Part shown: positions 1 through 64,000 of the stretch, in pieces | Numbering within the stretch: position 1 is the first letter of the stretch | How the letters are laid out: every line of letters starts with the position of its first letter | NCBI GenBank assembly: GCA_035648555.1 | Contig: DASRLF010000020.1 | Span: 2,606 to 66,605 of the forward strand | Source: Pseudolabrys sp. | Lineage (GTDB): Bacteria; Pseudomonadota; Alphaproteobacteria; Rhizobiales; Xanthobacteraceae | Length of the DNA: 64,000 bases | Direction: 5' to 3' | Position numbers and translations under genes: made by a program | The notes under the pieces: model-generated | The model's input: only the letters and a program-made list of their open reading frames with translations | Databases searched by the model: none | What the model was told of the DNA's origin: nothing

Positions 1-724
<724 letters not shown>

Positions 725-1031
725 CTGACGCTCGTTTTCGTTGACACTTCACAGGCCGAACGCCGTCGCGGAACGGCGGCGCATATTGTTGGAATCCAAG
801 AGGGAATTCCGATTTACGGGAACGCGGAGGACCCCGCGGAAACCCCCATGAAATCGAGGCGCTAGCTAACACAGGGCCGGGGGCGGTGCAACATCGTGGG
901 GCTTGCAGGCAGGCTTTGCCCCGCTTTGTTTCCGCGGGCGCTGTAGGCGACAAATTTGCATCACAGGGATGCCTCGCCACGCGGATGCCCCCGCTATAGC
1001 TTGCGCCGCGGTCGAATCCTGTCGGGAACTA

Positions 1032-1940
1032 ATGGCGCAAGATAAAAAAGACATTGCCGCGACGGCCAAGCTTCTGGTCGTGTTGCTGGCCTTCGCCTGG
1101 GGCTTCAACTGGATTGCAGCCGCAGTGGCGCTGCGCGAGATCTCGCCCTGGAGCCTGCGCTTTGCCGGCTCGGCCATCGGCGCCGCCACTCTGTTCGCCG
1201 CGGCGGTCCTGACCGGCCATAACCTGAAGGTGCCGCGCGGCGAATACGTGCATGTCATGATCGCCGGCTTTCTCAACGTCGCGGCGTTTCAAATTCTCTC
1301 CGGCTTCGCGCAGCTCAGCGGCGCGACCTCGCGCGCCATTATCATCACTTATTCGATGCCGATCTGGGCGACCGTGCTCGGCCGCTTCGTGCTCGGCGAC
1401 CGGCTGAACAAGATCGGCTGGCTCGCCTTCACGCTCTGCGTCGCTGGGCTGACGACCCTGGTCTGGCCGCTGTTCGCCGACGGGTTTCCGCCGTTCGTGT
1501 TTTACTCGCTCGGTTGCGCATTGTGTTGGGCCTTCGCCACCGTCTATATGAAATGGGTGAAGGCGACGATCGAGCCGCTGGCGAATGCGGCCTGGCAATT
1601 GCTGTTCGGATTTTTGTTCATAGCCGCCGGCACTTTCGTGTTTGAACGCGATCCGCATGTCTGGCCGCTGGCCGGCCAGACGATTCTGGCTATCCTGTTT
1701 GTCGGGTTGTTCGGGGTCGGGCTCGCGCATTTCTTGTGGTGGACGATCGTCAACCGGCTGCCGACCGTCACGGCGTCGCTCGGCTCGCTGCTAGTGCCAG
1801 TGATCGGTGTCAGTGCCTCGGCCGTGCTGCTCGGCGAACGGCTGACCGTGCCCGACATCATCGGCTTCGCGCTGATTTTCGCGGCAGCCGCCTGCGTGCT
1901 GTTGCAGCCGGGCGTCAAGCACACCGAGATGCCGGAGTAG
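1032..1940 (+). CDS. DMT/EamA family transporter
   Basis: About 10 hydrophobic segments with two EamA repeats (AWGFNWIA...; LLVPVIGV). Start ATG 1032 chosen over the ORF-track start 903. Confidence 0.9.
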   Translation: MAQDKKDIAATAKLLVVLLAFAWGFNWIAAAVALREISPWSLRFAGSAIGAATLFAAAVLTGHNLKVPRGEYVHVMIAGFLNVAAFQILSGFAQLSGATSRAIIITYSMPIWATVLGRFVLGDRLNKIGWLAFTLCVAGLTTLVWPLFADGFPPFVFYSLGCALCWAFATVYMKWVKATIEPLANAAWQLLFGFLFIAAGTFVFERDPHVWPLAGQTILAILFVGLFGVGLAHFLWWTIVNRLPTVTASLGSLLVPVIGVSASAVLLGERLTVPDIIGFALIFAAAACVLLQPGVKHTEMPE

Positions 1941-1942
1941 GT

Positions 1943-3067
1943 TTAACCGCCGCCGAATTCCTTGCGCACTTTCGCGGTATGGGCGCCGAGTGCCGGCACC
2001 GGGCCGTACGCCCGTGTCTTGCCGGCCCATTGCGGCGTCGGCGCCGGAATGCTCGCTGGCCCGCTCGGCGCATCGACGCTGATGCGCCGCAAGTGCGGAT
2101 GCTTGCTCAGCAAGGCGGAACCGTTGACGCGTGCAAAAGCGATATCGGCCGCTTCAAGTTTCTTCATCAGGGGTTCGGCGTCATGCGCGGCGAACACTTT
2201 GGCGACCGCGGCGTCGGTTTGCGCACGATGCTCGACGCGCTTGGTGACCGTGGCGAATTTCGGATCGTGCCCCAGCGAGACATCGCCCAGCACCTTGTCC
2301 GCCAATACGCGCCACTCGCGGTCGTTCTGGACGGCAATAAGGATGTCGGCGCCGTCGCGGGTCTGGTACGCGCGGTAGGGCGCGATGGTCGGATGAGCAA
2401 GGCCGACGCGCTTGAACGGATTGCCGTATTCTTCGTTCAGCAGCGGTATCGTCATCCATTCCGCCATGGCGTCGAACATGGAAATTGAAATCGCCGCGCC
2501 CTCGCCGGAGCGCCCGCGCGCGATCAACGCTTCCAGGATGGTTTCGTAGGCGCTCAAGCCGGCGGCGATATCGACGATCGAAACGCCGACGCGCGCCGGC
2601 GCTTCCGGCCCGCCGGTCACCGACGAGACGCCCGATTCCGCCTGGATCAGCAGGTCGTAGGCCTTGCGCTGCGCATAGGGACCGCTCTCGCCATAGCCGG
2701 AAATCGAGCAGCAGATCAGCCGCGGATAGTCCTTGCGCAAGCGCGCGAACGCGAAGCCGAGCTTGGCCAGCGCGCCCGGCTTAAGGTTTTGCACGAACAC
2801 ATCGGCCTTCGCCAGCATCGCTTCCAGCAGCGCCTTGTCCTCGTCGCGCACGAGGTCGAGCACCACCGATTCCTTGCCGCGATTGAGCCAGACGAAGTGC
2901 GCGCTCTCGCCGTGGACCACGTGATCGTAATGGCGGGAGAAATCGCCGTCCGGCCGCTCGACCTTGATGACGCGCGCGCCGGCGTCGGCGAGCCGGCAGG
3001 TGCACTGCGGCGCCGCCACGGCTTGCTCGACCGAGACGACCAGGAGGCCTGCGAGCGGCAGCGTCAT
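1943..3067 (-). CDS. Family III (CaiB/BaiF) CoA-transferase
   Basis: EQAVAAP, LADAGARVIKVERP, WLNRGKES, ADVFVQNLKPG, AYDLLIQAESG motifs. Confidence 0.93.
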   Translation of the reverse strand: MTLPLAGLLVVSVEQAVAAPQCTCRLADAGARVIKVERPDGDFSRHYDHVVHGESAHFVWLNRGKESVVLDLVRDEDKALLEAMLAKADVFVQNLKPGALAKLGFAFARLRKDYPRLICCSISGYGESGPYAQRKAYDLLIQAESGVSSVTGGPEAPARVGVSIVDIAAGLSAYETILEALIARGRSGEGAAISISMFDAMAEWMTIPLLNEEYGNPFKRVGLAHPTIAPYRAYQTRDGADILIAVQNDREWRVLADKVLGDVSLGHDPKFATVTKRVEHRAQTDAAVAKVFAAHDAEPLMKKLEAADIAFARVNGSALLSKHPHLRRISVDAPSGPASIPAPTPQWAGKTRAYGPVPALGAHTAKVRKEFGGG

Positions 3068-3068
3068 T

Positions 3069-4241
3069 TCAATACGAGCGCGGCAGACCGAGCACGTGCT
3101 CGGCCAGATAAGACAGGATCATGTTGGTCGAAATCGGCGCCACCTGGTAGAGCCGTGTCTCGCGGAATTTGCGCTCGACGTCGTATTCCTCGGCGAAACC
3201 GAAACCGCCGTGGGTCTGCACGCACATATCGGCGGCAAACCACGAGGCGTCGGCGGCCAGGAGCTTCGCCATATTGGCCTCCGGCCCGATGTCGGCGCCC
3301 GCTTCGTATTTGGCTGCGGCCTCGTGCACCATCAATTCGGCGGCGCGCATCTGCGCATAGGCGCGCGCGATCGGAAACTGCACGCCCTGGTTCTGCCCAA
3401 TCGGGCGGCCGAACAGCGCGCGCTCCTTGGCGTAAGCGGTCGCCTTGTTGATGAACCATTTGGCGTCGCCGATGCATTCGGCGGCGATCAAAATGCGTTC
3501 GGCGTTCATGCCGGAGAGAATGTAGCGGAAGCCCTGCCCCTCTTCGCCGATCAGATTTTCCGCCGGCACCCGCAAGTCGTCGAAGAACACCTCCGTGGTG
3601 GCGTGGTTCATCATGGTGCGGATCGGGTTGATGCTGATGCTGGTGCCTGCGGCGAGCCGCATGTCGACCAGAAAGACCGATAGACCGTCGGTGCGTTTCT
3701 TGACCTGCTCCTTCGGCGTGGTGCGCGCCAGCAGCAGCAGCAGGTCGGAATGTTCGGCGCGCGAGGTCCAGATTTTCTGGCCGTTGATGACGTAGTGGCC
3801 GTTGCCTTCCCTCCGCGCCGTAGTGCGCAAAGACAGAGTGTCGGTCCCCGACGTCGGCTCGGTGACGCCGAAGGCCTGCAAGCGCAATTCCCCACTGGCG
3901 ATTTTCGGAAGGTAGATTTGTTTTTGCTCGGGCAAACCGTGCCGCAGGATCGTGCCCATGGTGTACATCTGCGCGTGGCAGGCGGCGCCGTTGCAGCCGG
4001 AGGCCTGGATTTCCTCCAGGATCGCGCAAGCAGCGCCAATCGGCAGACCGCTGCCGCCGAATTCCTCCGGGATCAAGGCTGCGAGATAGCCGGCTTCGGT
4101 GAGCGCGCCGACGAATTCAGTCGGATAAGTTCTTTCGCGATCGAGCGCCCGCCAATATTCGCCGGGAAACTTGGCGCACAAAGCGCGCACCGACGCGCGG
4201 ATGTCGGCAAAGTCCTCATGCTGGGCGCTGCGCTTGCTCAT
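3069..4241 (-). CDS. Acyl-CoA dehydrogenase family protein
   Basis: FGVTEPTSGTD, NGQKIWTS, LFGRPIGQNQ, HGGFGFAEEYDVERKFRE motifs. Start 4241 overlaps the upstream stop (ATGA). Confidence 0.93.
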   Translation of the reverse strand: MSKRSAQHEDFADIRASVRALCAKFPGEYWRALDRERTYPTEFVGALTEAGYLAALIPEEFGGSGLPIGAACAILEEIQASGCNGAACHAQMYTMGTILRHGLPEQKQIYLPKIASGELRLQAFGVTEPTSGTDTLSLRTTARREGNGHYVINGQKIWTSRAEHSDLLLLLARTTPKEQVKKRTDGLSVFLVDMRLAAGTSISINPIRTMMNHATTEVFFDDLRVPAENLIGEEGQGFRYILSGMNAERILIAAECIGDAKWFINKATAYAKERALFGRPIGQNQGVQFPIARAYAQMRAAELMVHEAAAKYEAGADIGPEANMAKLLAADASWFAADMCVQTHGGFGFAEEYDVERKFRETRLYQVAPISTNMILSYLAEHVLGLPRSY

Positions 4242-5101
4242 GAGCCTTTTACTTCTGCCCGTCCATTGTCGATCACGACCGCGTCTCGTTCCACCGCCCA
4301 CGCGCGGAACCTTACCACGCCGGCATCGCGCCAAAACTCGGTGCGGATGGTTTCGCCCGGGAACGCCGGCGCCGAAAATCGGCCGGACATCGTGGTCAGC
4401 CGGGCCGGATCATAGCCGCAAACCGCCTTGAGCAGCGCGTGACCTGCGACCCCGAAGGTCGCCAGGCCGTGCAAAATCGGGCGCGGGAAGCCGGCGGCTT
4501 TGGCGAATTCCGGATCGGCATGCAGCGCATTGACGTCGCCGGACAGCCGGTAAATCAGCGCCATTTCCGGCCTTGTCGGCAGATCGCAGACGCCGTCCGG
4601 CGCGCGCGCCGGCAGCGCATGCGGGCGCGGCGTGTCGCGCTTCACCCCGCCGAAGCCACCATCGGCGCGGCAGAATGTAGTCTGCGTCAAGGTCGCGAGC
4701 AGGCGGCCGCTCGCTTTGTCGCTGATCGCGCGCTCGGAATAAACCAGCGCGCCTTTGCCTTCGCCTTTGTCGACAACGTCGAGGATGCGGGTGCGGCCGA
4801 TCACCGTACCTTGCGGCGCGACCGGTTCATGCAGCACCAAACCCTGCTCGCCATGCACGACGTGGGTCCAGGTGATGCCGAGATCGGGCTGGCGCAGCCA
4901 ATAGGCCGAGTAGCCTTGCACCAGCGCGTAAGTCGGTAGAATTTTCAGATTTTTTTCGTAGACGAAGGCAAGTTCATCGGCGTTGAGCGGATCCTGGCCA
5001 AGGCCCAGACCCAGCGCATAGAGCATGCAATCTTTGGGGCCGTAGCTGTGCTCGACCACCGGGATTTTCAGCGCCAGCAATTTTTCGCGATCGAGCGGCA
5101 T
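4238..5101 (-). CDS. MaoC/MFE-2-type double hot-dog (R)-enoyl-CoA hydratase
   Basis: LYALGLG, VVHGEQ, YRLSGDVNALHADP..A...GFPRPILHGL hydratase-2 motif. Confidence 0.9.
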   Translation of the reverse strand: MPLDREKLLALKIPVVEHSYGPKDCMLYALGLGLGQDPLNADELAFVYEKNLKILPTYALVQGYSAYWLRQPDLGITWTHVVHGEQGLVLHEPVAPQGTVIGRTRILDVVDKGEGKGALVYSERAISDKASGRLLATLTQTTFCRADGGFGGVKRDTPRPHALPARAPDGVCDLPTRPEMALIYRLSGDVNALHADPEFAKAAGFPRPILHGLATFGVAGHALLKAVCGYDPARLTTMSGRFSAPAFPGETIRTEFWRDAGVVRFRAWAVERDAVVIDNGRAEVKGS

Positions 5102-5108
5102 TCAAACG

Positions 5109-6212
5109 CTAACCCCAGACTTCCTTTGCGACCTCAACGATCATCTTCAGCTTGGCCCATTGCTCGTCCTCCGCCAAGACATTGCCCTCCTCGGTCGAGG
5201 CGAAGCCGCATTGCGGCGACAAACAAAGCTGATCAAGCGAGATATATTTCGCCGCCTCCTCGATGCGGCGCTTGAGATCGTCCTTGTTCTCCAGCCGGCC
5301 GGTCTTGGTGGTGACGAGCCCGAGCACGACATGGCGGTCCTTCGGCACCAGTTTAAGCGGCTCGAAGCCACCGGCACGCGCGCTGTCGTATTCCATGAAA
5401 TAGCCGTGCACCTTGATGCGGTTGAACAGGATCTCCTGCTCGGCCTCATAGCCGCCCGAGCCCATGAAGGTCGATTTATAATTGCCGCGGCACAGGTGCA
5501 TCGTAATGCGCATGTCGGCGGGAATATCCGACATAGCGGTGTTGATCAAATCGCCGTAGAGTTCGCCCAGTTTTTCCGGATCGTCGCCGCGCGCTTCCAT
5601 CTGCGCGCGGTATTTTTCATCGCACAACATGGCGATGAACACCTCGTCGAGTTGCAGATAACGGCAGCCGGCATCGGCGAAGGCGCGCACGGCTTTTTTA
5701 TACGCTTGGCCGAGATCGTCGAAGAACGCGTCGAGCTTGGGATAAATATTTCGGTCGATCGGTGTCGGCACCGGCCTGCCATAAGCCGCCGATGGCGATG
5801 GAATCGTAATCTTAGGCGTGCGCTGGGTGTGCGCGGCGACAAACTTGAAATGCTCGATCATCGGATGGCCGGAGAACCCGACTTTTCCCGCGACCTTGAG
5901 GCCTTCATTGCGCGTGGTGACTGCGGCGAAGGCGATGCCGGTGTCCATCACGTGCTTTTCGATGCCGTCGAGGCCCCAGAGAAAATCGAGGTGCCACCAG
6001 GACCGGCGGAATTCGCCGTCGGTGATCGATTGCAGACCGGCGTCTTCCTGGCGCTTGATGACGCGCTCGATCTCGCGATCTTCGACCGCCTTCAGTGCGC
6101 CGGTATCGATCTCACCTTTGGCGCGCTGCTCGCGCGCCTTTTTCAGCGCGGCTGGTCGCAGCAGGCTGCCGACATGGTCGGCGCGGAATGGCGGCTTTGT
6201 TCGCATCGTCAT
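5109..6212 (-). CDS. Cobalamin-independent methionine synthase II family protein (MetE catalytic barrel only, YxjH-like); array copy 5 of 5 in transcription order
   Basis: DHVGSLLR, TDGEFRR, Zn ligands H-L-C (MHLCRGN), E (YFMEYD) and C (SPQCGF); 367 aa, about half of full MetE. Confidence 0.9.
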   Translation of the reverse strand: MTMRTKPPFRADHVGSLLRPAALKKAREQRAKGEIDTGALKAVEDREIERVIKRQEDAGLQSITDGEFRRSWWHLDFLWGLDGIEKHVMDTGIAFAAVTTRNEGLKVAGKVGFSGHPMIEHFKFVAAHTQRTPKITIPSPSAAYGRPVPTPIDRNIYPKLDAFFDDLGQAYKKAVRAFADAGCRYLQLDEVFIAMLCDEKYRAQMEARGDDPEKLGELYGDLINTAMSDIPADMRITMHLCRGNYKSTFMGSGGYEAEQEILFNRIKVHGYFMEYDSARAGGFEPLKLVPKDRHVVLGLVTTKTGRLENKDDLKRRIEEAAKYISLDQLCLSPQCGFASTEEGNVLAEDEQWAKLKMIVEVAKEVWG

Positions 6213-7321
6213 CGGCTACCCCATACTTCTTGCGCGATTTCCACGATCATCTTGAGCTTCGCCCATTGCTCGTCCTCGGCCAGGATATTCCCTTCCTCGG
6301 TCGAGGCGAAGCCGCATTGCGGCGAAAGGCAAAGTTGGTCAAGCGGGACAAATTTCGTCGCCTGATCGATGCGGCGCTTGATGGCGTCCTTGGATTCCAG
6401 CCGGCCGCTTTTGCTGGTGACCAAACCAAGCACTACGGTCTTACCCTTGGGTACGAAACGCAGCGGCTCGAAACCGCCGGCGCGATCCGAGTCGTATTCC
6501 ATGAAATAGCCGTGCACGTTGATCGCATTGAACAGAATCTCCGCGACCGGCTCGTAGCCGCCAGAGGCCACGAAGGTAGACTGGAAATTTCCGCGGCACA
6601 GATGCATGGCGATGGCCATGTCGGCGGGAATGTCGGAGATCGCGGCGTTGATCAGCCGGGCATAGGCCGCGGGCAATTGGGCCGGATCCTCGCCGCGTTC
6701 GCTGACCTGCGCCCGCAGTTTGGGATCGCAAAGATAAGCGAGATTGACTTCATCGAATTGCAGATAGCGGCAGCCGGCATCGGCAAAACCACGCACCGCC
6801 TGAGCGTAGGTCCGGCCCAGATCAGAATAAAAGTCCTCCATGTCTGGATAAATCGCGCCCGGAATGGCGTCGCGGCCGTAGCGGAAATGCAACGACGACG
6901 GCGACGGGATCGTCATTTTCGGCGAAACGCGCGTGTGCGCCTTGACGAACTTGAAATGCTCCAGCATCGGATGACCGGAAAACGTGCCGAGCTCGCCGGT
7001 CACGCGCAGCATCATCGGCTTGGGGTTATTGCCCGCGAACTTGATCTTGCGTTCGCCGAGATAGGCTTCGACGCCATCAAGCGCGCCCAGAAAATCGTAA
7101 TTCCAGAAGGCGCGGCGAAATTCGCCGTCAGTGACGGCTTTTAGCCCAATGTCTTCTTGCTTCTTAATGACGGTGGCGATCTCGCGATCCTCGATCGCCT
7201 TGAGCTGATCGGCGGTGAGCTCGCCTTTTTCGCGCTGGGCGCGGGCTTCTTTCAGCGGCGCGGTCCGCAACAGGCTGCCGACATGATCGGCGCGGAAGGG
7301 AGGACTAAGACGTAATGTCAT
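6209..7321 (-). CDS. Cobalamin-independent methionine synthase II family protein; array copy 4 of 5
   Basis: Same motifs: MHLCRGNFQST, YFMEYD, SPQCGFASTEEGN; 370 aa. Confidence 0.9.
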   Translation of the reverse strand: MTLRLSPPFRADHVGSLLRTAPLKEARAQREKGELTADQLKAIEDREIATVIKKQEDIGLKAVTDGEFRRAFWNYDFLGALDGVEAYLGERKIKFAGNNPKPMMLRVTGELGTFSGHPMLEHFKFVKAHTRVSPKMTIPSPSSLHFRYGRDAIPGAIYPDMEDFYSDLGRTYAQAVRGFADAGCRYLQFDEVNLAYLCDPKLRAQVSERGEDPAQLPAAYARLINAAISDIPADMAIAMHLCRGNFQSTFVASGGYEPVAEILFNAINVHGYFMEYDSDRAGGFEPLRFVPKGKTVVLGLVTSKSGRLESKDAIKRRIDQATKFVPLDQLCLSPQCGFASTEEGNILAEDEQWAKLKMIVEIAQEVWGSR

Positions 7322-7330
7322 GCGCGGAGC

Positions 7331-8437
7331 TTAGCGGCCCCACACTTCTTCCGCCAACTCGACGATCATGCGCAGCTTGGCCCACTGCTCGTCCTCGGCC
7401 AGCACGTTGCCTTCCTCGGTCGAGGCGAAGCCGCACTGCGGCGAAAGGCACAGCTGCTCGAGCGCGACATATTTGGTGGCCTCCTCGATGCGGCGCTTGA
7501 TGTCGTCGCGCGGCTCCAGCCGGCCGCTTTTCGAGGTGACCAGGCCGAGGACCAGTTGCTTCTTGCCCTTGGGGAAAAAGCGCAGCGGCTCGAAGCCGCC
7601 GGCGCGGTCGCTGTCGTATTCCAGGAAATAGCCGTCGAAATTGGTGTTGCCGAGCAGATGCTCGGCGACGAATTCGTAGCCGCCCTGCGCGATCCAGGTG
7701 GAGCGGAAATTGCCGCGGCAGGAATGCATGGTGATCGCCATGTCGGCGGGCTTGCCGGCGAGCGCTTCATTGGTGACGCGCGCGTAGATCGCCGGCAGCG
7801 TGTCGGGGTCATCGCCGCGCGCCTTCGACTGCGCGCGCTCGTTCGGATCGCAGATCATTGACCAGGCGGTGTCGTCGAGCTGCAGGTAGCGGCAGCCGGC
7901 GTCGTAGAAGGCGCGGATCGCCTTGCGCCAGGCGGCGGCGACGTCGGCGAAGAAGGCGTCGTAGTCGGGATAGGCCTGCTTGCTCACCATCGCCCGGCCC
8001 TGCCGGAAATGGAACGTCGACGGCGCCGGGATCGTCATCTTCGGCGTGACGTTGCAGTGCGCCTTCAAGAACTTGAAATGCTCGATCATCGGATGGCCGG
8101 TGAAATCGACCTTGCCGGAGATCTTGATTGCCTCGGCTTTCGTCTCGACACCGTGAAATTTGATCGGCGGCGCGCTGATCATCTCGACGCCCTGCAGCCC
8201 CTTGAAGAAATCGAAGTGCCACCAGGAGCGGCGGAATTCGCCGTCGGTGGCGAGCTTCAGGCCCACCGCCGCCTGCTTCTTGATGATTTTTTCGATCTCG
8301 CGGTCTTCGACGTCTTTCAGCGCGCCGGCGTCGATCTCGCCCTTGGAAAATTTGGCGCGTGCGTCTTTCAGCGGAGCGGTGCGCAACAGGCTGCCGACCA
8401 TGTCGGCGCGGAACGGCGGCGCGGTGCGGGCGCTCAT
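7331..8437 (-). CDS. Cobalamin-independent methionine synthase II family protein; array copy 3 of 5
   Basis: Start ATG 8437 (MSARTAPPF) overlaps the upstream stop (ATGA); MHSCRGN, YFLEYD, SPQCGF. Confidence 0.9.
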   Translation of the reverse strand: MSARTAPPFRADMVGSLLRTAPLKDARAKFSKGEIDAGALKDVEDREIEKIIKKQAAVGLKLATDGEFRRSWWHFDFFKGLQGVEMISAPPIKFHGVETKAEAIKISGKVDFTGHPMIEHFKFLKAHCNVTPKMTIPAPSTFHFRQGRAMVSKQAYPDYDAFFADVAAAWRKAIRAFYDAGCRYLQLDDTAWSMICDPNERAQSKARGDDPDTLPAIYARVTNEALAGKPADMAITMHSCRGNFRSTWIAQGGYEFVAEHLLGNTNFDGYFLEYDSDRAGGFEPLRFFPKGKKQLVLGLVTSKSGRLEPRDDIKRRIEEATKYVALEQLCLSPQCGFASTEEGNVLAEDEQWAKLRMIVELAEEVWGR

Positions 8438-9540
8438 TTGCCCCACACCTCTTCTGCCAGTTCCACGATCATGCGCAGCTTGGCCCACTGCTCGTCCTCG
8501 GCCAGCACGTTGCCTTCCTCGGTCGAGGCGAAGCCGCATTGCGGCGACAAGCACAGCTGATCGAGCGCGACATATTTGCTGGCCTCGTCGATGCGGCGCT
8601 TGATGTCATCGCGCGGCTCCAACCGGCCCGACTTCGAAGTGACCAGGCCGAGCACCAGCTGCTTCTTGCCCTTGGGAAAATGACGCAGCGGCTCGAAGCC
8701 GCCGGCACGCTCGCTGTCGTATTCCAGGAAATAGCCGTCGAAATTGGTGTTGCCGAGCAGATGTTCGGCGACGAATTCATAGCCGCCCTGCGCGATCCAG
8801 GTGGAGCGGAAATTGCCGCGGCAGGAATGCATCGTAATCGCCATGTCGGCGGGCTTGCCTTCGAGCGCGGCATTGGTGACGCGTGCATAGATCGCCGGCA
8901 GCGTGTCGGGATTATCGCCGCGCGCCTTCGATTGCTCGCGCTCCTTGGGGTCGCAGATCATCGCCCAGGCGGTGTCGTCGAGCTGCAGGTAGCGGCAGCC
9001 GGCATCGTAGAAGGCGCGGATCGCCTTGCGCCAGGTGGCGCCGACATCCGCGAAGAAGGCGTCGTAGTCGGGGTAGGCCTCCTTGCTCACCATCGCCCGG
9101 CCCTGCCGGAAATGGAACGTGCTCGGCGCCGGAATGGTCATCTTGGGCGTGACGTTGCAATGCGCCTTCAGAAATTTGAAATGCTCGAGATGCGGATGGC
9201 CGGCGAAGTCGACCTTGCCGGTGATCTTGACCGCCTCGGCTTTTGTTTCGACGCCGTGGAATTTGATCGGCGGCGCACTGATCAGCTCGACGCCCTTGAG
9301 TCCCTTGAAGAAATCGAAATGCCACCAGGAACGGCGAAATTCGCCGTCGGTAGCGAGCTTCAGGCCCACCTCCGCCTGCTTCTTGACGATCTTCTCGATC
9401 TCGCGGTCTTCGACTTCGCGCAGCGCGTCGGCGGGAATTGCGCCTTTGGCAAACTTGGCGCGCGCCTCTTTCAGCGCAGCGGGGCGCAGCAGGCTGCCGA
9501 CGTGATCGGCGCGGAACGGCGCGGTCGTCCGCGCGCTCAT
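8434..9540 (-). CDS. Cobalamin-independent methionine synthase II family protein; array copy 2 of 5
   Basis: Start ATG 9540 (MSARTTAPF), ATGA overlap; about 90% identical to copy 3 by hand count. Confidence 0.9.
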   Translation of the reverse strand: MSARTTAPFRADHVGSLLRPAALKEARAKFAKGAIPADALREVEDREIEKIVKKQAEVGLKLATDGEFRRSWWHFDFFKGLKGVELISAPPIKFHGVETKAEAVKITGKVDFAGHPHLEHFKFLKAHCNVTPKMTIPAPSTFHFRQGRAMVSKEAYPDYDAFFADVGATWRKAIRAFYDAGCRYLQLDDTAWAMICDPKEREQSKARGDNPDTLPAIYARVTNAALEGKPADMAITMHSCRGNFRSTWIAQGGYEFVAEHLLGNTNFDGYFLEYDSERAGGFEPLRHFPKGKKQLVLGLVTSKSGRLEPRDDIKRRIDEASKYVALDQLCLSPQCGFASTEEGNVLAEDEQWAKLRMIVELAEEVWGK

Positions 9541-10646
9541 TTGCCCCAGACCTCTTGCGAAAGATCCACGATCATCTTCAGCTTGGCCCATTGCTCGTCC
9601 TCGGCCAGCACGTTGCCCTCTTCGGTCGAGGCAAAGCCGCATTGCGGCGAAAGACAAAGCTGATCGAGCGCGACATATTTAGTCGCCTCCTCGATGCGCT
9701 TCTTGATGTCTTCGCGCGGCTCCAGCCGGCCGGATTTCGAGGTGACGAGACCCAGCACAACGATCTTGTTGCCTTTCGGGACGAAGCGCAGCGGCTCGAA
9801 GCCGCCGGCGCGGTCGCTGTCATATTCCAGGAAGTAGCCATCGTAATTGCACTTGGCGAGCAGGCTCTCGGCCACCGGCTCGTAGCCGCCGGACGAAATA
9901 AAGGTGGAGCGGAAATTGCCCCGGCAAACATGGGTCGTGATGGTCATATCGGCGGGCTTGGCCTCCAGCGCCTTGTTGATGCAGCGGGTATAGCTATCCT
10001 GCAGATGATCGACATCGAGGCCGCGCTCGCGCGCCTTCTTCAACTCGGCCTCCGAGCAGAGATAGGCCCAGGCGGTGTCATCCCATTGCAGGTAGCGGCA
10101 GCCAGCGGCGTAGAACGCCTTAATCGCCGACTGATAGGCCATGGCGAGATCGTCGAAGATGGCGTCTCGGCTCGGATAGAACTCTTTGCTCACCGCGCCG
10201 GGTTCGAGCCGGAAATGCATCACGCTCGGCGCCGGAATGGTCATCTTCGGCATGACCTTGGTGTGCGCCTTCAGGAACCTGAAGTGCTCCAGCATCGGAT
10301 GATTGGAGAAGCCGATCTTGCCTTTGACGCGGATGCTGAGCGGCTTGGTCTGCACGCCCTGAAACTGGATGCCGTGGTCGAGCTCATAAATCTCGACGCC
10401 ATCGAGCATGCCGAAGAAATCAAAATGCCACCATGAGCGGCGGAATTCGCCGTCGGTGGCGAGCTTGAGCCCGATGTCTTCCTGTTTCTTGATGATCTTC
10501 TCGATCTCGCGATCCTCGACCTCTTTGAGCTGGGCCGGGCTAATTGCGCTCTTCTCGCGTTGCGCGCGCGCCTGCTTGACCGGCGCGGTGCGCAGGATGC
10601 TGCCGACATGGTCGGCGCGGAAAGGCGGCTTGGTTCGCTGCGTCAT
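9537..10646 (-). CDS. Cobalamin-independent methionine synthase II family protein; array copy 1 of 5
   Basis: THVCRGNFRST, YFLEYD, SPQCGF; GGAGG RBS upstream of ATG 10646. Confidence 0.9.
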   Translation of the reverse strand: MTQRTKPPFRADHVGSILRTAPVKQARAQREKSAISPAQLKEVEDREIEKIIKKQEDIGLKLATDGEFRRSWWHFDFFGMLDGVEIYELDHGIQFQGVQTKPLSIRVKGKIGFSNHPMLEHFRFLKAHTKVMPKMTIPAPSVMHFRLEPGAVSKEFYPSRDAIFDDLAMAYQSAIKAFYAAGCRYLQWDDTAWAYLCSEAELKKARERGLDVDHLQDSYTRCINKALEAKPADMTITTHVCRGNFRSTFISSGGYEPVAESLLAKCNYDGYFLEYDSDRAGGFEPLRFVPKGNKIVVLGLVTSKSGRLEPREDIKKRIEEATKYVALDQLCLSPQCGFASTEEGNVLAEDEQWAKLKMIVDLSQEVWGK

Positions 10647-10690
10647 CGTTTCCTCCGCAATTCGTCCATCGGCGTTGCCGGCCGTGGGTT

Positions 10691-11545
10691 TTATTTAATG
10701 TGAGCCATAGCACGGCCCGGCTGCGGCGTGCCATGCGCCGCTTCGCATGCGTAGCGTGCAGTTTCGATGGTGCCCCCGAATGAAAAATAATGCGGCGCGG
10801 CATCGCCCAGATCGCCAGCGGCCACAAGCGCCTCAAGGATGCGGTCCGGCCCGACATGGCCAATCAGGCCGGCGGCCGCGCCCGACATCAGGCCGCGCAG
10901 CGAAGCGGCAACGCCGCAACGCTGGGCGTAACGGAACAGCGCCGGCACGCTGGTCGGTCCAGCCATACCGACTTTCACCGGCTGATTGATGCCGCAGGTG
11001 CGCAACTGCCGGAGCCAGGCGAGGATACGCTCGGGCGAAAAGGAAAATTGGCTGACGATATGTACGCCAAGTCCTTGCGCGGTGGCGGCGGCGATCTTTT
11101 CATCAAGCGCCGCTTCAAGCCGGCCGGCCGGAATGCGCGGGTGGCCTTCCGGATAGGCGCCGATGCCGATCTCTTCAATGCCGGCTTCGCGCAATTTGCC
11201 TTTCTGAATCACCGCCAGCGCGTCTGGATAAGGCCCCGCGGCGTCGACATCGCCACCGACCACGAGAATACGGCGGATGTCCGCTTCGCCACGCAGGCTG
11301 GCCAGCAGGTTTTGCAAGTCGGCGGCCGCGCCAATTCGGCGCGCCGCGATATGAACGACCGGTTCCAAGCCGGACTTACGCAGCAAAGCCGCCGCCGCGA
11401 TCAGCTCAGGCGGCTCGATCGTCGGCACCGCCGAAAAATAGACCGGCGTTCCGCCCGGCAGCAGGTCCGCCAACGCCGCAATCTCGGCCGCGCCGGGACG
11501 CGTGGCCTCAAGCGAAAACCGCCGCGCGAAGGCGTCCGGGCTCAT
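10691..11545 (-). CDS. metF: Methylenetetrahydrofolate reductase-like flavoprotein (atypical alphaproteobacterial MetF family)
   Basis: FSLEAT, PVVHIAARR, LVVGGD, GAYPEGHP, VSQFSF, GMAGP, RCGV, YFSFGG match the MTHFR barrel motifs in order. Confidence 0.8.
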   Translation of the reverse strand: MSPDAFARRFSLEATRPGAAEIAALADLLPGGTPVYFSAVPTIEPPELIAAAALLRKSGLEPVVHIAARRIGAAADLQNLLASLRGEADIRRILVVGGDVDAAGPYPDALAVIQKGKLREAGIEEIGIGAYPEGHPRIPAGRLEAALDEKIAAATAQGLGVHIVSQFSFSPERILAWLRQLRTCGINQPVKVGMAGPTSVPALFRYAQRCGVAASLRGLMSGAAAGLIGHVGPDRILEALVAAGDLGDAAPHYFSFGGTIETARYACEAAHGTPQPGRAMAHIK

Positions 11546-11549
11546 TGCG

Positions 11550-12959
11550 CTATTCGCGCCGGTGCGAGATCACGAAAGATTCGTCGTAGAACCAAAGACC
11601 GCCCTGCTGCTGCAGCACGTCGCGCGTCGCCTCGATGTAGCGGCGGTCGCTGTTGACGTCGGACAGGCGGTCGTCCTCGATTTGCGCCACGTAGATCGCG
11701 GCGTTCCAGGCCGCCAGCAGCGTCGAGGTGCCGATCGATGAGGAAATTTCCGATGGCAGCGTGTGCATCTCGTAGCGGAACAGCGAGCGCTGGTCGGAAT
11801 AGGCGTTGAAATTGAGATCGCGGCCGGCAGGCCCCAGTTCGTGTTTCACCGCCTTGAGTAGATCGTGGCGGCTATGCGCGAAGGGATTATCCTCGGGCCA
11901 AACTTTGTGGATGATTTCCATGCCGGGGTCACGCCCGTAGGAATGGATCGCGATCATACGGCCGCCGGGCCCGAGCGCGCGAGCGAGCGGCGCCAGCACG
12001 CGCTTGGCCTTGAAGTCGATCGAGGCGCGCGCGCGATAAGGCTGCGACGCGATCACCAGATCGTAGTCGGCAACCGTGGCGCCCGGTTTCGGGATGACCT
12101 GATCGAGCAGAAACTTGTGATCGTTGCGGTAAAGCACCAGCACCACCGGCCGCTCGTAGACCGGATTGCCGCTCTTCGGCGACACGCGCGCTTTCCAGTT
12201 TTCACCAAGGAACGGCTCAAGCGCGGTGATCTGCTGCTCGAACGAATGCGCGGTGTCGCCCTCGAGCGCAACTTCCTTCCAGACCATGCTGGAGGCCGCC
12301 GTCACCGACTTGACGGACAGCCACGGCGCTTCCGCGTAAGCGAGGTTGGTAAGAACAATGACGCTCGAAGGATGCTCAATGAAACGGTCCGCCATTTTCT
12401 GCAGCGTGAGGCGGACATCTTCGAGGCTGATTTCCTTGGCCACGATGTAGAACGGCATGGTCGGGTAACGGTCGTGCATCGAGCGCATGACGCGCGCCAG
12501 CACGGTGCCGTCGCCAACGCCGGCGTCGAACACACGCACCGCCGGCGGTCGCGGGTGGATGCTGGCAAGTTCGAGACTGACGCGGTTGGCGACTTCCCAC
12601 TTCTCGCTGCAGGTATTCACGAACAGCAGATATTTCTGCCTGTTGTCGAAGAATCGGAAATTGCGTTGCGGGTCGTCGCCCGCTTGACCGGAGGCGACCG
12701 GCGGGGCCGGCGGCTTGACCATCGGCAAGACCGCGGGCGGCGCCGCATCGAACAATACGCGGCGGCGAGCCGGCGCTGCGTCGGCGTTGCGCGCCATGAA
12801 GCTACGGATGCGCTCGAGCGTGTCAGTGGTAATGCGGCCGCCATTGCGCAGGCGGTTGGCGAGCTTGCCGTCATTGACCGCGCGGCGGCCGAAAGTGGAT
12901 TCGGCCAGACCGCGCTGGCGGCAGAATTCGCCGATCTCCTGGAGGATTTGATCGTTCAT
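11550..12959 (-). CDS. Fusion of an N-terminal small HTH-like DNA-binding domain and a class I SAM-dependent methyltransferase-like domain
   Basis: Residues 1-56 (GLAESTFGRRAVNDGKLANRLRNGG) are Cro/XRE-like, followed by a Pro/Ala linker and the SAM-binding motif I VFDAGVGDG. Confidence 0.65.
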   Translation of the reverse strand: MNDQILQEIGEFCRQRGLAESTFGRRAVNDGKLANRLRNGGRITTDTLERIRSFMARNADAAPARRRVLFDAAPPAVLPMVKPPAPPVASGQAGDDPQRNFRFFDNRQKYLLFVNTCSEKWEVANRVSLELASIHPRPPAVRVFDAGVGDGTVLARVMRSMHDRYPTMPFYIVAKEISLEDVRLTLQKMADRFIEHPSSVIVLTNLAYAEAPWLSVKSVTAASSMVWKEVALEGDTAHSFEQQITALEPFLGENWKARVSPKSGNPVYERPVVLVLYRNDHKFLLDQVIPKPGATVADYDLVIASQPYRARASIDFKAKRVLAPLARALGPGGRMIAIHSYGRDPGMEIIHKVWPEDNPFAHSRHDLLKAVKHELGPAGRDLNFNAYSDQRSLFRYEMHTLPSEISSSIGTSTLLAAWNAAIYVAQIEDDRLSDVNSDRRYIEATRDVLQQQGGLWFYDESFVISHRRE

Positions 12960-13041
12960 GGGTGCGTTTCCTGGCTGGCTCTCATGGCCGGCTCAGCGCC
13001 TAGGGAACCAAGCTTACTCAAATCCGTCAATCACAAAAGAG

Positions 13042-13180
13042 GCTATATAAAAGGTGGGCAAAGTGGGTGGGCTCAGCCCAACGCTATATTTATATGAATA
13101 TATTGTTCTTTGAAAAGGTGTTTCCGGCTTTCAGTGGGCTACTACCCACTTACTGCGTAAGTGTGGGCAATAAGTGGGCC
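13042..13180. promoter_or_regulatory. AT-rich upstream region of the met-like operon with repeated GTGGG boxes and three palindromes
   Basis: GTGGG at 13054, 13063, 13067, 13134, 13163, 13174. TGGGCT-C-AGCCCA 13068-13080; AGTGGG-N6-CCCACT 13133-13150; CACTTAC-N3-GTAAGTG 13147-13163. Confidence 0.55.
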
Positions 13181-13202
13181 GCGCGGTCCGGCGATAACGT
13201 CT

Positions 13203-13817
13203 TCAGATGTCGAAGAAAACCGTTTCGTCGCCGCCCTGGACGCGAATGTCGAAGCGGTAGGTGGCGGGGCCGCTGCCGGGCTGCTTGTGGGCAATAAGGG
13301 TGCCGCGGCGGTCTGCCGGCACTAGCGTCAGGATTTGATCGGCATCGTTCGCCTTCTCGTCGGAGAAATACAGCCGCGTATAGATCTGCCGCAGCATGCC
13401 GCGCGAGAAGATGCAGACCACGATATGCGGCGCCTGCGGCTTGCCGTTCGGCCCCTGCACCGCGCCGGGCTTGACGGTGTCGAACGAATAGATGCCGTCT
13501 TTGTCGGTGGCGGAACGGCCGAAGCCGGTAAACTTCGCATTCGGGCGCGGCTTCTCACCGCGCGCATGGGCATAACGGCCTTGGGCATCGGCCTGCCAGA
13601 TTTCGATCATGGCGTCGTTGATCGGCTTGCCGTCACCGTCGAGCACGCGGCCTTCGATGTGGATCTTGGTGCCGGTGGCGTCGGGTGTGATCAGATTGTC
13701 GCCGACGGTTTCCTTCCAGCTATAGTGGCCGTTCGGATCCCATTGGCAGCGGCCATCAGGCGTCAGCCCATAGGCGAAGAACGGCCCAACCGTCTGTGAG
13801 GGCGTGATTTCGGACAT
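13203..13817 (-). CDS. pcaG: Protocatechuate 3,4-dioxygenase alpha subunit
   Basis: ITPSQTVGPFF, IEIWQADAQG, QAPHI..FSRG, YRFDIRVQG..ETVFFDI. Confidence 0.96.
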   Translation of the reverse strand: MSEITPSQTVGPFFAYGLTPDGRCQWDPNGHYSWKETVGDNLITPDATGTKIHIEGRVLDGDGKPINDAMIEIWQADAQGRYAHARGEKPRPNAKFTGFGRSATDKDGIYSFDTVKPGAVQGPNGKPQAPHIVVCIFSRGMLRQIYTRLYFSDEKANDADQILTLVPADRRGTLIAHKQPGSGPATYRFDIRVQGGDETVFFDI

Positions 13818-14524
13818 TAGTGTTTATCCGTGTCTAGCGGCGTCGCCTCGCGCCCGCGCAACACGATGTTCCAGCGGAAGCAGAGCGCCCAGTCGGGAAT
13901 GGTGTTCTCCAGATCGAAGTTGGAGACCATGCGCTGGCGCGCTTTCTCGTCGGTCACCGAATTGAAGATCGGATCGAACGGAAACAGATAATCGCCGGGG
14001 AAATACATCTGGGTGACGAGGCGCGTGAGGAACGACTGGCCGAAGACCGAGAAATGGATGTGGTTCGGCCGCCAAGCATTGTGATGATTGCCCCACGGAT
14101 AGGCGCCGGGCTTCACGGTGATGAATTTGTAGTAGCCGTTCATGTCCGTGATGGTGCGGCCCGCGCCGGTGAAATTCGGATCGAGCGGCGCCGGATGCTG
14201 ATCGACGATGTGCACGTAGCGGCCGCAGGCATTAGCTTGCCAGATTTCCACCAGCGTCTCGGGGATCGGTCGCTTGTCCTCGTCCAGCACCTGGCCGTGC
14301 ACGATGATGCGCTCGCCCAAGGGCTCGCCTTTGTGCTGCTTGGTGAGGTCGTTGTCGGTGTCCTGGATCGCGTCGTGACCGAAGGCCGGACCTGAGAGCT
14401 CGGACAGCGTGTGCGGTACAATCACCAAAGGCTTGGACGGCGAGCGCTTCACCGTGCTGCGGTATTCCGGCGACAGATGCTTGGGAAAGGCGTCGAGGCT
14501 TTCCTTGGGATAGATCAGCGACAT
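13817..14524 (-). CDS. pcaH: Protocatechuate 3,4-dioxygenase beta subunit
   Basis: EIWQANACGRYVH, KPGAYPWGNHHNAWRPNHIHFS (Fe ligands Tyr/His). Confidence 0.97.
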   Translation of the reverse strand: MSLIYPKESLDAFPKHLSPEYRSTVKRSPSKPLVIVPHTLSELSGPAFGHDAIQDTDNDLTKQHKGEPLGERIIVHGQVLDEDKRPIPETLVEIWQANACGRYVHIVDQHPAPLDPNFTGAGRTITDMNGYYKFITVKPGAYPWGNHHNAWRPNHIHFSVFGQSFLTRLVTQMYFPGDYLFPFDPIFNSVTDEKARQRMVSNFDLENTIPDWALCFRWNIVLRGREATPLDTDKH

Positions 14525-14541
14525 TATCGTCGTCCTTGCTT

Positions 14542-15752
<1,211 letters not shown>

Positions 15753-15756
<4 letters not shown>

Positions 15757-16526
15757 GCCGCCTCGCCGTGGGCGCGGTTGGTGCGCGCCTGCAATTCACG
15801 CAACACTTCGAGCTCTTTCGCGGTCGGCGCCGGCGTCTCGGCGACCTTCGAGGCAAAACGTATTTTCCAGCCAGTGTTCTCCTGGATCTGCTCGCGTGTG
15901 ACGCCGGGATGAATCGAGACGACGGTCATTTCCTTGGTTTGCGGATCGGGCTCAAGCATCGCCAGGTCGGTGATCAACTTGGTCGGGCCTTTGGTTTTGA
16001 CGCCCAGTTTGGCCCGCGAGTCGCCGCCGGTGACGTGGCCGATCGACGTCACGAAATCGAGTCTGTCGACAAAGCCGCGCTTGCCCTGCGCCATGATGAT
16101 GAAAATCTCGCCGCACGAGGTGGCGATCTCCGGCGCGCCGCCGCCGCCGGGCAGCCGCACCTTCGGCTTGTCGTAGGGACCGACCACGGTGGTGTTGAGA
16201 TTGGCGTATTTGTCGATCTGCGCGCCACCGAGGAAGCCGATCTTGATGCGGCCGCCTTGCAGCCAGTAGCGGAACATTTCCGGCACCGACACGGTGGTGA
16301 CCGCAGTCTCGCACAATTCGCCGTCGCCGATCGACAGCGGCAGGATGTTGGGCTTGGTGGCGAGCGTGCCGGATTCGTAAATCAGCGTGATACCGGGCGC
16401 ATGCGTGAGGCGCGCGAGATTGCAGGCCGCCGAGGGCTGGCCGATGCCGACAAAGCAAACGTCGTCGTTCTTCAAAGCGCGCGCCGCAGCGATCGTCATC
16501 ATCTCGTTGGGCTTGTAGTCGGCCAT
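15753..16526 (-). CDS. pcaJ: 3-oxoadipate CoA-transferase subunit B (GctB/CatJ type)
   Basis: FVGIG, LIYESG, GGAQIDKYANLN, RLPGGGGA. Confidence 0.88.
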
Positions 16527-16531
16527 GCTTC

Positions 16532-17395
16532 TTACTCCGCCGCCGAACTAAGTTTGCGCGCGTGCACGGCAAAAGCCTCGGGGCCTTTCGCCAGCACGTT
16601 TTCCTTCATCCATGAAAGGAACGAGTCGCGCTCGCGCGAGACCGCATCCCATTGCTTGTAGAAACTGTTGTTGCGCGGGTAATAGCCCTGCGCATACGAC
16701 GGGAACGCGCCGCCCGGTACCTCGACCACATGGCCGACGGTCCAGTGCGGCAGCACCACCGCATTGAGGCTGCGATCCGGCGGCAGCTCGTCGACGATCT
16801 CCTCCACCGTCACCACCGAGCGCTTCGACGCCAACACCGCTTCCTTCTGCACGCCGAGCACGCCCTCGATCATGACGTTACCGGCTTTGTCGGCGCGTTG
16901 CGCATGGATCATCGCGACGTCTGGCCGGTGCGCCGGGATCGCGGCCAGTTCCTCGCCGGTGAAAGGACAGGTCACCCGCTTGATCTTGGAATTCACTTTC
17001 GGCAGGTCGCCGCCGATATAGCCGCGGAAAATCGCGCAAGGCAGCCCGGCAGCGCCCGCTTCATAGGCGTTGGCCATGGCGGCGTGCGAATGCTCCTCTA
17101 TTTCCAATTTATGCGGCCAGCCGTTTTCTACTGCGTCGCGAAAACGATACAGCGAGCCGACGCCCGGATTGCCGCCCCATGAGAACACCAGTTTCTTGAC
17201 GCACCCCATGCCGATGAGCTGGTCGTAAACCAGGTCTGGCGTCATGCGGATCAGCGTCAGGCCCTTGCGGCCCTGGCGGATGATCTCGTGGCAGGCGGCA
17301 TGGGGAATGAGATGGGTGAAGCCCTCCAGCGCCATCGTGTCGCCGTCGCGAACGGCATCTTTAATGGCTTCGGCGAGAGACGAAATACGCGCCAT
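16532..17395 (-). CDS. pcaI: 3-oxoadipate CoA-transferase subunit A (GctA/CatI type)
   Basis: ALEGFTHLIP, RMTPDLVYDQLIG, WGGNPGVGSL. Start ATG 17395. Confidence 0.88.
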   Translation of the reverse strand: MARISSLAEAIKDAVRDGDTMALEGFTHLIPHAACHEIIRQGRKGLTLIRMTPDLVYDQLIGMGCVKKLVFSWGGNPGVGSLYRFRDAVENGWPHKLEIEEHSHAAMANAYEAGAAGLPCAIFRGYIGGDLPKVNSKIKRVTCPFTGEELAAIPAHRPDVAMIHAQRADKAGNVMIEGVLGVQKEAVLASKRSVVTVEEIVDELPPDRSLNAVVLPHWTVGHVVEVPGGAFPSYAQGYYPRNNSFYKQWDAVSRERDSFLSWMKENVLAKGPEAFAVHARKLSSAAE

Positions 17396-17467
17396 GCGAG
17401 GCTGCTTCCCGGTTGCGGCACCGTATTTACGGCTGGTCACAGGCAGGGTCAAATGGCGAAATAGGCG

Positions 17468-17487
17468 TAAGTTTGAGCTCCAACGAA
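17468..17487. promoter_or_regulatory. Putative MarR operator, degenerate copy (TAAGTTTGAGCTCCAACGAA)
   Basis: 13/20 match to the 22321 palindrome; abuts the DUF3237 start codon in the pcaI/DUF3237 divergent gap. Confidence 0.5.
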
Positions 17488-17948
17488 TGGCAGCCATGCT
17501 GGGCAAAGAACCGATCTTCACAATTCACGCCGACTTGGCGGACATCATGAATTTCGGCCGCACGCCCTATGGCGAGCGCCGCGTTATCGGCATCCTCGGC
17601 GGCAGCGTGCGCGGACCCAAGTTGCAAGGGCGTATCCTGCCGGGCGGCTTCGACTGGCAAATCATACGCAATGACGGCGCGGCGGATATCAGCGCGCGCT
17701 ACACCATCGAGACGGATGCCGGCGCGCGCATCCTGGTGTCGAGCGACGGCTTGCGGCATGGTCCGCCCGACGTGATGGCGCGGCTGGCGCGGGGCGACAG
17801 TGTCGACCCCTCGCACTATTATTTCCGCACGGTGATGCGGTTTGAGACTGCCGATCCGGCGGTGGACTGGCTCAACCGGATTCTCGGATTGACGCGCGGA
17901 CAGCGCGAGGCCAACGCCGTGCGTCTCGATGTCTATGAGGTCAAATAA
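17487..17948 (+). CDS. DUF3237 family beta-barrel protein
   Basis: TPYGERRVI.I.GG.V.GPKLQG..LPGGFDWQ, ARYTIETD, YYFRTVMRFET pattern. Confidence 0.85.
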   Translation: MAAMLGKEPIFTIHADLADIMNFGRTPYGERRVIGILGGSVRGPKLQGRILPGGFDWQIIRNDGAADISARYTIETDAGARILVSSDGLRHGPPDVMARLARGDSVDPSHYYFRTVMRFETADPAVDWLNRILGLTRGQREANAVRLDVYEVK

Positions 17949-18742
17949 TGGCGGATCGGCTGGACGTAAAACTGCCTGCCTCGCTCGCCGCCGAGCGACA
18001 GGGCGCGGTGGCGATATTGCGCCTGGCGCGGCCCACCAAGCGCAACGCATTCAACGACGAGACCATTCTCGGCATCGAGACATTCTTCACGTCGCTGCCG
18101 GACGGCGTCGGCGCGGTGCTGCTGCACGGCGAGGGCGAGCATTTTTCCGCCGGGCTCGATTTGAGCGAGCTTAAGGAGCGCGACGTCGCGCAGGGCATCG
18201 CGCATTCCGGACTGTGGCATCGCGCCTTCGAGAAAATCCAGTTCGGCAAGGTGCCGGTGGTCGCCGTGCTGCATGGCGCGGTGGTCGGTGGCGGGCTGGA
18301 ATTGGCCGCCAGCGCGCACGTGCGCGTCGCCGAACGCTCGGCTTATTACGCGCTGCCGGAAGGCAGCCGCGGCATCTATGTCGGCGGCGGCGGCTCGGTG
18401 CGGTTGCCGCGGTTGATCGGCATCGCGCGCATGATGGACATGATGCTCACCGGCCGCACTTATTCCGCCGAGGAAGGTCACGCCATGGGGCTAACGACCT
18501 ATCTGGTCGAGCCGGGCCAGGGTTTTGCCAAAGGTCTCGAGCTGGCGACGGCAATCGCCGGCAATGCGCCGCTCACGAACTTTGCGGTGATGCAGGCGCT
18601 GCCGCGCATCGCCGAGATGGATCCGGCCAGCGGCTACGAAGTCGAGGCGCTGATGTCGGCGATCGCGCAGGCCGATCCCGAGGCAAAAGCGCGGCTGAAG
18701 GAATTTCTGGCAAAGCGCGCGCCAAAGGTGACGCGGCCTTGA
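17948..18742 (+). CDS. Enoyl-CoA hydratase/crotonase family (hydroxycinnamoyl-CoA pathway context)
   Basis: HFSAGLDL, GAVVGGGLELA, LPEGSRGIYVGGG; adjacent to fcs. Confidence 0.88.
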   Translation: MADRLDVKLPASLAAERQGAVAILRLARPTKRNAFNDETILGIETFFTSLPDGVGAVLLHGEGEHFSAGLDLSELKERDVAQGIAHSGLWHRAFEKIQFGKVPVVAVLHGAVVGGGLELAASAHVRVAERSAYYALPEGSRGIYVGGGGSVRLPRLIGIARMMDMMLTGRTYSAEEGHAMGLTTYLVEPGQGFAKGLELATAIAGNAPLTNFAVMQALPRIAEMDPASGYEVEALMSAIAQADPEAKARLKEFLAKRAPKVTRP

Positions 18743-20586
18743 GCGCACCGCTACGCCCCGTGCGCCTCGGCGCGCTCGATCCGGTGTTGGAGCGGCGCGG
18801 CGACGGCGTAATTCATATCCGCGCCAAGCAGGTGCTACCGCCTTATCACGCCAAGCTGAGCGAGCCGTTGCAGCATTGGGCCAACGCCGCGCCCGAGCGC
18901 GTGTTCCTGGCGCAGCGCGGCGCGCAAGACCGCTGGCGCACCCTGTCGTATGCGGAAGTTCTGGCGCGCGTGAAGCGCATCGGCGCTTCATTATTGCGCC
19001 GCGGGCTGTCGGCCGAGCGGCCGATCGCAATCATTTCCGGCAACGACATCGAGCACGCGCTACTGGCGCTGGCGGCGATGTATGTCGGCATTCCTTACGC
19101 GCCGATTTCGCCGGCTTATTCACTGCTATCGAGCGACTTCGGTAAATTGCGCGCCATCATCGATTTGCTGACGCCCGGCCTGGTGTTTGCCAATGACGGC
19201 GGGCCGTTCGCGCGCGCGCTTTATCAAACGGTGCCGGACGATATCGAACTGGTGGTGACGCGCAATCCGCTGGGCGACCGCCCCACCGCGCTGTTCGCCG
19301 ATCTCACCGGCGCCGACGACGACGCGGGCGTTGCCGCCGCGCACGCGAAGGTCACGCCCGACACGATCGCAAAATTTTTATTCACCTCTGGCTCGACCGG
19401 ATCGCCCAAGGCAGTCGTCAACACCCAGCGCATGCTGTGCGCTAACCAGGCGATGCTGGCGGCCGGTTTTTGTTTCGTCGCCGACCAGCCGCCGGTGGTG
19501 GTGGACTGGCTGCCGTGGAGCCATACCTTCGGCAGCAACCACAACTTCAATATGGTGCTGGTAAACGGCGGCTCGCTCTACATCGACGACGGCAATCCGA
19601 CGCCGCCGGGCGTGCCGAAGACCGTGCGTAATCTGCGCGAGATCGCGCCGACCATCTATTTCAACGTGCCGAAAGGTTACGAGGCGCTGGTGCCGCATTT
19701 CCGCGCCGACAGACAATTGGCGCAGAATTTCTTCAGCCGGCTGAAGGTGCTGTTTTACGCCGGCGCCGGGCTCAACCAGACCACCTGGGACGATCTCACC
19801 AAGCTCGCGATCGAGACCACCGGGGAGCGCATTATTTTTCTGTCCTCGCTCGGCTCGACCGAAACCGCGCCGCTGGCGCTGGCCTGCACCTGGGATTTCG
19901 GCCGCCCCGGCAATATCGGGCTGCCGGCGCCGGGCGTCGAACTCAAACTGGTGCCGAACGAAGGCAAGCTGGAGGCGCGCCTGCGCGGGCCGCACATCAC
20001 GCCGGGCTATTGGCGGCAGGATCAACTCACGCGTGAGGCGTTCGATGAGGGAGGCTTTTATAAATTGGGCGACGCGCTGAAATTCGTCGACCCCAACGAT
20101 GCCGGCAAGGGTCTGCTGTTCGACGGCCGCATTGCCGAGGACTTCAAGCTTTCGACCGGCACCTGGACCAGTGTCGGTCCCTTGCGCGCCCGCTTCATCG
20201 ATCACTTTGCGCCCTTGGTGCGGGATGTCGTGTTCGCCGGGCCCGACCGTGACGATATCGTGGCGCTGGTGATCCCCGATATCGAAGCCTGCCGCAAATT
20301 CGCCGGCCTTACGGCTGATGCGGCACCCGCCGCTGTGCTGGACGAGCCGCGCCTGCGCGCGAAATTCACCGAACTGCTCAACCAACTTGCCGTCACGAGC
20401 CGCGGCACCTCGACCCGGGTGACGCGCGCCATTCTGATGGCGGAGCCGCCATCGATGGACAAAGGTGAAATGACCGACAAGGGCTCGATCAACCAGCGCG
20501 CGGTCCTCAAAAACCGCGCCGCGCTGGTGGACGAGCTTTATGCCACGCCGCTATCCTCGCAGGTGATCGCCACCGACAGCGCCTAA
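18739..20586 (+). CDS. fcs: Feruloyl/hydroxycinnamoyl-CoA synthetase
   Basis: LFTSGSTGSPK, DWLPWSHTFGSNHN, YFNVPKGYE, LGSTETAP, EMTDKGSINQRAVL. TTG start overlaps the ech stop. Confidence 0.88.
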   Translation: MSAPLRPVRLGALDPVLERRGDGVIHIRAKQVLPPYHAKLSEPLQHWANAAPERVFLAQRGAQDRWRTLSYAEVLARVKRIGASLLRRGLSAERPIAIISGNDIEHALLALAAMYVGIPYAPISPAYSLLSSDFGKLRAIIDLLTPGLVFANDGGPFARALYQTVPDDIELVVTRNPLGDRPTALFADLTGADDDAGVAAAHAKVTPDTIAKFLFTSGSTGSPKAVVNTQRMLCANQAMLAAGFCFVADQPPVVVDWLPWSHTFGSNHNFNMVLVNGGSLYIDDGNPTPPGVPKTVRNLREIAPTIYFNVPKGYEALVPHFRADRQLAQNFFSRLKVLFYAGAGLNQTTWDDLTKLAIETTGERIIFLSSLGSTETAPLALACTWDFGRPGNIGLPAPGVELKLVPNEGKLEARLRGPHITPGYWRQDQLTREAFDEGGFYKLGDALKFVDPNDAGKGLLFDGRIAEDFKLSTGTWTSVGPLRARFIDHFAPLVRDVVFAGPDRDDIVALVIPDIEACRKFAGLTADAAPAAVLDEPRLRAKFTELLNQLAVTSRGTSTRVTRAILMAEPPSMDKGEMTDKGSINQRAVLKNRAALVDELYATPLSSQVIATDSA

Positions 20587-20598
20587 GGACACGAGATC

Positions 20599-21360
20599 AT
20601 GGACATCAAGGGACAGGCGGCCATCGTCACCGGCGGCGCATCGGGATTAGGCGCGGCCACTGCGCGTGCGCTCGCCACCGCCGGCGCCAAGGTGGCGGTG
20701 TTCGATCTCAACGAGAAAGGCGCGGCCGACGTCGCCGCCGACATCAAGGGCATCGCGGTGGCCTGCGACGTCGCCAGCGCGCAGAGCGCCAAGGCCGCGA
20801 TCGAGACCGCCAGCGCCGCGCATGGGCCGGCGCGCATTCTGATCAATTGCGCCGGCGTCGGGCCGGCCAAGCGCATCGTCGGCCGCGACGGGCCGATGCC
20901 GCTGGAAGATTACGAGAAGGTCATCCGCGTCAACCTGATCGGCACCTTCAACATGATGCGGCTCGCCGCCGCCGCCATGGCGCCGCTCGACCTGTTGCCG
21001 GAGGGCGAGCGCGGCGTGATCGTTTCGACCGCCTCGGTCGCGGCCTTCGAAGGCCAGATCGGGCAATCCGCTTATTCGTCATCCAAGGGCGGCGTCGCCG
21101 CCTTGACGCTGCCGGCGGCGCGCGAGTTCGCGTCATTCGGCGTGCGCGTGCTGGCGATCGCGCCCGGAATCTTCGGCACGCCGATGCTGCGCGCGTTGTC
21201 GCAGGAGGTACAGGACTCGCTTGGCGCCGCGGTGCCGTTCCCCAAACGCCTAGGCGAGCCGAGCGAATTCGCCGCGCTGGCGATGCACTGCATCAACAAT
21301 ACCTATCTCAACGGCGAGGTCATCCGCCTCGACGGCGCGATACGCCTGGCGCCGCGTTAA
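20599..21360 (+). CDS. SDR family 3-hydroxyacyl-CoA dehydrogenase (type II, HSD17B10-like)
   Basis: [33 protein letters not shown]. Confidence 0.9.
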
Positions 21361-21776
21361 TGATCACAAACAGCCGCAAGGTTCGTATCGAATGGGGCGA
21401 CTGCGACCCCGCCGGCATTATTTTCTATCCGCGCTATTTCGAAATCTTCGACGCCTCGACCTCGGCGTTGTTCGAGCGCGCGATGGGCATGACCAAAATT
21501 CAATTGCTCAAGACCTTCAACTTCGCCGGCTATCCGCTGGCGAAAACGCGCGCGCGGTTCCTCAAGCCCACGCGTTTCGGCGACGACGTGACGGTGGATA
21601 CGTCCGTCAAATTCGGCCGCGCCAGTTTCGAGATCGAACACCGGCTCAGCCTGAACGGCGAGACTTGCGTCGAATGTTCGGAGACCCGCGTCTGGGTGGT
21701 GCGCGATCCGGCAACCGGCGGCATCAAGTCGCACGCGGTTCCGGCGGCGGTGCTGGCGAAGTTCAAAGCGCCCTAG
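21360..21776 (+). CDS. Acyl-CoA thioesterase (4-hydroxybenzoyl-CoA thioesterase family)
   Basis: IEWGDCDPAGIIFYPRYF motif; ATG overlaps the SDR stop (TAATG). Confidence 0.9.
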   Translation: MITNSRKVRIEWGDCDPAGIIFYPRYFEIFDASTSALFERAMGMTKIQLLKTFNFAGYPLAKTRARFLKPTRFGDDVTVDTSVKFGRASFEIEHRLSLNGETCVECSETRVWVVRDPATGGIKSHAVPAAVLAKFKAP

Positions 21777-21781
21777 CGGCC

Positions 21782-22312
21782 TTACTCGATCTCCGCCGCC
21801 AGCCTTTTCAAAATCTGGATGAACCGCTTGCGGTCGCGTTGCCCGATGATGCCGTCCATCACGCGCTCGTGCCGGCGCGCGCAGCGCGTCAGGTCGGTGA
21901 GCGTCTTCTTGCCGGCCGGCGTCAAATTCAGCCGATAGGTGCGCCGGTCCTGGCGGGTGCGCTTGCGCTCGACCAGGCCGCGCCGCACCAGATCCTCGAC
22001 CACCGGGGTGAGGCTCGATTTGTCGCGGCCGTTGGCATGGCTCAACTCGGTCTGGCTGATGCCGGGGTTGCGCGCGATGATCGTCAGCGTGGCGAAACGG
22101 CCCGGGCTTTCGCCGATCTCCTGCGAACGGCGCGAAAACGCCTGAAAGGAGGACTCCTGCGCCATGCGCAGATTGAAGCCGACCCAGTACTCGAGCGGTC
22201 CGAATCTGACCGATTCGGCAATGGCTTCGCCGTTCTTGCCGCGCCGCACCCGATTGGCGCCGTTGGTCGCCCGCACTGTCGTTGCCCTCACCCGGCCGCC
22301 TGCACTCCGCAA
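21782..22312 (-). CDS. MarR family transcriptional regulator (start codon uncertain)
   Basis: PGISQTELS...DKSSLTPVVEDLVRRGLVERKR..DRRTYRLNLTPAG winged helix. Confidence 0.92.
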   Translation of the reverse strand: MRSAGGRVRATTVRATNGANRVRRGKNGEAIAESVRFGPLEYWVGFNLRMAQESSFQAFSRRSQEIGESPGRFATLTIIARNPGISQTELSHANGRDKSSLTPVVEDLVRRGLVERKRTRQDRRTYRLNLTPAGKKTLTDLTRCARRHERVMDGIIGQRDRKRFIQILKRLAAEIE

Positions 22313-22320
22313 GCCGGTAC

Positions 22321-22340
22321 ATAGTTTGATATCAAACTAT
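22321..22340. promoter_or_regulatory. Putative MarR operator, perfect 20-bp palindrome ATAGTTTGATATCAAACTAT
   Basis: Exact self-reverse-complement between divergent marR and dctP. Confidence 0.75.
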
Positions 22341-22422
22341 AACCTTTACAACGTCCACGACATGCGGCTGAATAATAAAAAAGTTGGCAAGCAAACCAAC
22401 ACCCAACCGAGGGAGGAAGTCC

Positions 22423-23448
22423 ATGAAAATTCGCTTCGCCGTCAGCGCGGTGGTGATCGCCGGCCTGATCAGCGGCCCGGCGCTCGCCCAGGAAAAGACC
22501 TTCGAACTCAAGCTTTCGCACTGGGTGCCGGCCTCGCATCCGCTGCAAAAGGCGCTGGAAGACTGGGGCGCCGCGGTCGAGAAAGCATCCGGCGGCACGC
22601 TGCATTACAAAGTTTATCCGGCGCAGCAGCTCGGCAAAGCCTTCGACCATTACGACATGGCGCGCGACGGCATCGCCGACCTCACTTATATCAATCCCGG
22701 CTATCAGCCCGGCCGCTTCCCGATCATCGCCGCCGGCGAATTGCCGTTCTTGATTTCGGACACCAAGGGCGGCTCGGAAGGACTCGACGTCTGGTATCGA
22801 AAATATGCAGCAGCCGAAATGAAGGACGTGAAATTCTGCCTCGCCTTCATCCACGCGCCGAGCTCGTTCCACTCGAGCACCAAGAAGATCGTGCTGCCTG
22901 GCGACATCAAGGACATGAAGATACGTCCTGCCGACGCGACCATCGCGAACTTCGTCACGTTGCTCGGCGGCACCAACGTTCAATCGTCGGCCCCCGAAGT
23001 ACGCGACATCATCGAGCGCCACGTCGCCGACGCCGTGACCTTCCCGTGGGGATCGCTGGTGCTGTTCGGCATCGACAAGGTGACGAAGTATCACATGGAT
23101 GCGCCACTCTACGTCACCACCTTCGCCTTCGTGTTCAACAAGGACAAATACAACCAGATGTCCGATCGGCAGAAGAAGGCGATCGACGACAACTGCAACA
23201 CCGAAGCAGCCGCCCGTGTCGGCGGGCCATGGGGCAAGTTCGAGGACGCCGGCGTCGACAAGGTGAAGGCTGAACCTGGACAAGAGGTTTACAAGCTCAC
23301 GGCCGAGCAGACCGCGGCGTGGAAGAAAGCGGCCGAGCCGCTGGTCAAGACCTGGGCCGATGGCGTCAAGAAGGTTGGCGTCGATCCCGACGTCGCGATG
23401 AAGGAACTTCGCGCCGACCTTGCTAAATATAACGCGCTGGCGAAGTAA
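22423..23448 (+). CDS. dctP: TRAP transporter substrate-binding protein (DctP family; aromatic-acid context)
   Basis: Signal peptide; LKLSHWVPASHP, YPAQQLG, IRPA, DAVTFPW; GGAGG RBS. Confidence 0.9.
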   Translation: MKIRFAVSAVVIAGLISGPALAQEKTFELKLSHWVPASHPLQKALEDWGAAVEKASGGTLHYKVYPAQQLGKAFDHYDMARDGIADLTYINPGYQPGRFPIIAAGELPFLISDTKGGSEGLDVWYRKYAAAEMKDVKFCLAFIHAPSSFHSSTKKIVLPGDIKDMKIRPADATIANFVTLLGGTNVQSSAPEVRDIIERHVADAVTFPWGSLVLFGIDKVTKYHMDAPLYVTTFAFVFNKDKYNQMSDRQKKAIDDNCNTEAAARVGGPWGKFEDAGVDKVKAEPGQEVYKLTAEQTAAWKKAAEPLVKTWADGVKKVGVDPDVAMKELRADLAKYNALAK

Positions 23449-23473
23449 ACCGGCGCGCCAACGATATTGGACT

Positions 23474-23502
23474 ATCGGCGGCGGGGATCCCCCGCCGCCG
23501 AT
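23474..23502 (+). terminator. GC-rich 13-bp hairpin between dctP and dctQ (attenuator or mRNA-stabilising stem, no U tract)
   Basis: ATCGGCGGCGGGG-ATC-CCCCGCCGCCGAT. Confidence 0.55.
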
Positions 23503-23531
23503 TCTACTGACTGTCGGAGTCTGGTGCGGCC

Positions 23532-24041
23532 ATGAAACGCGTCACCATGGATCGTTTCATCGATACGATCGAATGGATCGCTGCGTTTTTTATCGGCATT
23601 GTCGCACTCAACATTTTCGTCGCCGTGCTGCTGCGTAACATTTTCAATTACGCGATTCCGGATTCTTACGACTTCGGCCGGCTGCTGCTCGGCATTCTTA
23701 TTTTCTGGGGCATCGCGGCGACGTCGTATCGCGGCGGCCATATCACCGTCGATCTGATCTGGGCCAATGTCGGCCCGAAATACCAGCGCATGATCGACGT
23801 GTTCGCGACGCTGGTGCTGCTGTTCGTCGTGGCGGTGCAGACCTACACGCTGTTCGACAAGGTGCGCGGCACTTATTACGACCACGTGCTGACGTTCGAC
23901 CTGCGCCTGCCGACCTGGCCGTTCTTCGCGGTCGCCTGGATCGGCGACGTGTCCGCCGTGCTGCTGATCGCGGTTCGCACCTACCGTCTGATCTTCCAGC
24001 CGGATTTAATGCACGACACTAAAATCAAACCGGTTGAGTGA
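23532..24041 (+). CDS. dctQ: TRAP transporter small permease
   Basis: 4 TM segments; GGHITVDL motif. Confidence 0.9.
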   Translation: MKRVTMDRFIDTIEWIAAFFIGIVALNIFVAVLLRNIFNYAIPDSYDFGRLLLGILIFWGIAATSYRGGHITVDLIWANVGPKYQRMIDVFATLVLLFVVAVQTYTLFDKVRGTYYDHVLTFDLRLPTWPFFAVAWIGDVSAVLLIAVRTYRLIFQPDLMHDTKIKPVE

Positions 24042-24051
24042 AAGAGACGCG

Positions 24052-25362
24052 ATGAGCACCGAGGCCGTCGCAATTCTGGGCTTTGTCTCGTTGTTCGGCT
24101 TGATGCTGCTACGCGTCCCGGTCGGCATGGCGATGGGCTTGGTCGGCGTCACCGGCTTTAGCTATCTGGTCGGCGCCGGGCCGGCGCTCAAGCTGGTCGG
24201 CGCGACGTCGATGCGCACCGTCACCGACTACACTTTCGGCGTCATCCCGATGTTCCTGCTGATGGGCACCTTCGTGTCCAATTCCGGCATGAGCCGGCAG
24301 CTGTTCAGTGCGGCCAACGGTTTCGTCGGACATCTGCGCGGCGGCCTGGGCTTCGCCACCGTCGCCGCTTGCGGCGGCTTTGCCGCAATCTGCGGCTCGT
24401 CGGTGGCGACCGCGGCGACATTCTCCGCCGTCGCCTATCCGGAGATGCGGCGCCACGGCTACCCGCAGAGCTTCGCCACCGGCGTCATCGCCGCCGGCGG
24501 CACGCTCGGCGCCATGCTGCCGCCGTCAACGGTGCTCGCGGTTTACGGCATCATCACCGAACAGGATATCGGCAAGCTGTTCATGGCCGGAATAGTTCCC
24601 GGCATTCTGGCGATGCTGATGTATCTCTGCACCATTGCGGTCATCGGCTATGTGCGGCCCGGTTTTCTGCCGACCGGCCCGCGCGCCAGCTGGGCGCAGC
24701 GAATGTCCGGGCTGAAGGAAATCTGGGCGCCCGCGCTGCTGTTTATCTTCGTCATCGGCGGGCTCTATGGCCTGCCGTTCCTGCCGCGCTTCACGCCGAC
24801 CGAAGCCGGCGGCGTCGGCGCCAGCGGGGCACTCGTGATCGGCGTCCTTACCGGCAAGCTCAACAAAGAGAAAATCCTGATGTCGCTGCTGCAGGCGACG
24901 CGCACGGCGGCGGCGGTATTCACGGTGCTGATCGGCGCGCTGATCTTCGGCTATTTCCTCACCATCACGCAGACGCCGCAGCGGGTCACCGAATTTCTCA
25001 CCGGGCTCGGGCTCGGCAGTTACGGCGTGCTGGCACTGATCATGCTGATGTATCTGGTGCTCGGCTGCCTGATGGATGCGATGGCGATGATCATCCTGAC
25101 CGTGCCGATCATCTTCCCGGTCGTGACCCATCTCGGTTTCAATCCGATCTGGTTCGGCGTGATCATCGTGATGACGGTCGAACTCGGGCTCATTCATCCG
25201 CCGGTCGGGATGAACGTGTTCGTGATCAAAAGCGTGGTGAAGGACGTGAGTTTCGCCACGATTTTCAAGGGCGTAATCCCCTTTATCATCACCGATCTGA
25301 TCCGGCTGGTGATCCTGATCGCCTTCCCGATTCTGGCGCTTTGGCTACCCTCGCATATGTAA
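24052..25362 (+). CDS. dctM: TRAP transporter large permease
   Basis: IPMFLLMG, FAAICGSSVATAA, GGTLGAMLPPS, GLIHPPVGMNVFV. Confidence 0.93.
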   Translation: MSTEAVAILGFVSLFGLMLLRVPVGMAMGLVGVTGFSYLVGAGPALKLVGATSMRTVTDYTFGVIPMFLLMGTFVSNSGMSRQLFSAANGFVGHLRGGLGFATVAACGGFAAICGSSVATAATFSAVAYPEMRRHGYPQSFATGVIAAGGTLGAMLPPSTVLAVYGIITEQDIGKLFMAGIVPGILAMLMYLCTIAVIGYVRPGFLPTGPRASWAQRMSGLKEIWAPALLFIFVIGGLYGLPFLPRFTPTEAGGVGASGALVIGVLTGKLNKEKILMSLLQATRTAAAVFTVLIGALIFGYFLTITQTPQRVTEFLTGLGLGSYGVLALIMLMYLVLGCLMDAMAMIILTVPIIFPVVTHLGFNPIWFGVIIVMTVELGLIHPPVGMNVFVIKSVVKDVSFATIFKGVIPFIITDLIRLVILIAFPILALWLPSHM

Positions 25363-25377
25363 CCCCAATCTGGTAAT

Positions 25378-25397
25378 ATAGTTGGGGTCCCAACTAT
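25378..25397. promoter_or_regulatory. Putative MarR operator, third copy (ATAGTTGGGGTCCCAACTAT)
   Basis: Palindromic at 18/20 positions, 14/20 identical to the 22321 site, 16 nt upstream of the iorA ATG. Confidence 0.65.
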
Positions 25398-25413
25398 CTA
25401 CCAAGGCCTGACG

Positions 25414-27567
25414 ATGGAACGCTCGTTTAAAAAAGAGGTGCAGGCGCTCAGGCTGGGCGACGGCGAGACCTTCCGCGGCGAAGGCATCCTGGCCGTCACC
25501 AAGGCGTTGCTGCAATCGGGCGTGTCCTATGTCGGCGGCTACCAGGGCGCGCCGGTGTCGCATCTGCTCGACGTGCTGGTGGATGCCGAAGACATCATGG
25601 CCGAGCTCGGAGTCCATCTGGAAACCTGCTCGAACGAAGCCTCCGCCGCCGCCATGCTGGGCGCTTCGATCAATTATCCGCTGCGCGGCGCGGTGACCTG
25701 GAAATCGATCGTCGGCACCAATGTGGCCGCCGACGCGTTGTCCAATCTGTCGTCGCCCGGCGTGGTCGGCGGCGCCATGATCATTCTCGGCGAGGATTAC
25801 GGCGAAGGCGCCAGCGTGATCCAGGAACGCTCCTATGCCTATGCGCTGAAATCCTCGATGTGGCTGCTCGATCCGCGCCCCGATCTGCCGTCGATCGTGC
25901 GCATGGTGGAGAAAGGCTTCGAGCTGTCGGAGGCAAGCCACGCGCCGGTGATGCTGGAGCTGCGCATCCGCGCCTGCCACGCTACCGGCGAATTCGCCGC
26001 CAAGGATAATCGCAAGGGTGCGATCTCCGGCCTCGACAAGCTGGCCGGCCCGCCGCGCTTCAACTATGGCCGGCTGGCCCATCCGCCGGTGATCTTCAGC
26101 CAGGAGAAACTGAAGATCGAGGAACGCCTGCCGGCTGCGCGCGCCTTCATCCGCGAGCATAAACTCAACGAATGCATCGCTGGCGATCTCGGCGATATCG
26201 GCATCATCGTCATGGGTGGGTTGACCAACTCTGTGCTGCGCGCGCTCGAGCGCATCGGATTGGCCGACGTATTCGGCGTCTCGCGCGTGCCGCTGCTGGT
26301 GCTCAACGTGGTCTATCCGCTGGTGCCGGAGGAAATCCGCGAATTCTGCGCCGGCAAGCGCGCCGTGCTTATCGTCGAGGAGGGCAACCCCGACTACATC
26401 GAGCAGGCGGTCAACGTCGAATTACGCCGCGCCGACATCCAGACCCGTGTGCTCGGCAAGGGTCCGCTGCCGCAGGCCGGCGAATACACCTCCGACGTAC
26501 TGCTGGAAGGCCTGGCGGCATTTCTGCAAACCGCGAAGCCGAACGGCGTCGACGCCGAGACCGTGGCCGAAAAAGCCCGCGGGCTGATCGCCCATAAAGC
26601 CAAGGCTGCCGCGGCGCTTGGGCCATTACCCCCGCGCCCCCCGGCCTTCTGCACCGGCTGCCCGGAGCGCCCCGTTTTTTCCGCCATCAAACTGATGCAG
26701 CGCGAACTGGGGCCGACCCACATCAGCGCCGACATCGGCTGCCATTCGTTCGCGACCTTCGCGCCGTTCAGCATGGGCAATTCGATTCTGGGCTACGGCA
26801 TGTCGCTGGCGAGCGCCGCGGCGGTGACACCGAACATGGACAAGCGCCCGATCGCGATCATGGGCGACGGCGGCTTCTGGCATAATGGGCTGATCACCGG
26901 CGTCGCCTCGAATTTGTTCAACAAAGGCGACGGCGTTTTGATCGTGATGCAGAACGGCTACGCCTCCGCGACCGGCCAGCAATACATCCCGTCGAGCGTG
27001 ACCAGCCGCGACGGCGCGGTACCCGGCATGGATATTGAGCAGACGTTGCGCATCATGGGCGTGAAATGGCTGCGCACCGTGCGCACCTATAGCGTCAGCG
27101 TGATGGTGAAGGCGCTGAAAGAAGCCATGCGCACCGCCGAGCGCGGCCTCAAGGTCATCATTGCCGATGGCGAATGCCAGCTGGCGCGCCAGCGCCGCGT
27201 GCGCGCCGAGGACGCCGTCAAGCTCGAGCGCGGTGAGCGCGTGACACGCACACGCTACGGCGTCGACGACGAGATCTGCACCGGCGATCATTCCTGCATT
27301 CGTCTGTCCGGCTGCCCATCGCTGACGGTGAAACCGTCTACCGACCCGCTGCGCAGCGATCCAGTGGCAACGGTGATCGAGTCTTGCGTGGGCTGCGGGC
27401 TGTGCGGCGAAGTCGCGCATGCGGCAGTACTGTGCCCCTCGTTTTACCGCGCAGAGATCGTGCGCAACGCCACCTGGCGCGACCGCGCGGCATTTCGCAT
27501 CCGACAGAAAGTCATCGGCTGGCTCGGCGGCTATGGCGGCGAGGCTGCGGCAAAGGCCGCATCATGA
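25414..27567 (+). CDS. iorA: Indolepyruvate:ferredoxin oxidoreductase-like alpha subunit
   Basis: GGYQGAP, FCTGCPERP, DIGCH, TPP motif GDGGFWHNG, C-terminal ferredoxin CTGDHSC...CVGCGLC. Confidence 0.88.
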   Translation: MERSFKKEVQALRLGDGETFRGEGILAVTKALLQSGVSYVGGYQGAPVSHLLDVLVDAEDIMAELGVHLETCSNEASAAAMLGASINYPLRGAVTWKSIVGTNVAADALSNLSSPGVVGGAMIILGEDYGEGASVIQERSYAYALKSSMWLLDPRPDLPSIVRMVEKGFELSEASHAPVMLELRIRACHATGEFAAKDNRKGAISGLDKLAGPPRFNYGRLAHPPVIFSQEKLKIEERLPAARAFIREHKLNECIAGDLGDIGIIVMGGLTNSVLRALERIGLADVFGVSRVPLLVLNVVYPLVPEEIREFCAGKRAVLIVEEGNPDYIEQAVNVELRRADIQTRVLGKGPLPQAGEYTSDVLLEGLAAFLQTAKPNGVDAETVAEKARGLIAHKAKAAAALGPLPPRPPAFCTGCPERPVFSAIKLMQRELGPTHISADIGCHSFATFAPFSMGNSILGYGMSLASAAAVTPNMDKRPIAIMGDGGFWHNGLITGVASNLFNKGDGVLIVMQNGYASATGQQYIPSSVTSRDGAVPGMDIEQTLRIMGVKWLRTVRTYSVSVMVKALKEAMRTAERGLKVIIADGECQLARQRRVRAEDAVKLERGERVTRTRYGVDDEICTGDHSCIRLSGCPSLTVKPSTDPLRSDPVATVIESCVGCGLCGEVAHAAVLCPSFYRAEIVRNATWRDRAAFRIRQKVIGWLGGYGGEAAAKAAS

Positions 27568-29096
27568 CCAGCACACGCCCCATCACCTTGCTGATCGCTG
27601 CGCTCGGCGGCGAAGGCGGCGGCGTGCTGACCGACTGGATCGTCTCGGCGACGGCCGAGGCCGGTTTTCCGGTGCAGAGCACGTCGATCCCCGGCGTCGC
27701 GCAGCGCACCGGCGCCACCACCTACTACATCGAGATTTTTCCGGTTCAGGCGCGCGGGCTTGGCGGCAAGCGGCCGGTGTTGGCGCTCACGCCTGGCGTC
27801 GGCGACATCGACATCGCGATGGCGAGCGAAATGCTGGAAGCCGGCCGCATGGTGGCGAGCGGCTTCGTTACGCGGGAGCGCACGCATCTCATCGCGTCGC
27901 TCAGCCGCTTCTATGCCATGGACGAAAAGATCGCGATGGGCGACGGCCGCTTCGACCAGGACAAGCTGATCAAGACCGTCAAGGACAATGCGCGCGACGC
28001 ACTTCTGATCGACATGGACGCGCTGGCAAAGCTTAGCGGCTCGATCATCAGCGCGGTGATGCTCGGCGCCATCGCCGGCTTGCAGCGGCTGCCGCTGACG
28101 GCCGAGCAATTCGAAGCCGCGATCCGCGCCGACGGAAAGTCAGTCGACAGCAATTTGCGCGGCTTCCGCGCCGGGTTTGAGGCCGCGCGCGCCAAAATGC
28201 CGCCGGTCAAAACCGCTGACAAAAAGAACAACGCGCCGACCACGCCCGATCTGCTCGAACATGAAGTGACGTACTCGCTACCCGCCTTGGCGCAGCCGAC
28301 GGCGATCGAAGGCGTGCGGCGGCTCATCGCATATCAAGGCGTCGGTTACGCGCGGCTCTATCTCGACCGGCTGCGCGCTTTGGTCGATGCCGACGCTGCC
28401 GGCGGCGCACCGGGCAAGCTGCTCAAGGAAGTCGCGCGCCATCTTGCGGTGCGCATGTCGTACGAGGACGTGGTGCGGGTGGCGCAAGCCAAGATCGCGC
28501 CGTCACGCATGCGCCGCATCGCGCGCGAAGAATTGCGCGTGAAGAACGAGCCTTATTCGGTGCACGATTTCCTCAAGCCCGGCATCGAGGAAATGTGCCA
28601 GCTGCTGCCGTCGTTCCTGGCGCGGCCGATCCTGTCGTTCAGCGAGCGCCGGGGCTGGCTCGGCCGGGTCTATTTCGGCATGGAGATCAATTCGACCTCG
28701 ATCAGCGGCTATCTGCGTTTCCTGATGCTGGCCAAGTTGCGCGGCTTGCGTCCGCACGGCCATCGCTACAAGCAGGAACAAGTACAGATCGAATCTTGGC
28801 TGGCGCTGATCGCCGAGGCGGCGCGGCAGCCGGGTGAACTGGCGCGCGAAGTCGCGGAATGCGCGCGGTTGATCAAAGGTTATGGCGACACTTATGCGCG
28901 CGGCCTTTCCAACTACCGCAGCATCGAGGCCCGCGTGATCCGCCCGGCACTGGCGGGCCATATCCCACCGCAACGCGCCGCCGACGCCGTCGCCAGCGCG
29001 CGCACAGCCGCGTTGGTCGATCCCGAGGGCGAAAGCCTCGCCAAATGCCTGGCCGAAATCGATGGAACCGGAACTTTCCGGATCGCGGCCGAATAG
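27564..29096 (+). CDS. iorB: Indolepyruvate oxidoreductase beta-subunit family, long form with C-terminal extension
   Basis: LGGEGGGVL, TSIPGVAQRTGATTYY; ATGA overlap with iorA. Confidence 0.85.
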   Translation: MTSTRPITLLIAALGGEGGGVLTDWIVSATAEAGFPVQSTSIPGVAQRTGATTYYIEIFPVQARGLGGKRPVLALTPGVGDIDIAMASEMLEAGRMVASGFVTRERTHLIASLSRFYAMDEKIAMGDGRFDQDKLIKTVKDNARDALLIDMDALAKLSGSIISAVMLGAIAGLQRLPLTAEQFEAAIRADGKSVDSNLRGFRAGFEAARAKMPPVKTADKKNNAPTTPDLLEHEVTYSLPALAQPTAIEGVRRLIAYQGVGYARLYLDRLRALVDADAAGGAPGKLLKEVARHLAVRMSYEDVVRVAQAKIAPSRMRRIAREELRVKNEPYSVHDFLKPGIEEMCQLLPSFLARPILSFSERRGWLGRVYFGMEINSTSISGYLRFLMLAKLRGLRPHGHRYKQEQVQIESWLALIAEAARQPGELAREVAECARLIKGYGDTYARGLSNYRSIEARVIRPALAGHIPPQRAADAVASARTAALVDPEGESLAKCLAEIDGTGTFRIAAE

Positions 29097-29208
29097 CCGC
29101 GCCGGTCCGTTGTCAGCCCCCGCCTCTGTCGCGTAAAAGACCAGCAACAACACGGCGTCCGGGGGGACACCTTGCCAAGCTTCGCCGCGGACGCCTGAGG
29201 GCGACGCA

Positions 29209-30915
29209 ATGGCCGTGACACCGACTGGACGCGAACGGCCGGCCATCGCCGCCGAGGCCTTCCTGCGCGCGCTCGCCGACCACGGTACCGAGTATTTCTT
29301 CGCCAATCCGGGCACTGATTTCCCGCCGATCGTGGAAGCCTTCAGCCGCGCCAAGAAGACCAATGCCAAGGTGCCGAGGCCCGTGCTGGTGCCGCACGAA
29401 AATCTCGCGGTCGGCATGGCGCACGGCGCCTACCTGATGACCGGCCACCCGCAGGCGGTGATGGTGCACGTCAATGTCGGCACCGCCAACACCATCAACA
29501 ATCTCACCAATTTGTCGCGCGACCGCGTGCCGCTGATCCTCGCCGCCGGCCGTACCCCGATCACGGAAAAAGGTTCGTTCGGCTCGCGCTCGCGGCCGAT
29601 CCACTGGGCGCAGGAAATGTTCGACCAGGCCGGCATGGTGCGCGAACTAGTGAAGTGGGATTACGAATTGCGCCAGCCCAACCAGATCGGCGACATGGTG
29701 GCGCGCGGCGTGGAAGTCGCCATGGCGCATCCGCGCGGGCCGGTCTACATGGTGCTGCCGCGCGAGCCGCTGTCGGCGCCGCTGTCCGAGCCGATCGCGC
29801 CAATGAAACCACGCGCGCAAGCCGCCGAGACGCATCCCGATCCGAAGGCGATCGCGACTTTGGCCGAATGGATCGTGGCGGCCGAGCGGCCGCTGATCGT
29901 CACCGCCACGCTGCCGGCCGACGCGGTTGCAGCGCTCGCGCATCTCGCCGAGCGCTGCGCGATCCCCGTGGTGACGCATAATCCGCGCACCGTTTGCATG
30001 CCGTCGAGCCATGCCATGCATTTCGGCTTCGAGCCGGGCGTACTGCTCGCCGACGCCGACCTCGTGATCTCGCTCGAATCCGACGTGCCGTGGATTCCGC
30101 ATTTGCAGCATCCGCCGGGCGGCTGCCGCGTCGCCCATATCGGCGAGGAACCGCTTTACGTGCGCTATCCGATGCGCAGCTTTCCGAGCGATCTTGCCGT
30201 GCAGGCCGGCCCGCTCAACGCACTCGACGCGCTCATCAAAGCAGTGGAGGCGCGCCTGCAAATGGCGGAAGCACGGATCGCCGCGCGGCGCGCGCGGCTG
30301 ACCGAGCGCATGCGCACAAGGCGCGCGCAGCTCGCCAAGGATTCCGCGCCGGGCCCGACCATCTCGCCGGAATATCTGTCGCGCGTGATCGGCGAGACGG
30401 TCGGCGATGACGCCATCATCGTCAACGAATATCCGCTGCGGGCCGACCATTGCGCGCGCGAGAAACCTGGCACGCTGTTCGCGCTCGGACCGGCCGGCGG
30501 GCTCGGCTGGGGTTTCGGCGCAGCGCTTGGCATCAAGCTCGCCGCGCCCGACGCCTTCGTGGTCGCGACGCTGGGCGACGGCGCCTATATGTTCGCCAAT
30601 CCGATGGTCGGACACTGGGTAGCCGCCAATCACAAGCTGCCGATCCTCACGATCGTGTTCAACAACAGCCGCTACGGCGCGGTGCGCCGCGCCACGCTGT
30701 CGATGTTCAAGGACGGTGCTGCCGGCGAAGACGACGGCCGCACGCTTGCCGATCTTGGGCCCTCGCCGGCTTTTGAGGCGATGGCACAGGCACAAGGCGC
30801 CTATGCCGAGCGCGTCGAGAAGCCGGCCGACCTGACCGACGCGCTCATGCGCGCCCGCGATGCCGTCGTCAACGGGCGCCGCCAGGCGCTGCTCAACATC
30901 ATCACGCCCTATTGA
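29209..30915 (+). CDS. Thiamine-diphosphate-dependent enzyme (acetolactate synthase/benzoylformate decarboxylase superfamily)
   Basis: PHENLAVGMAHG, GGLGWGFGAALG, GDGAYMF...NN TPP-binding motif. Confidence 0.88.
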   Translation: MAVTPTGRERPAIAAEAFLRALADHGTEYFFANPGTDFPPIVEAFSRAKKTNAKVPRPVLVPHENLAVGMAHGAYLMTGHPQAVMVHVNVGTANTINNLTNLSRDRVPLILAAGRTPITEKGSFGSRSRPIHWAQEMFDQAGMVRELVKWDYELRQPNQIGDMVARGVEVAMAHPRGPVYMVLPREPLSAPLSEPIAPMKPRAQAAETHPDPKAIATLAEWIVAAERPLIVTATLPADAVAALAHLAERCAIPVVTHNPRTVCMPSSHAMHFGFEPGVLLADADLVISLESDVPWIPHLQHPPGGCRVAHIGEEPLYVRYPMRSFPSDLAVQAGPLNALDALIKAVEARLQMAEARIAARRARLTERMRTRRAQLAKDSAPGPTISPEYLSRVIGETVGDDAIIVNEYPLRADHCAREKPGTLFALGPAGGLGWGFGAALGIKLAAPDAFVVATLGDGAYMFANPMVGHWVAANHKLPILTIVFNNSRYGAVRRATLSMFKDGAAGEDDGRTLADLGPSPAFEAMAQAQGAYAERVEKPADLTDALMRARDAVVNGRRQALLNIITPY

Positions 30916-30959
30916 AACTCTAGCCCAAAAGAACAATCGCCAGTCACGGAGGACAGTCT

Positions 30960-31976
30960 ATGCGCATCGATGCCTACACCCACTTCATCCCGGAAAAGTT
31001 TTTCAACAAGATCGTGGAAAGCGGGCACCACGACATCGGCAAACGCGTGCGCGAGATCCCGTGCATCCACGACATCGAGGTGCGCCGCAAGATCGTCGAC
31101 GGCTTCAAGGATTATGCGCAGATCATTTCCTACCCGATGCCGCCGCTCGAACTATTGGCCAAGGGCGATGCCGCGCTGGTGGAGGAATACACCAAACTAG
31201 TGAACGACGGCTTTGCCGATATTTGCGCGAAATATCCCGACCAGTTTCCCGGCTGGGTGGCGCAGGCGCCGCTGGCGGCCGCCGACGCCGGCGTGCGCGA
31301 ATGCGAGCGCGCCCTCAAAAACGGCGCGCTCGGCGTGCAGATCTACACCAACGTCGCAGGCCGGCCGCTCGACGATCCGGCATTCGAGCCGTTCTTTGCC
31401 GCCATGAACAAAAACGGCAAGCCGATCTGGATGCACCCGGCGCGCGCCGCTAATTTCCCGGATTACCTTTCAGAGAAAAAATCGAAATACGAAATCTGGT
31501 GGACCTTCGGCTGGTCCTACGAAACCGCGGCGGCGATGGCGCGCCTGGTGTTCTCAGGCATCATGGACAAATACCCGAACCTGAAGATCATCACCCACCA
31601 CTTCGGTGGCATCGTGCCGATGCTGGAAGGCCGCATCGGCCCGGGCTGGGATCAGCTCGGCTCACGCACCTCGGACGAGGACTTGAGCCTGGTGCTCAAA
31701 CGGCTGAAGAAGCGCCCGCTCGATTATTTCAAGCACTCGTTCTATGCCGACACCGCGGTGTTCGGCGGCGAACCGGCGACCCGCGCCGGCTTCGAGTTCT
31801 ACGACCACGACAAGATCGTGTTCGCCTCCGACTGCCCATTCGATCCCGAAAAGGGCACGATGTACACGCGCGAAACGCTGCGCATCGTCGATGAATTGGA
31901 CATGCCGAAGGCCGACAAAGAGAATATCTGGCACGGTAATCTCGAGCGGATCACAGGGGTAAAATTCAAGTCGTAG
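30960..31976 (+). CDS. Amidohydrolase_2 family protein (ACMSD/LigW-like decarboxylase or hydratase)
   Basis: IDAYTH, IWMHP, ITHHFGG, FASDCPF. Confidence 0.85.
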   Translation: MRIDAYTHFIPEKFFNKIVESGHHDIGKRVREIPCIHDIEVRRKIVDGFKDYAQIISYPMPPLELLAKGDAALVEEYTKLVNDGFADICAKYPDQFPGWVAQAPLAAADAGVRECERALKNGALGVQIYTNVAGRPLDDPAFEPFFAAMNKNGKPIWMHPARAANFPDYLSEKKSKYEIWWTFGWSYETAAAMARLVFSGIMDKYPNLKIITHHFGGIVPMLEGRIGPGWDQLGSRTSDEDLSLVLKRLKKRPLDYFKHSFYADTAVFGGEPATRAGFEFYDHDKIVFASDCPFDPEKGTMYTRETLRIVDELDMPKADKENIWHGNLERITGVKFKS

Positions 31977-31998
31977 TCGACGCCTTGGCGCAGAAAGG

Positions 31999-32031
31999 GC
32001 GTGGATGCCCGGCATAAAGCCGGGCATGACG
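31999..32031. repeat. Rhizobiales-type REP palindrome
   Basis: GCGTGG-ATGCCCGGC-ATAAA-GCCGGGCAT-GACG (9-bp stem), resembling the GTCATGCCCGG...CCGGGCATCCAC REP class. Confidence 0.75.
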
Positions 32032-32078
32032 CCGCGCTTGGGTGGAAGCCCAGCCCACTTCTGCTAGCATCGCCGCTT

Positions 32079-34817
32079 ATGGCGCTCACCCACCCCATCG
32101 GAATGTCCGAATCCGAACCGCCGCCGCCAGGCGACGGCAACGGACGCCCCAGTCCGATGCTGGAGCAGTACATCGAGATCAAGGCCGCCAATCCGGACTG
32201 CCTGCTGTTCTACCGGATGGGCGATTTTTACGAGATGTTCTTCGACGACGCCGAAATCGCCTCGCGCGCGCTCGGCATAGTACTCACCAAGCGCGGCAAA
32301 CATCAGGGCCGCGATATCCCGATGTGCGGCGTACCCGTGGTGCGCGCCGATGAATATCTGCACCGGCTGATCGCGCTCGGCCACCGCGTCGCGGTCTGCG
32401 AACAGCTCGAAGATCCGGCGGAAGCGCGCAAACGCGGATCCAAGAGCGTGGTGCGGCGCGATGTGGTGCGGCTGGTGACGCCCGGCACGCTCACCGAAGA
32501 CACGCTGCTGGATGCCAGGCGCAACAATTATCTGCTGAGCGTCGCGCGCGCACGGCTCTCATCCGCCGGCGAGGACGCGCGTTTCGCGCTCGGCTGGATC
32601 GATATTTCCACCGGCGAATTCCACATCACCGAATGCGACCGGCTGTCGCTGCCAGCTGAGATCGCGCGGCTGGAACCGAGCGAGATCATCGTCTCCGACG
32701 CGCTCTATGCTGACGCCGATTTGGTGCCTTATTGGCGCACGCTGCCCGCCGTGACGCCGCTCACCCGCGACGTGTTCGATAGTGCGACCGCCGAGCGGCG
32801 GCTCACCTCGTTCTTCGCGGTGGCGACCAGCGAGACTTTCGGCGCGCTGACCCGGCTCGAACTTACCGCCGCGGCGGCCTGCGTCACCTATGTCGAGCGC
32901 ACGCAAATCGGCAAACGGCCGCCGCTGTCGCCGCCGTTGCGCGAAAGCGCCGGCGCGACGATGGCGATCGACCAGGCGACGCGCGGCAATCTCGAACTGA
33001 TGCGCACGCTGTCCGGCGAGCGGCGCGGCTCGCTGCTGGAATCGATCGACCGCACGGTCACCTCGGCCGGCTCGCGGCTGCTGGCGCAAAGATTATCCGC
33101 GCCGCTCACCGATCAGGCAGCCATCGCGCGCCGGCTCGACGCGGTGGCGAGCTTCGTCGATGACGCGACGGCGCGCGCCGATACCCGCGCGCGCTTGCAG
33201 GCTTCGCCCGATCTGGCGCGTGCACTCGCTCGCCTGGCCGTTGGCCGCGGCGGTCCGCGCGACCTCGCCGCCATCCGCGACGGCGTGCTGGCCGCCGCCG
33301 ATCTCGCCCGCGCTTTGGGCCCGCTCAAAGACGCCCCGGCGGAAATCTCTGACGCACTGAAGTCCTGCCGCCGCCCGGACGGCATGCTGGCCGCCGAGCT
33401 TGCCGCGGCGCTCGCCGCCGAGCTGCCCGCGTTCAAACGCGACGGTGGCTTCGTGCGCGAAGGCTATGACACGAGCCTCGATGAGACGCGTGCATTACGC
33501 GATGAATCCCGCCGCGTGGTTGCGGCGCTGCAGTCGCGCTACGCCGAGGAGACCGCTGTCCGCGGTCTCAAGATCCGGCACAACAACGTGCTTGGCTATT
33601 TCGTCGAGGTCACCGCGCAGCACGGCGAAAAATTGCTGGCCGCGCCGCTTAACGCCACTTTCATCCACCGCCAGACGCTGGCCGGCCAAGTGCGCTTTAC
33701 CACCACCGAATTGGGCGACCTGGAGGCCAAGATCGCCAGCGCTGCCGACCGCGCGCTCGGGCTTGAGTTCGAGATTTTCGACCGGCTGGTGGGAAGCGTC
33801 CTCGCACAAAGCGCAGAGATCAAGGAATGCGCCGAGGCGCTCGGCAGCCTCGATGTAGTGAGCGCCCTGGCCCATCTTGCGGCCGAGCGCGATTACGCGC
33901 GGCCCGTGGTCGACGACGGCCACGGCTTCGTCATCGAAGGCGGCCGCCACCCGGTGGTGGAACAAGCGCTGGCGCGCGACGGCACGCCGTTCGTCGCCAA
34001 TGATTGCGATCTGTCGCCGCCGAAAGACGCCGAGGCCGGCCGCATCTGGCTGATCACCGGGCCCAACATGGCGGGCAAATCCACCTTCCTGCGGCAGAAC
34101 GCGCTGATCGCGATCCTGGCGCAAATGGGCTCGTTCGTGCCGGCGAAAGCCGCGCATATTGGCGTCGTCGACCGATTATTTTCGCGCGTTGGCGCCGCCG
34201 ACGATCTGGCGCGCGGGCGCTCGACCTTCATGGTCGAGATGATCGAGACCGCCGCAATCCTCAATCAGGCCGGCCCGCGCGCGCTGGTGATCCTGGACGA
34301 AATCGGCCGCGGCACCGCCACGTTCGATGGCCTGTCGATCGCCTGGGCGACCGTCGAGCATCTGCACGACGTCAACAAATGCCGCGCGCTTTTTGCCACC
34401 CATTTCCATGAATTGACCGCGCTGGCCGCGCGGCTCGACCGCCTGCACAACGCTACGGTGAAGGTGAAAGAATGGCAGGGCGACGTGGTGTTTCTGCACG
34501 AAGTGGTGCCGGGCTCGGCCGACCACTCCTACGGTATCCAGGTCGCAAAGCTGGCCGGCCTGCCGGCGAGCGTGATCGAACGCGCCAAACTGGTGCTGGC
34601 CAAGCTCGAACAGGACGACCGCGCCAAACCGAAGGGCTTCGAGGACCTGCCGCTATTCGCGGCGCCCTACAAGCCGCCGGAGGACATGCAGGACGACGCC
34701 CTCGACCTGGTGGTAGCCGCTGTCGCCGCGCTCAATCCGGACGAGATGTCGCCGCGCGATGCCATGGAAGCGCTCTACATGCTCAAGCAGAAGCTGGCTA
34801 AGACCGAGAAGAAGTAG
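32079..34817 (+). CDS. mutS: DNA mismatch repair protein MutS (start uncertain, 32079 or 32103)
   Basis: [59 protein letters not shown]. Confidence 0.98.
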
Positions 34818-34823
34818 CGCGTG

Positions 34824-36581
34824 ATGAACCTCGCCGAAGGCAAGCGTGTGACGGCGCCGGAGGCCGCGGAAAACTGGCTGATGCGTTTCGCCGAGGCCTT
34901 GCAGGCGCAGGACGCCCACGCCGCCGCCGACATGTTTCTCGCCGACGGACTGTGGCGCGACGTGCTGGCCTTTACCTGGACTATCGAGACGATGGCCGGC
35001 CGTTCCGCGATCGAGGCGGCGCTAAACCAGACGCTGGCGCGCACCAAGCCTGCGCACTTCCATATTCCACCCCAGCGCACGCCGCCGCGCCGGGTCAGCC
35101 GCGCCGGCACGGAATCGATCGAGGCCATTTTCGAATTCGAGACCGCCTTCGGCCCCGCGCACGGCATCGTGCGCCTGGTGCCCGACCCGCAGACGCCGCG
35201 ATTACGCGCCTGGACGCTGCTCACGAGCTTGCAGGAACTGCGCGGCCACGAGGAGGCATTCAAGCGGCGCGTGGCGGAAGATGCAACGCGCGACTTCGGC
35301 GCCGTCAACTGGCTCGATCGCCTCGACACAGCGCGCGCCTATGCGGATCGCGATCCGGCGGTGATCGTGGTCGGCGGCGGCCAAGCAGGCTTGTCGATCG
35401 CGGCGCGCTTGCAGCAGCTCAGCGTCGATACGCTAATCGTCGACCGGCACGAACGGATCGGCGACAACTGGCGCAAGCGCTACCACTCGCTGACGCTACA
35501 CAATGAAGTGCATGTCAATCATCTGCCTTACATGCCGTTCCCGCCGAATTTCCCGGTATACATTCCGAAGGACAAGCTCGCGAACTGGTTCGAATCTTAC
35601 GTCGAAGCGATGGAGCTCAATTTCTGGACTGGCACCGAGTTGGTTGGCGGCAGCTATGACAATGCACGCAAGCAATGGTCGGTGACACTCCGCCGCGCCG
35701 ATGGCAGCGCGCGTGTCATACATCCGCGCCATCTCGTCTTCGCCACCGGGGTCAGCAGCATTCCGGTGACGCCGGAGCTGCCCGGCCTCGCCGACTTCGG
35801 CGGCACCGCTGTGCATTCCGGCGCGTTCAAGAACGCCGAACAATGGCGCGGCAAGAAAGCTTTGGTGCTCGGCAGCGGCACCAGTGGCCACGATGTCGCG
35901 CAGGAACTGCACGCGCACGGCGCCGACGTCACCATGATCCAGCGCAGCAAGACCTATGTCGTGAGCCTGCAGGAAGCGCAAAGCGTCTACGCGATCTACT
36001 CCGAAGGCATCGCCTTCGAGGATTGCGACCTGCTGGCGGCGTCGTTCCCCTACCCCGTGCTGCAACGCTCCTATCAGCTCTCGACCGCGCGCGGCCGCGA
36101 GGTCGACAACGCGCTGCTCGACGGCCTCGAAAAATCCGGTTTCCGCCTGCATTACGGAGAAGACGAGACCGGTTTTCAGATGATGTATCTGCGGCGCGGC
36201 GGCGGATATTATTTCAACGTCGGCTGTTCCGACTTGATCATCGCCGGAAAAATCAAGCTGCTGCAATTCACCGACGTCGAAAGATTCGTCGCGCAAGGCG
36301 CGCAGCTGCGCGACGGCAGCATCGTGCCTGCCGACTTATTGGTGCTGGCGACCGGCTACAAGAACCAGCAGGACACGGTGCGCGCCTATCTGGGCGACGC
36401 CGTCGCCGACAAGATCGGTCCGGTCTGGGGCTTCGACGAGGGCGGCGAATTGCGCAACATGTGGCGGCGCACCGCGCAGCCGGGCTTGTGGTTCACCGCC
36501 GGCAGCCTAGCGCAATGCCGGATTTTCTCGCGCTATCTGGCAATCCAGATCAAGGCGCTGGAGACCGGGCTTTTGCGCTGA
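34824..36581 (+). CDS. Flavin-containing monooxygenase with N-terminal SnoaL/NTF2-like extension (type II FMO-like)
   Basis: GGGQAG FAD motif, GDNWRKRY, HSGAF, GSGTSGHD, LATGY; about 170-aa N-terminal extension. Confidence 0.85.
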   Translation: MNLAEGKRVTAPEAAENWLMRFAEALQAQDAHAAADMFLADGLWRDVLAFTWTIETMAGRSAIEAALNQTLARTKPAHFHIPPQRTPPRRVSRAGTESIEAIFEFETAFGPAHGIVRLVPDPQTPRLRAWTLLTSLQELRGHEEAFKRRVAEDATRDFGAVNWLDRLDTARAYADRDPAVIVVGGGQAGLSIAARLQQLSVDTLIVDRHERIGDNWRKRYHSLTLHNEVHVNHLPYMPFPPNFPVYIPKDKLANWFESYVEAMELNFWTGTELVGGSYDNARKQWSVTLRRADGSARVIHPRHLVFATGVSSIPVTPELPGLADFGGTAVHSGAFKNAEQWRGKKALVLGSGTSGHDVAQELHAHGADVTMIQRSKTYVVSLQEAQSVYAIYSEGIAFEDCDLLAASFPYPVLQRSYQLSTARGREVDNALLDGLEKSGFRLHYGEDETGFQMMYLRRGGGYYFNVGCSDLIIAGKIKLLQFTDVERFVAQGAQLRDGSIVPADLLVLATGYKNQQDTVRAYLGDAVADKIGPVWGFDEGGELRNMWRRTAQPGLWFTAGSLAQCRIFSRYLAIQIKALETGLLR

Positions 36582-37371
36582 GCCGGCGCAAAGCCCACAG
36601 CAGCGCGTTCCAGGTGAGCCCGACGCTCAAGCCCGCGGCATAGGACCACCACACCCCGGCCGGCTCCGCCAAGAGATGCACGACCAGCAGACCGAGACCC
36701 AAGCCGATCAGCGGCGTGAGCACATGCGCCGCCACGCTGGCCGAAGCCTTGCCGCCGATGCGCGGATGCAGGATCACGAAAAACGACCCCATCGCCACCG
36801 GGAAAAACGCGAAAACGCCCGAGAAATATGAGCCGATCGAGTGGCTCGCGGCGGTGACGATAATGACGCAAATCGTCACCACGCCGGCGCGCCAGGCAAG
36901 ATCGCGGGCGGTCAGGCTAACGCGCTTGATCGCGCCTTCGGCGCGAAAGCGGCTGCCGGCCAGGATCGCCAGCGGATAGACCACGGCATTGAGCAGTACG
37001 GCTTCGGTCGCGCTCCAGTCCACAAGGCGCGACAGCAGCGCGCCCGTCAGCCACACCGCAAAAGCGCCACCCAGGCTCACCGCCAGCGAACGCTTCTGTG
37101 CCAGCGTGGCATAGGTGAGCGCGAACGCCGCACACACCGCGTTGGCAATCAGGCTACCGACCGCGCTGGCCGCGATGAAGTCCGGTGGATGTTCGATGGC
37201 GAGAATGATCAACGCAGCGCCGCCCGCGGTCGGCAGCGCGGCGATCAGCGAACCGATGAACGGCCCGCTGCGCTCGACCACCACCGAAGCCGCCACCACG
37301 ATGGTCGCGGTCAGCGCGATCTTGAACGCGAGGCCGTACCAAAAGATCGGGTTTGTCAGAATGTCGGTCAT
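36550..37371 (-). CDS. Uncharacterised polytopic membrane protein (internal two-fold repeat), paralog B
   Basis: About 9-10 TM segments; ERSGPFIGSLIAALP repeated as SIGSYFSGVFAFFP. Confidence 0.7.
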   Translation of the reverse strand: MTDILTNPIFWYGLAFKIALTATIVVAASVVVERSGPFIGSLIAALPTAGGAALIILAIEHPPDFIAASAVGSLIANAVCAAFALTYATLAQKRSLAVSLGGAFAVWLTGALLSRLVDWSATEAVLLNAVVYPLAILAGSRFRAEGAIKRVSLTARDLAWRAGVVTICVIIVTAASHSIGSYFSGVFAFFPVAMGSFFVILHPRIGGKASASVAAHVLTPLIGLGLGLLVVHLLAEPAGVWWSYAAGLSVGLTWNALLWALRRLSAKARSPAP

Positions 37372-38162
37372 GCCGCGGCCGACCGCCGGCGAACGACATA
37401 AATCAGCCAGTTACAGCAGAGCGAAACCAAAACCGTGAGCGCGAGCGCGATCCACGATCCGAGCCGGTCGGCGGTCAGATCAAGCACCACCAGCGCGACA
37501 CAAAAGCCGCCCAAGCCGATCACCGCATTGGCCATCACGGCCGCGGTCGCCGGCCCGCCGACCCGCCGGCGCAAAATGATCATGATGCTGGTGAGCACGA
37601 TCGGAAACACCGCAAGATTGCCGCTGGCGACCGGGCCGATCCGGAAACTGAGCGTGATCACCGCCCCAACCAGAAGCGCCACCATGCCCGCACGCAGCAC
37701 GAGGTCATACCAGCGCCGCTGCACGCGCGGCATCGGCGCGTGCCGCAACGGCGCGGATAGCCAGAACGAAAATCCGACCACGACGATATTCAGCACGACC
37801 GCCGACACCAGCGTCCAGGCCACCGCCTCGGATACCCACATCAACGCAAACCAGATCGCGTAAGCGCCGGCCAAGGTGACCGGCAGCGAGCGCTTTTGCG
37901 CCAGCAGCGCGCAGCTCAGCGCAAAAACCACGTTGTCGGCATTGGTGACGAGGCTGCCGAGCGCGCTTTGCGCGATGAAATGCGCGTCGTGATCGAGCGC
38001 CAGGAAGATGTAGACCGGCCCGGCGCTGATCGGCAGCGTCGCCACCAGGCCGCCAACCAGCGGACCGAACCGCTCTGCCGATACCGTCGCCACCAGCAGG
38101 AAGCCGGCGGTGATGGCCATCTTCACGATGAGCGTGAGCGCGAAATAAAGGTCGGGCGGCAT
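37368..38162 (-). CDS. Uncharacterised polytopic membrane protein, paralog A
   Basis: ERFGPLVGGLVATLP / RIGPVASGNLAVFP; ATGA-coupled to paralog B. Confidence 0.7.
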   Translation of the reverse strand: MPPDLYFALTLIVKMAITAGFLLVATVSAERFGPLVGGLVATLPISAGPVYIFLALDHDAHFIAQSALGSLVTNADNVVFALSCALLAQKRSLPVTLAGAYAIWFALMWVSEAVAWTLVSAVVLNIVVVGFSFWLSAPLRHAPMPRVQRRWYDLVLRAGMVALLVGAVITLSFRIGPVASGNLAVFPIVLTSIMIILRRRVGGPATAAVMANAVIGLGGFCVALVVLDLTADRLGSWIALALTVLVSLCCNWLIYVVRRRSAAA

Positions 38163-38202
38163 TTTCTGCTTCTACCTCTTTCCGCGAGGAAAGAGGTAAG
38201 TT

Positions 38203-39261
38203 TCAACCGGTTGCCGGCGTGAGCACCACGCGGCCGACGATCTTGCCAGCGCGCAACTGATCCATCACCGCGTTCACATCCTTCAGCGGACGCGTCGCGA
38301 CCGGCACCGGTGGCAGACCGGTGCGCTTCACTAGTTCGATCAGCTCCTTCATCTCCGGCAGGCTGCCAACGTAAGAACCCTGGATGGTCACAGCCCGCAT
38401 CGGGATCGGCGGCAGCGACACGGTGAGGTCGCCGCCGTACAGACCGACGATGATGTATTTGCCGCCCTTGATCAGGCTGTCATAGCCTAGCCGCGCGCTT
38501 TGCGACGAGCCGACCAAGTCGATCACCCCCCAGGCGCCGCCTTTGGTGAGATCGATGATCTGCTGCGCGGCATCGGGCGCGGCGCCGTCGATCACGGCAG
38601 CGGCGCCAGCTTTCTTCGCTGCCTCGCGCTTGACCGGATCGATGTCGACCACGATCGCCGAGTGGCCGCCCATCGCCTTGTGCAGCGCCTGGCACATCAG
38701 TCCGAGACCGCCGGCGCCGATGATCACCGTCGGCTCGCTGGCGAGCGTCGGAACTTTCTTGAGCGCGCCGAAGGTCGTGACGCCGGAACAGGCGAGCGGC
38801 GCGGCGCGCTCGGGCGACAGGTCGCCGATATCGAACAGATAGCGCGGATGCGGCACGATCAGATAATCCGCGTAGCCGCCATTGCTGAACACGCCGAGGC
38901 TCTTCATGGCGCGGCAGAGATTTTCCTCGCCGCGCTTGCACGGGCCGCAATTACCGCAGCCGATCCAGGGATGGGCCAGCATGCGCGCGCCGATCTTGAC
39001 GCTTTTGGCCTCGGGCCCGACCGCGACCACTTCGCCGACATTCTCGTGGCCGAGCGTCACCGGCAGTTTCATGCCGCGGTCTTGCAGGCTCATGCGCTTG
39101 CCGCCGCCGAGGTCGAACCAGCCGTCGGCGAGATGCAGGTCGGAATGGCAGACGCCGGCGGCGATGACTTTCAGCAGCACCTCGCTGCCCTTGGGCTCGG
39201 GCGTCGGCGCCTCGCTAAGCTGCAGCGGCTGGCCGCACACACAGACTTGAAACATACGCAT
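38203..39261 (-). CDS. Zinc-dependent alcohol dehydrogenase (MDR)
   Basis: GVCHSD, LGHE, structural Zn C-x2-C-x2-C-x7-C, GAGGLG. Confidence 0.95.
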   Translation of the reverse strand: MRMFQVCVCGQPLQLSEAPTPEPKGSEVLLKVIAAGVCHSDLHLADGWFDLGGGKRMSLQDRGMKLPVTLGHENVGEVVAVGPEAKSVKIGARMLAHPWIGCGNCGPCKRGEENLCRAMKSLGVFSNGGYADYLIVPHPRYLFDIGDLSPERAAPLACSGVTTFGALKKVPTLASEPTVIIGAGGLGLMCQALHKAMGGHSAIVVDIDPVKREAAKKAGAAAVIDGAAPDAAQQIIDLTKGGAWGVIDLVGSSQSARLGYDSLIKGGKYIIVGLYGGDLTVSLPPIPMRAVTIQGSYVGSLPEMKELIELVKRTGLPPVPVATRPLKDVNAVMDQLRAGKIVGRVVLTPATG

Positions 39262-39529
39262 GGCATTTCCTCCCGGCCGCGCTAATTTTTGTCACTTCTT
39301 TATAGCGCCCGGCGCGGCCAAAGCATCGGTGCCTGTGTCTGGTTTAACGGCGGTCCGCCATGCGATGATTCCATGCTGTAAAATGATATTTGCTAGGGTA
39401 AAACTGCTGTTTCTATCATATTTCACGTTAAAATAACAAAATTATTCCCACGCGCCACGATGGACGATTTCAGCGATTCTTGCAGCGGCGGCGGTGACTT
39501 CACGCCCGGCCTCCGCTATCCGATGCGCC

Positions 39530-42367
39530 ATGGCCTCCCTCGCCCTCGAACAAGACACGCGCGCGCCGTCCGCACCGCCGTCTAAGGCGTCGAGCGAATT
39601 GATCGATAGCCGCGCCGCCGCCGCCGATCTGGAAAAGATCGCCAAAAGCCATGCCGGCAACGAACGCGACATGCGCAGCGCGGTCGCTCAACGCCTAAAG
39701 GCCGCGCTGATCGAGGGCCGCGCCAAGGCCGAGCAGATGCTGCTCAAGGATCGCCACGGCCGGCGCTGCGCCGAGCGGATCTGCAAACTGGAAGACGAGA
39801 TCATCCGCCTGCTGTTCGAGTTCGCGCGCAAACATCTCTATCCGTCGCAGAATCCGTCCGAGGCCGAGCGCATGACGGTGATCGCCACCGGCGGCTATGG
39901 CCGCGGACTGCAGGCGCCCGGCTCCGACATCGATCTGCTGTTCCTGTTGCCTTACAAGCAGACCGCCTGGGGCGAGTCGATCGCGGAAGCGATCCTCTAC
40001 TGCCTGTGGGACACCGGGCTCAAGGTCGGCCATGCCACCCGCTCGGTCGACGAATGCATCCGCCAGGCCAAGGCGGACATGACCATCCGCACCGCCATCC
40101 TGGAAGCGCGCTTTCTGCTCGGCGATAAAAAACTGTTCGACGAATTACAGACGCGCTTCGACAAAGAAGTGGTGCGCAATACCGCGCCGCAATTCGTCGC
40201 CGCCAAACTGGCCGAGCGCGAAGACCGCGTCCGCCGCACGGGGCAATCACGCTATCTGGTCGAGCCGAACGTCAAGGACGGCAAAGGCGGCCTGCGCGAT
40301 CTCCATACGTTGTTCTGGATCGCGAAATACGTCTACCGCGTGCGCGAGCCGGACGAACTGATCAAGCGCGGCGTGTTCGACAAGCCAGAGTATCAGCGCT
40401 TCCGCGCCTGCGAGGATTTCCTCTGGTCGGTGCGCTGCCACATGCATTTCGTCACCGGCCGCGCCGAGGAGCGGCTGTCGTTCGACATCCAGCGCGAGAT
40501 CGCGGTGCGGCTCGGCTATACCGAGCATCCGGGCCAGCAAGACGTCGAGCGCTTCATGAAGCACTACTTCCTGATCGCCAAGGACGTCGGCGATCTGACC
40601 GCGATCCTGTGCGCCGAGCTGGAAGACAGCCACGCCAAGAGCGTGCCGGTGCTCAGCCGCGTGATGGCGAAATTCCGCCCGGTCAAACGGCGCAAGCTCG
40701 CCGAAAGCGACGACTTCATCGTCGACAAGAACCGCATCAATGTCGCCAGCGCAGGGATTTTCAAGCGCGATCCGGTCAATTTGATCCGCATCTTCCATCT
40801 GGCGCAGAAGCACAATCTCGCCTTCCACCCCGACGCCATGCGCGCCATCACGCGCTCGCTCAAGCTGATCGACGGCAAACTGCGCGAGGATGAGGAAGCC
40901 AACCAGCTGTTCCTGGAAATCCTTACCTCCAAGAACGACCCGGAAACCGTGCTGCGGCGGATGAACGAAGCCGGCGTGCTCGGCCACTTCGTGCCGGCCT
41001 TCGGCAAGGTCGTGGCGATGATGCAGTTCAACATGTATCACCACTATACGGTCGACGAGCACCTGCTGCGCTGCATCGGCATGTTGACCGAGATCGAGCG
41101 CGACGGCGGCGAGACGCCGCTCGCCAGCGAACTGTTTCACAAATTGCTGCCCGGCAACCGCACGGTGATTTACGTCACCATGTTCCTGCACGATATCGCC
41201 AAGGGCCGGCTCGAGGATCACTCGATCGCCGGTGCGCGGGTGGCGCGGCGGTTTTGTCCGCGCCTGGGATTCTCGGCGACCGACACCGACACCGTCGCCT
41301 GGCTGATCGAGCAGCACCTGACGATGTCGAGCGTGGCGCAGTCGCGCGATCTGTCCGACCGCAAAACAATTGAGAATTTCGCCGCGGTGGTACAATCGGC
41401 CGAGCGGCTGAAGCTGCTGACCATTCTCACCACCGCCGACATCCGCGCGGTCGGTCCCGGCGTGTGGAACGGCTGGAAGGCGCAACTGCTGCGCACGCTT
41501 TATTACGAGACAGAGCCGGTGCTCACCGGCGGCTTCTCGGAAGTGAACCGCGCCCAGCGCGTCGCCATGGCGCAGGCCGAATTCCGCGAGGCGATCAAGG
41601 ATTGGCCGCGCGAGCGGCTGGAGACCTATATCGCGCACCTCTATCCGGCCTATTGGCTCAAAGTCGATCTGCCGCACAAGATCGAGCACGCCAAATTCGT
41701 GCGCGTCGCCGAGGACGCCGGCAAATCGCTTGCCACCACCATCGCCTTCGATGCCGGGCGCGCGGTGACCGAGCTCACGGTGCTGGCGCCCGACCACCCC
41801 TGGCTGCTGTCGATCATCGCCGGCGCCTGCGCCATGGCCGGCGCTAACATCGTCGACGCGCAGATCTTCACCACCACCGACGGGCGTGCGCTCGACACCA
41901 TTTCACTGTCGCGCGAATTCGACCGCGACGAGGACGAGGAACGGCGCGCCAACCGGATCGCCGACTCGCTCGAAAAGGCGCTGCGTGGCGAATTGCGGCT
42001 ACCCGACGTGGTGGCCAAGCGCGCGCCCCCGAAAGGACGCATCAAGGCCTTCGCGATCGAGCCGTCGGTTACCATCAACAACCAGTGGTCCCACCGATAC
42101 ACCATGGTGGAAGTGGCCGGGCTCGACCGCACCGGGCTACTCTATGAGATGACCACGACGCTGTCGAAGCTCAATCTCAACATTATCTCGGCTCACGTCG
42201 CCACCTTCGGCGAGCGCGTGGTGGACGTGTTCTACGTGACCGATCTGTTGGGCGCGCAGATCACTTCGCCGACCCGCCAGGCTGCCATCAAGCGCGCGCT
42301 GATCGCTTTGTTCGCGGGCCTCGAAGCGGAGGCCAAAAGTAGAGCCAAAAGCGACGCCAAGGCGTAA
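39530..42367 (+). CDS. glnD: [Protein-PII] uridylyltransferase / uridylyl-removing enzyme
   Basis: ATGGYGRG..APGSDIDLLFL, EPNVKDGKGGLRD, HHYTVDEH, LHDIAKG, two ACT domains. Confidence 0.97.
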   Translation: MASLALEQDTRAPSAPPSKASSELIDSRAAAADLEKIAKSHAGNERDMRSAVAQRLKAALIEGRAKAEQMLLKDRHGRRCAERICKLEDEIIRLLFEFARKHLYPSQNPSEAERMTVIATGGYGRGLQAPGSDIDLLFLLPYKQTAWGESIAEAILYCLWDTGLKVGHATRSVDECIRQAKADMTIRTAILEARFLLGDKKLFDELQTRFDKEVVRNTAPQFVAAKLAEREDRVRRTGQSRYLVEPNVKDGKGGLRDLHTLFWIAKYVYRVREPDELIKRGVFDKPEYQRFRACEDFLWSVRCHMHFVTGRAEERLSFDIQREIAVRLGYTEHPGQQDVERFMKHYFLIAKDVGDLTAILCAELEDSHAKSVPVLSRVMAKFRPVKRRKLAESDDFIVDKNRINVASAGIFKRDPVNLIRIFHLAQKHNLAFHPDAMRAITRSLKLIDGKLREDEEANQLFLEILTSKNDPETVLRRMNEAGVLGHFVPAFGKVVAMMQFNMYHHYTVDEHLLRCIGMLTEIERDGGETPLASELFHKLLPGNRTVIYVTMFLHDIAKGRLEDHSIAGARVARRFCPRLGFSATDTDTVAWLIEQHLTMSSVAQSRDLSDRKTIENFAAVVQSAERLKLLTILTTADIRAVGPGVWNGWKAQLLRTLYYETEPVLTGGFSEVNRAQRVAMAQAEFREAIKDWPRERLETYIAHLYPAYWLKVDLPHKIEHAKFVRVAEDAGKSLATTIAFDAGRAVTELTVLAPDHPWLLSIIAGACAMAGANIVDAQIFTTTDGRALDTISLSREFDRDEDEERRANRIADSLEKALRGELRLPDVVAKRAPPKGRIKAFAIEPSVTINNQWSHRYTMVEVAGLDRTGLLYEMTTTLSKLNLNIISAHVATFGERVVDVFYVTDLLGAQITSPTRQAAIKRALIALFAGLEAEAKSRAKSDAKA

Positions 42368-42376
42368 CATCCGCCC

Positions 42377-43264
42377 GTGATGAGTTCCTCCCCCGTTGCC
42401 ATTGTCGGTCTGGGCTTGATGGGCGAGGTTTACGCCCAACGCCTGATCGACGCTCGTATTGCCGTCACCGGCTTCGACATCGACCCCGCCCGGCGCGCGC
42501 GGCTCAATGAGATCGGCGGCAAGGCGGCCGACAACATTGCCGCGCTCGCCAAGCGCACGCGCTGCATCATCGTCGCGGTGTTCTCGACCGATCAGGTCGC
42601 GGACGTGATCGAGAACCACCTGTTGCCGGCGCTCGGCGAAAATTCGAACAAGATCGTGCTGGTCATGAGCACCTGCGATCCCGATGAGGTGGCCGCATTG
42701 GCCGCCCGCGTGATGCCGCGCGGCATTCGCTATTTGGACGTGCCGGTGTCCGGCACCAGCGATCAGGTGCGGCGCGGCGACGGCGTCGCCTTGATCGGCG
42801 GCGATCCGAAAATCGCCGACGAGGTCGGCGACATCATGGATGCGCTGTTCGCGCGGCGCTTTCACGTCGGCAAAATCGGCGACGGCGGGCGCGCCAAGCT
42901 CGCGGTCAATCTGATCCTCGGCCTGAACCGGCTGGCGCTGGCCGAGGGCCTGGTGTTCGCCGAACGGCTCGGGCTCGACCCGGCGGCCTTTCTGGATGTG
43001 GCGCGCGGATCGGCCTCATACTCGCAGGTGATGGAGACCAAGGGGCCGAAAATGGTGCGCGGCGACTTCTCACCCGAAGGCCGCGCCAAGCAGACCCTGA
43101 AAGACGTTCATCTGATGCTCGATCAGGCAGCCGGCGTCGGGCAGAAACTGGCGATGCTCGAATTGCATGCCGACGTACTTGAAGCCTGCGTGCGCGCGGG
43201 CGAAGCTGACATGGATAACAGCGTCATCATAAAAGAGGTTCGCCGGCGGCGTGTCAAAAAATAA
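42377..43264 (+). CDS. NAD(P)-dependent oxidoreductase, 3-hydroxyisobutyrate dehydrogenase family
   Basis: GLGLMG, LDVPVSG, AKLAVN, KDVHL. Confidence 0.88.
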   Translation: MMSSSPVAIVGLGLMGEVYAQRLIDARIAVTGFDIDPARRARLNEIGGKAADNIAALAKRTRCIIVAVFSTDQVADVIENHLLPALGENSNKIVLVMSTCDPDEVAALAARVMPRGIRYLDVPVSGTSDQVRRGDGVALIGGDPKIADEVGDIMDALFARRFHVGKIGDGGRAKLAVNLILGLNRLALAEGLVFAERLGLDPAAFLDVARGSASYSQVMETKGPKMVRGDFSPEGRAKQTLKDVHLMLDQAAGVGQKLAMLELHADVLEACVRAGEADMDNSVIIKEVRRRRVKK

Positions 43265-43291
43265 GTCGGCAACCGGTCTGGGGAGGATGTC

Positions 43292-44254
43292 ATGAAGAAG
43301 CTTTGGTTCGCGCTCGCCGCTTTGCTGCTGAGCGTCACTGCCGCGCCAGCGCAGGACTTTCCGCAGCGTCCCATCCACATGATCATCGCGTTCGGGCCCG
43401 GCGGCGGCTCCGACATCATCGGCCGCATCCTGGCGGATTCGATGCAGGCCAAGCTCGGCCAGGCCATCGTCGTCGAAAACAAACCGGGCGCCGGTGGCAT
43501 CCTGGGCAACGACTATGTCGCGCGCGCCGCGCCCGACGGTTACACGGTCGGAGTCATGACCGCGGGCCAGATTATCGCCGCCGTCACCACCAAGAAGATG
43601 CCGCACGACGTGCTGACCGCGTTTGCGCCGATCGGCCAGATAGCGACTGCCAGCCTGATGATCGTGACGCGGCCGGATTTCCCGGCCAACAACATCAAGG
43701 AGTTGATCGCTTACGCCAAGGAGCATCCCGGCAAGGTCGTGTTCGCCAGTCCGGGCTTTGCCGCCACCCAGCATTTCGCCGGCGAGATGTTCAAGCAGAC
43801 CGCCAAGATCGATCTGCTGCACGTGCCGTTCCGCACCACGCCGGAAGCCCTCAACGCGGTGCTCGGCAAGCATGCCGACATCATGTTTGACACGGTGTCG
43901 GCGGTGATCGGCCAAGTAAACTCCGGCCAGCTCAAGGCGCTCGCCGTCACCGGCAAGGACCGTTTTCCGGCGGTACCGAATGTGCCGGCGGCCATCGAGT
44001 CCGGTCTGCTGCCCGGCTACGACGTCACCACCTGGTACGGTCTGTTTGCGTCGCGCGGCACGCCGCCGGACGTCATCGCCAAGCTGAACAAGACGCTCAA
44101 TGAGAGCCTCGCCGACGAGACCGTCAAGAAGCGCCTGGAAACGGTCGGTGTGGTGGTCCAGGGCTCGACGCCGCAGCAGTTCGGCGATTTCCTGGCGAGC
44201 GAATACAAAAGATGGAGCGACGTCCGGATCGCCGCCGGTCTGCCCCAGCAATAG
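43292..44254 (+). CDS. Bug/TctC tripartite tricarboxylate transporter substrate-binding protein
   Basis: Signal peptide; FP.RPI..IIAFGPGGGSD, VVENKPGAGG, APDGYT, HVPFR. Confidence 0.93.
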   Translation: MKKLWFALAALLLSVTAAPAQDFPQRPIHMIIAFGPGGGSDIIGRILADSMQAKLGQAIVVENKPGAGGILGNDYVARAAPDGYTVGVMTAGQIIAAVTTKKMPHDVLTAFAPIGQIATASLMIVTRPDFPANNIKELIAYAKEHPGKVVFASPGFAATQHFAGEMFKQTAKIDLLHVPFRTTPEALNAVLGKHADIMFDTVSAVIGQVNSGQLKALAVTGKDRFPAVPNVPAAIESGLLPGYDVTTWYGLFASRGTPPDVIAKLNKTLNESLADETVKKRLETVGVVVQGSTPQQFGDFLASEYKRWSDVRIAAGLPQQ

Positions 44255-44264
44255 GAAACGCACC

Positions 44265-44648
44265 ATGGACGACAAAGATCAGCACGCGCGCGGACTGAAG
44301 CTGCGCACAGAGATGTTCGGCCGCGAAGCGGTCGAAAAGCGCATGAGCGCATTCGGCGAATTCGGCAAGCCGCTGCAGCACATCATCAATGCTTATGCAT
44401 ACGGCGATGTCTGGAGCCGCACGGCGCTGCCGCCCGCGACCAAATCGCTCGCCATGATCGCGATGATGGGCGCGGCCGGGCATTCAAACGAACTGCGCGT
44501 GCATCTCAATGGCGCTATGAAGAGCGGCTGCACGCCAGAGCAGATCCAGGAAGTGCTCCTGCTGCTTACTCTTTATTGCGGCATTCCGGCATCGAACGAG
44601 GCGCACCGGATCGCCGCCGAGGTGCTGCGCGAACACGGCAAACTGTAG
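44265..44648 (+). CDS. Carboxymuconolactone decarboxylase (CMD/AhpD-like) family protein
   Basis: AYGDVWSR..L, ELRVHLNGA..GCT.EQIQEVLL...YCGIPA. Confidence 0.85.
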   Translation: MDDKDQHARGLKLRTEMFGREAVEKRMSAFGEFGKPLQHIINAYAYGDVWSRTALPPATKSLAMIAMMGAAGHSNELRVHLNGAMKSGCTPEQIQEVLLLLTLYCGIPASNEAHRIAAEVLREHGKL

Positions 44649-44770
44649 GTCCGCAAGACCCCGCATTTGCTCGCTAATTCCCGCTTAACGGCCCCTTAAA
44701 TCGCCCGCTTTAGCGTGCCTTTTGGGGGCCGGCGCCGTTGCCGCCGGCATGTATAAAGTCGGGTTGCGTA

Positions 44771-46879
44771 ATGGCGGGACGGGGACAAACGGGCGCGCGC
44801 CGGGAGCCGGTGTTCGACAGCGGTCCCGATTTGCGCGCCGACGCGAGCGAGCGGCCCGGCAACGGCAAACCACCCACAAAACGAAGACGTCCGAAAAAAT
44901 CGCGCAAGAAGCGATCGCGGCGCTCGCTGCTCGGCCGCATGATCTATTGGAGCTTCGTGCTCGGCCTGTGGCTGGTGATCGGCGCGGTCGGCGTCGTGGC
45001 CTGGACCGGCGCGCATCTGCCGCCGATCCAGTCGCTGGAAATTCCGAAACGCCTGCCCTCGATCCAGATCGTCGACGTCAACGGCCGCCCGCTCGCCACG
45101 CGTGGCGACGCCGGCGGCGCCGTGCTGCCGCTCAAGGAAATGCCGGGCTATGTGCCAAAAGCCTTCGTCGCCATCGAGGACCGGCGCTTCTACGAGCATT
45201 ACGGCGTCGATCCCTGGGGCATTTCGCGCGCGCTGATCGCCAACATCCTGCACCGCGGCGTGGCGCAAGGCGGCTCCACCATCACGCAGCAGCTGGCGAA
45301 GAATCTGTTTCTCACTCAAGAGCGCACCATCCATCGCAAACTGCAGGAGGCGATGCTCGCGATCTGGCTGGAGCGAAAATTCACCAAGACGCAGATTCTC
45401 GAACTCTATCTCAACCGCGTTTACTTCGGTTCGGGCGCCTATGGCATCGAGCAGGCCGCGCAGCGTTATTTCGGGAAATCCGCGCGGCAACTCTCGCTGC
45501 CGGAAGCGGCGATCCTCGCCGGCCTGGTGAAGTCGCCGTCACGGCTGGCGCCGACGCGCAATTTCGACGGCGCCGAACAGCGCGCGCAGACCGTGCTCGC
45601 CGCCATGGCCGAGCTCGGTTTCATCAGCGAGGCCAGTTCGCACGCCGCGGTCGCGCACCCGCCGCATGTGGTGGCGCAGGGCGGCTCCAGCTCGGCCAAT
45701 TATGTCGCCGATTGGGTGATGGACGCGGTCAACGACGTGCTCGGCCACGTCGAGGAAGACATCGTGGTCAAGACCACGATCGACAGCGCCTTGCAGGCGA
45801 ACGCCGAGGCGTCGCTGATCGATGAACTGGCGCAGAAGGGCGACAAGGCCGGCGTCTCGCAAGGCGCGCTGGTGGCGATGACGCCGGACGGCGCGGTGCG
45901 CGCCATGGTCGGCGGACGCAATTACGCCGAAAGCCAGTTCAACCGCGCGGTCGCCGCCAAGCGCCAGCCTGGCTCGGCTTTCAAGGCCTTCGTCTATCTC
46001 ACCGCGCTCGAACACGGATTGACGCCCGACACGATACGGCAGGACGCGCCGATCAAGATCAAAGGCTGGCAGCCGGAAAACTACGGCCATCAATATTACG
46101 GCCCGGTCACGCTGACCCAGGCGCTGGCGATGTCGCTCAATACGGTGTCGGTGCGCCTGACGATGGAATTCACGCCGATGGCGGTGATCCGCACGGCCTA
46201 TCGCCTCGGCATCGCATCGAAACTCGAGCCCAATGCCTCGATCGCGCTCGGCACCTCGGAAGTCTCGCCGCTCGAACTGATCAGCGCTTATGCGCCGTTC
46301 GCCAATGGCGGGCTGGCCGTGGTGCCGCACGTGGTCGAACGCATCACCGCGAGCAACGGCAAGGTGCTTTATACCCGCAACGAACAGCCGCTCGGCCGCA
46401 TCATCGACGCGCGCTACGTCGGCATGATGAACGACATGATGGCGCAGACCTTGACCATCGGCACCGCGCACAAGGCCGCACTGCCCGGCTGGCCGGCCGC
46501 CGGCAAGACCGGCACCAGCCAAGATTTTCGCGACGCCTGGTTCATCGGCTACACCGCGCACCTCGTCACCGGCGTTTGGCTCGGCAATGACGACGGCACG
46601 CCGACCAAAAAAATCACCGGCGGCAGCCTGCCGGTCGATATCTGGAGCCGCTTCATGCGCACCGCGCATCAGGGCGTGCCGGTTGCCGCCCTGCCCGGCC
46701 CGCCGGCCGCTGGTGTGATGTCCGGATTGTTCAGCAACAACGCGCCGGCACCCGCAACCGAGAGCGCAGCGCCAACGCCACCGGCGCCGATTCAATCGGC
46801 CGGCAATACGCCCAATGCACGCGGCGCCAGTCTCGACGGCTGGCTGCTCGACAATCTGTTCGGGCGCAGCAGAAATTAG
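44771..46879 (+). CDS. Class A penicillin-binding protein (PBP1A family)
   Basis: EDRRFYEH, GGSTITQQLAKN, RKLQE; transpeptidase motifs SAFK, SLN, KTG. Confidence 0.95.
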   Translation: MAGRGQTGARREPVFDSGPDLRADASERPGNGKPPTKRRRPKKSRKKRSRRSLLGRMIYWSFVLGLWLVIGAVGVVAWTGAHLPPIQSLEIPKRLPSIQIVDVNGRPLATRGDAGGAVLPLKEMPGYVPKAFVAIEDRRFYEHYGVDPWGISRALIANILHRGVAQGGSTITQQLAKNLFLTQERTIHRKLQEAMLAIWLERKFTKTQILELYLNRVYFGSGAYGIEQAAQRYFGKSARQLSLPEAAILAGLVKSPSRLAPTRNFDGAEQRAQTVLAAMAELGFISEASSHAAVAHPPHVVAQGGSSSANYVADWVMDAVNDVLGHVEEDIVVKTTIDSALQANAEASLIDELAQKGDKAGVSQGALVAMTPDGAVRAMVGGRNYAESQFNRAVAAKRQPGSAFKAFVYLTALEHGLTPDTIRQDAPIKIKGWQPENYGHQYYGPVTLTQALAMSLNTVSVRLTMEFTPMAVIRTAYRLGIASKLEPNASIALGTSEVSPLELISAYAPFANGGLAVVPHVVERITASNGKVLYTRNEQPLGRIIDARYVGMMNDMMAQTLTIGTAHKAALPGWPAAGKTGTSQDFRDAWFIGYTAHLVTGVWLGNDDGTPTKKITGGSLPVDIWSRFMRTAHQGVPVAALPGPPAAGVMSGLFSNNAPAPATESAAPTPPAPIQSAGNTPNARGASLDGWLLDNLFGRSRN

Positions 46880-48078
46880 TGCGGCTGAGCGACGCGCGCC
46901 CGTAACGCACGCGTCAAAATCCACAATAACAATGTCGCGCAGCCCATGACCGCCACCGCGGCGGCCAGCGGCCAGGCGTTTGCACCAAGCAGAGTGCCGA
47001 CCACCGCCCCACACAGCGCGGCCATCGTCTGCTGCACAAACCCCAGCAGCGACGACGCCGCGCCGGCCCGCTCCGGAAACGGCGTCATGGCGCCGGCAAA
47101 CGACTGCGGCAGGACCATGCCGAGGCCGGCGAGATAGATCGCCACCGGCATCACCAATGACGCCGCCGATGTCAGGCCAAGCGCGAGTACCGCCATCATG
47201 ATGAGACCGCCGGCAGCGCAGGCGCTAGCGCCGATACCAATGGTTCGGTCTAGCCCGACTTTGACCACCAGCCGCGCGGCCAGCGCCGTACCGGTCATGT
47301 AGCCGACCGAGCCAAGCGCGAAGGCAACGCCGAAATTAAACGGCGTGAGCCCGTAAAGATTTTGCAACACGAAGGACGCGCCGGAAATCCAGGCAAACAA
47401 GCCGGCATAACTGGTCGAGGCGAGGCCGAGATAGGCCAGATAAGCCGGATTGCGCGCCACCACGCGATAGGATTTGAGCATCGAGGCCGGCGACACCGGC
47501 TCGGCCGCGCGCCGGGTCAGTGTTTCCGGCAATAACAGCCAGATGGTGCCGGCGCCAAAAAGCCCGGCCACGACCAGTGTGAAGAAAATCGATCGCCAGC
47601 CGAAGCCGGTCTGCAAGGCCCCGCCGACGACCGGCGCCAGCACCGGCGCCAGCGCCATCACCGAGCCGATCAGCGACAATTCGCGCCCCGCACGCGCGCC
47701 CGAATAAAGATCGCGCACGATGGCGCGCGCCAGCACGATGCCGCCGGAGCCGCCGATCGCCTGCAGCGCGCGTGCCGTAATCAGCATTTCGATCGAGGTC
47801 GAGAGCGCGCAGGCGAGACTAGCCGCGCAGTAAAGCCCGAGCGCGGCCAGCAGCACCGGCTTGCGGCCGTGCCGGTCGGACACCGGACCGTAGAGGATTT
47901 GCCCGATGGCAAAGCCAATCAAATAGGCGGAGATGGTGAGCTGCACCTGCGCGGTCGGCGCGGCGAGCTGGCGCGCGATGTCGGGCAGCGACGGCAGATA
48001 CATGTCGGTGGTGAGCGGGCCGATCGCACTCAATGCCGCCAGCAGTGCCGTGAGCGCGAAAGTGCCGGAGCGCAACAT
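46876..48078 (-). CDS. Bcr/CflA family MFS drug efflux transporter
   Basis: DMYLPSLP, GPVSDRHGRKPV, 12 TM segments. Confidence 0.93.
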   Translation of the reverse strand: MLRSGTFALTALLAALSAIGPLTTDMYLPSLPDIARQLAAPTAQVQLTISAYLIGFAIGQILYGPVSDRHGRKPVLLAALGLYCAASLACALSTSIEMLITARALQAIGGSGGIVLARAIVRDLYSGARAGRELSLIGSVMALAPVLAPVVGGALQTGFGWRSIFFTLVVAGLFGAGTIWLLLPETLTRRAAEPVSPASMLKSYRVVARNPAYLAYLGLASTSYAGLFAWISGASFVLQNLYGLTPFNFGVAFALGSVGYMTGTALAARLVVKVGLDRTIGIGASACAAGGLIMMAVLALGLTSAASLVMPVAIYLAGLGMVLPQSFAGAMTPFPERAGAASSLLGFVQQTMAALCGAVVGTLLGANAWPLAAAVAVMGCATLLLWILTRALRARVAQPH

Positions 48079-48110
48079 CAGGTGTGACTACAGCAAGCGC
48101 CGCCGCGATG

Positions 48111-48875
48111 CTAGCGCGAGGCGTCCGGCAGCCCATAGCGATGGAGATTGCTGCCATGCGCGTCGAGCCAGGCCTTGGCGCGCGCGACATGGGGGCAGAT
48201 GCGCTCGACCACGCGCCAGAATCGCCGCGAATGGTTCATCTCGATCAGATGCGCGGCCTCGTGCGCGGCGAGATAGTCGAGCACGAACGGCGGCGCGAAG
48301 ATCAGTCGCCAAGAATAAGACAGTACGCCGGTGGTCGAGCACGAACCCCAGCGGCTCGACGGATCGCGGATCGACACCCGCTTGAAGGGAACGCCGAGAT
48401 CCTCGGCCGCGCGCCGGCTGGCGATCTCCAGATCGGTTTTGACCTCGCGCCTGAGATAATCCGAAACCCTGCGCGCAATGTGCGGCGCCTCGCCGGCGAC
48501 ACATAGCAAACGCTCGCCACTGTCATCGGTCTCGGTCCACACCGTGCCGCGTGACCCGCGCCGGTGCACGATGCGGTGGTCGATGCCGCGCAGCGGGATC
48601 GTAGCACCAGGCGCGAACGGCGCCGGCGCCGGCAATCGGCCGAGCCGCGCGGCGATCCAGCCGCCGTGCTTCTCCGCGAATTCGCGCGCCTGCTTCAGGC
48701 TGCCGCGCGGCGGCATGGTGAGCACGACTTCGCGGGTGGCGGACTGGATGCGCAAGGTGTAACGCCGCGCTTGCCGGTGACGCCGCACGCGCACCAAATA
48801 GATCTCGCGGTCGAAGGTGACGCTGATCGCCGGCGGCTCGCTCGGCCGTCGGTAAAGAAGCGCGCGCAATGGCAT
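48111..48875 (-). CDS. M48/YgjP (DUF45) family metal-dependent hydrolase
   Basis: SRWGSCS, LSYSWRL, HEAAH zinc motif, NHSRRFW. Confidence 0.88.
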   Translation of the reverse strand: MPLRALLYRRPSEPPAISVTFDREIYLVRVRRHRQARRYTLRIQSATREVVLTMPPRGSLKQAREFAEKHGGWIAARLGRLPAPAPFAPGATIPLRGIDHRIVHRRGSRGTVWTETDDSGERLLCVAGEAPHIARRVSDYLRREVKTDLEIASRRAAEDLGVPFKRVSIRDPSSRWGSCSTTGVLSYSWRLIFAPPFVLDYLAAHEAAHLIEMNHSRRFWRVVERICPHVARAKAWLDAHGSNLHRYGLPDASR

Positions 48876-48993
48876 GCGAAGGGTCCGCCCGATCCCGAAA
48901 TGTCTCGGAAATATTGCCATATTCGCCGCCGTTCGCCACGCGGTTTTGCGCGGCCGAAAATGCCGCAATGACGCAAGGGCTTACACGTAAAGA

Positions 48994-50400
48994 CTAGCGG
49001 CGGGCCGCGGCCACCTTGGCCGGACGGGCGGCACTGCCGCGTCCGCCATTATGCGACAGCGCGAAGTCCGCGATGCGGGGCGCGATCTCGGCGCGGAAGC
49101 GCGAGCCGTTGAACACGCCGTAATGGCCGACCGCCGGCTGGAGATAATGCGCTTTATTCTCGGCCGGAATGCCCGAGCACAAAGCGTGCGCGGCCTCGGT
49201 CTGGCCGACCCCGGAAATGTCGTCGTGCTCGCCTTCGATGGTCAACAGCGCGACGCGCGTGATCATGCCCGGATCGATCATGCGGCCGCGATGGGTCATC
49301 TCACCTTTCGGCAGCGCGTGGCGGATGAACACCGTGTCGACGGTCTGCAGATAGAACTCGGCGGCGAGATCCATGACGGCGAGATATTCGTCATAGAACT
49401 CGCGGTGCTTCTGCGCCGAATCGCCGTCGCCTTTGACCAGATTGGTGAACAGTTCGCGATGCGCCTCGAGATGGCGCTCGAGATTCATGGTCATGAAGCC
49501 GCTGAGCTGCAGGAAGCCCGGATAGACATCACGCATGAAACCGGAATGCGGGAACGGTACCTTGGTGATGACATGGGTGCGGAACCATTCGAGACCGCGA
49601 TCCTCGGCCAGCTTGTTGACCGAATTTGAATTGATGCGGGTGTCGATCGGCCCGCCCATCAGCACCATCGAATGCGGGACGTAAGGATCCTTGTCGGCTT
49701 CCATCAGTGCGACCGCCGCCAGCACCGGCACCGAAGGCTGGCACACCGCGATCACATGCACGTCGCCCGCCAGCATGTGCAGAATGGAAATGATGTAGTC
49801 GATATAGTCGTCGAGATCGAAACGGCCGGCGCTGACCGGCACCGAGCGGGCGTTGCGCCACTCCGTGATGTAGACGTCGTGGTTGGGCAGAAAGGTCTCG
49901 ACGGTGCCGCGCAACAGCGTGGGGTAGTGACCGGACATCGGCGCGACGATCAACAATTTCGGCTGCGGACGCCGCGGCACATGCGGGAAGGCGCGCTCGA
50001 AGTGCAGCAGCCGGCAGAACGGGCGCTCCCACACCGTGTTGATGTGAACCGGCACGCGTTCGCCGCCGACGGTCGTTGAATCGATCCGCCACTCCGGCCG
50101 CGCATAACGGCGCGTCGACCGCTCGAACAATTCCGCGGCGGCCGCGACCGACTTGCCGTAGGTGGTGTGTGCGAACGGATTGGCGGGGTTCTTGAAGAAC
50201 AGCCGTGTGGCGTCGGCTAGCGCGCGCGACGGATCGAGCGCGGCCTGGCCCATCTCGTAAAGCCAGTACATCGGGGTCGACAGCAAAACGCCGTTGTCGC
50301 CGGGCAGCGTTGCTGCCCCGTCGAATTCGCCAATCGGCATCTGCCTTTTCCCCGCCCTCGCGCTTTGCTGCGCTGCAGCAGGGTGTCGTTTTTCGGTCAT
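48994..50400 (-). CDS. phaZ: Intracellular polyhydroxyalkanoate depolymerase (start may be 50340)
   Basis: LIVAPMSGHYPTLLRGT, AVCQP (Cys nucleophile), GGPID, VYPGFLQL, EGEHDDISG, GHYGVFNG. Confidence 0.93.
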   Translation of the reverse strand: MTEKRHPAAAQQSARAGKRQMPIGEFDGAATLPGDNGVLLSTPMYWLYEMGQAALDPSRALADATRLFFKNPANPFAHTTYGKSVAAAAELFERSTRRYARPEWRIDSTTVGGERVPVHINTVWERPFCRLLHFERAFPHVPRRPQPKLLIVAPMSGHYPTLLRGTVETFLPNHDVYITEWRNARSVPVSAGRFDLDDYIDYIISILHMLAGDVHVIAVCQPSVPVLAAVALMEADKDPYVPHSMVLMGGPIDTRINSNSVNKLAEDRGLEWFRTHVITKVPFPHSGFMRDVYPGFLQLSGFMTMNLERHLEAHRELFTNLVKGDGDSAQKHREFYDEYLAVMDLAAEFYLQTVDTVFIRHALPKGEMTHRGRMIDPGMITRVALLTIEGEHDDISGVGQTEAAHALCSGIPAENKAHYLQPAVGHYGVFNGSRFRAEIAPRIADFALSHNGGRGSAARPAKVAAARR

Positions 50401-50485
50401 GGCGTCAATATAGAGCTAAGCCCTTGGCGTCCGGTTTACACCCCCGAAGCCGCCGAGAAAGCACTAAAAACGCGGACTTTTCGAC

Positions 50486-51298
50486 TTATTCACCGCCCTG
50501 AAGCAGCGACCCATGGATCCGGGCGCTGGCCAGCAGCTTGAGGAAGGCAAATGACGCAGCTGCGAACAGCACGACATTAAACGCCAGCGCCTCCAGCATT
50601 AGATCGACGCGGAACACATGCTCGATCAGCAGCGCGCGCATGCCTTCGAACACATAAGTCGGCGGCAGCGACCAGGCGACGTATTGCAGCCAGCCCGGCA
50701 ACACCGTCACCGGATAATAGACGCAGGTGAGCGGCAGAAACAAAAACATGATGGTCCAAGCCATACTCTCGGCGCCCATGCCGTTGCGCAGCAAAAGCCC
50801 GGCGACGAAAATCCCGATCGCCCAGCTGGTCAGCATCAAATTGGCGAAGAAAGCGACCAGCGCGAAGCCGAGCGACCACAGGTTAAATTCGAAAAACGCC
50901 AGCGCCAGTAGCGTCACCGGAATCATGCCGATCAGCAAGCGCACGATGCTCATGATCATCAGGCTGGCGATGAACTCGACCGGGCGCAGCGGCGACATCA
51001 TCAGGTTGCCGAGATTGCGCGACCACATTTCCTCGAGAAACGAAATCGAAAATCCGAGCTGGCCGCGGAATAAAACGTCCCACAACAATACGGCGCCGAT
51101 GAATACGCCGGCGGCGCGCACGAACGGACCGCCGTTCTGCGATACGTATAGCTGCAGGAAGCCCCACATCAGCATCTGCACCGTCGGCCAATAGATCAGA
51201 TCGAGGATGCGCGGCCAGGACGAGCGCAGCAGATACCAATAGCGCCGCACCATGGCGGCGACGCGATTGACGGAAAAATCGACGCCGGCGTCGCTCAT
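50486..51298 (-). CDS. ABC-2 type transporter permease
   Basis: 6 TM segments; EEMWSRNL, VYYPVTVLPGWLQ...LPPTY. Confidence 0.9.
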   Translation of the reverse strand: MSDAGVDFSVNRVAAMVRRYWYLLRSSWPRILDLIYWPTVQMLMWGFLQLYVSQNGGPFVRAAGVFIGAVLLWDVLFRGQLGFSISFLEEMWSRNLGNLMMSPLRPVEFIASLMIMSIVRLLIGMIPVTLLALAFFEFNLWSLGFALVAFFANLMLTSWAIGIFVAGLLLRNGMGAESMAWTIMFLFLPLTCVYYPVTVLPGWLQYVAWSLPPTYVFEGMRALLIEHVFRVDLMLEALAFNVVLFAAASFAFLKLLASARIHGSLLQGGE

Positions 51299-52062
51299 TG
51301 CGCGGCCTCGCGTTGACCGTTACGTCCGCGTGCGACGTCGAGAAACACCTCTTCCAACGTTTCGCGCCCGTAACGCGCCAGCAGCCGCTGCGGCGTGTCG
51401 TCGTCCTCAATACGGCCGGTCTTCATGATGATGACACGCTCGCACAATCGCTCGACTTCCGTCATATTATGTGAGGCGAGCAGCACGGTCGCGCCATGCG
51501 TGACGCGATGATGCTCGAGCCTGGAGCGCACCCAATCGGCGGTGTCGGGGTCGAGCGATGCTGTTGGTTCGTCGAGTAGCAGGACTTCGGGGCGATTAAG
51601 CAGCGCCTTGGCGAGCGAGACGCGGGTCTTCTGCCCGGCCGACAGCTTGCCGGTGTCGCGGTCGAGAAATTCAGTAAGATCGAGATCGGCGGCCAGCTCG
51701 GCGATGCGCTTGCCGATATCGGCGACCGCGTACAACTGCGCGAACACCGAGAGATTTTGCCGCACCGTCAACCGCAGCGGCAGAGCCACATAGGGACTTT
51801 CGAAATTCATCCGATGCAGCACGTCGTAACGCTGCTGCGGCATTTGTGCGCCCAGCACGGTGACGGTGCCGGAGGTGGGCGCGATCAGGCCCATGATGGT
51901 GGCGATGGTAGTGGTCTTGCCGGCGCCATTGCCGCCGAGCAGCCCGGTGATCGAACCCGGCGCGAGGCGGAACGAAATGCCGTCGACCGCCGCCACGGTC
52001 TTGTAGCGCTTGACCAGGTTTTCGACGGCGACGGCCGGCGTGTCAGAGTGCGGCAAAATCAC
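51295..52062 (-). CDS. ABC transporter ATP-binding protein
   Basis: GGNGAGKTT, LSAGQ, LLLDEPT, ASH; GTG start overlaps the mmcB stop. Confidence 0.93.
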   Translation of the reverse strand: MILPHSDTPAVAVENLVKRYKTVAAVDGISFRLAPGSITGLLGGNGAGKTTTIATIMGLIAPTSGTVTVLGAQMPQQRYDVLHRMNFESPYVALPLRLTVRQNLSVFAQLYAVADIGKRIAELAADLDLTEFLDRDTGKLSAGQKTRVSLAKALLNRPEVLLLDEPTASLDPDTADWVRSRLEHHRVTHGATVLLASHNMTEVERLCERVIIMKTGRIEDDDTPQRLLARYGRETLEEVFLDVARGRNGQREAAQ

Positions 52063-52547
52063 ACCACATCGCCGTAAGGCCCGGCCGGATCGGCGAGCGA
52101 CTGCAAGCGCTGCGCTGCGGCGCGCGCGAATAGTAGCAGCATGGCTTTGCGCGTCGGCGCCGGCAATTTGTGCTCGGGCGCCGCGCACACCATTTGCGCG
52201 CCGAAGGCATCGGCCACGATCAGCCCGGTGTCGGGCGGGAAAATCTCATTTGGCACGTCCATGCACGTGGCAAAGAACAGCCGGTCGCAATGGGTGCGGT
52301 AGTCCTGCCATTTCTGGTCGGCGCGATAATCAGCAACCGAGGATTTGATCTCGACGATCCAGATTTCGCCGCCGGCATCGAGCGCGACCAGATCGGCCCG
52401 GCGGCCGGAGGGCAGCGGCAATTCGCTGACCACGCTGAAGCCGTGGGCGTGCAGCAGCCGCGCGGTGCCGCGCGCGACCCGTAAAGCGGTTTCCGACTGG
52501 CGGCCGTCAACGGGGAGTTCCAGCGGCTGTTTGGCGGCGAGGTTCAT
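52059..52547 (-). CDS. mmcB: MmcB-family DNA repair endonuclease (PD-(D/E)xK)
   Basis: [30 protein letters not shown]...CDRLFFA. Confidence 0.88.
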
Positions 52548-53641
52548 GGCGTCAGTTTAGCACGTTCCGGAAACGCGGCGGCAAGCGCGGCGCGGCTCGC
52601 CGCAATCACGCCGCGCTCGGTGATCAGCCCCGTGACCAGTCGGGCCGGCGTGACGTCGAAACCGTAATTGGCTACCGGCGAACCATCCGGAACGATCTGC
52701 ACGGCTTCGATGCGGCCGTCTTTGGTCTTGCCGGTCATCATGGTGACCTCGTCGGCGCTACGCTGCTCGATCGGGATTTCGCTCAGTCCGTCGCTAATGG
52801 AAAAGTCGATGGTCGGCGACGGCAGCGCCACATAAAACGGCACTTTGTTGTCGTGGGCGGCCAGCGCCTTTAAATAAGTGCCGATCTTGTTGCAGACATC
52901 ACCCTGCGCGGTAACGCGGTCGGTGCCGACGATGACAAGATCGACCATGCCGTGCTGCATCAGATGGCCGCCGGTATTGTCCGGAATGACGGTGTGCGGC
53001 ACGCCGTGATGGCCGAGTTCCCAGGCCGTCAACGAGGCCCCCTGATTGCGCGGCCGGGTCTCGTCGGCGAACACATGCACGGGTAAACCCTTGTCGTGCG
53101 CCATATAGATCGGCGCGGTCGCGGTACCCCAATCCACCGTCGCCAGCCAGCCGGCATTGCAGTGCGTGAGCACGTTGACACGCCCGCCCTTTTTGCGCGC
53201 CACGATTTCCTCGATCAGCTTGAGGCCGTGGCGGCCGATTCCTAAGTTGATCGCGATATCTTCCTCGGCGATTTCATTGGCGCGCTTGAGCGCCGCAGCG
53301 GCGCGCTCAGCCCGCGGGCGGTTACGCACCGCGGCGAGCATTTCGTCGAGCGCCCATTTGAGATTGATCGCGGTCGGCCGCGTGGCAGCGAGCGCCGCGC
53401 AGGCGAGCTCGAGATTGTCGTCGGAGGCATCAGCACGCAGCGCCAGCCAGATGCCATAAGCGGCGGTTGCGCCAATGAGTGGCGCGCCGCGCACCTGCAT
53501 GGATTTGATCGCGTGCACGGCGCCGGCGAGATCGTTAAGCCGCACAATGGCGAAGCGGTGCGGCAGCAAGGTCTGGTCGATGATGCCGACGCCGTCGCCC
53601 GCGACCCAGATCGTGCGCATTTGCTTGCCGTCGATTTTCAT
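52544..53641 (-). CDS. mtnA: S-methyl-5-thioribose-1-phosphate isomerase (methionine salvage)
   Basis: [52 protein letters not shown]. Confidence 0.96.
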
Positions 53642-53717
53642 GGGCTAGAGATAACGCTGTTTGCAGTCCAGGCAAAGCCGGGTAGCTTTCCCGCCGCAAC
53701 AACCGGAGAAGCAGCCC

Positions 53718-54563
53718 GTGCCGCCCATCGACTATGAAAAGGAATACGACAACCGCGGCCGGGTGCCCGAGCATGAAACGATTTTTGCCGGCATGGCCCG
53801 CAATTCGGGGGCCTATCGCGCGGCGGCGCGGAAGGCCGAACTCGGCATTTCCTATGGCCCGAGCGCGCGCCAGATCATCGACTTCTTTCCCGCTGCCGGC
53901 GCGAACGCGCCACTCGCCGTCTTCATTCACGGCGGCTATTGGCGCTCGCGCGACCCGTCGAGCTACAGCCACTTCGCAAAAATCTTGAACGCCAACGGCA
54001 TTTCGGTGGCGGTCGCCGGCTACGATCTGGCCCCGCAGGTCAGCATCGCCGACATTATCGAACAGATGCGCGCGGCGTGCCTGCATCTGTGGCGAAAGCA
54101 CAAACAGCGCCTGTTCGTGTTCGGCCATTCCGCCGGCGGCCACCTCACCGCCTGCATGCTGGCGACCGATTGGAAGAGGCTCGATTCGAGCGCGCCGCCG
54201 GATCTGGTGCCCGCCGCCTATGCCATCTCCGGCGTGTTCGATCTCATGCCGCTGCTGCATGTGTCGACCAATGCCGACTTCAAGCTGAATGAAGCTTCCG
54301 CCCGCGCGTCGTCGCCGGTTTACTGGAAGGTACCGGCCGGGCGCATATTCGACGCCGTGGTCGGCAGCATCGAATCGGACGAATTTATCCGCCAGACCCG
54401 AATGATCGCCGACGAATGGGCGAAGCATGGCGTCACGACGCGATACGGCGAGATTGAAGGCGCCAACCATTTCACCGTGGTCGACCCGCTCAACGATCCC
54501 GATAGCGCGATGAGCTTGCGGCTGATCGAACTGGCCAAACAGGTGAAGGCGCTGCCGCTCTAG
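53718..54563 (+). CDS. Alpha/beta hydrolase (kynurenine formamidase/esterase-like)
   Basis: FIHGGYW, GHSAGG nucleophile elbow, NHF; GTG start after GGAG. Confidence 0.88.
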   Translation: MPPIDYEKEYDNRGRVPEHETIFAGMARNSGAYRAAARKAELGISYGPSARQIIDFFPAAGANAPLAVFIHGGYWRSRDPSSYSHFAKILNANGISVAVAGYDLAPQVSIADIIEQMRAACLHLWRKHKQRLFVFGHSAGGHLTACMLATDWKRLDSSAPPDLVPAAYAISGVFDLMPLLHVSTNADFKLNEASARASSPVYWKVPAGRIFDAVVGSIESDEFIRQTRMIADEWAKHGVTTRYGEIEGANHFTVVDPLNDPDSAMSLRLIELAKQVKALPL

Positions 54564-54573
54564 AACTTTGCGC

Positions 54574-54614
54574 GTGATCTTTTCCGAAAATCGGTTCCCA
54601 CTTTTCGGGATCAC
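54574..54614. repeat. Rhizobiales-type palindromic intergenic repeat between convergent genes
   Basis: GTGATC-TTTT-CCGAAAA-TCGGTTCCCAC-TTTTCGG-GATCAC; the minus strand reads ...DPEKWEPIFGKDH..., a familiar repeat-derived pseudo-peptide. Confidence 0.7.
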
Positions 54615-54617
54615 CCG

Positions 54618-55832
<1,215 letters not shown>

Positions 55833-55959
55833 GGCGATCTCCTCGGAATTTCTTGGCGGGCATTATAGCGCGGCCTGTAGCTGGCTAGCCAACGCTCCGC
55901 TCGCCCTATTCTTTGCGGCGGGGGTACGCCGTATTCTTCCCGCCTTCACGGGGACAAGC

Positions 55960-56347
55960 TTTTCCCCTCGCATAAAGCGAGGGCGTGGAGCGCCAAGCGG
56001 CGCACCAGTCTTCCGTCTAGCCGCATCCTCTTTGAAGGATGCGGGCGCCTCTCGGCGCTCCACAGCGGCGTTTTCCTTCCGGCGCCGGGCCGCGCTTTCG
56101 GGGTCCGTTTCGCCTTGCCGTTGGCTCTGAGTTGCGATGCCTTACGGGTCAATCGCGCCTTTCGAGCTTCGGGCAAGCCTCAACGGCCCGCCATCAGCCA
56201 GCTCCTGGCAGGGACCCATAGTGGTCCCGGGCGGAGCCCTGGCGCTGCCCGGATGCGGGGGGGTACGTTTCGTCCCCTGCCCGCAGGCGCCGCACTCTGC
56301 TCCATCTCCGAAACGTCTCGCGAAGACGCCCCCAATGAGCAAAGCTC
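55960..56347 (-). ncRNA. Candidate large structured non-coding RNA or structured interspersed element (~390 nt)
   Basis: Continuous nested helices and GNRA loops on the minus strand; G.U pairs valid only on the minus strand; upstream TTGACT-N17-TATATT promoter; no credible ORF. Confidence 0.55.
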
Positions 56348-56351
56348 TTGG

Positions 56352-56380
56352 AATATAATCCTACCATAGAAAAGAGTCAA
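56352..56380 (-). promoter_or_regulatory. Sigma70-like promoter driving the structured element
   Basis: Minus strand: TTGACT (56380-56375), 17-nt spacer, TATATT (56357-56352). Confidence 0.65.
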
Positions 56381-56391
56381 GCCGGATTTTT

Positions 56392-56548
56392 CTTCCCCTC
56401 TCCCCTTTTGGGGAGAGGGTGCCGAGCGAACGTCAGTGAGCGAGGCGGGTGAGGGGTTACGGACTATCGTGAGACTATGACCCATCACCCGGCTCGCGCT
56501 TCGCTATCGCTCCGCGCGATCCACCCTCTCCCTCAAGGGAGAGGGAAG
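56392..56548. repeat. REP doublet / miniature inverted-repeat element (CCCTCTCCC...GGGAGAGGG class)
   Basis: Left hairpin CCCTCTCCCC-TTTT-GGGGAGAGGG (56396-56419); right hairpin CCCTCTCCCT-CA-AGGGAGAGGG (56524-56545); inner GGGTGAGGGG/CCCATCACCC; outer CTTCCC/GGGAAG. Confidence 0.8.
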
Positions 56549-56590
56549 TAAGAAGAGCGCCTCACAAAACAGAATCTTCAGCCCACAAAC

Positions 56591-56620
56591 AAAAACCCCG
56601 CCGGCGTCCCGGCGGGGCTT
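56591..56620 (-). terminator. Rho-independent terminator of hup
   Basis: Stem CCCCGCCGG-CGTC-CCGGCGGGG; plus-strand A5 gives a U tract on the minus strand; about 25 nt after the hup stop. Confidence 0.85.
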
Positions 56621-56643
56621 TGCGCGCCTAACAGAAGACGGCG

Positions 56644-56928
56644 TCAGATCGCCATCTTGAGTTCCTTGGTGGCGCGAAACGCTACCTTGCGGCTGGCCTT
56701 GATCTGGATCGGCTCGCCGGTCGCGGGATTACGGCCCATGCGGGCGGCGCGCTTGCGCACTTGCAGGATGCCGAGCCCGGCGATCTTCACCCGCTCGCCC
56801 TTTTTCAGGTGCTTGGTGATCAGACCGACGAGGTCTTCGAGCATTTCCTTGCCCTGCTTTTTCGTGAGTGAATGCTGATCGGCCAGCGTGTCGGCCAGAT
56901 GCTTGGTGGTGATCGGCTTGTCTGCCAT
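56644..56928 (-). CDS. hup: HU family DNA-binding protein
   Basis: LKKGERVKIAGLG.LQVRKRAARMGRNPATGEPIQIKAS.KVAFRA; AGGAG RBS. Confidence 0.95.
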   Translation of the reverse strand: MADKPITTKHLADTLADQHSLTKKQGKEMLEDLVGLITKHLKKGERVKIAGLGILQVRKRAARMGRNPATGEPIQIKASRKVAFRATKELKMAI

Positions 56929-57049
56929 GACGTAGCTCCTGTTGCGCACCATGCGCCGTTGAATCAGCCCTATGAGATTCGCAGCCATCGGGAAAGGGCG
57001 AATACGCATAAAAACACAGAAAGTCGGGCTTTTTTGCAGTGCGGTGGGG

Positions 57050-57080
57050 CGTTGCCGCTGGCGGGGGTTTCGTCTATTCC
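57050..57080 (+). repeat. 31-bp direct repeat copy 1 (sigma70-like promoter TTGCCG-N17-TATTCC)
   Basis: CGTTGCCGCTGGCGGGGGTTTCGTCTATTCC, identical to 58221-58251. Confidence 0.9.
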
Positions 57081-57142
57081 GACCCGGGGCGCCCTCCAGA
57101 CGTCCTTCCGAGGCGCGTCGACGATGGCCGCACAGTATTCCG

Positions 57143-58204
57143 ATGGGTGATGTCTACAAACCGGTGCGCGTCGCGGCAGTGCAAGCCGCTTCTGTTTTTC
57201 TCGACCGGGAGGGATCGACCGAGAAAGCATGCCGGCTCATTCGTGAAGCCGGCGCGCAGGGCGCCCGCGTGATCGGCTTCCCCGAAGGCTTCATTCCGGC
57301 GCACCCGGTCTGGTTTCACCATCACGCCGCGACCGCCGGCATCTCGAACAGACTGTCGGTGGAGCTGTTCAAGAACGCCGTCGAAGTCCCCGGCGCCGAA
57401 ACGGAGGCGCTCTGCGCGGCGGCGCGCGACGCCAACGCCTATGTCGTCATCGGCTTGTGCGAGAAACTTCCGAACACGCTGGGCACCCTGTTCAACACGC
57501 AGCTCTATATCGGACCGGACGGCGGCCTCATCCGCAAACATCAGAAGATCATGCCGACAGTCGGAGAACGGCTGGTGCACGCCGGCGGGCATGGCGACAC
57601 GTTCGGCGCATTTGCGACCGAGTTCGGGCCGGCATCCGGCCTGATATGCGGCGAGAACTCAAATCCGCTGGCGATCTTCGCGCTGATCGCCGAAGGCACC
57701 CGCATTCACGTCATGAGCTGGCCCAATCATTTTCCGACCAGCGGAGATCCGCTGCGCAACCGGGTCGCCATCGACTCGCAGGCCTTCGCCCAGATGAGCA
57801 AGGCCTTCGTGATTTCCGCCTGCGGAACCGTCGACGAAGCGATGATCAAGATGCTCAATGTCGGTCCCGAGGGCGAACGGTTCCTAAGAAACCCGGACTG
57901 CTGCGGCGGCAGTTTGATTGTCGACCCGATGAGCCGGATTATCGCGGGGCCGATGGGGCCGGAAGAAGGGATTCTGTACGCCGACTGCGACCTGGAACTC
58001 GCCATCCAGATGAAACTGCGGCACGATTTCGCGGGCCACTACAATCGCCCCGATATTTTCCAGCTTCATGTCAATCGCGCGGCGCCGCAGCTCTATCACG
58101 TGCACAACGCCGAACTCCCTCTGGAGCTCGGAACGGATGCGCCAGGCGCCCTGCCGCGGCCGACGGGGCGTTTAGCGCCGCCCGAAACAGAACCGCAGCA
58201 ATAA
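57143..58204 (+). CDS. Nitrilase (carbon-nitrogen hydrolase superfamily)
   Basis: RVAAVQAA, catalytic E (FPEG), K (HQKIMPT), C (ICGEN), GHYNRPDIF. Confidence 0.9.
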   Translation: MGDVYKPVRVAAVQAASVFLDREGSTEKACRLIREAGAQGARVIGFPEGFIPAHPVWFHHHAATAGISNRLSVELFKNAVEVPGAETEALCAAARDANAYVVIGLCEKLPNTLGTLFNTQLYIGPDGGLIRKHQKIMPTVGERLVHAGGHGDTFGAFATEFGPASGLICGENSNPLAIFALIAEGTRIHVMSWPNHFPTSGDPLRNRVAIDSQAFAQMSKAFVISACGTVDEAMIKMLNVGPEGERFLRNPDCCGGSLIVDPMSRIIAGPMGPEEGILYADCDLELAIQMKLRHDFAGHYNRPDIFQLHVNRAAPQLYHVHNAELPLELGTDAPGALPRPTGRLAPPETEPQQ

Positions 58205-58220
58205 TCCGATCTGCCAGGCC

Positions 58221-58251
58221 CGTTGCCGCTGGCGGGGGTTTCGTCTATTCC
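58221..58251 (+). repeat. 31-bp direct repeat copy 2 (probable tRNA-Arg promoter)
   Basis: Identical to 57050-57080; ends 9 nt before the tRNA 5' end. Confidence 0.9.
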
Positions 58252-58260
58252 TGCGTTCAG

Positions 58261-58337
58261 GCGCCCGTAGCTCAGCTGGATAGAGCGTTGCCCTCCGAAG
58301 GCAAAGGTCGGACGTTCGAATCGTCTCGGGCGCGCCA
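58261..58337 (+). tRNA. tRNA-Arg (anticodon CCG)
   Basis: Acceptor GCGCCCG/CGGGCGC, D arm with GGA, anticodon stem TTGCC/GGCAA with loop CTCCGAA, T loop TTCGAAT, encoded CCA. Confidence 0.98.
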
Positions 58338-58421
58338 GTCTCAAAACTCCGCCATGCCGGACCATTCCAAGCATCACGGCGGATCAACGCCGGGCGACAA
58401 AAAACCAAAAACCGGGAGGAC

Positions 58422-59408
58422 ATGATGCCGATTTCACGCCGCACGCTGATCGCCACGCTCGGCCTCGGCTCGACGCTCGGCCTGTTGCCGCGCTCGGCCT
58501 TTGCCGCCTATCCGGATCGGCCGATCCATCTGATCGTGCCGTTCGCGCCCGGCGGCAACGCCGACATCGTCGGCCGCATCGTCGGCGAACGGATGAGCGA
58601 CGCGCTCGGCCAGCCGGTGGTGGTCGATAACCGCGGCGGCGCCGGCGGCAGCATCGGCGCCGAGGTGGTGGCGCGCGCCACGCCCGACGGCTACACGCTG
58701 CTCGTCGGCTCGAACGGGCCGCTCACGGTCAATCCGTTCGTGCAGGCCAAGCTCGGCTACGATCCGCTGAAAGATTTCGCGGCGGTGGCGCTGACCAGCT
58801 ACGTGCCGCACGTGATCATCGTCAACGACAAGGTCGAGGCCAAGACGCTACCGGAATTCATCGAATTGTCGAAGAAGGCGCCGATCAACGTCGCCACCAG
58901 CGGCGTCGGCAGCGCCTCGCACATGACGCTCGAGCGCTTCAAGGCGGCGACCGGCGCGCAGATCACGCATATCCCCTACAAGAGCGGCGGCCAGCTGATG
59001 CCGGATCTGATCGGCGGCAATATCCAGGCGGCGATGACGGAATTTTCCACCGCGCTGCCGCAGCACAAAGGCGGCAAGGCGCGCATCATCGCGGTGGCCG
59101 CGGCCAAGCGCTCGCAGCTGGCGCCCGAGATTCCGACCTTCATCGAGGGCGGCGTCAAGGGTTTCACCGCCGCGAGCTATATCGGCATCGTGGCGCCGGC
59201 GGCGACCCCGCCTGCGATCCTCGCGCAATTGCAGCAGGCGGTGGTCAAAGGGCTGAGTGGAGGTCCGGCGCCCGACAAGTTACGCGGCATGGGCTCGGAA
59301 ATCGCCACGCCCGAGGAAATGACCTCCGCCGGCTTTGCCGTCTACATCCACACCGAGTTCGAGCACATGCGCGAAGCCGCCAAGCTCGCCGGCATCGTGC
59401 CGACATGA
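58422..59408 (+). CDS. Bug/TctC substrate-binding protein (Tat-like signal, RRTL)
   Basis: YPDRPIHLIVPFAPGG, VVDNRGGAGG, TPDGYTLL, HIPYKSGG. Confidence 0.93.
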   Translation: MMPISRRTLIATLGLGSTLGLLPRSAFAAYPDRPIHLIVPFAPGGNADIVGRIVGERMSDALGQPVVVDNRGGAGGSIGAEVVARATPDGYTLLVGSNGPLTVNPFVQAKLGYDPLKDFAAVALTSYVPHVIIVNDKVEAKTLPEFIELSKKAPINVATSGVGSASHMTLERFKAATGAQITHIPYKSGGQLMPDLIGGNIQAAMTEFSTALPQHKGGKARIIAVAAAKRSQLAPEIPTFIEGGVKGFTAASYIGIVAPAATPPAILAQLQQAVVKGLSGGPAPDKLRGMGSEIATPEEMTSAGFAVYIHTEFEHMREAAKLAGIVPT

Positions 59409-60250
59409 GCGGCGCGCTGCCGCAAGGCGCCTGCGATTGTCATTGCCATGTGTTCGGACCAGCGGCGCGCTTTCCTTACGCCGAGCCGCGCAGCTACACA
59501 CCCGACGACGCGCCGCTCGAAGCCTACCTCATGCTGCTCGAACTGCTCGGCTTCGAGCGCGGCGTGCTGGTGCAGCCTTCCGCCTATGGCCGCGACAACA
59601 CCGCGATGCTCGACGCGCTGACGCGTGAGCCAAAAATGCTGCGTGGTGTCGCGGTCGGCGGCGCGGAGTTGACGCCCGCCACGCTCAAGCAATGGCACGC
59701 CGCGGGAGTGCGCGGCTTGCGCGCCAACGAATTCCGCCGCGACGGCAAGCCCTATTATCAGAACGGCGTGACTTTAAAGGAAATCGAGCCGCTGCTGCCG
59801 CAACTCGCCGAGCTCGGCTGGCATTTGCAATTGTGGGTCGACGCGCGCGACCTGTCCGACATGGCGAGCGCGCTGGCGCGTGTGCCGGTGCCGGTGGTGG
59901 TCGATCACATGGGGCGGCTCGAGCATCATCACGGCATCAACAATGCCGGCTTCCAGGCGCTGCTGCGCGGCGTCGGCGACGGCAAATTGTGGGCGAAACT
60001 TTCCGGCACCTACCGGCTGGGCGCGACGGCGCCCGATTACGCGCAAGCCCGCCCGTTCCACGACGCGCTGGTCGCGGCCAATCCGGCGAATTTGGTCTGG
60101 GGCACCGACTGGCCGCATCCGCGGCCCGAAGGTCCGGTGCCGGACGCGGGCCGACTGCTGGCGGTGTTTCTCGATTGGACCAAAGGTCCGGCGCGCCAAG
60201 CCGTCCTCACCGATAATCCGGCGCGACTGTATGATTTCCCGGCCGCCTAG
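59405..60250 (+). CDS. Amidohydrolase, 2-pyrone-4,6-dicarboxylate lactonase (LigI)-like family
   Basis: DCHCHVFG, VLVQPSAYGRDN, VVDHMG, KLSGTYR, WGTDWPH. Confidence 0.85.
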   Translation: MSGALPQGACDCHCHVFGPAARFPYAEPRSYTPDDAPLEAYLMLLELLGFERGVLVQPSAYGRDNTAMLDALTREPKMLRGVAVGGAELTPATLKQWHAAGVRGLRANEFRRDGKPYYQNGVTLKEIEPLLPQLAELGWHLQLWVDARDLSDMASALARVPVPVVVDHMGRLEHHHGINNAGFQALLRGVGDGKLWAKLSGTYRLGATAPDYAQARPFHDALVAANPANLVWGTDWPHPRPEGPVPDAGRLLAVFLDWTKGPARQAVLTDNPARLYDFPAA

Positions 60251-60726
60251 GCCGCGCGCGGATCGGTCTTGGCGCGCGGCTCAGGTACATAATTCTCGCC
60301 GAGCTGCATCATCTCGCGCGGCTTGACCATGATCGACATCAGCCGGTCGCGCAGCGCCTTGGGCGAGGTCGGCTTGACCAGATATTCATGCACGCCGGCC
60401 TGCAGCGCCTCGCGTACCGACGAGCGGTGGGCGCGGTCGGTCAACATGATGATCGGTATATTGGGGCGCGGAAACACGCCGGGCGAGCGCACGATGCGCA
60501 TCAGCTCCATGCCATCGAGCAGCGGCACGTCCCATTCGAGCAGCACGACATCCGGGTTGCAGTCGCGGATCGCGTCGAGCGCGGCAAGACCGTCGGCGGC
60601 TTCGGTCACCGACCGGGCGCCCAGATTCATCAGCATCATGCGCGTGAGCCGGCGCATGAAGGAATTGCCGTCGACAATCAGGATGTCGAGGCCCTGAATC
60701 AAAGTCTCAAGCGGCTTGTCTTGCAT
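60247..60726 (-). CDS. Stand-alone response regulator receiver protein
   Basis: ILIVDGN, DVVLLEW (phospho-acceptor position appears to be E), PIIMLT, EYLVKP. Confidence 0.85.
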   Translation of the reverse strand: MQDKPLETLIQGLDILIVDGNSFMRRLTRMMLMNLGARSVTEAADGLAALDAIRDCNPDVVLLEWDVPLLDGMELMRIVRSPGVFPRPNIPIIMLTDRAHRSSVREALQAGVHEYLVKPTSPKALRDRLMSIMVKPREMMQLGENYVPEPRAKTDPRAA

Positions 60727-60914
60727 GGCTTCCCGGGGAGGAATTGGCGTTTAGACTGGGCGGAATCTATTCAAAAAGTCTGGATTTTTGCCAAACCCAA
60801 TCGTTCAAATTTTCTGCATTGCGGCTGGCGGGCCGCGAAACCGCCCCCAAATAAAACGCCCAGGCATAGCCGTTCAGGCAAAATTCACTCTATCCGCAGC
60901 GAGGCCAAGCGCCC

Positions 60915-61274
60915 ATGAAAGTCCCCGGTCCCGACCATCCGATCAGCATTGCGCGCAACCCCAAGCGCGTGCGCGTCAGCTTCGCCGGCACGACGATTGC
61001 CGACACCACGCAGGCGCTGACGCTCAAGGAAGCGAGCTACCCGGCGGTCCATTATATCCCGCGCGCCGACACCAACATGAACCTGCTCAAGGCCAGGGCG
61101 CATGCCAGCCATTGCCCCTACAAAGGCGACGCCAGTTATTTTTCGATCGAGGCGGATGGCCGCACGGCCGAAAACGCCGTGTGGAGTTACCAGCGGCCGT
61201 TTCCGGCGATGGCGGAGATCAAGGACTATCTGGCGTTCTATCCCAGCCGCGTCGACAAGATTGAAGAAGGCTAG
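60915..61274 (+). CDS. DUF427 family protein
   Basis: LKEASYPAVHYIPR, SHCPYKGDASYF, NAVWSY..P. Confidence 0.9.
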   Translation: MKVPGPDHPISIARNPKRVRVSFAGTTIADTTQALTLKEASYPAVHYIPRADTNMNLLKARAHASHCPYKGDASYFSIEADGRTAENAVWSYQRPFPAMAEIKDYLAFYPSRVDKIEEG

Positions 61275-62242
61275 TGCATGCGCGGGGCTTTAAGAAACTT
61301 CTGCCGGTCGGACGAATTCACCCGCACGTCGAAGGTGATGCCCTCGCGGTAGAGCGTCAGCGGCACTTCGACGCCGGCTTGGCCGAGCGCCCAGACCTTG
61401 CGGTAGAACGAGGCAAGCGTCGAAACGGTCTCACCTTTGACCGCCAGGACCACGTCGCCGGTTTTAAGTTCGGCGCGCGCCGCCGGGCCCTTGGGCGCGA
61501 TGCCGACGGCGACGATCTTGTCTTCGATTTCGGTCGAATAGAGCCCGAGCCAGGGCCGCGCCGGCTTGTTGACGCGGCCGAACTTGCGCAGGTCGTCGAG
61601 AATGGGCGCCAGCAGGTCGATCGGCACCACCATGTTGAGATGCTCGTTTTTGCCCTCGCGCGCGCGCTCGAGCTGGAGCGAGCCGACACCGATCAATTCG
61701 CCTTGCGCTGAGATCAAGGCCGTGCCGCCCCAATTGGGATGCGCAGGCGAGGTGAAGATCGCCTCGTCGAGCACGTATTCCCAATAGCCGGCGAATTCCT
61801 GACGCGCCGCGATGCGGCCCGCCAGCGAGCGGGTGCGCCCGCCGGCGCCGCCGATGACGACGCGTTCGCCGATGTCGACGGCGGCCGAGGAGCCGATCGG
61901 CAGCACCGGCAGATCGAGTTTGCCCAGCACCTGCACCAGGCCGAAACCGGTCTCCTGGTCGAAGCCGAGCGCGTGGCCTTCCGCCACGCGGCCGTCACCA
62001 AGGTGCAGCCAGACGGTCGCGGCCTCGGTGATAAGATAGCCGACGGTGAGCACCAGGCCGTTGTCAATCAGCACGCCATTGCCGGCGCGCTCGACGCCCA
62101 GGGTTTCGGCGGTGAAGCCGTCGGGCGGGATGATCGAATGCAGCCCGACCACCGAGGACAGCGCGCGCTCGAGATCGTAACTATAGTCCTCGGCGCGCGG
62201 CTGCGCGGAGGGTGGCACCTTCCATTCGATCAACGCGGCCAT
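61271..62242 (-). CDS. HtrA/S1C trypsin-fold plus PDZ protein lacking the catalytic triad
   Basis: Fold motifs GNGVLID..LVLT, GELIGV, PWLG, GPAARAELKTGDV; triad positions read Y/G/W. Confidence 0.8.
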   Translation of the reverse strand: MAALIEWKVPPSAQPRAEDYSYDLERALSSVVGLHSIIPPDGFTAETLGVERAGNGVLIDNGLVLTVGYLITEAATVWLHLGDGRVAEGHALGFDQETGFGLVQVLGKLDLPVLPIGSSAAVDIGERVVIGGAGGRTRSLAGRIAARQEFAGYWEYVLDEAIFTSPAHPNWGGTALISAQGELIGVGSLQLERAREGKNEHLNMVVPIDLLAPILDDLRKFGRVNKPARPWLGLYSTEIEDKIVAVGIAPKGPAARAELKTGDVVLAVKGETVSTLASFYRKVWALGQAGVEVPLTLYREGITFDVRVNSSDRQKFLKAPRMH

Positions 62243-62322
62243 GGGATCTCCGATGATGCAATCTATCATACGCATCTGGACGCGGGCGGGAAGATGGCGT
62301 CCGGCATGATAGAGTCCCCGCC

Positions 62323-63324
62323 ATGACCCCGTTGTCCATCCTCGACCTCTCGCCGGTATCGGCCGGCTCAACCGGCGCGCAGGCGATCCGCAATTCGCTC
62401 GACCTGGCGCGGCTCGCCGACGGGCTGGGCTATGTGCGCTATTGGGTGGCCGAGCATCACAATCTGCCGTCGATCGCCAGTTCCGCCCCCGACATCATGA
62501 TCGGGCAAATTGCCGCGATTACTAAAAATATGCGCATCGGCTCCGGCGGCGTGATGCTGCCCAACCACGCGCCGTTGATGGTGGCCGAGCGCTTCAAGGT
62601 GTTAGAGGCGCTGTTCCCCGGCCGCATCGATTTGGGGCTGGGCCGCGCGCCGGGCACCGATCCGGCAACGTCCTATGCGCTGCGCCGCCGCCAGGGCGTC
62701 GCCGACGAAGACGACTTCCTCGAGCGGTTTCAGGAACTGATGCTGCTGGAGAACCGCGGATTTCCCGTGGGTCATCCGTTCCATAATGTGCGGGCGATGC
62801 CTTCGGATGTCGCGCTGCCGCCGATTTATCTGCTCGGTTCGTCCGACTATTCCGCGCAACTGGCCGGGCAGATCGGCGCCGCCTTTGCCTTCGCGCATCA
62901 CTTCGCGACTTTCCCCGCCGACGAGGCGATGCGGCTTTATCGCGACAGTTTTCGCCCCTCGGCGTCGCACGCCAAACCGTTCGCAATTTTAGGGACTCAC
63001 GTGGTGTGCGCCGACAGCGATGAGGAGGCCGACCGGCTCGCCAAAACGGTCGATCTCAATATCGTGCGCCGCGCCAAGGGCGAATATCTGCCGCTGGCTT
63101 CGCCGGATGACGCAGCCGCTTACGACTACTCGCCCGCCGACCGCGCGCGCATCGCGCAGAACCGCACCAAGCTGTCGATCGGCGCGCCGGCGACGGTGAA
63201 GGCCCGGCTCAAGCCGCTAATCGAGGCGACCAAAGCCGACGAGGTGATGGTGACGACCATGATTTTCAGCCACGAAGCACGCAAGCACTCCTATGAGTTA
63301 CTGGCGCAGGCGTTTGCCAGCTAG
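62323..63324 (+). CDS. LLM-class (luciferase-like) flavin-dependent monooxygenase
   Basis: RYWVAEHH, RIGSGGVMLPNH, FPGRIDLGLGRAPG, LLGSS. Confidence 0.92.
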   Translation: MTPLSILDLSPVSAGSTGAQAIRNSLDLARLADGLGYVRYWVAEHHNLPSIASSAPDIMIGQIAAITKNMRIGSGGVMLPNHAPLMVAERFKVLEALFPGRIDLGLGRAPGTDPATSYALRRRQGVADEDDFLERFQELMLLENRGFPVGHPFHNVRAMPSDVALPPIYLLGSSDYSAQLAGQIGAAFAFAHHFATFPADEAMRLYRDSFRPSASHAKPFAILGTHVVCADSDEEADRLAKTVDLNIVRRAKGEYLPLASPDDAAAYDYSPADRARIAQNRTKLSIGAPATVKARLKPLIEATKADEVMVTTMIFSHEARKHSYELLAQAFAS

Positions 63325-63397
63325 CTGGTTTGCCCGCCAGCCGCCGTGCTAGAAACCGCGCGGGCGTATTTCTTGACAGCGTTTAAGGGAGGCTTCC

Positions 63398-64000
63398 TTG
63401 GGTAAGCAGTTCAAACTCACCACCACCGACAAACATTCGCTCGGCGCCTATCGCGCCGATCCGCAGGGCACGCCGAAGGGCGGCATCGTCGTGGTGCAAG
63501 AGATTTTCGGCGTCAACCACCACATCCGCGCGGTGTGCGACCGGCTGGCGGCGCTCGGCTATGTAGCGGTGGCGCCGGCGGTGTTCGACCGCTTCGTGCG
63601 CGATTTCGAAAGCGGCTATACGCCCGACGAGATCGCCAATGCGCGCAGCTATCTCGGCAATCTCAACTGGGACCACATGATGGCCGACATCGCGGCCGCG
63701 CAAGACGACCTCAAGGGCGTCGGGCCCCTTGGTGTAATTGGATTTTGCATGGGCGGCACCGCGGCATTTCTGGCTGCCTGCCGGTTGCCCGGCCTCTCAG
63801 CAGCGGTAGCCTATTACGGCGGCATGATCGGCAAGTTCGCCGACGAGAAGCCGAAATGCCCGTTGCAGATGAACTTCGGCGAAAAGGACGAAGGCATCCC
63901 GATGAGCGTGGTGGACGAAATCAAGAAGAAGCAGTCGCAGGCCGAGACCTATGTTTATCCAGGCGCCGCGCACGGCTTTTATTGCGACGAGCGCGCCAGC
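63398..64000 (+). CDS. Dienelactone hydrolase family protein, partial (runs off the right edge; not in ORF track)
   Basis: Manual translation from TTG 63398 after AGGGAGG: MGKQFKLTT...VVVQEIFGVNHHIR...VIGFCMGG...YYGG...HGF. Confidence 0.9.
   Translation, partial: MGKQFKLTTTDKHSLGAYRADPQGTPKGGIVVVQEIFGVNHHIRAVCDRLAALGYVAVAPAVFDRFVRDFESGYTPDEIANARSYLGNLNWDHMMADIAAAQDDLKGVGPLGVIGFCMGGTAAFLAACRLPGLSAAVAYYGGMIGKFADEKPKCPLQMNFGEKDEGIPMSVVDEIKKKQSQAETYVYPGAAHGFYCDERAS

Follow-up and report, generated by a model that had tools for sequence, protein, structure and literature searches.

The combination of genes described here recalls several characterised systems. SahR and SamR unite a DNA-binding head with a domain of SAM-methyltransferase fold, the latter able to serve as a pure sensor, and the autoregulated regulator gene stands first in operons that continue with metF and a methionine synthase gene, or with metK/ahcY (PMC4239095). 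The type-4 (SYK-6-type) methylenetetrahydrofolate reductases (MTHFRs) are a known family that oxidises 5-methyl-THF and are reported partners of THF-dependent demethylases (PMC11868366), as in the ligM-metF-ligH genes of Sphingobium lignivorans SYK-6. In Agrobacterium fabrum, the cluster Atu1414-1421 joins genes for phenylpropanoid CoA activation, hydration, dehydrogenation and thiolysis to those for a LigM-type O-demethylase (Atu1420), a MetF (Atu1418) and a folate-species-sensing regulator of the GntR/FCD type (PMC7797058). Two groups of short MetE relatives are also relevant. The core methionine synthases MesA-MesD are single-barrel MetE homologues with no folate-binding domain and with non-folate methyl donors, and methyl-folates are not used by the characterised core synthases (PMC7857596). 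The YxjG/YxjH enzymes of Firmicutes (PRK06233/PRK06520; structure 1YPX) are linked to methionine supply, in that Lactobacillus yxjH is under methionine-specific T-box control and is induced in methionine-deficient medium (PMC6004538).

Organisation of the locus

The window, i.e. the whole 64,000-nt stretch of DNA that was analysed, comes from an assembly of Pseudolabrys (2.99 Mb, 92% complete), a common soil bacterium. The short MetE-like genes are labelled E genes (E1-E5, 367-370 aa each); their NF005085 scores are to be read against a cut-off of 313 bits.

1943-3067, minus strand: family III CoA-transferase (PF02515, E 6e-100)
3069-4241, minus strand: acyl-CoA dehydrogenase, all three ACAD domains present
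4238-5101, minus strand: MaoC / MFE-2-type (R)-specific enoyl-CoA hydratase (PF01575, E 5e-23; PF22622, E 4e-20)
5109-6212, minus strand: E5, core-MetE paralogue, a separate conserved type (511.4 bits)
6209-7321, minus strand: E4, core-MetE paralogue, likewise a separate conserved type (531.4 bits)
7331-8437, minus strand: E3, core-MetE paralogue, a recent duplicate of E2 (585.4 bits)
8434-9540, minus strand: E2, core-MetE paralogue, 90% identical to E3 (586.2 bits)
9537-10646, minus strand: E1, core-MetE (YxjG/YxjH, PRK06520) zinc methyltransferase (595.7 bits)
10691-11545, minus strand: MetF4, 284 aa, type-4 (S6MTHFR-type) methylenetetrahydrofolate reductase homologue
11550-12959, minus strand: X469, 469 aa, head, linker and class-I SAM-methyltransferase-fold body; probable autoregulated transcription factor
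13005-13178, minus strand: promoter/operator region with half-sites, a -35-like box and a TTGGTTC box
13203-17521, minus strand: pcaG, pcaH, pcaF (thiolase), pcaJ and pcaI (Dioxygenase_C/PCDO_beta_N, Thiolase and CoA_trans matches)

Positions 1943-12959 hold ten open reading frames, all in the same direction and each with an ATG start (10/10), at spacings of, in order, 4, 44, -4, -4, 9, -4, 7, -4 and 1 nt. These spacings confirm the ATGA overlaps at four junctions (9540/9537, 8437/8434, 6212/6209 and 4241/4238), and the first-pass annotation, which had described ten packed genes no more than 44 nt apart, is thus reproduced in both coordinates and spacings. No sigma-70-like promoter was found within the run, against 2.5 expected, and all of its terminator-like matches are intragenic; a gap of 243 nt (12960-13202) lies upstream of the X469 gene. 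The order pcaIJFHG, 469-aa gene, MetF-like gene, one to five MetE-like genes, MaoC/SDR, acyl-CoA dehydrogenase and CoA-transferase is found in 16/16 fetched congeners and at 31/33 Pseudolabrys-like loci. As the order is kept across congeners, the arrangement is not due to chance. Together with the close packing and the lack of internal promoter-like sites, this synteny supports the ten genes as a probable single operon. The co-occurrence anticipated from this one sequence therefore stands within the genus, while beyond it the regulator and MetF pair alone is widespread; judged by gene neighbourhoods, the MetE array and CoA module are a Pseudolabrys-specific addition to that pair.

A putative regulator and its operator

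X469 comprises a four-helix N-terminal head (residues 1-60), a disordered Pro/Ala linker (63-104) and a body of class-I SAM-methyltransferase fold. Searches with the full-length protein and with each half gave no Pfam or NCBIfam match, even with the threshold at E 10, and the sole match of the head is phrog_7669 (E 2e-6). The AlphaFold2 model, made with an alignment, has a pLDDT of 84.9. The fold is a full one of the small-molecule methyltransferase kind, GxGxG motif included, and Foldseek matched it best to histamine N-methyltransferase and to the thiol methyltransferases TmtA/GtmA. The architecture is thus that of SahR and SamR, but the head is not of the ArsR type (no HTH_5 match), no Methyltransf Pfam model fits the body, GCCCAC boxes make up the operator in place of the 20-bp ATC-N10-GAT-type palindrome of SahR, and the partner MetF is of the oxidising type 4.

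Upstream of the gene, half-sites of the form CCCAC/GTGGG occur seven times between 13054 and 13178, the palindrome GTGGGTAGTAGCCCAC (13134-13149) among them; the operon promoter region also has a -35-like box, TTGACG (13025-13030), and the conserved box TTGGTTC (13005-13011). This operator is the one multi-site cluster to stand out in the 2.99-Mb assembly. The succession TGGGCA-n4-TGCCCA, GCCCAC-n7-GTGGGC and then TTTGTGGTTGAC is present upstream of 71/79 X469-homologous genes in alpha-, beta- and gamma-proteobacteria, and the mean half-site density is 4.15-4.19 per 230 nt, compared to a background of 0.73. The gene following X469 encodes MetF4 at 30/31 and 34/44 loci, with metK or metK-ahcY in others, whereas homologues without the head have neither operator nor MetF neighbour. 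The position of the gene directly 5' of MetF across these three classes argues that X469 is most likely an autoregulated analogue of SahR, and this family of putative regulators is undescribed. A phage-like helical DNA-binding head would be carried on a sensor of SAM-methyltransferase fold, and X469 would bind the GCCCAC-box operator before its own gene, so switching all ten genes; the effector may be a methyl-cycle metabolite (SAM, SAH or methyl-folate), as for the unrelated SahR. The first-pass description of gene 1 as a regulator-like protein with a non-ArsR head on a methyltransferase fold is upheld by the head, linker, fold and conserved operator, as is the likeness it drew to sahR-metF-metH, a canonical copy of which is present in parallel in the same genome.

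The MetE-like enzymes and MetF4

The 'half-size MetE barrels' that the first-pass annotation listed among the different parts of the system are indeed short, but YxjG/YxjH / PRK06520 is a family with a name and includes all five. The Listeria structure 1YPX, of the YxjG/H type, is matched by E1 at E 6.5e-130 (approximately 58% identity as read off the alignment), and E4 aligned to Candida Met6p retains the IGS/GE/DE/HxC/E/C equivalences. In 105/105 E sequences, the four ligands of the zinc (H, C, E, C) are invariant, as are the three residues by which MetE holds homocysteine (S, E, D). This conservation makes methyl transfer onto a thiol, as first proposed, the likeliest chemistry of E1-E5; for the alkyl transfer suggested alongside it, the results speak neither way. 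The genus retains four types of paralogue, which are 60-68% identical to one another (E5 is 60-65% identical to the other paralogues), and the type-specific residues adjoin the zinc and homocysteine motifs. Family, length and both sets of residues are shared with the Firmicutes enzymes; here, by contrast, the genes form a tandem array of four specificity types within an aromatic-catabolic island, linked to MetF4 and CoA enzymes and to a probable protein regulator rather than a T-box/S-box RNA. To our knowledge, no member of the YxjG/YxjH family has an assigned methyl donor. MesA-MesD are distant relatives of E1-E5, and the operon has no corrinoid protein or MesX (DUF1852).

The 'atypical MetF' of the first-pass annotation is a member of the described type-4 MTHFR family (PDB 7XG9, E 1e-53; E. 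coli MetF, E 2e-3). By the motif definitions of PMC11868366, it keeps the signature positions Val at L48, Pro49, Cys219 and Phe269, at which the canonical MetF of the same genome has G, G, A and M. Among the X469-linked MetFs, Cys219 is present in 65/65 and Phe269 and Pro49 each in 63/65. MetF4 is consequently expected to oxidise 5-methyl-THF to 5,10-methylene-THF and probably does not feed the short synthases; it would avert the trapping of folate as methyl-THF during folate-free methionine synthesis, and would also oxidise the methyl-THF made by LigM where that enzyme is present. As in SYK-6, the gene adjoins aromatic catabolic genes, with a true LigM alongside in 11/41 congeners. It differs in having Ser at P268 and Tyr at F215, and the locus has MetE-fold enzymes instead of a LigM, DesA, CmuAB or Dmt partner, with no ligH/purU-type gene in the ten-gene operon.

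Aromatic context and the possible source of the methyl groups

The pcaIJFHG genes for protocatechuate 3,4-cleavage and the beta-ketoadipate pathway lie directly upstream of the operon on the same strand, a synteny seen throughout the genus; fcs/ech-type (hydroxycinnamate) genes adjoin it, and in some congeners a LigM vanillate demethylase orthologue (E 9e-212) lies between the MetF4 and E genes. These three features, omitted from the first-pass annotation and considered here the decisive context, point to lignin-derived methoxy-aromatics. A search for LigM and VanA found neither in seven high-quality congeners; the same result is weak for the present genome because its assembly is only 92% complete, at 2.99 Mb. 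In G129, a 100% complete genome also without LigM and VanA, an E gene lies within a MarR/CoA-ligase/hydratase/thiolase/IorAB cluster. In two other families (G077 and G162), an ABC-importer operon closes with an E gene, and the binding protein of this operon matches PDB 4EY3/4EYG/4EYK at E 8e-214 and is 64-66% identical between the two. Proteins of the 4EY3 type reportedly bind 4-hydroxybenzoate, vanillate and protocatechuate (Michalska et al. 2012). The binding-protein genes interleaved among the E genes of congeners have no resemblance to aromatic-acid binders and are only weakly similar to amino-acid (HAAT/LIV) binders, which counts against aromatic donors.

We tentatively favour the view that E1-E5 are methyl-donor:homocysteine methyltransferases drawing on methoxylated aromatics, in an X469-switched operon with MetF4 and a CoA module. 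The five enzymes, of four conserved specificity types, would convert homocysteine to methionine using imported, non-folate donors, most probably methoxylated aromatic acids of lignin or plant phenylpropanoids, and the demethylated rings could go on into the protocatechuate pathway, the genes for which lie just upstream. Shortening of the propanoid side chain of methoxylated acids would fall to the CoA-transferase, the acyl-CoA dehydrogenase and the hydratase. This module resembles the A. fabrum cluster, but activation is here by a family III CoA-transferase, the hydratase is of the MaoC type (in congeners, a 304-aa SDR gene replaces or accompanies it) and the added acyl-CoA dehydrogenase would suit saturated side chains. 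The dehydrogenase reached no specific NCBIfam equivalog and its PDB matches are generic; the solved structures nearest to the transferase (YfdE, formyl-CoA transferase and succinate--hydroxymethylglutarate CoA-transferase) give no substrate assignment. Aromatic donors are favoured by the E genes ending importer operons, the G129 cluster, the LigM-bearing loci and the congeners free of LigM and VanA. Against this, if bulk O-demethylation used homocysteine as its acceptor, methionine would flood the cell, barring onward transfer of the methyl group, so that such an acceptor fits methyl salvage better than catabolism, and yet the operon otherwise looks catabolic. Furthermore, E genes occur at 0/47 close X469 loci outside Pseudolabrys, and thus their link to X469 may be a genus-specific juxtaposition.

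The acceptor could instead be THF, which the partnership of type-4 MTHFRs with THF-dependent demethylases favours over homocysteine (PMC11868366). The E enzymes would then be MetE-barrel analogues of LigM/DesA, moving the methyl group of an aryl methyl ether, or another donor, to THF for oxidation by MetF4, according to a rule of 'type-4 MTHFR plus demethylase'. The stoichiometry would suit bulk catabolism, the same locus holds LigM in some congeners while others, like G129, have neither LigM nor VanA, and in another family (G094) X469, MetF4, one PRK06520 protein, five divergent barrels and a TRAP transporter are clustered, an independent assembly of such genes. However, a folate acceptor has no need of the Cys2-His zinc site and three homocysteine-binding residues that are invariant in these enzymes, which are close to the methionine-regulated YxjG/H proteins; G077 has its ABC-E operon but no MetF4-type gene anywhere in the genome; and we know of no MetE-fold enzyme that methylates THF. 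We consider a THF acceptor unlikely.

It is likewise improbable that the locus is simply a cobalamin-independent methionine-synthesis operon in which the E enzymes use 5-methyl-THF as MetE does, supplied by a reductive MetF4 (with a non-NADH donor), by the canonical MetF or, where present, by LigM; X469 would then be a SAM/SAH-responsive regulator, the paralogues minor variants or copies kept for dosage, and the CoA genes unrelated passengers. The gene order matches that of the sahR-metF-metH operon in the same genome, the zinc and homocysteine sites are intact, and methyl-THF is a metabolite common to LigM, MetF4 and E1. A B12-independent synthase would be useful to the genus, since the MetE folate-binding N-domain is found in 0/41 Pseudolabrys genomes while MetH is present. 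In addition, E1-E4 have Phe or Tyr at the position of the MetE Trp that we take to be the folate-stacking residue. Nevertheless, the E enzymes themselves have no folate-binding N-domain, and methyl-folates do not serve the characterised core synthases (PMC7857596); the four types stay distinct, with type-specific residues by the active site; binding-protein genes lie among the E genes and importer operons of other families end in one; MetF4 bears the signature of the oxidising MTHFR type, which is NADH-blind; and a search for B12 and SAM riboswitches found none. In B. subtilis, YxjH occurs alongside full-length MetE. It also does so in Lactobacillus (PMC6004538).

It is very improbable that X469 is itself, or also, an enzyme closing a carrier cycle, in which E loads homocysteine, MetK activates the methionine, X469 passes the methyl group on (e.g. 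to THF), homocysteine is restored by AhcY and methyl-THF is oxidised by MetF4: this would solve the methionine overflow, the X469-metK-ahcY-MetF4, X469-metK and ABC-E-X469-metK-ahcY clusters (L118, L115 and L031) would encode every step except the transferase, which X469 would supply, the fold is complete with its GxGxG motif and head-less homologues occur as free-standing proteins, but it would cost several ATP per methyl group, no SAM:THF methyltransferase is known to us, G077 lacks MetF4, the helical head and the conservation of the operator point to DNA binding, the glycine loop is degenerate in distant head-bearing homologues, and SahR offers the precedent of a pure sensor. If the E enzymes are instead homocysteine methyltransferases with methoxylated aromatic donors, Pseudolabrys may build methionine directly with methyl groups taken from plant aromatics.

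Operon architecture and neighbourhood

The ten genes between 1943 and 12959 all lie on the minus strand, all start with ATG and are separated by gaps of 4, 44, -4, -4, 9, -4, 7, -4 and 1 nt, which bears out the co-oriented run and the four ATGA overlaps described in the first-pass annotation. A consensus scan detected no sigma-70-like promoter inside the run, the terminator look-alikes found by scanning it are all intragenic, and the first gene, X469, is 243 nt away from the gene before it on that strand.

Features of the operon and its neighbourhood
11550-12959, minus strand: X469, gene 1, encoding 469 aa
10691-11545, minus strand: MetF4, gene 2, homologue of type-4 MTHFRs
5109-10646, minus strand: E1-E5, five short MetE-like genes
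1943-5101, minus strand: CoA module, genes 8-10, by Pfam a MaoC/MFE-2 hydratase, an acyl-CoA dehydrogenase (ACAD) and a family III CoA-transferase
17244-29096, beyond the pca genes: DUF3237 gene, enoyl-CoA hydratase, AMP-forming CoA ligase, SDR, TRAP DctPQM and IorAB-like 2-oxoacid:ferredoxin oxidoreductase

Directly upstream of the operon, on the same strand, are pcaG, pcaH, a thiolase gene (pcaF) and pcaJ/pcaI. The gene set at 17244-29096 is an upper pathway of the hydroxycinnamate type, and recurs around the single E gene of another genus. The order pcaIJFHG, X469, MetF4, one to five E genes, MaoC and/or SDR, ACAD, CoA-transferase is kept in 16/16 fetched congeners (other Pseudolabrys genomes). 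The gene-neighbourhood survey proposed in the first-pass annotation reveals conserved co-occurrence, with E genes adjoining X469 in 31 of the 33 Pseudolabrys-like loci. Some congeners have a GntR gene and Peripla_BP_6 binding-protein genes set among the E genes, and these binding proteins match amino-acid-type binders only, and weakly. Comparison of the CoA-transferase, ACAD and hydratase with NCBIfam and the PDB gave generic matches and no specific substrate, lending support neither to a DmdBCD-like (MMPA) nor to a CaiABD-like (betaine) reading of the CoA module.

Long plus-strand ORFs of 288-434 aa (5160-6365, 6095-7144, 8359-9663, 9438-10436, 10790-11656 and 11865-13097) overlap the true minus-strand genes; they are antisense shadows, as is typical where GC content is high. 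The sole Rfam match in the window at the gathering threshold is a tRNA gene (58261-58334); a search for riboswitches gave no match, either in the window or next to the single-copy E genes of seven other loci.

X469 and its partner MetF4

No Pfam or NCBIfam family matches the whole X469 protein, and neither its first 66 residues nor either half has a Pfam match at E up to 10. The AlphaFold2 model built with an alignment of 21 homologues (pLDDT 84.9, used in place of the single-sequence prediction at pLDDT 39) places a four-helix head at residues 1-60 and a disordered linker at 63-104, ahead of a Rossmann-type body. The top Foldseek matches are class-I small-molecule methyltransferases (probability 1.0), the solved folds nearest to the body being histamine N-methyltransferase and the thiol methyltransferases TmtA/GtmA. 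The SAM-methyltransferase-like domain is recognised at the level of fold only, the sequence search having returned no Methyltransf_11/25/31 match. The earlier description of X469 as a non-ArsR head on a SAM-methyltransferase-type body therefore stands: there is no HTH match in Pfam at E up to 10, and the model has a methyltransferase fold. The head also matches phrog_7669, a phage family of unknown function (E 2e-6).

The X469 family numbers 2122 representatives at 50% clustering, with more than 562 loci in species genomes and at least 8000 close homologues in public soil metagenomes. Among the best 80 of these more than 562 loci, 30 of 31 that are Pseudolabrys-like have a MetF4 gene no more than 400 nt downstream of X469 and in the same orientation; so do 34 of 44 others, from Xanthobacteraceae, Beijerinckia, Stellaceae, Rhodospirillales, Burkholderiales and Gammaproteobacteria. 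One X469 gene is followed by metK (L115) and another by metK, ahcY and MetF4 (L118), while an 8-Mb genome of the same family has the order ABC importer, E, X469, metK, ahcY (L031).

A conserved arrangement of TGGGCA-n4-TGCCCA, then GCCCAC-n7-GTGGGC, then TTTGTGGTTGAC is found upstream of X469. The half-site density of this putative operator is 4.15-4.19 per 230 nt; random windows taken from the same loci have 0.73, and just 2% of them contain four or more. In a genome-wide search of the 2.99-Mb assembly, the one multi-site cluster that stood out was the operon's own promoter (13054-13178), and no further clusters were found. X469 homologues without the head have neither GCCCAC boxes nor a MetF neighbour.

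X469 can be compared with SahR and SamR, the DNA binding of which is relieved by SAH (or SAM). It shares with them a C-terminal SAM-methyltransferase-like domain, in X469 by fold (AlphaFold2/Foldseek) alone, and clustering with metF, metK and ahcY. By contrast, it does not have their N-terminal ArsR-type winged helix (HTH_5/HTH_20), whereas the true SahR of this genome matches HTH_5 at E 1.9e-15. The operators also differ: that of SahR is a 20-bp palindrome of the ATC-N10-GAT type, located upstream of sahR and SAM-cycle genes (PMC4239095), while that of X469 would consist of TGGGC/GCCCA(C/T) boxes. Outside the window, the same genome contains a canonical operon of sahR (ArsR HTH_5 plus Methyltransf_11), metF and metH (contig C31, L121 2695-8367), and hence two parallel modules that each combine an HTH-methyltransferase regulator with a MetF. 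In view of this parallel, the fold, the conserved operator, the pairing with MetF, metK and ahcY, and the lack of boxes at head-less homologues, X469 is read as an autoregulated transcription factor, an analogue of SahR from outside the SahR family, which presumably binds DNA and senses a methyl-cycle metabolite. No description of this regulator family and its operator, or of its general pairing with type-4 MTHFRs, was found in the literature searched.

Three observations concern X469 relatives and promoters. A head-less homologue (P0129) on marine TARA contigs (L125/L126, 3238-8188) adjoins an MttB-family methyltransferase and a DAO-type oxidase, which is another demethylation-type neighbourhood for a free-standing methyltransferase-fold protein. 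A distant head-bearing homologue (P0136, 39% identity) with a degenerate glycine loop is translationally coupled within a catabolic operon (L130 1282-6443) adjoining a VanA-type Rieske oxygenase and an AraC regulator. Finally, positions 13005-13011 and their counterparts in about 70 homologous promoters carry a conserved TTGGTTC(G/C)CT box, 17-19 nt downstream of the TTGAC box; it is unlike the sigma-70 -10 hexamer, and may represent a non-standard -10 element or an additional site for protein binding.

MetF4 is only weakly MTHFR-like by Pfam (PF02219, 32 bits), but its homology to S6MTHFR (PDB 7XG9, E 1e-53) is clearly stronger than to type-2 MetF, as represented by the Thermus (4e-7) and E. 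coli (2e-3) enzymes. Type-4 MTHFRs are defined by three motifs, with signature residues in loop b2-a3 (L48, P49), helix a8 (F215, C219) and loop b8-a11 (P268, F269), and one of them, S6MTHFR, oxidises methyl-THF without using NADH and needs Cys219 and Phe269 (Yu et al. 2025; PMC11868366). MetF4 has Val, Pro, Tyr, Cys, Ser and Phe at the six positions, thereby keeping Cys219 and Phe269 while two of the six (F215Y, P268S) are conservative or changed; the canonical MetF of the same genome has Gly, Gly, Phe, Ala, Thr and Met. Across 65 X469-linked MetFs, Cys219 is present in all, Phe269 and Pro49 in 63 each, and position 48 is bulky in all but one, which has Ala. Judged by sequence, MetF4 is thus a type-4 (S6MTHFR-type) MTHFR. 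The 'atypical MetF' of the first-pass annotation does depart from canonical MetF, but belongs to this described family.

A third MTHFR-like gene (116 bits) is present on contig C6 (20242-21111; L122 6206-7357). Its homologue adjoins a MetH-like B12-binding-domain protein in two congeners (G005:C1:1690545-1692137 and G003:C36), in the latter also beside a MetH-like pterin-binding segment, which suggests that the genus also has, away from this operon, a methyltransferase system dependent on corrinoids.

The E enzymes and their aromatic context

E1-E5 (367-370 aa) score 511-596 bits on NF005085 (PRK06520), for which the cut-off is 313 bits, and match the Listeria structure 1YPX (E 6.5e-130). Their only Pfam match is Meth_synt_2; full-length MetE has in addition an N-terminal folate-binding barrel (Meth_synt_1, PF08267). 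They are half-size MetE barrels, as had been proposed, and are members of the named YxjG/YxjH (PRK06520) family. The zinc ligands H239, C241, E274 and C336 (E1 numbering), whose equivalences were checked against Candida Met6p, are invariant in 105/105 aligned sequences. S16, E67 and D189 (the Ser of IGS, Glu of GE and Asp of IDE), which correspond to the MetE residues binding the amino-acid moiety of homocysteine, are conserved in 104-105 of the 105.

E2 and E3 are 90% identical, all other pairs 60-68%, and each of the four types (E1, E2/3, E4, E5) has orthologues throughout the genus that are about 80-90% identical. Most of the columns conserved within types but differing between them (147, 192-193, 205, 216 and 246-257) are found on either side of Asp189, the homocysteine residue, and of the HxC zinc motif (239-241). 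The family is found in 28 of the 101 genera of the order, mostly in single copy. In Lactobacillus, a methionine-specific T-box controls yxjH, which is induced when the medium is short of methionine (PMC6004538). The literature searched yielded no biochemical characterisation of the YxjG/YxjH family, and no description of a multi-type core-MetE array in an aromatic-catabolic island with X469-MetF4.

PF08267 is absent from all 41 Pseudolabrys genomes, while MetH is present in the nine of nine tested; hence the E enzymes are the sole candidates for cobalamin-independent homocysteine methylation. Two comparisons further define them. The core methionine synthases MesA-MesD have a partner corrinoid protein or MesX (DUF1852), and no such domain occurs in the ten operon products. 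LigM and DesA have the GcvT (aminomethyltransferase) fold, unlike the Meth_synt_2 of the E proteins, which could work like LigM without belonging to its family.

The single-barrel MetE-like superfamily is expanded in this organism, with at least five further divergent genes. Those at C5 (40241-41410; followed by a creatinase/prolidase-like gene) and C42 (25780-26811) directly follow ABC-importer genes, those at C17 (7631-8665) and C59 (15518-16669) are near ABC or TTT binding-protein genes, and that at C11 (5568-6773) has no transporter neighbour.

In some congeners MetF4 and the E genes have between them a GcvT-family gene in the reverse orientation, an orthologue of LigM, the THF-dependent vanillate O-demethylase (5X1I/5TL4, E 9e-212). 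LigM occurs in 11 of the 41 Pseudolabrys genomes, mostly at this position. One example is the locus of Pseudolabrys sp. Root1462 (L065), with the order X469, MetF4, LigM, GntR, E1, MaoC, ACAD, CoA-transferase. Plus-strand ORFs of 419 and 478 aa in congeners (U419/U478), which have no Pfam match, are antisense shadows of LigM and were rejected as genes. Neither a LigM-like gene nor a VanA_C match (the Rieske-type enzyme) was found in the present assembly, which is 92% complete at 2.99 Mb.

The surroundings of E genes outside Pseudolabrys point to imported aromatic acids. In G129, a 100% complete genome with neither LigM nor VanA, the E gene lies between IorAB and a cluster of MarR, thioesterase, thiolase, CoA-ligase and hydratase genes, which is homologous to the cluster in the window. 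In two genomes of different families, G077 and G162, an ABC importer precedes the E gene at a distance of 24 and 34 nt respectively, and in G162 a VanA_C gene is located 2 kb upstream. The G077 binding protein, to which that of G162 is 64-66% identical, matches PDB 4EY3/4EYG/4EYK (E 8e-214), entries for a Rhodopseudomonas palustris protein reportedly crystallised by Michalska et al. in 2012 with 4-hydroxybenzoate, vanillate and protocatechuate. The X469-MetF4 pair of G094 and G139 has as its neighbours a single PRK06520 gene, as many as five divergent MetE-like genes and a TRAP transporter. The literature searched contained nothing relevant on MetE-like O-demethylases or on Pseudolabrys aromatic catabolism. 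Two candidate precedents were discarded: DmtS of Novosphingobium is VanA-like in the paper describing it, and Atu1420 of Agrobacterium fabrum is of LigM type.

Proposed function and implications

All parts of the operon belong to named families (type-4 MTHFR, YxjG/YxjH core MetE, standard CoA enzymes) apart from its regulator, and its overall logic resembles that of sahR-metF-metH and ligM-metF-ligH. In the best-supported mechanism, which is still rated somewhat below even odds, X469 would switch the operon in response to a methyl-cycle metabolite, and the E enzymes would methylate homocysteine at the expense of imported donors, which are probably methoxylated aromatic acids. MetF4 would turn methyl-THF, which LigM would yield where present and which would otherwise be useless when methionine is made without folate, back into methylene-THF. 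The CoA-transferase, dehydrogenase and hydratase, together with the thiolase next door and, in congeners, an SDR, would serve to shorten the saturated side chains of propanoids, after which the rings would reach protocatechuate and the pca genes. Stoichiometry is the weakness of this mechanism, since catabolic demethylation onto homocysteine would overproduce methionine. Unless the methyl group is handed on, the mechanism is therefore more in keeping with methyl salvage than with bulk catabolism.

There is a substantial chance, short of an even one, that the E enzymes represent a new class of O-demethylase. It can be suggested, tentatively, that together with the importer-operon E genes of other Rhizobiales they are cofactor-free aryl methyl ether O-demethylases using the zinc site, with homocysteine or, less likely, THF as acceptor, such that methionine would be made from lignin methoxy groups without folate or cobalamin, and X469 with the type-4 MTHFR would act as a homeostatic valve for the methyl-folate pool. 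It is rather unlikely that the E enzymes, which have the homocysteine site of MetE and not its folate-binding barrel, are ordinary methyl-THF-dependent methionine synthases. A similarly doubtful proposition is that they are demethylases built on the MetE fold with THF as acceptor, which the intact homocysteine site disfavours and the type-4 rule favours, all type-4 MTHFRs described so far having been partnered with demethylases of the LigM, Dmt or CmuAB type. That X469, despite its conserved operator, is an enzyme closing a homocysteine carrier cycle is very improbable.

The proteins of this Pseudolabrys locus are very common in public soil metagenomes, and the type-4 MTHFR with its undescribed regulator family constitutes a widespread two-gene module, present in three proteobacterial classes, which suggests a general valve against methyl-folate trapping. 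For the question of which donor YxjG/YxjH enzymes use, the four-type array, the aromatic-acid importers and the LigM/pca neighbourhood supply concrete candidates. O-demethylation is a recognised bottleneck in the valorisation of lignin. Were the E enzymes to demethylate methoxy-aromatics, they would constitute a new O-demethylase class, one independent of oxygen, folate and B12. If they instead serve B12-independent methionine synthesis, this would explain how a genus with MetH and without MetE manages when cobalamin is lacking.

Follow-up and report, generated by a model that had tools for sequence, protein, structure and literature searches.

Five tandem single-barrel MetE-like zinc enzymes with clade-specific donor pockets in an aromatic-catabolism operon of Pseudolabrys

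A soil Pseudolabrys genome carries five intact, side-by-side genes (A-E) for half-size MetE-like zinc enzymes, which would be expressed from one operon inside a lignin-aromatic catabolic island. They represent four types (A, B with its duplicate C, D and E) that are kept as arrays across Xanthobacteraceae. The best explanation, put forward tentatively, is that A-E could be a panel of homocysteine-linked methyltransferases demethylating different methoxylated aromatics. The analysis covered a stretch of 64,000 nucleotides (contig DASRLF010000020.1), called the window below, and coordinates refer to it.

Array genes and family membership

An earlier note on this DNA had described five consecutive ORFs of 367-370 aa. 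The ORF list agrees, with all of them on the minus strand: copy A at 9537..10646 (369 aa), copy B at 8434..9540 (368 aa), copy C at 7331..8437 (368 aa), copy D at 6209..7321 (370 aa) and copy E at 5109..6212 (367 aa). A/B, B/C and D/E overlap by 4 bp each (the B start codon thus overlaps the A stop by 4 bp), and C and D are separated by a 9-bp gap. The program ORFs of B and C run 39 codons further upstream than the true ATGs (9540 and 8437), and this extension merely reads the preceding paralogue's conserved 3' end in another frame. An assembly artefact was rejected, given that the copy-number survey in relatives found arrays of 2-5 copies in all 24 congeners searched, including contigs of 0.5-4 Mb.

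All five copies belong to the YxjG/YxjH-type single-barrel MetE-like family (NCBIfam PRK06520 = NF005085; PDB 1YPX), with NF005085 scores of 511-596 bits (A 596, B 586, C 585, D 531, E 511) against a cut-off of 313. Their sole Pfam match is Meth_synt_2, and the Pfam search found no Meth_synt_1 domain in any of them. The absence of the N-terminal barrel claimed earlier is therefore confirmed, but its label as the folate-binding barrel was oversimplified: in MetE the folate sits between the barrels and contacts mostly the C-terminal one (Pejchal and Ludwig). Copy A matches PDB 1YPX with an E value of 6.5e-130, and its AF2 model (pLDDT 88.7) has 1YPX and then the MetE C-terminal barrel as top Foldseek matches.

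The array copies share with the YxjG/YxjH proteins (NF005085/PRK06520, NF004875/PRK06233; Listeria monocytogenes 1YPX) a single barrel of ~370 aa, the HxCRGN and SPQCGF motifs, and the zinc and homocysteine ligands, although the PRK06233 equivalog model scores them at 370-414 bits, under its cut-off of 576. The Firmicute members are single genes with methionine T-box or S-box control, whereas the array brings four diverged types together in tandem, within an operon for aromatic catabolism that also holds a type-4 methylenetetrahydrofolate reductase (MTHFR); no riboswitch was found at this operon. The type A pocket is almost identical to that of Listeria 1YPX, unlike the derived pockets of B, D and E.

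Likeness to the C-terminal barrel of MetE (EC 2.1.1.14) is structural (Foldseek E ~1e-17, query-normalised TM 0.72-0.77) and extends to the His/Cys/Glu/Cys zinc site and the homocysteine ligands Ser, Glu and Asp. However, identity is only ~18%, the N-terminal barrel is missing, the DMV loop, Glu583 and His672 are replaced, and MetE equivalog models give the array copies 26-47 bits against cut-offs of 541-930. The core-MetE and MesA-D proteins are also single-barrel MetE homologues, folate-independent methionine synthases that methylate homocysteine from a non-folate donor and depend on methyl-corrinoid proteins or MesX (DUF1852) (Price et al. 2021, PMC7857596; Deobald et al. 2020, PMC7005905). 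They are other subfamilies (NF003317, NF002119 and NF006589 give the array copies 28-85 bits against cut-offs of 258-406), and Pfam searches found no corrinoid protein or DUF1852 encoded in or beside the array operon. Foldseek also matched 4AY7 and 4AY8, MtaA/MT2-type zinc methyltransferases with related UROD/MetE-like TIM barrels.

Sequence types, selection and the donor pocket

The four distinct sequence types proposed earlier proved to be ancient orthologous clades in the tree (support of 98 for A, 81 for B, 100 for D and 99 for E), with D and E as sisters. B and C fall in one 6-row subclade of clade B and show 90% amino acid identity (dS 0.33, dN 0.06, dN/dS 0.19), C being a lineage-specific duplicate of type B. 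The dN/dS check proposed earlier gave 0.19-0.40, with every copy under purifying selection. Simple redundancy, which the earlier note had also doubted, is unlikely because the clades are old, selection is purifying and clade-specific residues lie on the donor side of the catalytic face.

The near-invariant C-terminus ending in LAEDEQWAKL is present as described: the segment S333-L356 (copy A numbering), SPQCGFASTEEGN[V/I]LAEDEQWAKL, is the same in all five copies except for one V/I difference. Gene conversion in this region was rejected (pS 0.40-0.63 versus pN 0.04-0.10). Its invariance is the product of selection.

Regarding the active site, V14-G15-S16, E67, D189 and H239/C241/E274/C336 (copy A numbering) are invariant across 40 sequences, so that the H-x-C, E and C zinc ligands are found in every copy, as the earlier note had reported. 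E274 is the predicted fourth zinc ligand because it is invariant and because the AF2 model places it where strand beta-6 ends; around this residue the HMMER pairwise alignment with MetE is unreliable. The MetE counterparts of V14-G15-S16, E67 and D189 are the homocysteine ligands Ile409/Ser411, Glu462 and Asp577, and those of H239/C241/E274/C336 are the zinc ligands. Since the homocysteine ligands S16, E67 and D189 do not vary, the thiol acceptor is probably common to all copies and it is the donor that would differ. This supports only half of the earlier suggestion of a panel for different donors or acceptors: the donor part agrees with the differences on the donor face, and the acceptor part probably does not hold, given the invariant ligands.

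The four variable segments quoted earlier are all present in the alignment. After DGEFRR, A, B and C have SWWHFDFF, D has AFWNYDFL and E has SWWHLDFL; after IPxPS the residues are VMHFRL (A), TFHFRQ (B and C), SLHFRY (D) and AAYGRP (E). The LQxD(D/E) segment reads WDDT in A, LDDT in B and C, FDEV in D and LDEV in E, and the RGN-x-x-ST segment reads FRSTF, FRSTW, FQSTF and YKSTF in the same order. It had been considered that such positions might map to the surface away from the active site; in the AF2 model they lie instead on the catalytic face, each segment coming after the C-terminal end of one of the barrel strands beta-2 to beta-5. They are homologous to the DMV loop of MetE, its Trp539 pterin-stacking loop and the region after Asp577. 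Moreover, 16 of the 29 clade-specific positions fall inside the 87 of 369 residues that make up the donor face (p = 1.3e-4, for a region picked post hoc).

The folate contacts of MetE are replaced by clade-variable residues: SWWH or AFWN for the DMV loop, F145 or Y144-G145 for Trp539, and Y or M at 195 and S or D at 198 in the stretch around Glu583. Type A pocket residues are identical to those of stand-alone A copies and Listeria 1YPX, and on this comparison type A keeps the ancestral pocket and B, D and E are derived. Copy B shows the changes Y195M, S198D and P257F. In copy D, AFWN replaces SWWH, DE-V-N-F follows strand beta-4 and S198D is also found. Copy E has the most derived pocket (H144Y, F145G, F245Y, R246K, P257A and A259Q), and its H144Y/F145G pair moves the stacking aromatic by one residue.

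Operon and genomic context

The operon, counted as 11 genes, contains a 469-aa protein, the type-4 MTHFR, A-E and a MaoC/acyl-CoA dehydrogenase/CoA-transferase set, and adjoins pcaHG/pcaF within the aromatic-catabolism island. Downstream of E by 7 bp is a MaoC-type (R)-specific enoyl-CoA hydratase (4238..5101, minus strand; PF01575, PF22622), linked to arrays in many loci, also outside Pseudolabrys. It is followed by an acyl-CoA dehydrogenase (3069..4241, minus strand; PF00441, PF02771, PF02770), whose likely ATG at 4241 gives a 4-bp overlap with the MaoC stop, and by a family III CoA-transferase as the last operon gene (1943..3067, minus strand; PF02515, 335 bits); the linkage of both to arrays is conserved. 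Directly upstream of the operon lie pcaG, pcaH (protocatechuate 3,4-dioxygenase) and a pcaF-like thiolase (13203..15756, minus strand), named from their translations. The order pcaF-pcaH-pcaG, 469-aa protein, MTHFR, array, MaoC, acyl-CoA dehydrogenase, CoA-transferase is conserved in ~25 loci. On the plus strand, Pfam matches identify an enoyl-CoA hydratase, an AMP-forming ligase, an SDR and a thioesterase (17948..21776), a set which we take to serve hydroxycinnamate side-chain shortening, as in the Agrobacterium fabrum-type pathway.

In the conserved 469-aa protein, encoded by the first operon gene (11550..12959, minus strand), a helical domain at the N-terminus is joined by a Pro/Ala linker to a Rossmann-like part that carries DAGVGDG. 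The protein gave no Pfam or NCBIfam match, and its AF2 model has a pLDDT of 54, so no usable fold match was obtained. More than 8000 homologues exist, and among the matches listed all are named hypothetical protein. Of 25 genus genomes (own included), 24 have one copy immediately upstream of the MTHFR and the 25th has a fragment at a contig end, whereas the gene is absent from 16 other genomes of the order.

The MTHFR (10691..11545, minus strand), 44 bp upstream of copy A, is of type 4 (S6MTHFR-like): it matches the Sphingobium SYK-6 MTHFR (PDB 7XG9) with an E value of 1e-53, versus 4e-7 for ordinary MTHFRs. This type oxidises CH3-THF and is reported to be coupled to THF-dependent demethylases (PMC11868366), and the neighbour enzyme is expected by analogy to do the same oxidation. 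It is present in 30 of 31 congeners searched and directly adjoins a MetE-like family gene in at least 16, with ligM between them in several others; at least five congeners carry a LigM orthologue (match to PDB 5X1I with an E value of 9e-212) as an insertion between MTHFR and array. The type-4 MTHFR neighbour, this LigM link in congeners and the aromatic context, none of which the earlier note had mentioned, are the most specific functional lead.

The ligM-metF-ligH cluster of Sphingobium lignivorans SYK-6 resembles the array cluster in pathway logic and has some genes in common with it. In both, a type-4 MTHFR adjoins demethylation and protocatechuate cleavage genes, and true LigM orthologues stand inside the array cluster of congeners. 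However, the SYK-6 LigM is a GcvT-fold, THF-dependent enzyme; none is found in the Pseudolabrys genome studied here, where a zinc enzyme of the MetE fold is the invariant MTHFR partner, and no ligH lies within the window. Profile searches of this genome (92% complete) gave no VanA_C, LigM-type GCV_T or P450 match, and a GcvT-family match is missing in 17 of the 31 genus genomes searched (own included). Across the genus, MetE-like copy number showed no clear anticorrelation with LigM or VanA presence. The apparent pathway hole for O-demethylation is not strict, as the hydroxycinnamate genes could serve only non-methoxylated substrates.

Array composition varies between genomes (A only, A-B, A-B-E, B-D-E, A-B-D-D-E), and type A occurs as a lone gene in many, in housekeeping-like neighbourhoods. 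Arrays elsewhere sit with a UbiD decarboxylase, a benzoylformate-decarboxylase-like ThDP enzyme, an aryl-type AMP ligase, an intradiol dioxygenase and a LivK-type binding protein. B, D and E accompany CoA-dependent catabolic genes also at loci that have no MTHFR close by. Canonical metH and metF lie away from the array, which is therefore not needed for housekeeping methionine synthesis.

Possible functions of the array

In the proposed demethylation of methoxylated aromatics, L-homocysteine would most likely be bound at the conserved zinc site and activated as a thiolate, whose SN2 attack on a donor in the adjacent pocket would yield methionine and the demethylated donor. Type A would probably be the link to the folate pool because it combines the ancestral pocket with the pairing to a CH3-THF-oxidising type-4 MTHFR. 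B (with C), D and E, with their clade-fixed derived pockets, could strip the methyl group from different methoxylated aromatic acids, the candidates being vanillate, syringate and ferulate or dihydroferulate-like compounds. If this is true, B/C, D and E would be cofactor-free O-demethylases supplying protocatechuate-type products to PcaHG. Substrate-specific paralogue panels that feed one methyl carrier are familiar from the corrinoid O-demethylases of anaerobes (MT I, corrinoid protein and MT II). These require a corrinoid protein and an activating enzyme, neither of which was seen at the array, where the acceptor or carrier would be homocysteine. On the other hand, the operon encodes no homocysteine-regeneration route, which stoichiometric transfer during growth on methoxy-aromatics needs, and we know of no enzymatic precedent for zinc-thiolate attack on an unactivated aryl methyl ether. 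The literature search returned no paper with a MetE-fold O-demethylase and no PRK06520-family member with a demonstrated substrate.

An unlikely alternative is that all copies are cobalamin-independent methionine synthases on 5-methyl-THF, supplied by LigM-type demethylation or MetF. They would make methionine and free THF from the methyl trap during methoxy-aromatic growth, the paralogues differing only in kinetics, folate glutamylation preference or regulation. The adjacency of MTHFR to type A, the CH3-THF-making LigM inserted in the cluster, the intact zinc and homocysteine sites, the aromatic kept at the Trp539 equivalent in A, B and D, and the methionine-regulated Firmicute homologues are all consistent with it, and a pair of S6MTHFR and demethylase has been tied to methionine supply (Yu et al.). 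Yet the neighbouring MTHFR type oxidises CH3-THF and would compete with such enzymes for it instead of supplying it; metH and metF are already present in the genome, and the MetE folate contacts are not conserved. Furthermore, a single donor is hard to reconcile with four clades of different fixed pocket residues, or with B, D and E accompanying CoA-dependent genes without MTHFR. B. subtilis metE mutants are also auxotrophic despite YxjG and YxjH.

It is decidedly unlikely that the methyl group comes from S- or N-methyl compounds (S-methylmethionine, DMSP or methylthiopropionate-type acids, carnitine, butyrobetaine or other betaines) whose carbon skeleton the CoA-transferase, acyl-CoA dehydrogenase and hydratase would go on to break down in CoA-ester form. 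B, D and E are indeed linked most persistently to CoA-transferase III, acyl-CoA dehydrogenase, MaoC and SDR genes, a set resembling the logic of CaiB/CaiA/CaiD and DmdB/C/D, and sulfonium and quaternary ammonium groups are good methyl donors to zinc-thiolates (BHMT, MmuM). However, the wider context is aromatic (pcaHG, LigM, UbiD, intradiol dioxygenase, ThDP enzyme, hydroxycinnamate set), and the window showed no genes specific for betaines or DMSP.

Equally doubtful is that the copies are THF-dependent demethylases on a MetE fold, in which zinc would act on the departing phenolate, or on another leaving group, as a Lewis acid and N5 of THF would take the methyl. The co-transcribed type-4 MTHFR would then oxidise the CH3-THF, and the enzymes would replace LigM where ligM is missing. 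Zinc activation of a leaving group has precedent in MtaB-type methyltransferases. The reported coupling of type-4 MTHFRs to THF-dependent demethylases also favours this, as do the retention of MTHFR in a genus where many genomes lack a GcvT-family match, the MetE-like family gene in all 24 congeners checked (often next to MTHFR), and the lack of a detected known O-demethylase in the genome studied. Against it, the residues binding the amino and carboxylate groups of homocysteine are invariant in every clade, which is unexpected without an amino-acid thiol; one aromatic alone survives from the MetE folate site, and the literature search found no precedent.

Transfer of alkyl groups other than methyl, by thiol opening of epoxides or thiol addition to an activated CoA-ester intermediate, is very improbable. 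The MetE family does include a single-barrel epoxyalkane:CoM transferase, and CoA-ester enzymes adjoin the array, but the conserved alpha-amino acid thiol ligands fit CoM poorly, the window holds no alkene monooxygenase or CoM-pathway genes, and the C1 neighbours (type-4 MTHFR, LigM) point to methyl chemistry. Hetero-oligomers recreating a face-to-face, MetE-like double barrel, with some copies as non-catalytic lids, as the earlier note had also suggested, are least credible of all: the 4-bp overlaps imply translational coupling and MetE itself arose through duplication of such a barrel, but every copy keeps the full catalytic set, type A is a single gene in many genomes, and array composition and copy number vary.

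Whatever the present donors of the proposed demethylating panel, the lone type A genes in housekeeping-like loci and the methionine T-box control of the Firmicute homologues suggest that the ancestral function was simply to make methionine.

Five tandem MetE-like genes

The array is formed by five genes on the minus strand, A (9537-10646, 369 aa), B (8434-9540, 368 aa), C (7331-8437, 368 aa), D (6209-7321, 370 aa) and E (5109-6212, 367 aa). Neighbouring genes share 4 bp at A/B, B/C and D/E, and C and D are separated by 9 bp. The five ORFs described in the earlier note, together with all the motifs and variable segments that it listed, were each reproduced in the five-copy alignment. Versions of B and C of 407 aa were discarded. 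Their 39-codon extensions (9540-9657 and 8437-8554, minus strand) are alike because each represents the 3' end of the preceding paralogue, its conserved C-terminal coding region, translated in another frame. These N-terminal extensions are an ORF-calling trap and not genuine; the ATG codons at 9540 (B) and 8437 (C) give proteins that align from residue 1.

The five proteins matched the model of the YxjG/YxjH-type family of single-barrel MetE-like proteins (NCBIfam NF005085/PRK06520), with scores of 595.7, 586.2, 585.4, 531.4 and 511.4 bits for A to E (cut-off of 313 bits) and with model positions 2-368 covered. PF01717 (Meth_synt_2) was the sole Pfam match in the 367-370 aa, with no Meth_synt_1 domain, and the AF2 model of copy A is a single (beta-alpha)8 barrel (pLDDT 88.7). 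The nearest solved structure is 1YPX, a structural-genomics entry for the Listeria monocytogenes member (phmmer E 6.5e-130). It was also the first Foldseek match of the copy A model (E 1.7e-31, TM 0.94 target-normalised), followed by MetE C-terminal barrels. Judged by these matches, A-E clearly belong to a family that is already known and annotated and has a solved structure. The B. subtilis-type YxjG equivalog (NF004875/PRK06233) gave scores of 370-414 bits, below its cut-off of 576, which assigns A-E, as far as profile scores go, to the broad YxjG/YxjH family but to another equivalog than PRK06233. A functional characterisation of this type of protein was not found in the literature.

Evolution of the array

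The source genome is a 2.99-Mb metagenome-assembled genome (92% complete) of a Pseudolabrys-like Xanthobacteraceae. The copy-number survey of related genomes that had been proposed found the family in 24/24 congeners searched, mostly as tandem arrays of 2-5 genes, and the arrays are alike in related assemblies with contigs of 0.5-4 Mb. A tree built from 151 members of the family at 80 loci separated four orthologous groups, namely clades A (69 rows, support 98), B (29 rows, support 81), D (21 rows, support 100) and E (29 rows, support 99), where D and E are sisters, joined by B. With these four supported clades and pairwise dN/dS values of 0.19-0.40 among the copies, the earlier view that the array is more than simple redundancy was supported. 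The array is not an assembly artefact, and the paralogues are unlikely to be simply redundant.

Copies B and C both fall inside clade B, with 90% amino acid identity and a dS of 0.33, so C is a lineage-specific extra copy. The first ~130 codons of this pair (7331-9540, minus strand) are more diverged than the rest (pS 0.30-0.44 versus 0.12-0.34 elsewhere), and the initial 70 codons show pN values of 0.15 and 0.11, versus 0.01-0.07 in the rest. This pattern is compatible with partial homogenisation or with a mosaic origin of the duplicate.

The near-invariant C-terminus contains the zinc ligand Cys336, and its motif is also kept in 1YPX. Gene conversion was considered as the origin of this invariance and ruled out, since synonymous divergence is as high there as elsewhere. 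In the last 40 codons pS is high (0.40-0.63) and pN is low (0.04-0.10), which indicates that the C-terminus is held by selection. Regarding the stand-alone type A loci, their neighbours are housekeeping-like (read from the sequence as pheST and a CysZ-like gene) and give no catalytic clue.

Conserved sites and comparison with known enzymes

In an alignment of 40 sequences, the zinc ligands H239, C241, E274 and C336 (copy A numbering) are invariant, with the Glu ligand assigned by its position in low-identity alignments rather than by superposition of structures. V14-G15-S16, E67 and D189 are invariant too, and correspond in the pairwise alignment with MetE to Ile409/Ser411, Glu462 and Asp577, which in the Thermotoga maritima enzyme hold the carboxylate and the amino group of homocysteine (PMC539065). 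Hence, both the zinc ligands of MetE (His/Cys/Glu/Cys) and its homocysteine ligands (Ser/Glu/Asp) are present in A-E. On the other hand, the folate contacts and proposed acid catalysts of MetE are replaced. The Asp-Met-Val (DMV) loop is S-W-W-H here and A-F-W-N in type D, the pterin-stacking Trp539 is F145 (Y144-G145 in type E), and His672 is Lys304. The stretch around Glu583 presents Y or M at 195 and S or D at 198; the equivalent of Glu583 is Tyr/Met by ungapped alignment and Ser/Asp by HMMER alignment, both being of low identity.

Twenty-nine positions are fixed inside the clades yet different among them. Sixteen of these are in the loops that follow strands beta-2 to beta-5 (87 of the 369 residues, p = 1.3e-4), a region picked post hoc and from secondary-structure topology rather than from distance to the zinc. 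By this topology, the variable segments listed in the earlier note come after the C-terminal ends of these strands, at the catalytic face of the barrel, in agreement with the substrate-facing position first proposed for them. The pocket residues of type A are the same in stand-alone type A genes of other Xanthobacteraceae, in Bradyrhizobium copies and in 1YPX, and types B, D and E carry derived states. The simplest reading of these alignments is that the enzymes share one conserved thiol substrate, probably homocysteine, and have donor pockets of four kinds, of which one is ancestral and the others are new.

A-E also differ from the known enzyme classes that they resemble. MetE (EC 2.1.1.14) has two barrels, and A-E lack the N-terminal one according to Pfam; the MetE equivalog models gave them 26-41 bits against 930 (TIGR01371) and 31-47 against 541 (NF003556). 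Concerning the core-MetE/MesA-D enzymes, the single-barrel 'methionine synthase' models NF003317, NF002119 and NF006589, which are not matched one-to-one to the Mes families, scored 28-85 bits against cut-offs of 258-406, and no B12-binding or DUF1852 (MesX) domain was found in the neighbouring genes scanned. The known aryl O-demethylases belong to the Rieske (VanA), GcvT-type (LigM/DesA) and P450 (GcoA/PbdA) classes, whereas A-E present the MetE fold; this places them outside those classes, although they may still act like an O-demethylase. A MetE-fold O-demethylase was not found in the literature. From profile scores and residues, A-E are classified as neither MetE, nor MesA-D-type core synthases, nor a known O-demethylase class.

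Operon and aromatic-catabolism island

The array occupies the middle of a tightly spaced 11-gene operon with unk469 (encoding a 469-aa protein) as the first gene, an MTHFR-like gene, A-E, a MaoC hydratase, an acyl-CoA dehydrogenase and a family III CoA-transferase. Directly upstream of the operon are pcaG, pcaH, a pcaF-like thiolase and CoA-transferase subunits, and next beyond them a hydroxycinnamate-type set (enoyl-CoA hydratase, AMP ligase, SDR, thioesterase and TRAP transporter). The island ends with the genes at 25414-31976 (plus strand), which encode an IorAB-like 2-oxoacid:ferredoxin oxidoreductase pair, a benzoylformate-decarboxylase-like ThDP enzyme and a protein of the Amidohydro_2 family, to which LigW-type decarboxylases belong; mutS follows at 32001. 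The order pcaF-pcaH-pcaG, unk469, MTHFR, array, (SDR), MaoC, acyl-CoA dehydrogenase and CoA-transferase is the same in ~25 loci. Moreover, B-D-E arrays beyond Pseudolabrys retain the SDR, MaoC, acyl-CoA dehydrogenase and CoA-transferase genes, and their neighbours encode a UbiD-family decarboxylase, a benzoylformate-decarboxylase-like ThDP enzyme, an aryl-type AMP ligase, an intradiol dioxygenase or a LivK-type binding protein.

Some relatives carry, between types B and D, the gene of a LivK-type periplasmic binding protein, and in two of these loci a catechol/hydroxyquinol-type intradiol dioxygenase is inserted too (L020 12417-13694; L046 12342-13673 and 13781-14752; L067 12426-15878). L067 also carries an apparently frameshifted MetE-like gene of another subfamily. 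The LivK-type protein gave generic HAAT-family matches among PDB sequences, which indicate no ligand class. As for regulatory elements, no methionine or B12 riboswitch was found, tRNA being the sole Rfam match in the window at gathering thresholds. The promoter/terminator scan was uninformative, with no promoter-like site and with terminator-like matches falling within coding sequence.

The product of unk469 (11550-12959, minus strand) had no Pfam, NCBIfam or PDB sequence match, and every homologue listed is named 'hypothetical protein'. Its gene is directly upstream of the putative type-4 MTHFR gene in 24 of the 25 genus genomes, the source genome included; in the 25th only a fragment at a contig end is present. 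Within the genus, complete copies share 81-92% identity, above the values of its neighbours. Furthermore, copies with ~63-72% identity are located at most ~7 kb from family genes, some of them adjacent, in Bradyrhizobium and other Hyphomicrobiales (L070, L073, L085, L086, L088 and L089). The protein has a Rossmann-like DAGVGDG motif and a small N-terminal helical domain; its AF2 model (pLDDT 54) gave only non-significant Foldseek matches, with a few SAM methyltransferases amid noise. Both an enzymatic and a sensory role are conceivable.

Putative type-4 MTHFR and known demethylases

The best PDB match of the MTHFR-like protein (10691-11545, minus strand) is 7XG9 from Sphingobium SYK-6 (E 1e-53, 186 bits), while ordinary MTHFRs gave E 4e-7 (Thermus 33 bits, E. 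coli 21 bits). The type-4 signature Leu48-Pro49, Arg78 and Pro268-Phe269 reads here Val40-Pro41, Arg70 and Ser-Phe, so that Pro49, Arg78 and Phe269 are retained, Leu48 is conservatively replaced by Val, and Pro268 by Ser. By these matches, the gene is something other than an ordinary metF and a candidate for type 4. Type 4 MTHFR has been described to oxidise CH3-THF, hardly reacting with NADH, and to co-occur with THF-dependent demethylases (Yu et al. 2025, PMC11868366).

This gene was found in 30 of the 31 genus genomes and directly adjoins a MetE-like family gene in at least 16 by coordinates. In at least five congeners, an orthologue of LigM, the vanillate/3-O-methylgallate O-demethylase of SYK-6 (E 9e-212; PDB 5X1I, 5TL4), lies on the opposite strand between the MTHFR gene and the array (L094 2502-4109, minus strand; L096 6677-8080, minus strand; equivalent positions in L095, L097 and L098). 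In L096 a GntR/FCD regulator (8115-9095) comes next after it, and in L095 (genome G005) a type A gene was not detected at that position and the first family gene after ligM is best matched by type B in tblastn. No GcvT-family match was obtained in 17 of the 31 genus genomes searched, the source genome among them, and VanA_C, LigM-type GCV_T and P450 had no match in the source genome (92% complete).

The presence of a putative type-4 MTHFR in a genome where no THF-dependent demethylase was detected departs from the published rule of a LigM, DesA, Dmt or CmuAB partner. In addition, the type-4 MTHFR match in four congeners (G019, G043, G003 and G009), two of them with an adjoining ligM, includes a single in-frame stop codon; these could be pseudogenes, assembly errors or alignments past the gene end. 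Across the genus, all genomes with 1-3 MetE-like copies have LigM or VanA, and mean copy numbers compared by LigM/VanA presence are ~4.2 versus ~4.6, so an anticorrelation is only suggestive.

Possible function of the array

The gene cluster probably handles methyl groups released in the breakdown of aromatics, with the MetE-like enzymes as a conserved part of it. Our favoured reading, tentative as it is, is that they act as zinc- and homocysteine-dependent methyltransferases with differing donors, where types B, D and E would work on methoxylated aromatic acids, most likely each on different ones, and type A would be tied to the folate pool. Against this, stoichiometric homocysteine methylation requires a recycling route and none was seen in the operon. 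We know of no enzymatic precedent for thiolate attack on an aryl methyl ether. Moreover, Firmicute T-box regulation and the stand-alone type A genes suggest methionine synthesis as the ancestral role, which is also a weakness of this reading.

An unlikely alternative is that the enzymes are methionine synthases consuming CH3-THF and relieving a methyl trap; the source genome has a canonical metH-metF pair on another contig. If they were donor-specialised methionine synthases tied to a presumably CH3-THF-oxidising MTHFR, the recently proposed one-carbon metabolism of 'demethylase plus type-4 MTHFR' would be refined. It seems rather improbable that the donors are S- or N-methyl compounds whose skeleton would then pass through the CoA module of the operon. 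THF-dependent demethylases feeding the type-4 MTHFR would agree with its reported co-occurrence with such enzymes; set beside the replaced folate contacts, this option is given a small probability.

A very unlikely scheme is a corrinoid-free, oxygen-independent O-demethylation system with homocysteine/methionine as catalytic methyl carrier. Each of the types B (with its duplicate C), D and E would move a methyl group from a different methoxylated aromatic acid to zinc-activated homocysteine; type A has the ancestral pocket, and its gene is paired with that of the putative CH3-THF-oxidising type-4 MTHFR. This would account for the invariant homocysteine site in all copies and for the one ancestral and three derived pockets, as well as for the type-4 MTHFR in genomes without a THF-dependent demethylase and the absence of known O-demethylase classes. 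The transfer of alkyl groups other than methyl, as in epoxyalkane:CoM transferase, would be surprising; the ORFs of the window that were scanned include no alkene monooxygenase or CoM-pathway gene, and the conservation of the amino-acid ligands would argue against CoM as the thiol. Finally, the hetero-oligomers rebuilding a two-barrel MetE that the earlier note had contemplated are scarcely credible, because each copy has a complete catalytic set and array composition varies.

The new features lie in the arrangement and its implications, namely the four anciently diverged putative donor-pocket types maintained in tandem, the pairing of the ancestral type with an MTHFR predicted to oxidise CH3-THF and with the conserved unk469, and the setting in lignin-aromatic catabolism in genomes with no detected known demethylase. 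Aryl O-demethylation is the rate-limiting step of bacterial lignin-aromatic use, and to our knowledge only three aerobic O-demethylase classes are known (Rieske, GcvT-type THF-dependent and P450). Soil commonly harbours Pseudolabrys and other Xanthobacteraceae, the related loci derive for the most part from metagenome-assembled genomes of soil, and the MetE-like arrays are conserved within aromatic-catabolism clusters, often in genomes without known demethylases. If they were demethylases, they would constitute a fourth, cofactor-light class of use for lignin valorisation, the annotation of methoxy-group carbon flow in soil would change, and the large, structurally solved and functionally blank YxjG/YxjH family would have its first substrates.

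Other methionine-related genes

An IF-2B family protein, probably a methylthioribose-1-phosphate isomerase of methionine salvage, is encoded at 52544-53641 (minus strand), ~42 kb from the array and without an obvious link to it. Elsewhere in the source genome there are six further genes for single-barrel MetE-like proteins that belong to other subfamilies (343-401 aa, with recognisable HxC and C motifs), located on contigs C8 (2976-4058), C17 (7769-8203), C5 (40241-41365), C42 (25903-26346), C11 (6102-6626) and C59 (15557-16642). Single-barrel MetE-like genes thus total 11 in a 3-Mb genome that also holds metH and metF.

Follow-up and report, generated by a model that had tools for sequence, protein, structure and literature searches.

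The window analyzed here is a 64,000-nt stretch of Pseudolabrys sp. DNA (GCA_035648555.1, contig DASRLF010000020.1, positions 2,606 to 66,605 of the forward strand). In minus-strand order, it carries pcaIJ-pcaF-pcaHG, a 243-nt gap, an open reading frame (ORF) for an HTH/methyltransferase-like protein, a methylenetetrahydrofolate reductase (MTHFR) gene, five MetE-like genes (M5 to M1), and MaoC, acyl-CoA dehydrogenase (ACAD), and CoA-transferase genes. The opposite (plus) strand carries an Ech/acyl-CoA synthetase/SDR/thioesterase module and a TarP-like TRAP transporter. The features are as follows.

1943-3067, minus: family III CoA-transferase, last gene of the unit (Pfam CoA_transf_3, 6e-100)
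3069-4241, minus: ACAD (Pfam Acyl-CoA_dh N, M, and C domains)
4238-5101, minus: MaoC-type (R)-specific enoyl-CoA hydratase (Pfam MaoC_dehydratas and MFE-2_hydrat-2_N)
5109-6212, minus: M1, MetE-like zinc enzyme, paralog type III (NF005085, 511 bits; own clade, many genera)
6209-7321, minus: M2, MetE-like zinc enzyme, paralog type IV (NF005085, 531 bits; own clade)
7331-8437, minus: M3, MetE-like zinc enzyme, paralog type II (NF005085, 585 bits)
8434-9540, minus: M4, MetE-like zinc enzyme, paralog type II (NF005085, 586 bits)
9537-10646, minus: M5, MetE-like zinc enzyme, paralog type I (NF005085, 596 bits)
10691-11545, minus: type 4 (S6MTHFR-like) MTHFR (1e-53 to PDB 7XG9)
11550-12959, minus: 469-aa ORF, first gene of the array unit
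12960-13202: 243-nt intergenic region with an AT-rich core and about six GCCCAC/GTGGGC boxes, read from the sequence
13203-13817, minus: pcaG (TIGR02423, 249 bits; cut-off, 126)
13817-14524, minus: pcaH (TIGR02422, 367 bits; cut-off, 296)
14542-17521, minus: pcaF-like thiolase, then pcaJ and pcaI 3-oxoacid CoA-transferase subunits (Pfam Thiolase_N/C and CoA_trans)
17948-18742, plus: crotonase-type enoyl-CoA hydratase
~18700-20586, plus: acyl-CoA synthetase, 628 aa
20599-21360, plus: SDR (Pfam adh_short)
21392-21776, plus: thioesterase (Pfam 4HBT)
21782-25362: MarR-type regulator (minus) and TarPQM-like TRAP transporter (plus)

Profile searches upheld the gene content that a first-pass annotation had given for positions 5109 to 21776, namely, a MetF-like gene, five MetE homologs, pcaHG, and fcs/ech-like genes. 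Judged by its profile matches, pcaGH (13203 to 14524) encodes protocatechuate 3,4-dioxygenase, and the presence of pcaF and pcaIJ upstream of pcaHG is conserved in relatives. The divergent side-chain module (17948 to 21776; NF006013, 378 bits; NF009232, 778 bits) contains what we take to be the same ligase, hydratase, SDR, and thioesterase set as the ferulate-to-vanillate route of Agrobacterium fabrum (Atu1415-1421). The DctP protein of the TRAP transporter matched PDB 7NQG, presumably TarP, at 2.9e-119; because this binding protein is TarP-like, entry of ferulate is plausible.

The array had been described as lying directly downstream of pcaG with no obvious terminator. No terminator-like hairpin was detected in the gap downstream of pcaG (12960 to 13202), in keeping with the second point; however, the 243-nt gap and the 469-aa ORF intervene, so the array is not directly adjacent. 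The gap is probably the promoter/operator of the array unit. The 469-aa ORF combines an N-terminal helical (HTH-like) domain, a Pro/Ala linker, and a methyltransferase-like domain with the motif VFDAGVGDG. It had no match in Pfam or NCBIfam, and a fold search with a poor AF2 model (pLDDT, 54) returned nothing significant. Its homologs adjoin metK-ahcY in single-copy loci and the arrays in Pseudolabrys-type loci, and the protein is a possible SAM/SAH-sensing regulator.

M1 to M5 comprise 367 to 370 aa each, with Meth_synt_2 as the sole Pfam domain and 60 to 89% pairwise identity, and all exceed the 313-bit cut-off of family PRK06520/NF005085. M5 aligned over its full length with PDB 1YPX, a Listeria protein of unknown function (6.5e-130). 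M4 shares 4-nt start/stop overlaps with M5 and M3 (the start of M3 was set by alignment to M5); M3 and M4 are ~89% identical and form a recent duplicate pair. The paralog tree splits into four deep clades that all span many genera, and the type I clade (M5) also contains the single-copy genes of Bradyrhizobium/Rhodopseudomonas-type genomes. The order of paralog types was identical across the three arrays compared. M1 to M5 fall into four ancient paralog types, which have probably diverged in function. M1 to M5 are under purifying selection, with dN/dS values of 0.09 to 0.26 for every copy (M1, 0.09 to 0.16; M2, 0.11 to 0.13).

The array proteins were compared with the zinc and homocysteine ligands of MetE (PMC539065). 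Residues H239, C241, E274, and C336 (M5 numbering) align with the MetE zinc ligands and are invariant in 75 sequences, E274 being assigned by position where alignments disagree; the homocysteine motifs V14-G15-S16, E67, and D189 are equally invariant. The earlier suggestion that these proteins could use homocysteine is consistent with retention of both sites. The likeness to the C-terminal catalytic barrel of MetE (EC 2.1.1.14) thus extends to the Meth_synt_2 domain, the His-Cys-Glu-Cys zinc site, and the homocysteine-binding Ser, Glu, and Asp. In contrast to MetE, the array proteins are half the size, score 26 to 41 bits on TIGR01371 (cut-off, 930), and occur here as five tandem paralogs within an aromatic catabolic island. 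They also lack the N-terminal barrel and hence much of the methylfolate site, so that MetE Lys104, Arg15, and Lys18 have no counterpart; W/F-W-H/N stands in place of the DMV motif, and the position of the pterin-stacking Trp539 holds Phe, Tyr, or Gly.

YxjG/YxjH-type proteins (NF004875; PDB 1YPX, Listeria), for which we know of no methyl donor, have the same length and fold family. Firmicute genes of this type are under S-box control, whereas the array is set in aromatic catabolism and neither cobalamin nor SAM riboswitches were found before the MetE-like genes in a scan of the window and 11 loci (12 sequences). The array proteins score 370 to 414 bits on NF004875 (cut-off, 576), and the sister model NF005085 fits. 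The MesA to MesD families consist of shorter proteins with links to corrinoid proteins or MesX (DUF1852); neither was found among the array neighbors scanned, and no additional B12-binding paralog of the MetH kind is encoded in the genome. These core methionine synthases (Price et al. 2021, PMC7857596) resemble the array proteins as single-barrel MetE relatives, with homocysteine methylated from a non-folate donor.

Across genomes, 33 of the 49 arrays surveyed have protocatechuate dioxygenase genes within 10 kb, pcaHG in 18 cases and ligAB in 15. The two dioxygenases are non-homologous, and the linkage to both spans many genera. Some single copies adjoin an ABC transporter of the benzoate-derivative type, whose binding protein matches PDB 4EY3/4EYG/4EYK over its full length (2e-223; ~90% identity, judged by eye). 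Others adjoin true ligM or, in other families, vanA-like Rieske, vanB-like reductase, and GntR genes. About 20 single copies in this bacterial family occupy non-aromatic contexts, as do family members in other proteobacteria, where neighbors include amino-acid permeases, a choline sulfatase, and other Rieske oxygenases.

The reported absence of VanAB or LigM-type demethylases from the 64 kb extends to the whole assembly (3.0 Mb, ~92% complete), which was searched for vanA and ligM-type genes. It yielded no VanA_C match, no tblastn match to true LigM from a same-genus genome, no P450, and no extra paralog of the MetH homocysteine or pterin domain. One weak GCV_T match is taken, from its size and score, to be YgfZ-like, and the one weak B12-domain match (contig C51) is taken to be a mutase. 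Of 16 related Pseudolabrys-like genomes that share the cluster, 9 likewise yielded neither LigM nor VanA; one of these is a single-chromosome MAG of 4.1 Mb. However, PobA is encoded elsewhere in the genome, so p-coumarate reaches protocatechuate without demethylation. The pathway hole proposed from the sequence therefore stands for methoxylated substrates, where it recurs in relatives, and not for p-coumarate.

We tentatively propose, at a probability of about 40%, that M1 to M5 are homocysteine S-methyltransferases taking methyl groups from methoxy-aromatics. Given their place in this soil bacterium's island for the breakdown of lignin-derived aromatic acids and the lack of known aromatic O-demethylases in the genome, they are good candidates for a new kind of O-demethylase. 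Vanillate, syringate, and 3-O-methylgallate are examples of the lignin-derived acids whose methoxy groups would be donated. The ether methyl would be attacked by a zinc-activated thiolate, with methionine and a catechol- or gallate-type substrate for PcaHG or LigAB as products, and each paralog would handle different methoxy-aromatics. The HTH/methyltransferase-like protein, type 4 MTHFR, M1 to M5, and MaoC-ACAD-CoA-transferase would form one expression unit, with the last three channeling phenylpropanoate side chains into the same pathway. Flux might be large enough for catabolism, filling the hole, or might merely couple methionine supply to methoxy-aromatics. The array is not housekeeping: MetH is present with an ordinary MetF-like match beside it (contig C31), and no cobalamin or SAM riboswitch was seen in the 12 sequences.

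Precedent for a methoxy methyl ending on sulfur exists in Holophaga foetida-like strict anaerobes, in which sulfide/thiol-dependent O-demethylation of methoxy-aromatics is corrinoid dependent; here, in contrast, corrinoid components are absent and the cluster has oxygen-dependent ring-cleavage dioxygenase genes. An unactivated aryl methyl ether is a chemically difficult target for a thiolate, and the O-demethylases known to us rely on Co(I), THF with a dedicated fold, or oxygen. Catabolism by this route would also consume one homocysteine per methoxy group with no cheap regeneration evident, the only evident recycling being MetK and AhcY through SAM, at ATP cost. Literature searches turned up no biochemical or genetic assay in which a family member was given an aromatic donor. 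The first-pass idea that the array fills the hole thus draws support from ring-cleavage linkage, the zinc and homocysteine sites, and the S6MTHFR; against it stand PobA, ligM at the same position in relatives, and the lack of a complementary distribution: VanA-like genes accompany MetE-like genes in about half of the genomes surveyed, and LigM does so in several.

The MTHFR gene points to methyl-THF, rather than methionine, as the methyl carrier. Its match to PDB 7XG9 (ordinary MTHFRs score 4e-7 or weaker) places it in the S6MTHFR type, agreeing with the earlier view of a MetF-like gene of the kind accompanying THF-dependent demethylases; the Leu48 position is Val, Arg78 is retained, and Pro268 is Ser. 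This type is a known partner of THF-dependent O-demethylases, and in the Sphingobium lignivorans SYK-6 ligM-metF-ligH operon and the A. fabrum ferulate cluster a type 4 MTHFR likewise sits beside vanillate-to-protocatechuate demethylation (PMC11868366). In contrast to those systems, this genome has no LigM, and the five MetE-like genes begin 44 nt after MTHFR.

The array enzymes might be cobalamin-independent methionine synthases acting on methyl-THF, possibly the monoglutamate, a somewhat unlikely reading. LigM, or VanAB formaldehyde via methylene-THF, would supply the methyl-THF; the enzymes would recycle THF and capture C1 units, and MTHFR would balance methyl- and methylene-THF. The NCBI family name (methyltetrahydropteroyltriglutamate-homocysteine methyltransferase), MTHFR directly upstream in 21 related loci, purU near single copies, and ligM or vanAB-like genes adjoining a MetE-like gene in several lineages all fit, as do an aromatic residue at the pterin-stacking Trp position and an acidic residue near the Glu583 position. 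Yet much of the MetE folate site is gone with the N-terminal barrel, the DMV motif is lost, and core synthases without folate-binding domains use other methyl donors, according to Price et al. (PMC7857596). Moreover, 14 of the 16 relatives with MTHFR and the array have no LigM and the 9 without LigM and VanA have no aromatic source of methyl-THF, yet MTHFR and array are under purifying selection. Four conserved paralog types are hard to reconcile with one common donor, and the MetH, MetF, and riboswitch results argue further against this role.

The MaoC-ACAD-CoA-transferase genes belong to the array unit and are tightly coupled behind M1. MaoC, a conserved neighbor of arrays, starts 7 nt after M1; ACAD synteny is kept in relatives (80 to 91% identity), and the CoA-transferase, for which every NCBIfam match fell under its cut-off, is found behind MetE-like arrays in many genera. 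Of 49 array loci, 40 have one or more of the three, which makes this set the most constant neighbor, and coupling here is translational. These genes could be the true partners of another zinc-thiolate alkyl or methyl transfer with a different donor or acceptor (e.g., phenylpropanoid side-chain CoA-thioesters, methylthio compounds, or another small thiol), the aromatic neighborhood being the wider pathway setting only. Other alkyl transferases, epoxyalkane:CoM transferase among them, belong to the MetE superfamily; relatives beside permeases, choline sulfatase, and Rieske oxygenases suggest varied donors, and this genome carries five further distant Meth_synt_2 homologs. We nevertheless consider such chemistry unlikely: the invariant homocysteine-binding residues argue for homocysteine as the thiol, single copies without the CoA module retain aromatic-acid transporter, ligM, or vanAB neighbors, and phenylpropanoate beta-oxidation explains the module ordinarily.

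Methyl transfer from methoxy-aromatics must also be weighed against the possible absence of any hole. With PobA, the island serves p-coumarate without a demethylase, and its content is no proof of ferulate or vanillate use. In a same-genus genome (G048), true LigM (7e-210 to PDB 5X1I) lies exactly between MTHFR and the first MetE-like gene; ligM has the same position in three other related clusters, and one related genome has a decayed LigM-like copy with in-frame stops. The hole may thus be simple ligM loss, and MTHFR could be a leftover partner. The lineage would then degrade only non-methoxylated hydroxycinnamates, with the MetE-like genes as methionine-synthase paralogs kept by inherited gene order and having no aromatic role. 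In Rhodopseudomonas palustris, the RPA4024 protein and ABC transporter RPA4025-4029 rise 2.6- to 4.2-fold on lignin-derived aromatics in anaerobic cultures; RPA4024 induction is strongest with p-coumarate, which has no methoxy group, and absent in aerobic cultures (PMC12366328, Data Sets S2 and S3). RPA4024 is probably a single-copy ortholog, from gene order and annotation, and its response is not specific to methoxylated aromatics. The rise on lignin-derived aromatics speaks for the proposed methoxy-aromatic role. The p-coumarate peak and the ~20 single copies in unrelated contexts favor the absence of a hole and count against methoxy-aromatic donors. Even so, we regard this explanation as quite improbable: MetH already supplies methionine, purifying selection acts on MTHFR (dN/dS, 0.08 to 0.26) and on every paralog in genomes free of LigM, and inheritance alone is hard to invoke for an association that recurs with two unrelated dioxygenase systems, with a benzoate-derivative transporter, and, in other families, with vanAB-like genes.

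The window has a GC content of ~63% and comes from an assembly of 3.0 Mb in 71 contigs, rated 92% complete; among the matches listed, its nearest public relatives are Pseudolabrys MAGs (Xanthobacteraceae). The island that holds the MetE-like array comprises the following features.

Features of the aromatic island
1943-3067, minus strand: family III CoA-transferase
3069-4241, minus strand: acyl-CoA dehydrogenase
4238-5101, minus strand: MaoC hydratase
5109-6212, minus strand: M1, MetE-like, Meth_synt_2 only
6209-7321, minus strand: M2, MetE-like, Meth_synt_2 only
7331-8437, minus strand: M3, MetE-like, Meth_synt_2 only
8434-9540, minus strand: M4, MetE-like, Meth_synt_2 only
9537-10646, minus strand: M5, MetE-like, Meth_synt_2 only
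10691-11545, minus strand: MTHFR-like gene
11550-12959, minus strand: 469-aa ORF, no family match
12960-13202: intergenic gap of 243 nt between pcaG and the 469-aa ORF
13203-13817, minus strand: pcaG
13817-14524, minus strand: pcaH
14542-15756, minus strand: pcaF-like thiolase
15753-16526, minus strand: pcaJ
16532-17521, minus strand: pcaI
17948-18742, plus strand: crotonase-type hydratase
about 18700-20586, plus strand: acyl-CoA synthetase, 628 aa
20599-21360, plus strand: SDR
21392-21776, plus strand: 4HBT thioesterase
beyond 21776, 3′ of the thioesterase: MarR gene, then TRAP transporter

The genes that the first-pass annotation listed between 5109 and 21776 were correctly identified, but it overlooked the 469-aa ORF, the 243-nt gap, and the CoA module (MaoC, acyl-CoA dehydrogenase, and CoA-transferase) that closes the array unit. 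Both dioxygenase subunits scored above their NCBIfam cut-offs (PcaH, TIGR02422, 367 versus 296 bits; PcaG, TIGR02423, 249 versus 126 bits) and are thereby assigned to protocatechuate 3,4-dioxygenase. Spacers of −4 to 44 nt separate the genes from the 469-aa ORF through the CoA-transferase, which therefore very probably form a single transcription unit. As the annotation had noted for the region after pcaG, no terminator-like hairpin was detected in the gap. The gap does contain an AT-rich core (aacaatatattcatataaatatag) with about six GCCCAC/GTGGGC boxes on its flanks, features that make a separate promoter for the array unit likely. The box array could serve as an operator for the HTH-bearing 469-aa protein.

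The five MetE-like proteins are 367 to 370 aa long and consist of Meth_synt_2 alone, with no Meth_synt_1. M1 to M5 matched NF005085 (PRK06520) with 511, 531, 585, 586, and 596 bits, respectively (cut-off, 313), over positions 2 to 368 of the 368-position model, and profile scores thus assign them to this short MetE-like subfamily. Against the true-MetE model TIGR01371 they reached 26 to 41 bits (cut-off, 930), which places them outside the predicted two-barrel MetE enzymes (EC 2.1.1.14), and against the YxjG/YxjH equivalog NF004875 they reached 370 to 414 bits (cut-off, 576). M5 also matched the Listeria structural-genomics protein 1YPX (6.5e-130), for which we know of no assigned function. 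The predicted zinc ligands H239, C241, E274, and C336 (M5 numbering) were invariant in 75 family sequences. The His and both Cys residues align, contexts included, to the THMC and PDCG motifs of MetE; the Glu ligand, E274 in LEYD, is assigned by position, and alignments differ in that segment. Also invariant in the 75 sequences were V14-G15-S16, E67, and D189, which align to the homocysteine-binding residues of MetE (in Thermotoga maritima, the Ser411 loop, Glu462, and Asp577; Pejchal and Ludwig, PMC539065). M1 to M5 thus retain the zinc and homocysteine sites of MetE, and this invariance makes homocysteine the very probable thiol substrate. Arg69, Arg70, Arg146, and Arg242 are likewise invariant and may bind the carboxylate of an aromatic acid.

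On the folate side the array proteins differ from MetE. The N-terminal barrel, with Lys104, Arg15, and Lys18, is missing; the DMV motif is replaced by W/F-W-H/N, and the stacking Trp539 aligns to Phe, Tyr, or Gly. The region of Glu583 contains an insertion, and alignments disagree on its counterpart (Ser198, Glu199, or Lys). Neither a corrinoid protein nor DUF1852, as partners of the core synthases MesA to MesD, was found among the neighbors scanned with Pfam and NCBIfam. The genome encodes MetH, and the array is therefore not its housekeeping synthase. An Rfam search at gathering thresholds of the window and 11 loci (12 sequences) detected neither a cobalamin nor a SAM riboswitch in the vicinity of MetE-like genes. 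Elsewhere in the same genome lie five further single-barrel MetE-superfamily proteins of 343 to 401 aa, 22 to 26% identical to the array (C17:7604-8665, C42:25762-26811, C8:2934-4109, C11:5532-6773, and C5:40196-41410), which brings the superfamily total to ten in a 3-Mb genome.

The observation that the 64 kb lack an O-demethylase extends to the whole assembly. VanA_C (PF19112) had zero matches, so that no VanAB pair was recognized; tblastn with a genuine LigM from the same genus had no match, and no cytochrome P450 was found anywhere in the assembly. The GCV_T profile gave a single weak match, which we take to be YgfZ-like, and the array proteins themselves carry no GCV_T domain that would place them with LigM or DesA. 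Neither the homocysteine-binding nor the pterin-binding domain of MetH had a further paralog in the assembly, and the only B12-domain match beyond MetH was weak and is taken by us to be a mutase. We then considered 16 other genomes with the same cluster, defined as pcaIJFHG, the 469-aa gene, MTHFR, the MetE-like array, and the CoA module. LigM was absent genome-wide from 14 of these and VanA_C from 10; both were absent from 9, among them a 4.1-Mb single-chromosome MAG, and assembly incompleteness therefore does not explain the hole. The pathway hole proposed in the first-pass annotation is thus borne out by genome content for methoxylated substrates. It does not hold for the p-coumarate branch: the genome encodes PobA (539 bits, just above the cut-off), and p-coumarate can therefore proceed through 4-hydroxybenzoate to protocatechuate without a demethylase. 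In 60 genomes of the family, a complementary distribution of the array and VanA or LigM was ruled out, because many genomes carry both, and MetE-like and VanA-like genes frequently occur together.

We assign a probability of roughly 0.4 to the reading that the array enzymes would use methoxy-aromatics as methyl donors and homocysteine as the acceptor. The hole is narrowed further by the lack of a complementary distribution and by ligM genes in relatives. In G048, a genome from the same genus that is 99% complete, a true ligM and a GntR regulator lie between MTHFR and a single MetE-like gene (locus L036, G048:C4, 10670-13102), syntenic to window positions 10646-10691; where that genome has ligM and the regulator, only 44 nt separate the MTHFR gene of the window from the first of its five MetE-like genes. 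The G048 protein (467 aa) matches the SYK-6 LigM structures 5X1I and 5TL4 at 7e-210. In-cluster ligM also occurs at loci L090, L097, and L146. Another genome, G074, carries an intact in-cluster ligM and a second LigM-like stretch with in-frame TGA stops (G074:C3:346536-347502), from which it follows that ligM copies decay in this group.

The MTHFR-like protein matched S6MTHFR of Sphingobium SYK-6 (PDB 7XG9) at 1e-53 and ordinary MTHFRs at 4e-7 or weaker, and the gene at 10691-11545 is accordingly classed by similarity as type 4 (S6MTHFR-type). Signature residues of the type are Leu48, which blocks NADH, Arg78, and Pro268; here, Leu48 is Val (bulky, unlike Gly), Arg78 is retained, and Pro268 is Ser. 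Yu et al. demonstrated methyl-THF oxidation by the type 4 enzyme and its pairing with THF-dependent demethylases (PMC11868366). The earlier premise that MetF accompanies such demethylases is therefore supported by the S6MTHFR-type match, but no partner of this kind (LigM, DesA, CmuAB, or Dmt) was found in the genome. An ordinary MetF-like match adjoins MetH on another contig. Type 4 MTHFR occurs at 21 related loci, and ligM accompanies it at only 4 of them; the dN/dS of this MTHFR, 0.08 to 0.26 in three LigM-free genomes, indicates purifying selection. These two observations indicate an MTHFR function that is independent of LigM. No other observation hints as strongly at some involvement of methyl-THF in the unit.

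A tree of 75 sequences from 41 loci resolved four deep clades, each with members from many genera: type I (M5), type II (M3 and M4), type III (M1), and type IV (M2). M3 and M4 are 89% identical and represent a recent duplication. The order I-II-IV-III seen in the window recurs in a related metagenome contig and in one array of a different genus, and dN/dS was 0.09 to 0.26 for every array copy. By these sequence comparisons, the array consists of ancient paralogs, not of a recent amplification, in a pattern that fits enzymes with different conserved specificities.

To survey genomic context, we examined 118 distinct loci with up to 10 kb of flank per side. Synteny was counted from marker proteins located by tblastn; GC3-filtered ORF calling missed genes such as MTHFR. 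A search of genome contigs for related loci returned only close relatives (65 to 89% identity), and a phylum-level search reached wider. We sampled 61 genomes of the family and found the gene in 46 of them, at 1 to 13 copies each. Among the 49 arrays, defined as at least two tandem copies, pcaHG was within reach at 18 and ligAB at 15; the ligAB loci additionally hold LigC-like and LigI-like genes, and their LigA and LigB-type beta subunits scored above their NCBIfam cut-offs. The remaining 16 arrays had no dioxygenase within reach, and 7 of these lie on pieces shorter than 15 kb. Because pcaHG and ligAB are two non-homologous systems for protocatechuate ring cleavage, the array is associated with the metabolite and not with one inherited operon. 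This association bears on the idea that the MetE-like genes merely hitch-hike in the island, with no hole to fill, which we judge improbable even though some 20 of the family's single copies have unrelated neighborhoods. The MaoC/acyl-CoA dehydrogenase/CoA-transferase set accompanies 40 of the 49 arrays, a frequency in keeping with the CoA module being the partner of some other alkyl transfer; we consider this unlikely.

In Bradyrhizobium- and Rhodopseudomonas-type genomes, type I single copies adjoin a Liv-type ABC transporter, and ahcY, metK, a homolog of the 469-aa ORF, and purU lie within a few kilobases. The transporter's binding protein matches PDB 4EY3, 4EYG, and 4EYK over its full length (2e-223; ~90% identity by eye), entries that we take to be the binding protein for benzoate derivatives of Rhodopseudomonas palustris in complex with 4-hydroxybenzoate, vanillate, and protocatechuate. 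Outside the family, one copy occurred in ~10% of 301 sampled Pseudomonadota genomes. At three of the outside loci examined, the neighbors include a vanA-like Rieske gene together with genes for a vanB-like reductase and a GntR regulator, and two of the three also have the same type of binding protein. At two outside loci the neighbors are an amino-acid permease or choline sulfatase. At locus L168 (8251-10585), a gene for a Rieske ring-hydroxylating alpha subunit stands directly upstream of the family member, and at L163 (7048-10633) the family member adjoins choline sulfatase and a LysE exporter, both in other Pseudomonadota; these varied neighbors hint that family members may differ in methyl donor. 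If the array enzymes were instead methyl-THF-using methionine synthases that act as a C1 sink, this would account for the MTHFR, for the presence of purU, and for neighbors such as ligM or vanAB. The LigM- and VanA-free genomes, the paralog types, and the lost folate domain would not, and we regard this alternative as rather unlikely.

The 469-aa protein, which is HTH- and methyltransferase-like, has no Pfam or NCBIfam family. Its AF2 model, built with a 15-sequence alignment, had a mean pLDDT of 54, and a Foldseek search of this model against the PDB returned nothing at E ≤ 0.001 and only weak SAM-methyltransferase-like matches. Homologs 61 to 65% identical directly follow ahcY and metK in Bradyrhizobium- and Rhodopseudomonas-type genomes (L057, L058, L062, L063, L066 to L069, and L072), a placement that suggests a role in the methyl cycle. 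The protein is perhaps a candidate SAM/SAH-sensing regulator.

Published proteomics of R. palustris CGA009 bear on the single-copy loci. There, ahcY is RPA4015, RPA4024 is annotated "methionine synthase, vitamin-B12 independent," and RPA4025 to RPA4029 are ABC transporter genes (PMC12366328, supplements). RPA4024 is the probable ortholog of the single copies, an assignment based on its annotation and on gene order and not on its sequence. Under anaerobic conditions, the log2 fold change of RPA4024 protein was 2.08 on p-coumarate, 1.74 on p-coumaryl alcohol plus acetate, 1.37 on coniferyl alcohol, 1.36 on sinapyl alcohol plus acetate, and 2.04 on kraft lignin plus acetate (PMC12366328, Data Set S3; substrate names are our expansions of abbreviated column headers). 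Aerobically, the change was less than twofold; the binding protein RPA4029 was up in most aromatic conditions (PMC12366328). RPA4024 and RPA4025 to RPA4029 are thus induced on lignin-derived aromatics, mainly anaerobically (PMC12366328), and the fold changes indicate a response to lignin-derived aromatics, not to methoxylated ones specifically. The main text of that study does not mention methionine synthase, so its authors appear not to have discussed RPA4024. They were puzzled by oxygen-independent demethylation (PMC12366328).

Methyl transfer from methoxy-aromatics to homocysteine explains the most observations: it would cover the demethylase-free clusters, the several conserved paralog types, the vanillate-type transporter, the missing folate domain, and the adjacency to whichever demethylase or dioxygenase a lineage has. 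Its weak points are threefold. The chemistry is one, because we found no enzymatic precedent in the literature for thiolate attack on an aryl methyl ether. The second is the type 4 MTHFR, for which it does not account; the third is stoichiometry, in that catabolic flux would need one homocysteine regenerated per methoxy group and the sole visible route is the ATP-costly SAM cycle. An anabolic version, in which methoxy groups would supply B12-independent methionine, is easier to accept and would leave the hole unfilled for growth. A more ambitious proposal, which we consider possible but doubtful, is that PRK06520-type proteins constitute a fourth class of aryl O-demethylase, one that needs neither a cofactor nor oxygen. 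In such enzymes, zinc would activate the homocysteine thiolate, which would directly demethylate vanillate- or syringate-type ethers and so yield methionine and the ring-cleavage substrate. The four conserved paralog types would differ in the methoxy-aromatics that they accept. Return of the methyl group to the C1 pool and regeneration of homocysteine would fall to the 469-aa protein, MetK and AhcY (encoded elsewhere in the genome), and the type 4 MTHFR.

O-demethylation is the entry gate of most lignin-derived aromatics into central ring cleavage and a recognized bottleneck in lignin valorization. To our knowledge, all known O-demethylase classes require oxygen with iron-sulfur or heme partners, tetrahydrofolate, or corrinoids. 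Transfer of a methoxy methyl group to homocysteine by a single-subunit zinc enzyme would amount to a new catalytic strategy. In Xanthobacteraceae, which are abundant in soil, it would couple the turnover of lignin directly to the supply of methionine and SAM; a large family currently annotated as methionine synthase (at least 8000 significant homologs) would acquire a function; and the enzyme could bear on the reported oxygen-independent demethylation in R. palustris. Were the enzymes a C1 sink, the family would still gain a physiological role, and type 4 MTHFRs would be seen to work without a known THF-dependent demethylase. In the literature we searched, the family is known and annotated but has no assigned donor or tie to aromatics, and no homocysteine-dependent, MetE-like zinc aryl O-demethylase is reported. 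New here are (i) the same-position ligM in the same genus, (ii) the repetition of the hole in nine further genomes, (iii) the four ancient paralog types, (iv) the tie to two dioxygenase systems, (v) the selection on MTHFR without LigM, and (vi) the R. palustris omics link. On sequence and context, we consider the array a well-founded candidate, not a demonstrated case, of a new O-demethylase variant.

At the far side of the island, the TRAP binding protein matches PDB 7NQG (2.9e-119), presumably TarP of Rhodopseudomonas palustris. The transporter is followed directly by two genes (25414-29096) whose products resemble the indolepyruvate/arylpyruvate ferredoxin oxidoreductase subunits IorA and IorB; the alpha-type gene scored below its equivalog cut-off, and the beta-family gene scored 574 bits against a cut-off of 348. 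They are an unusual partner for an aerobic aromatic island.
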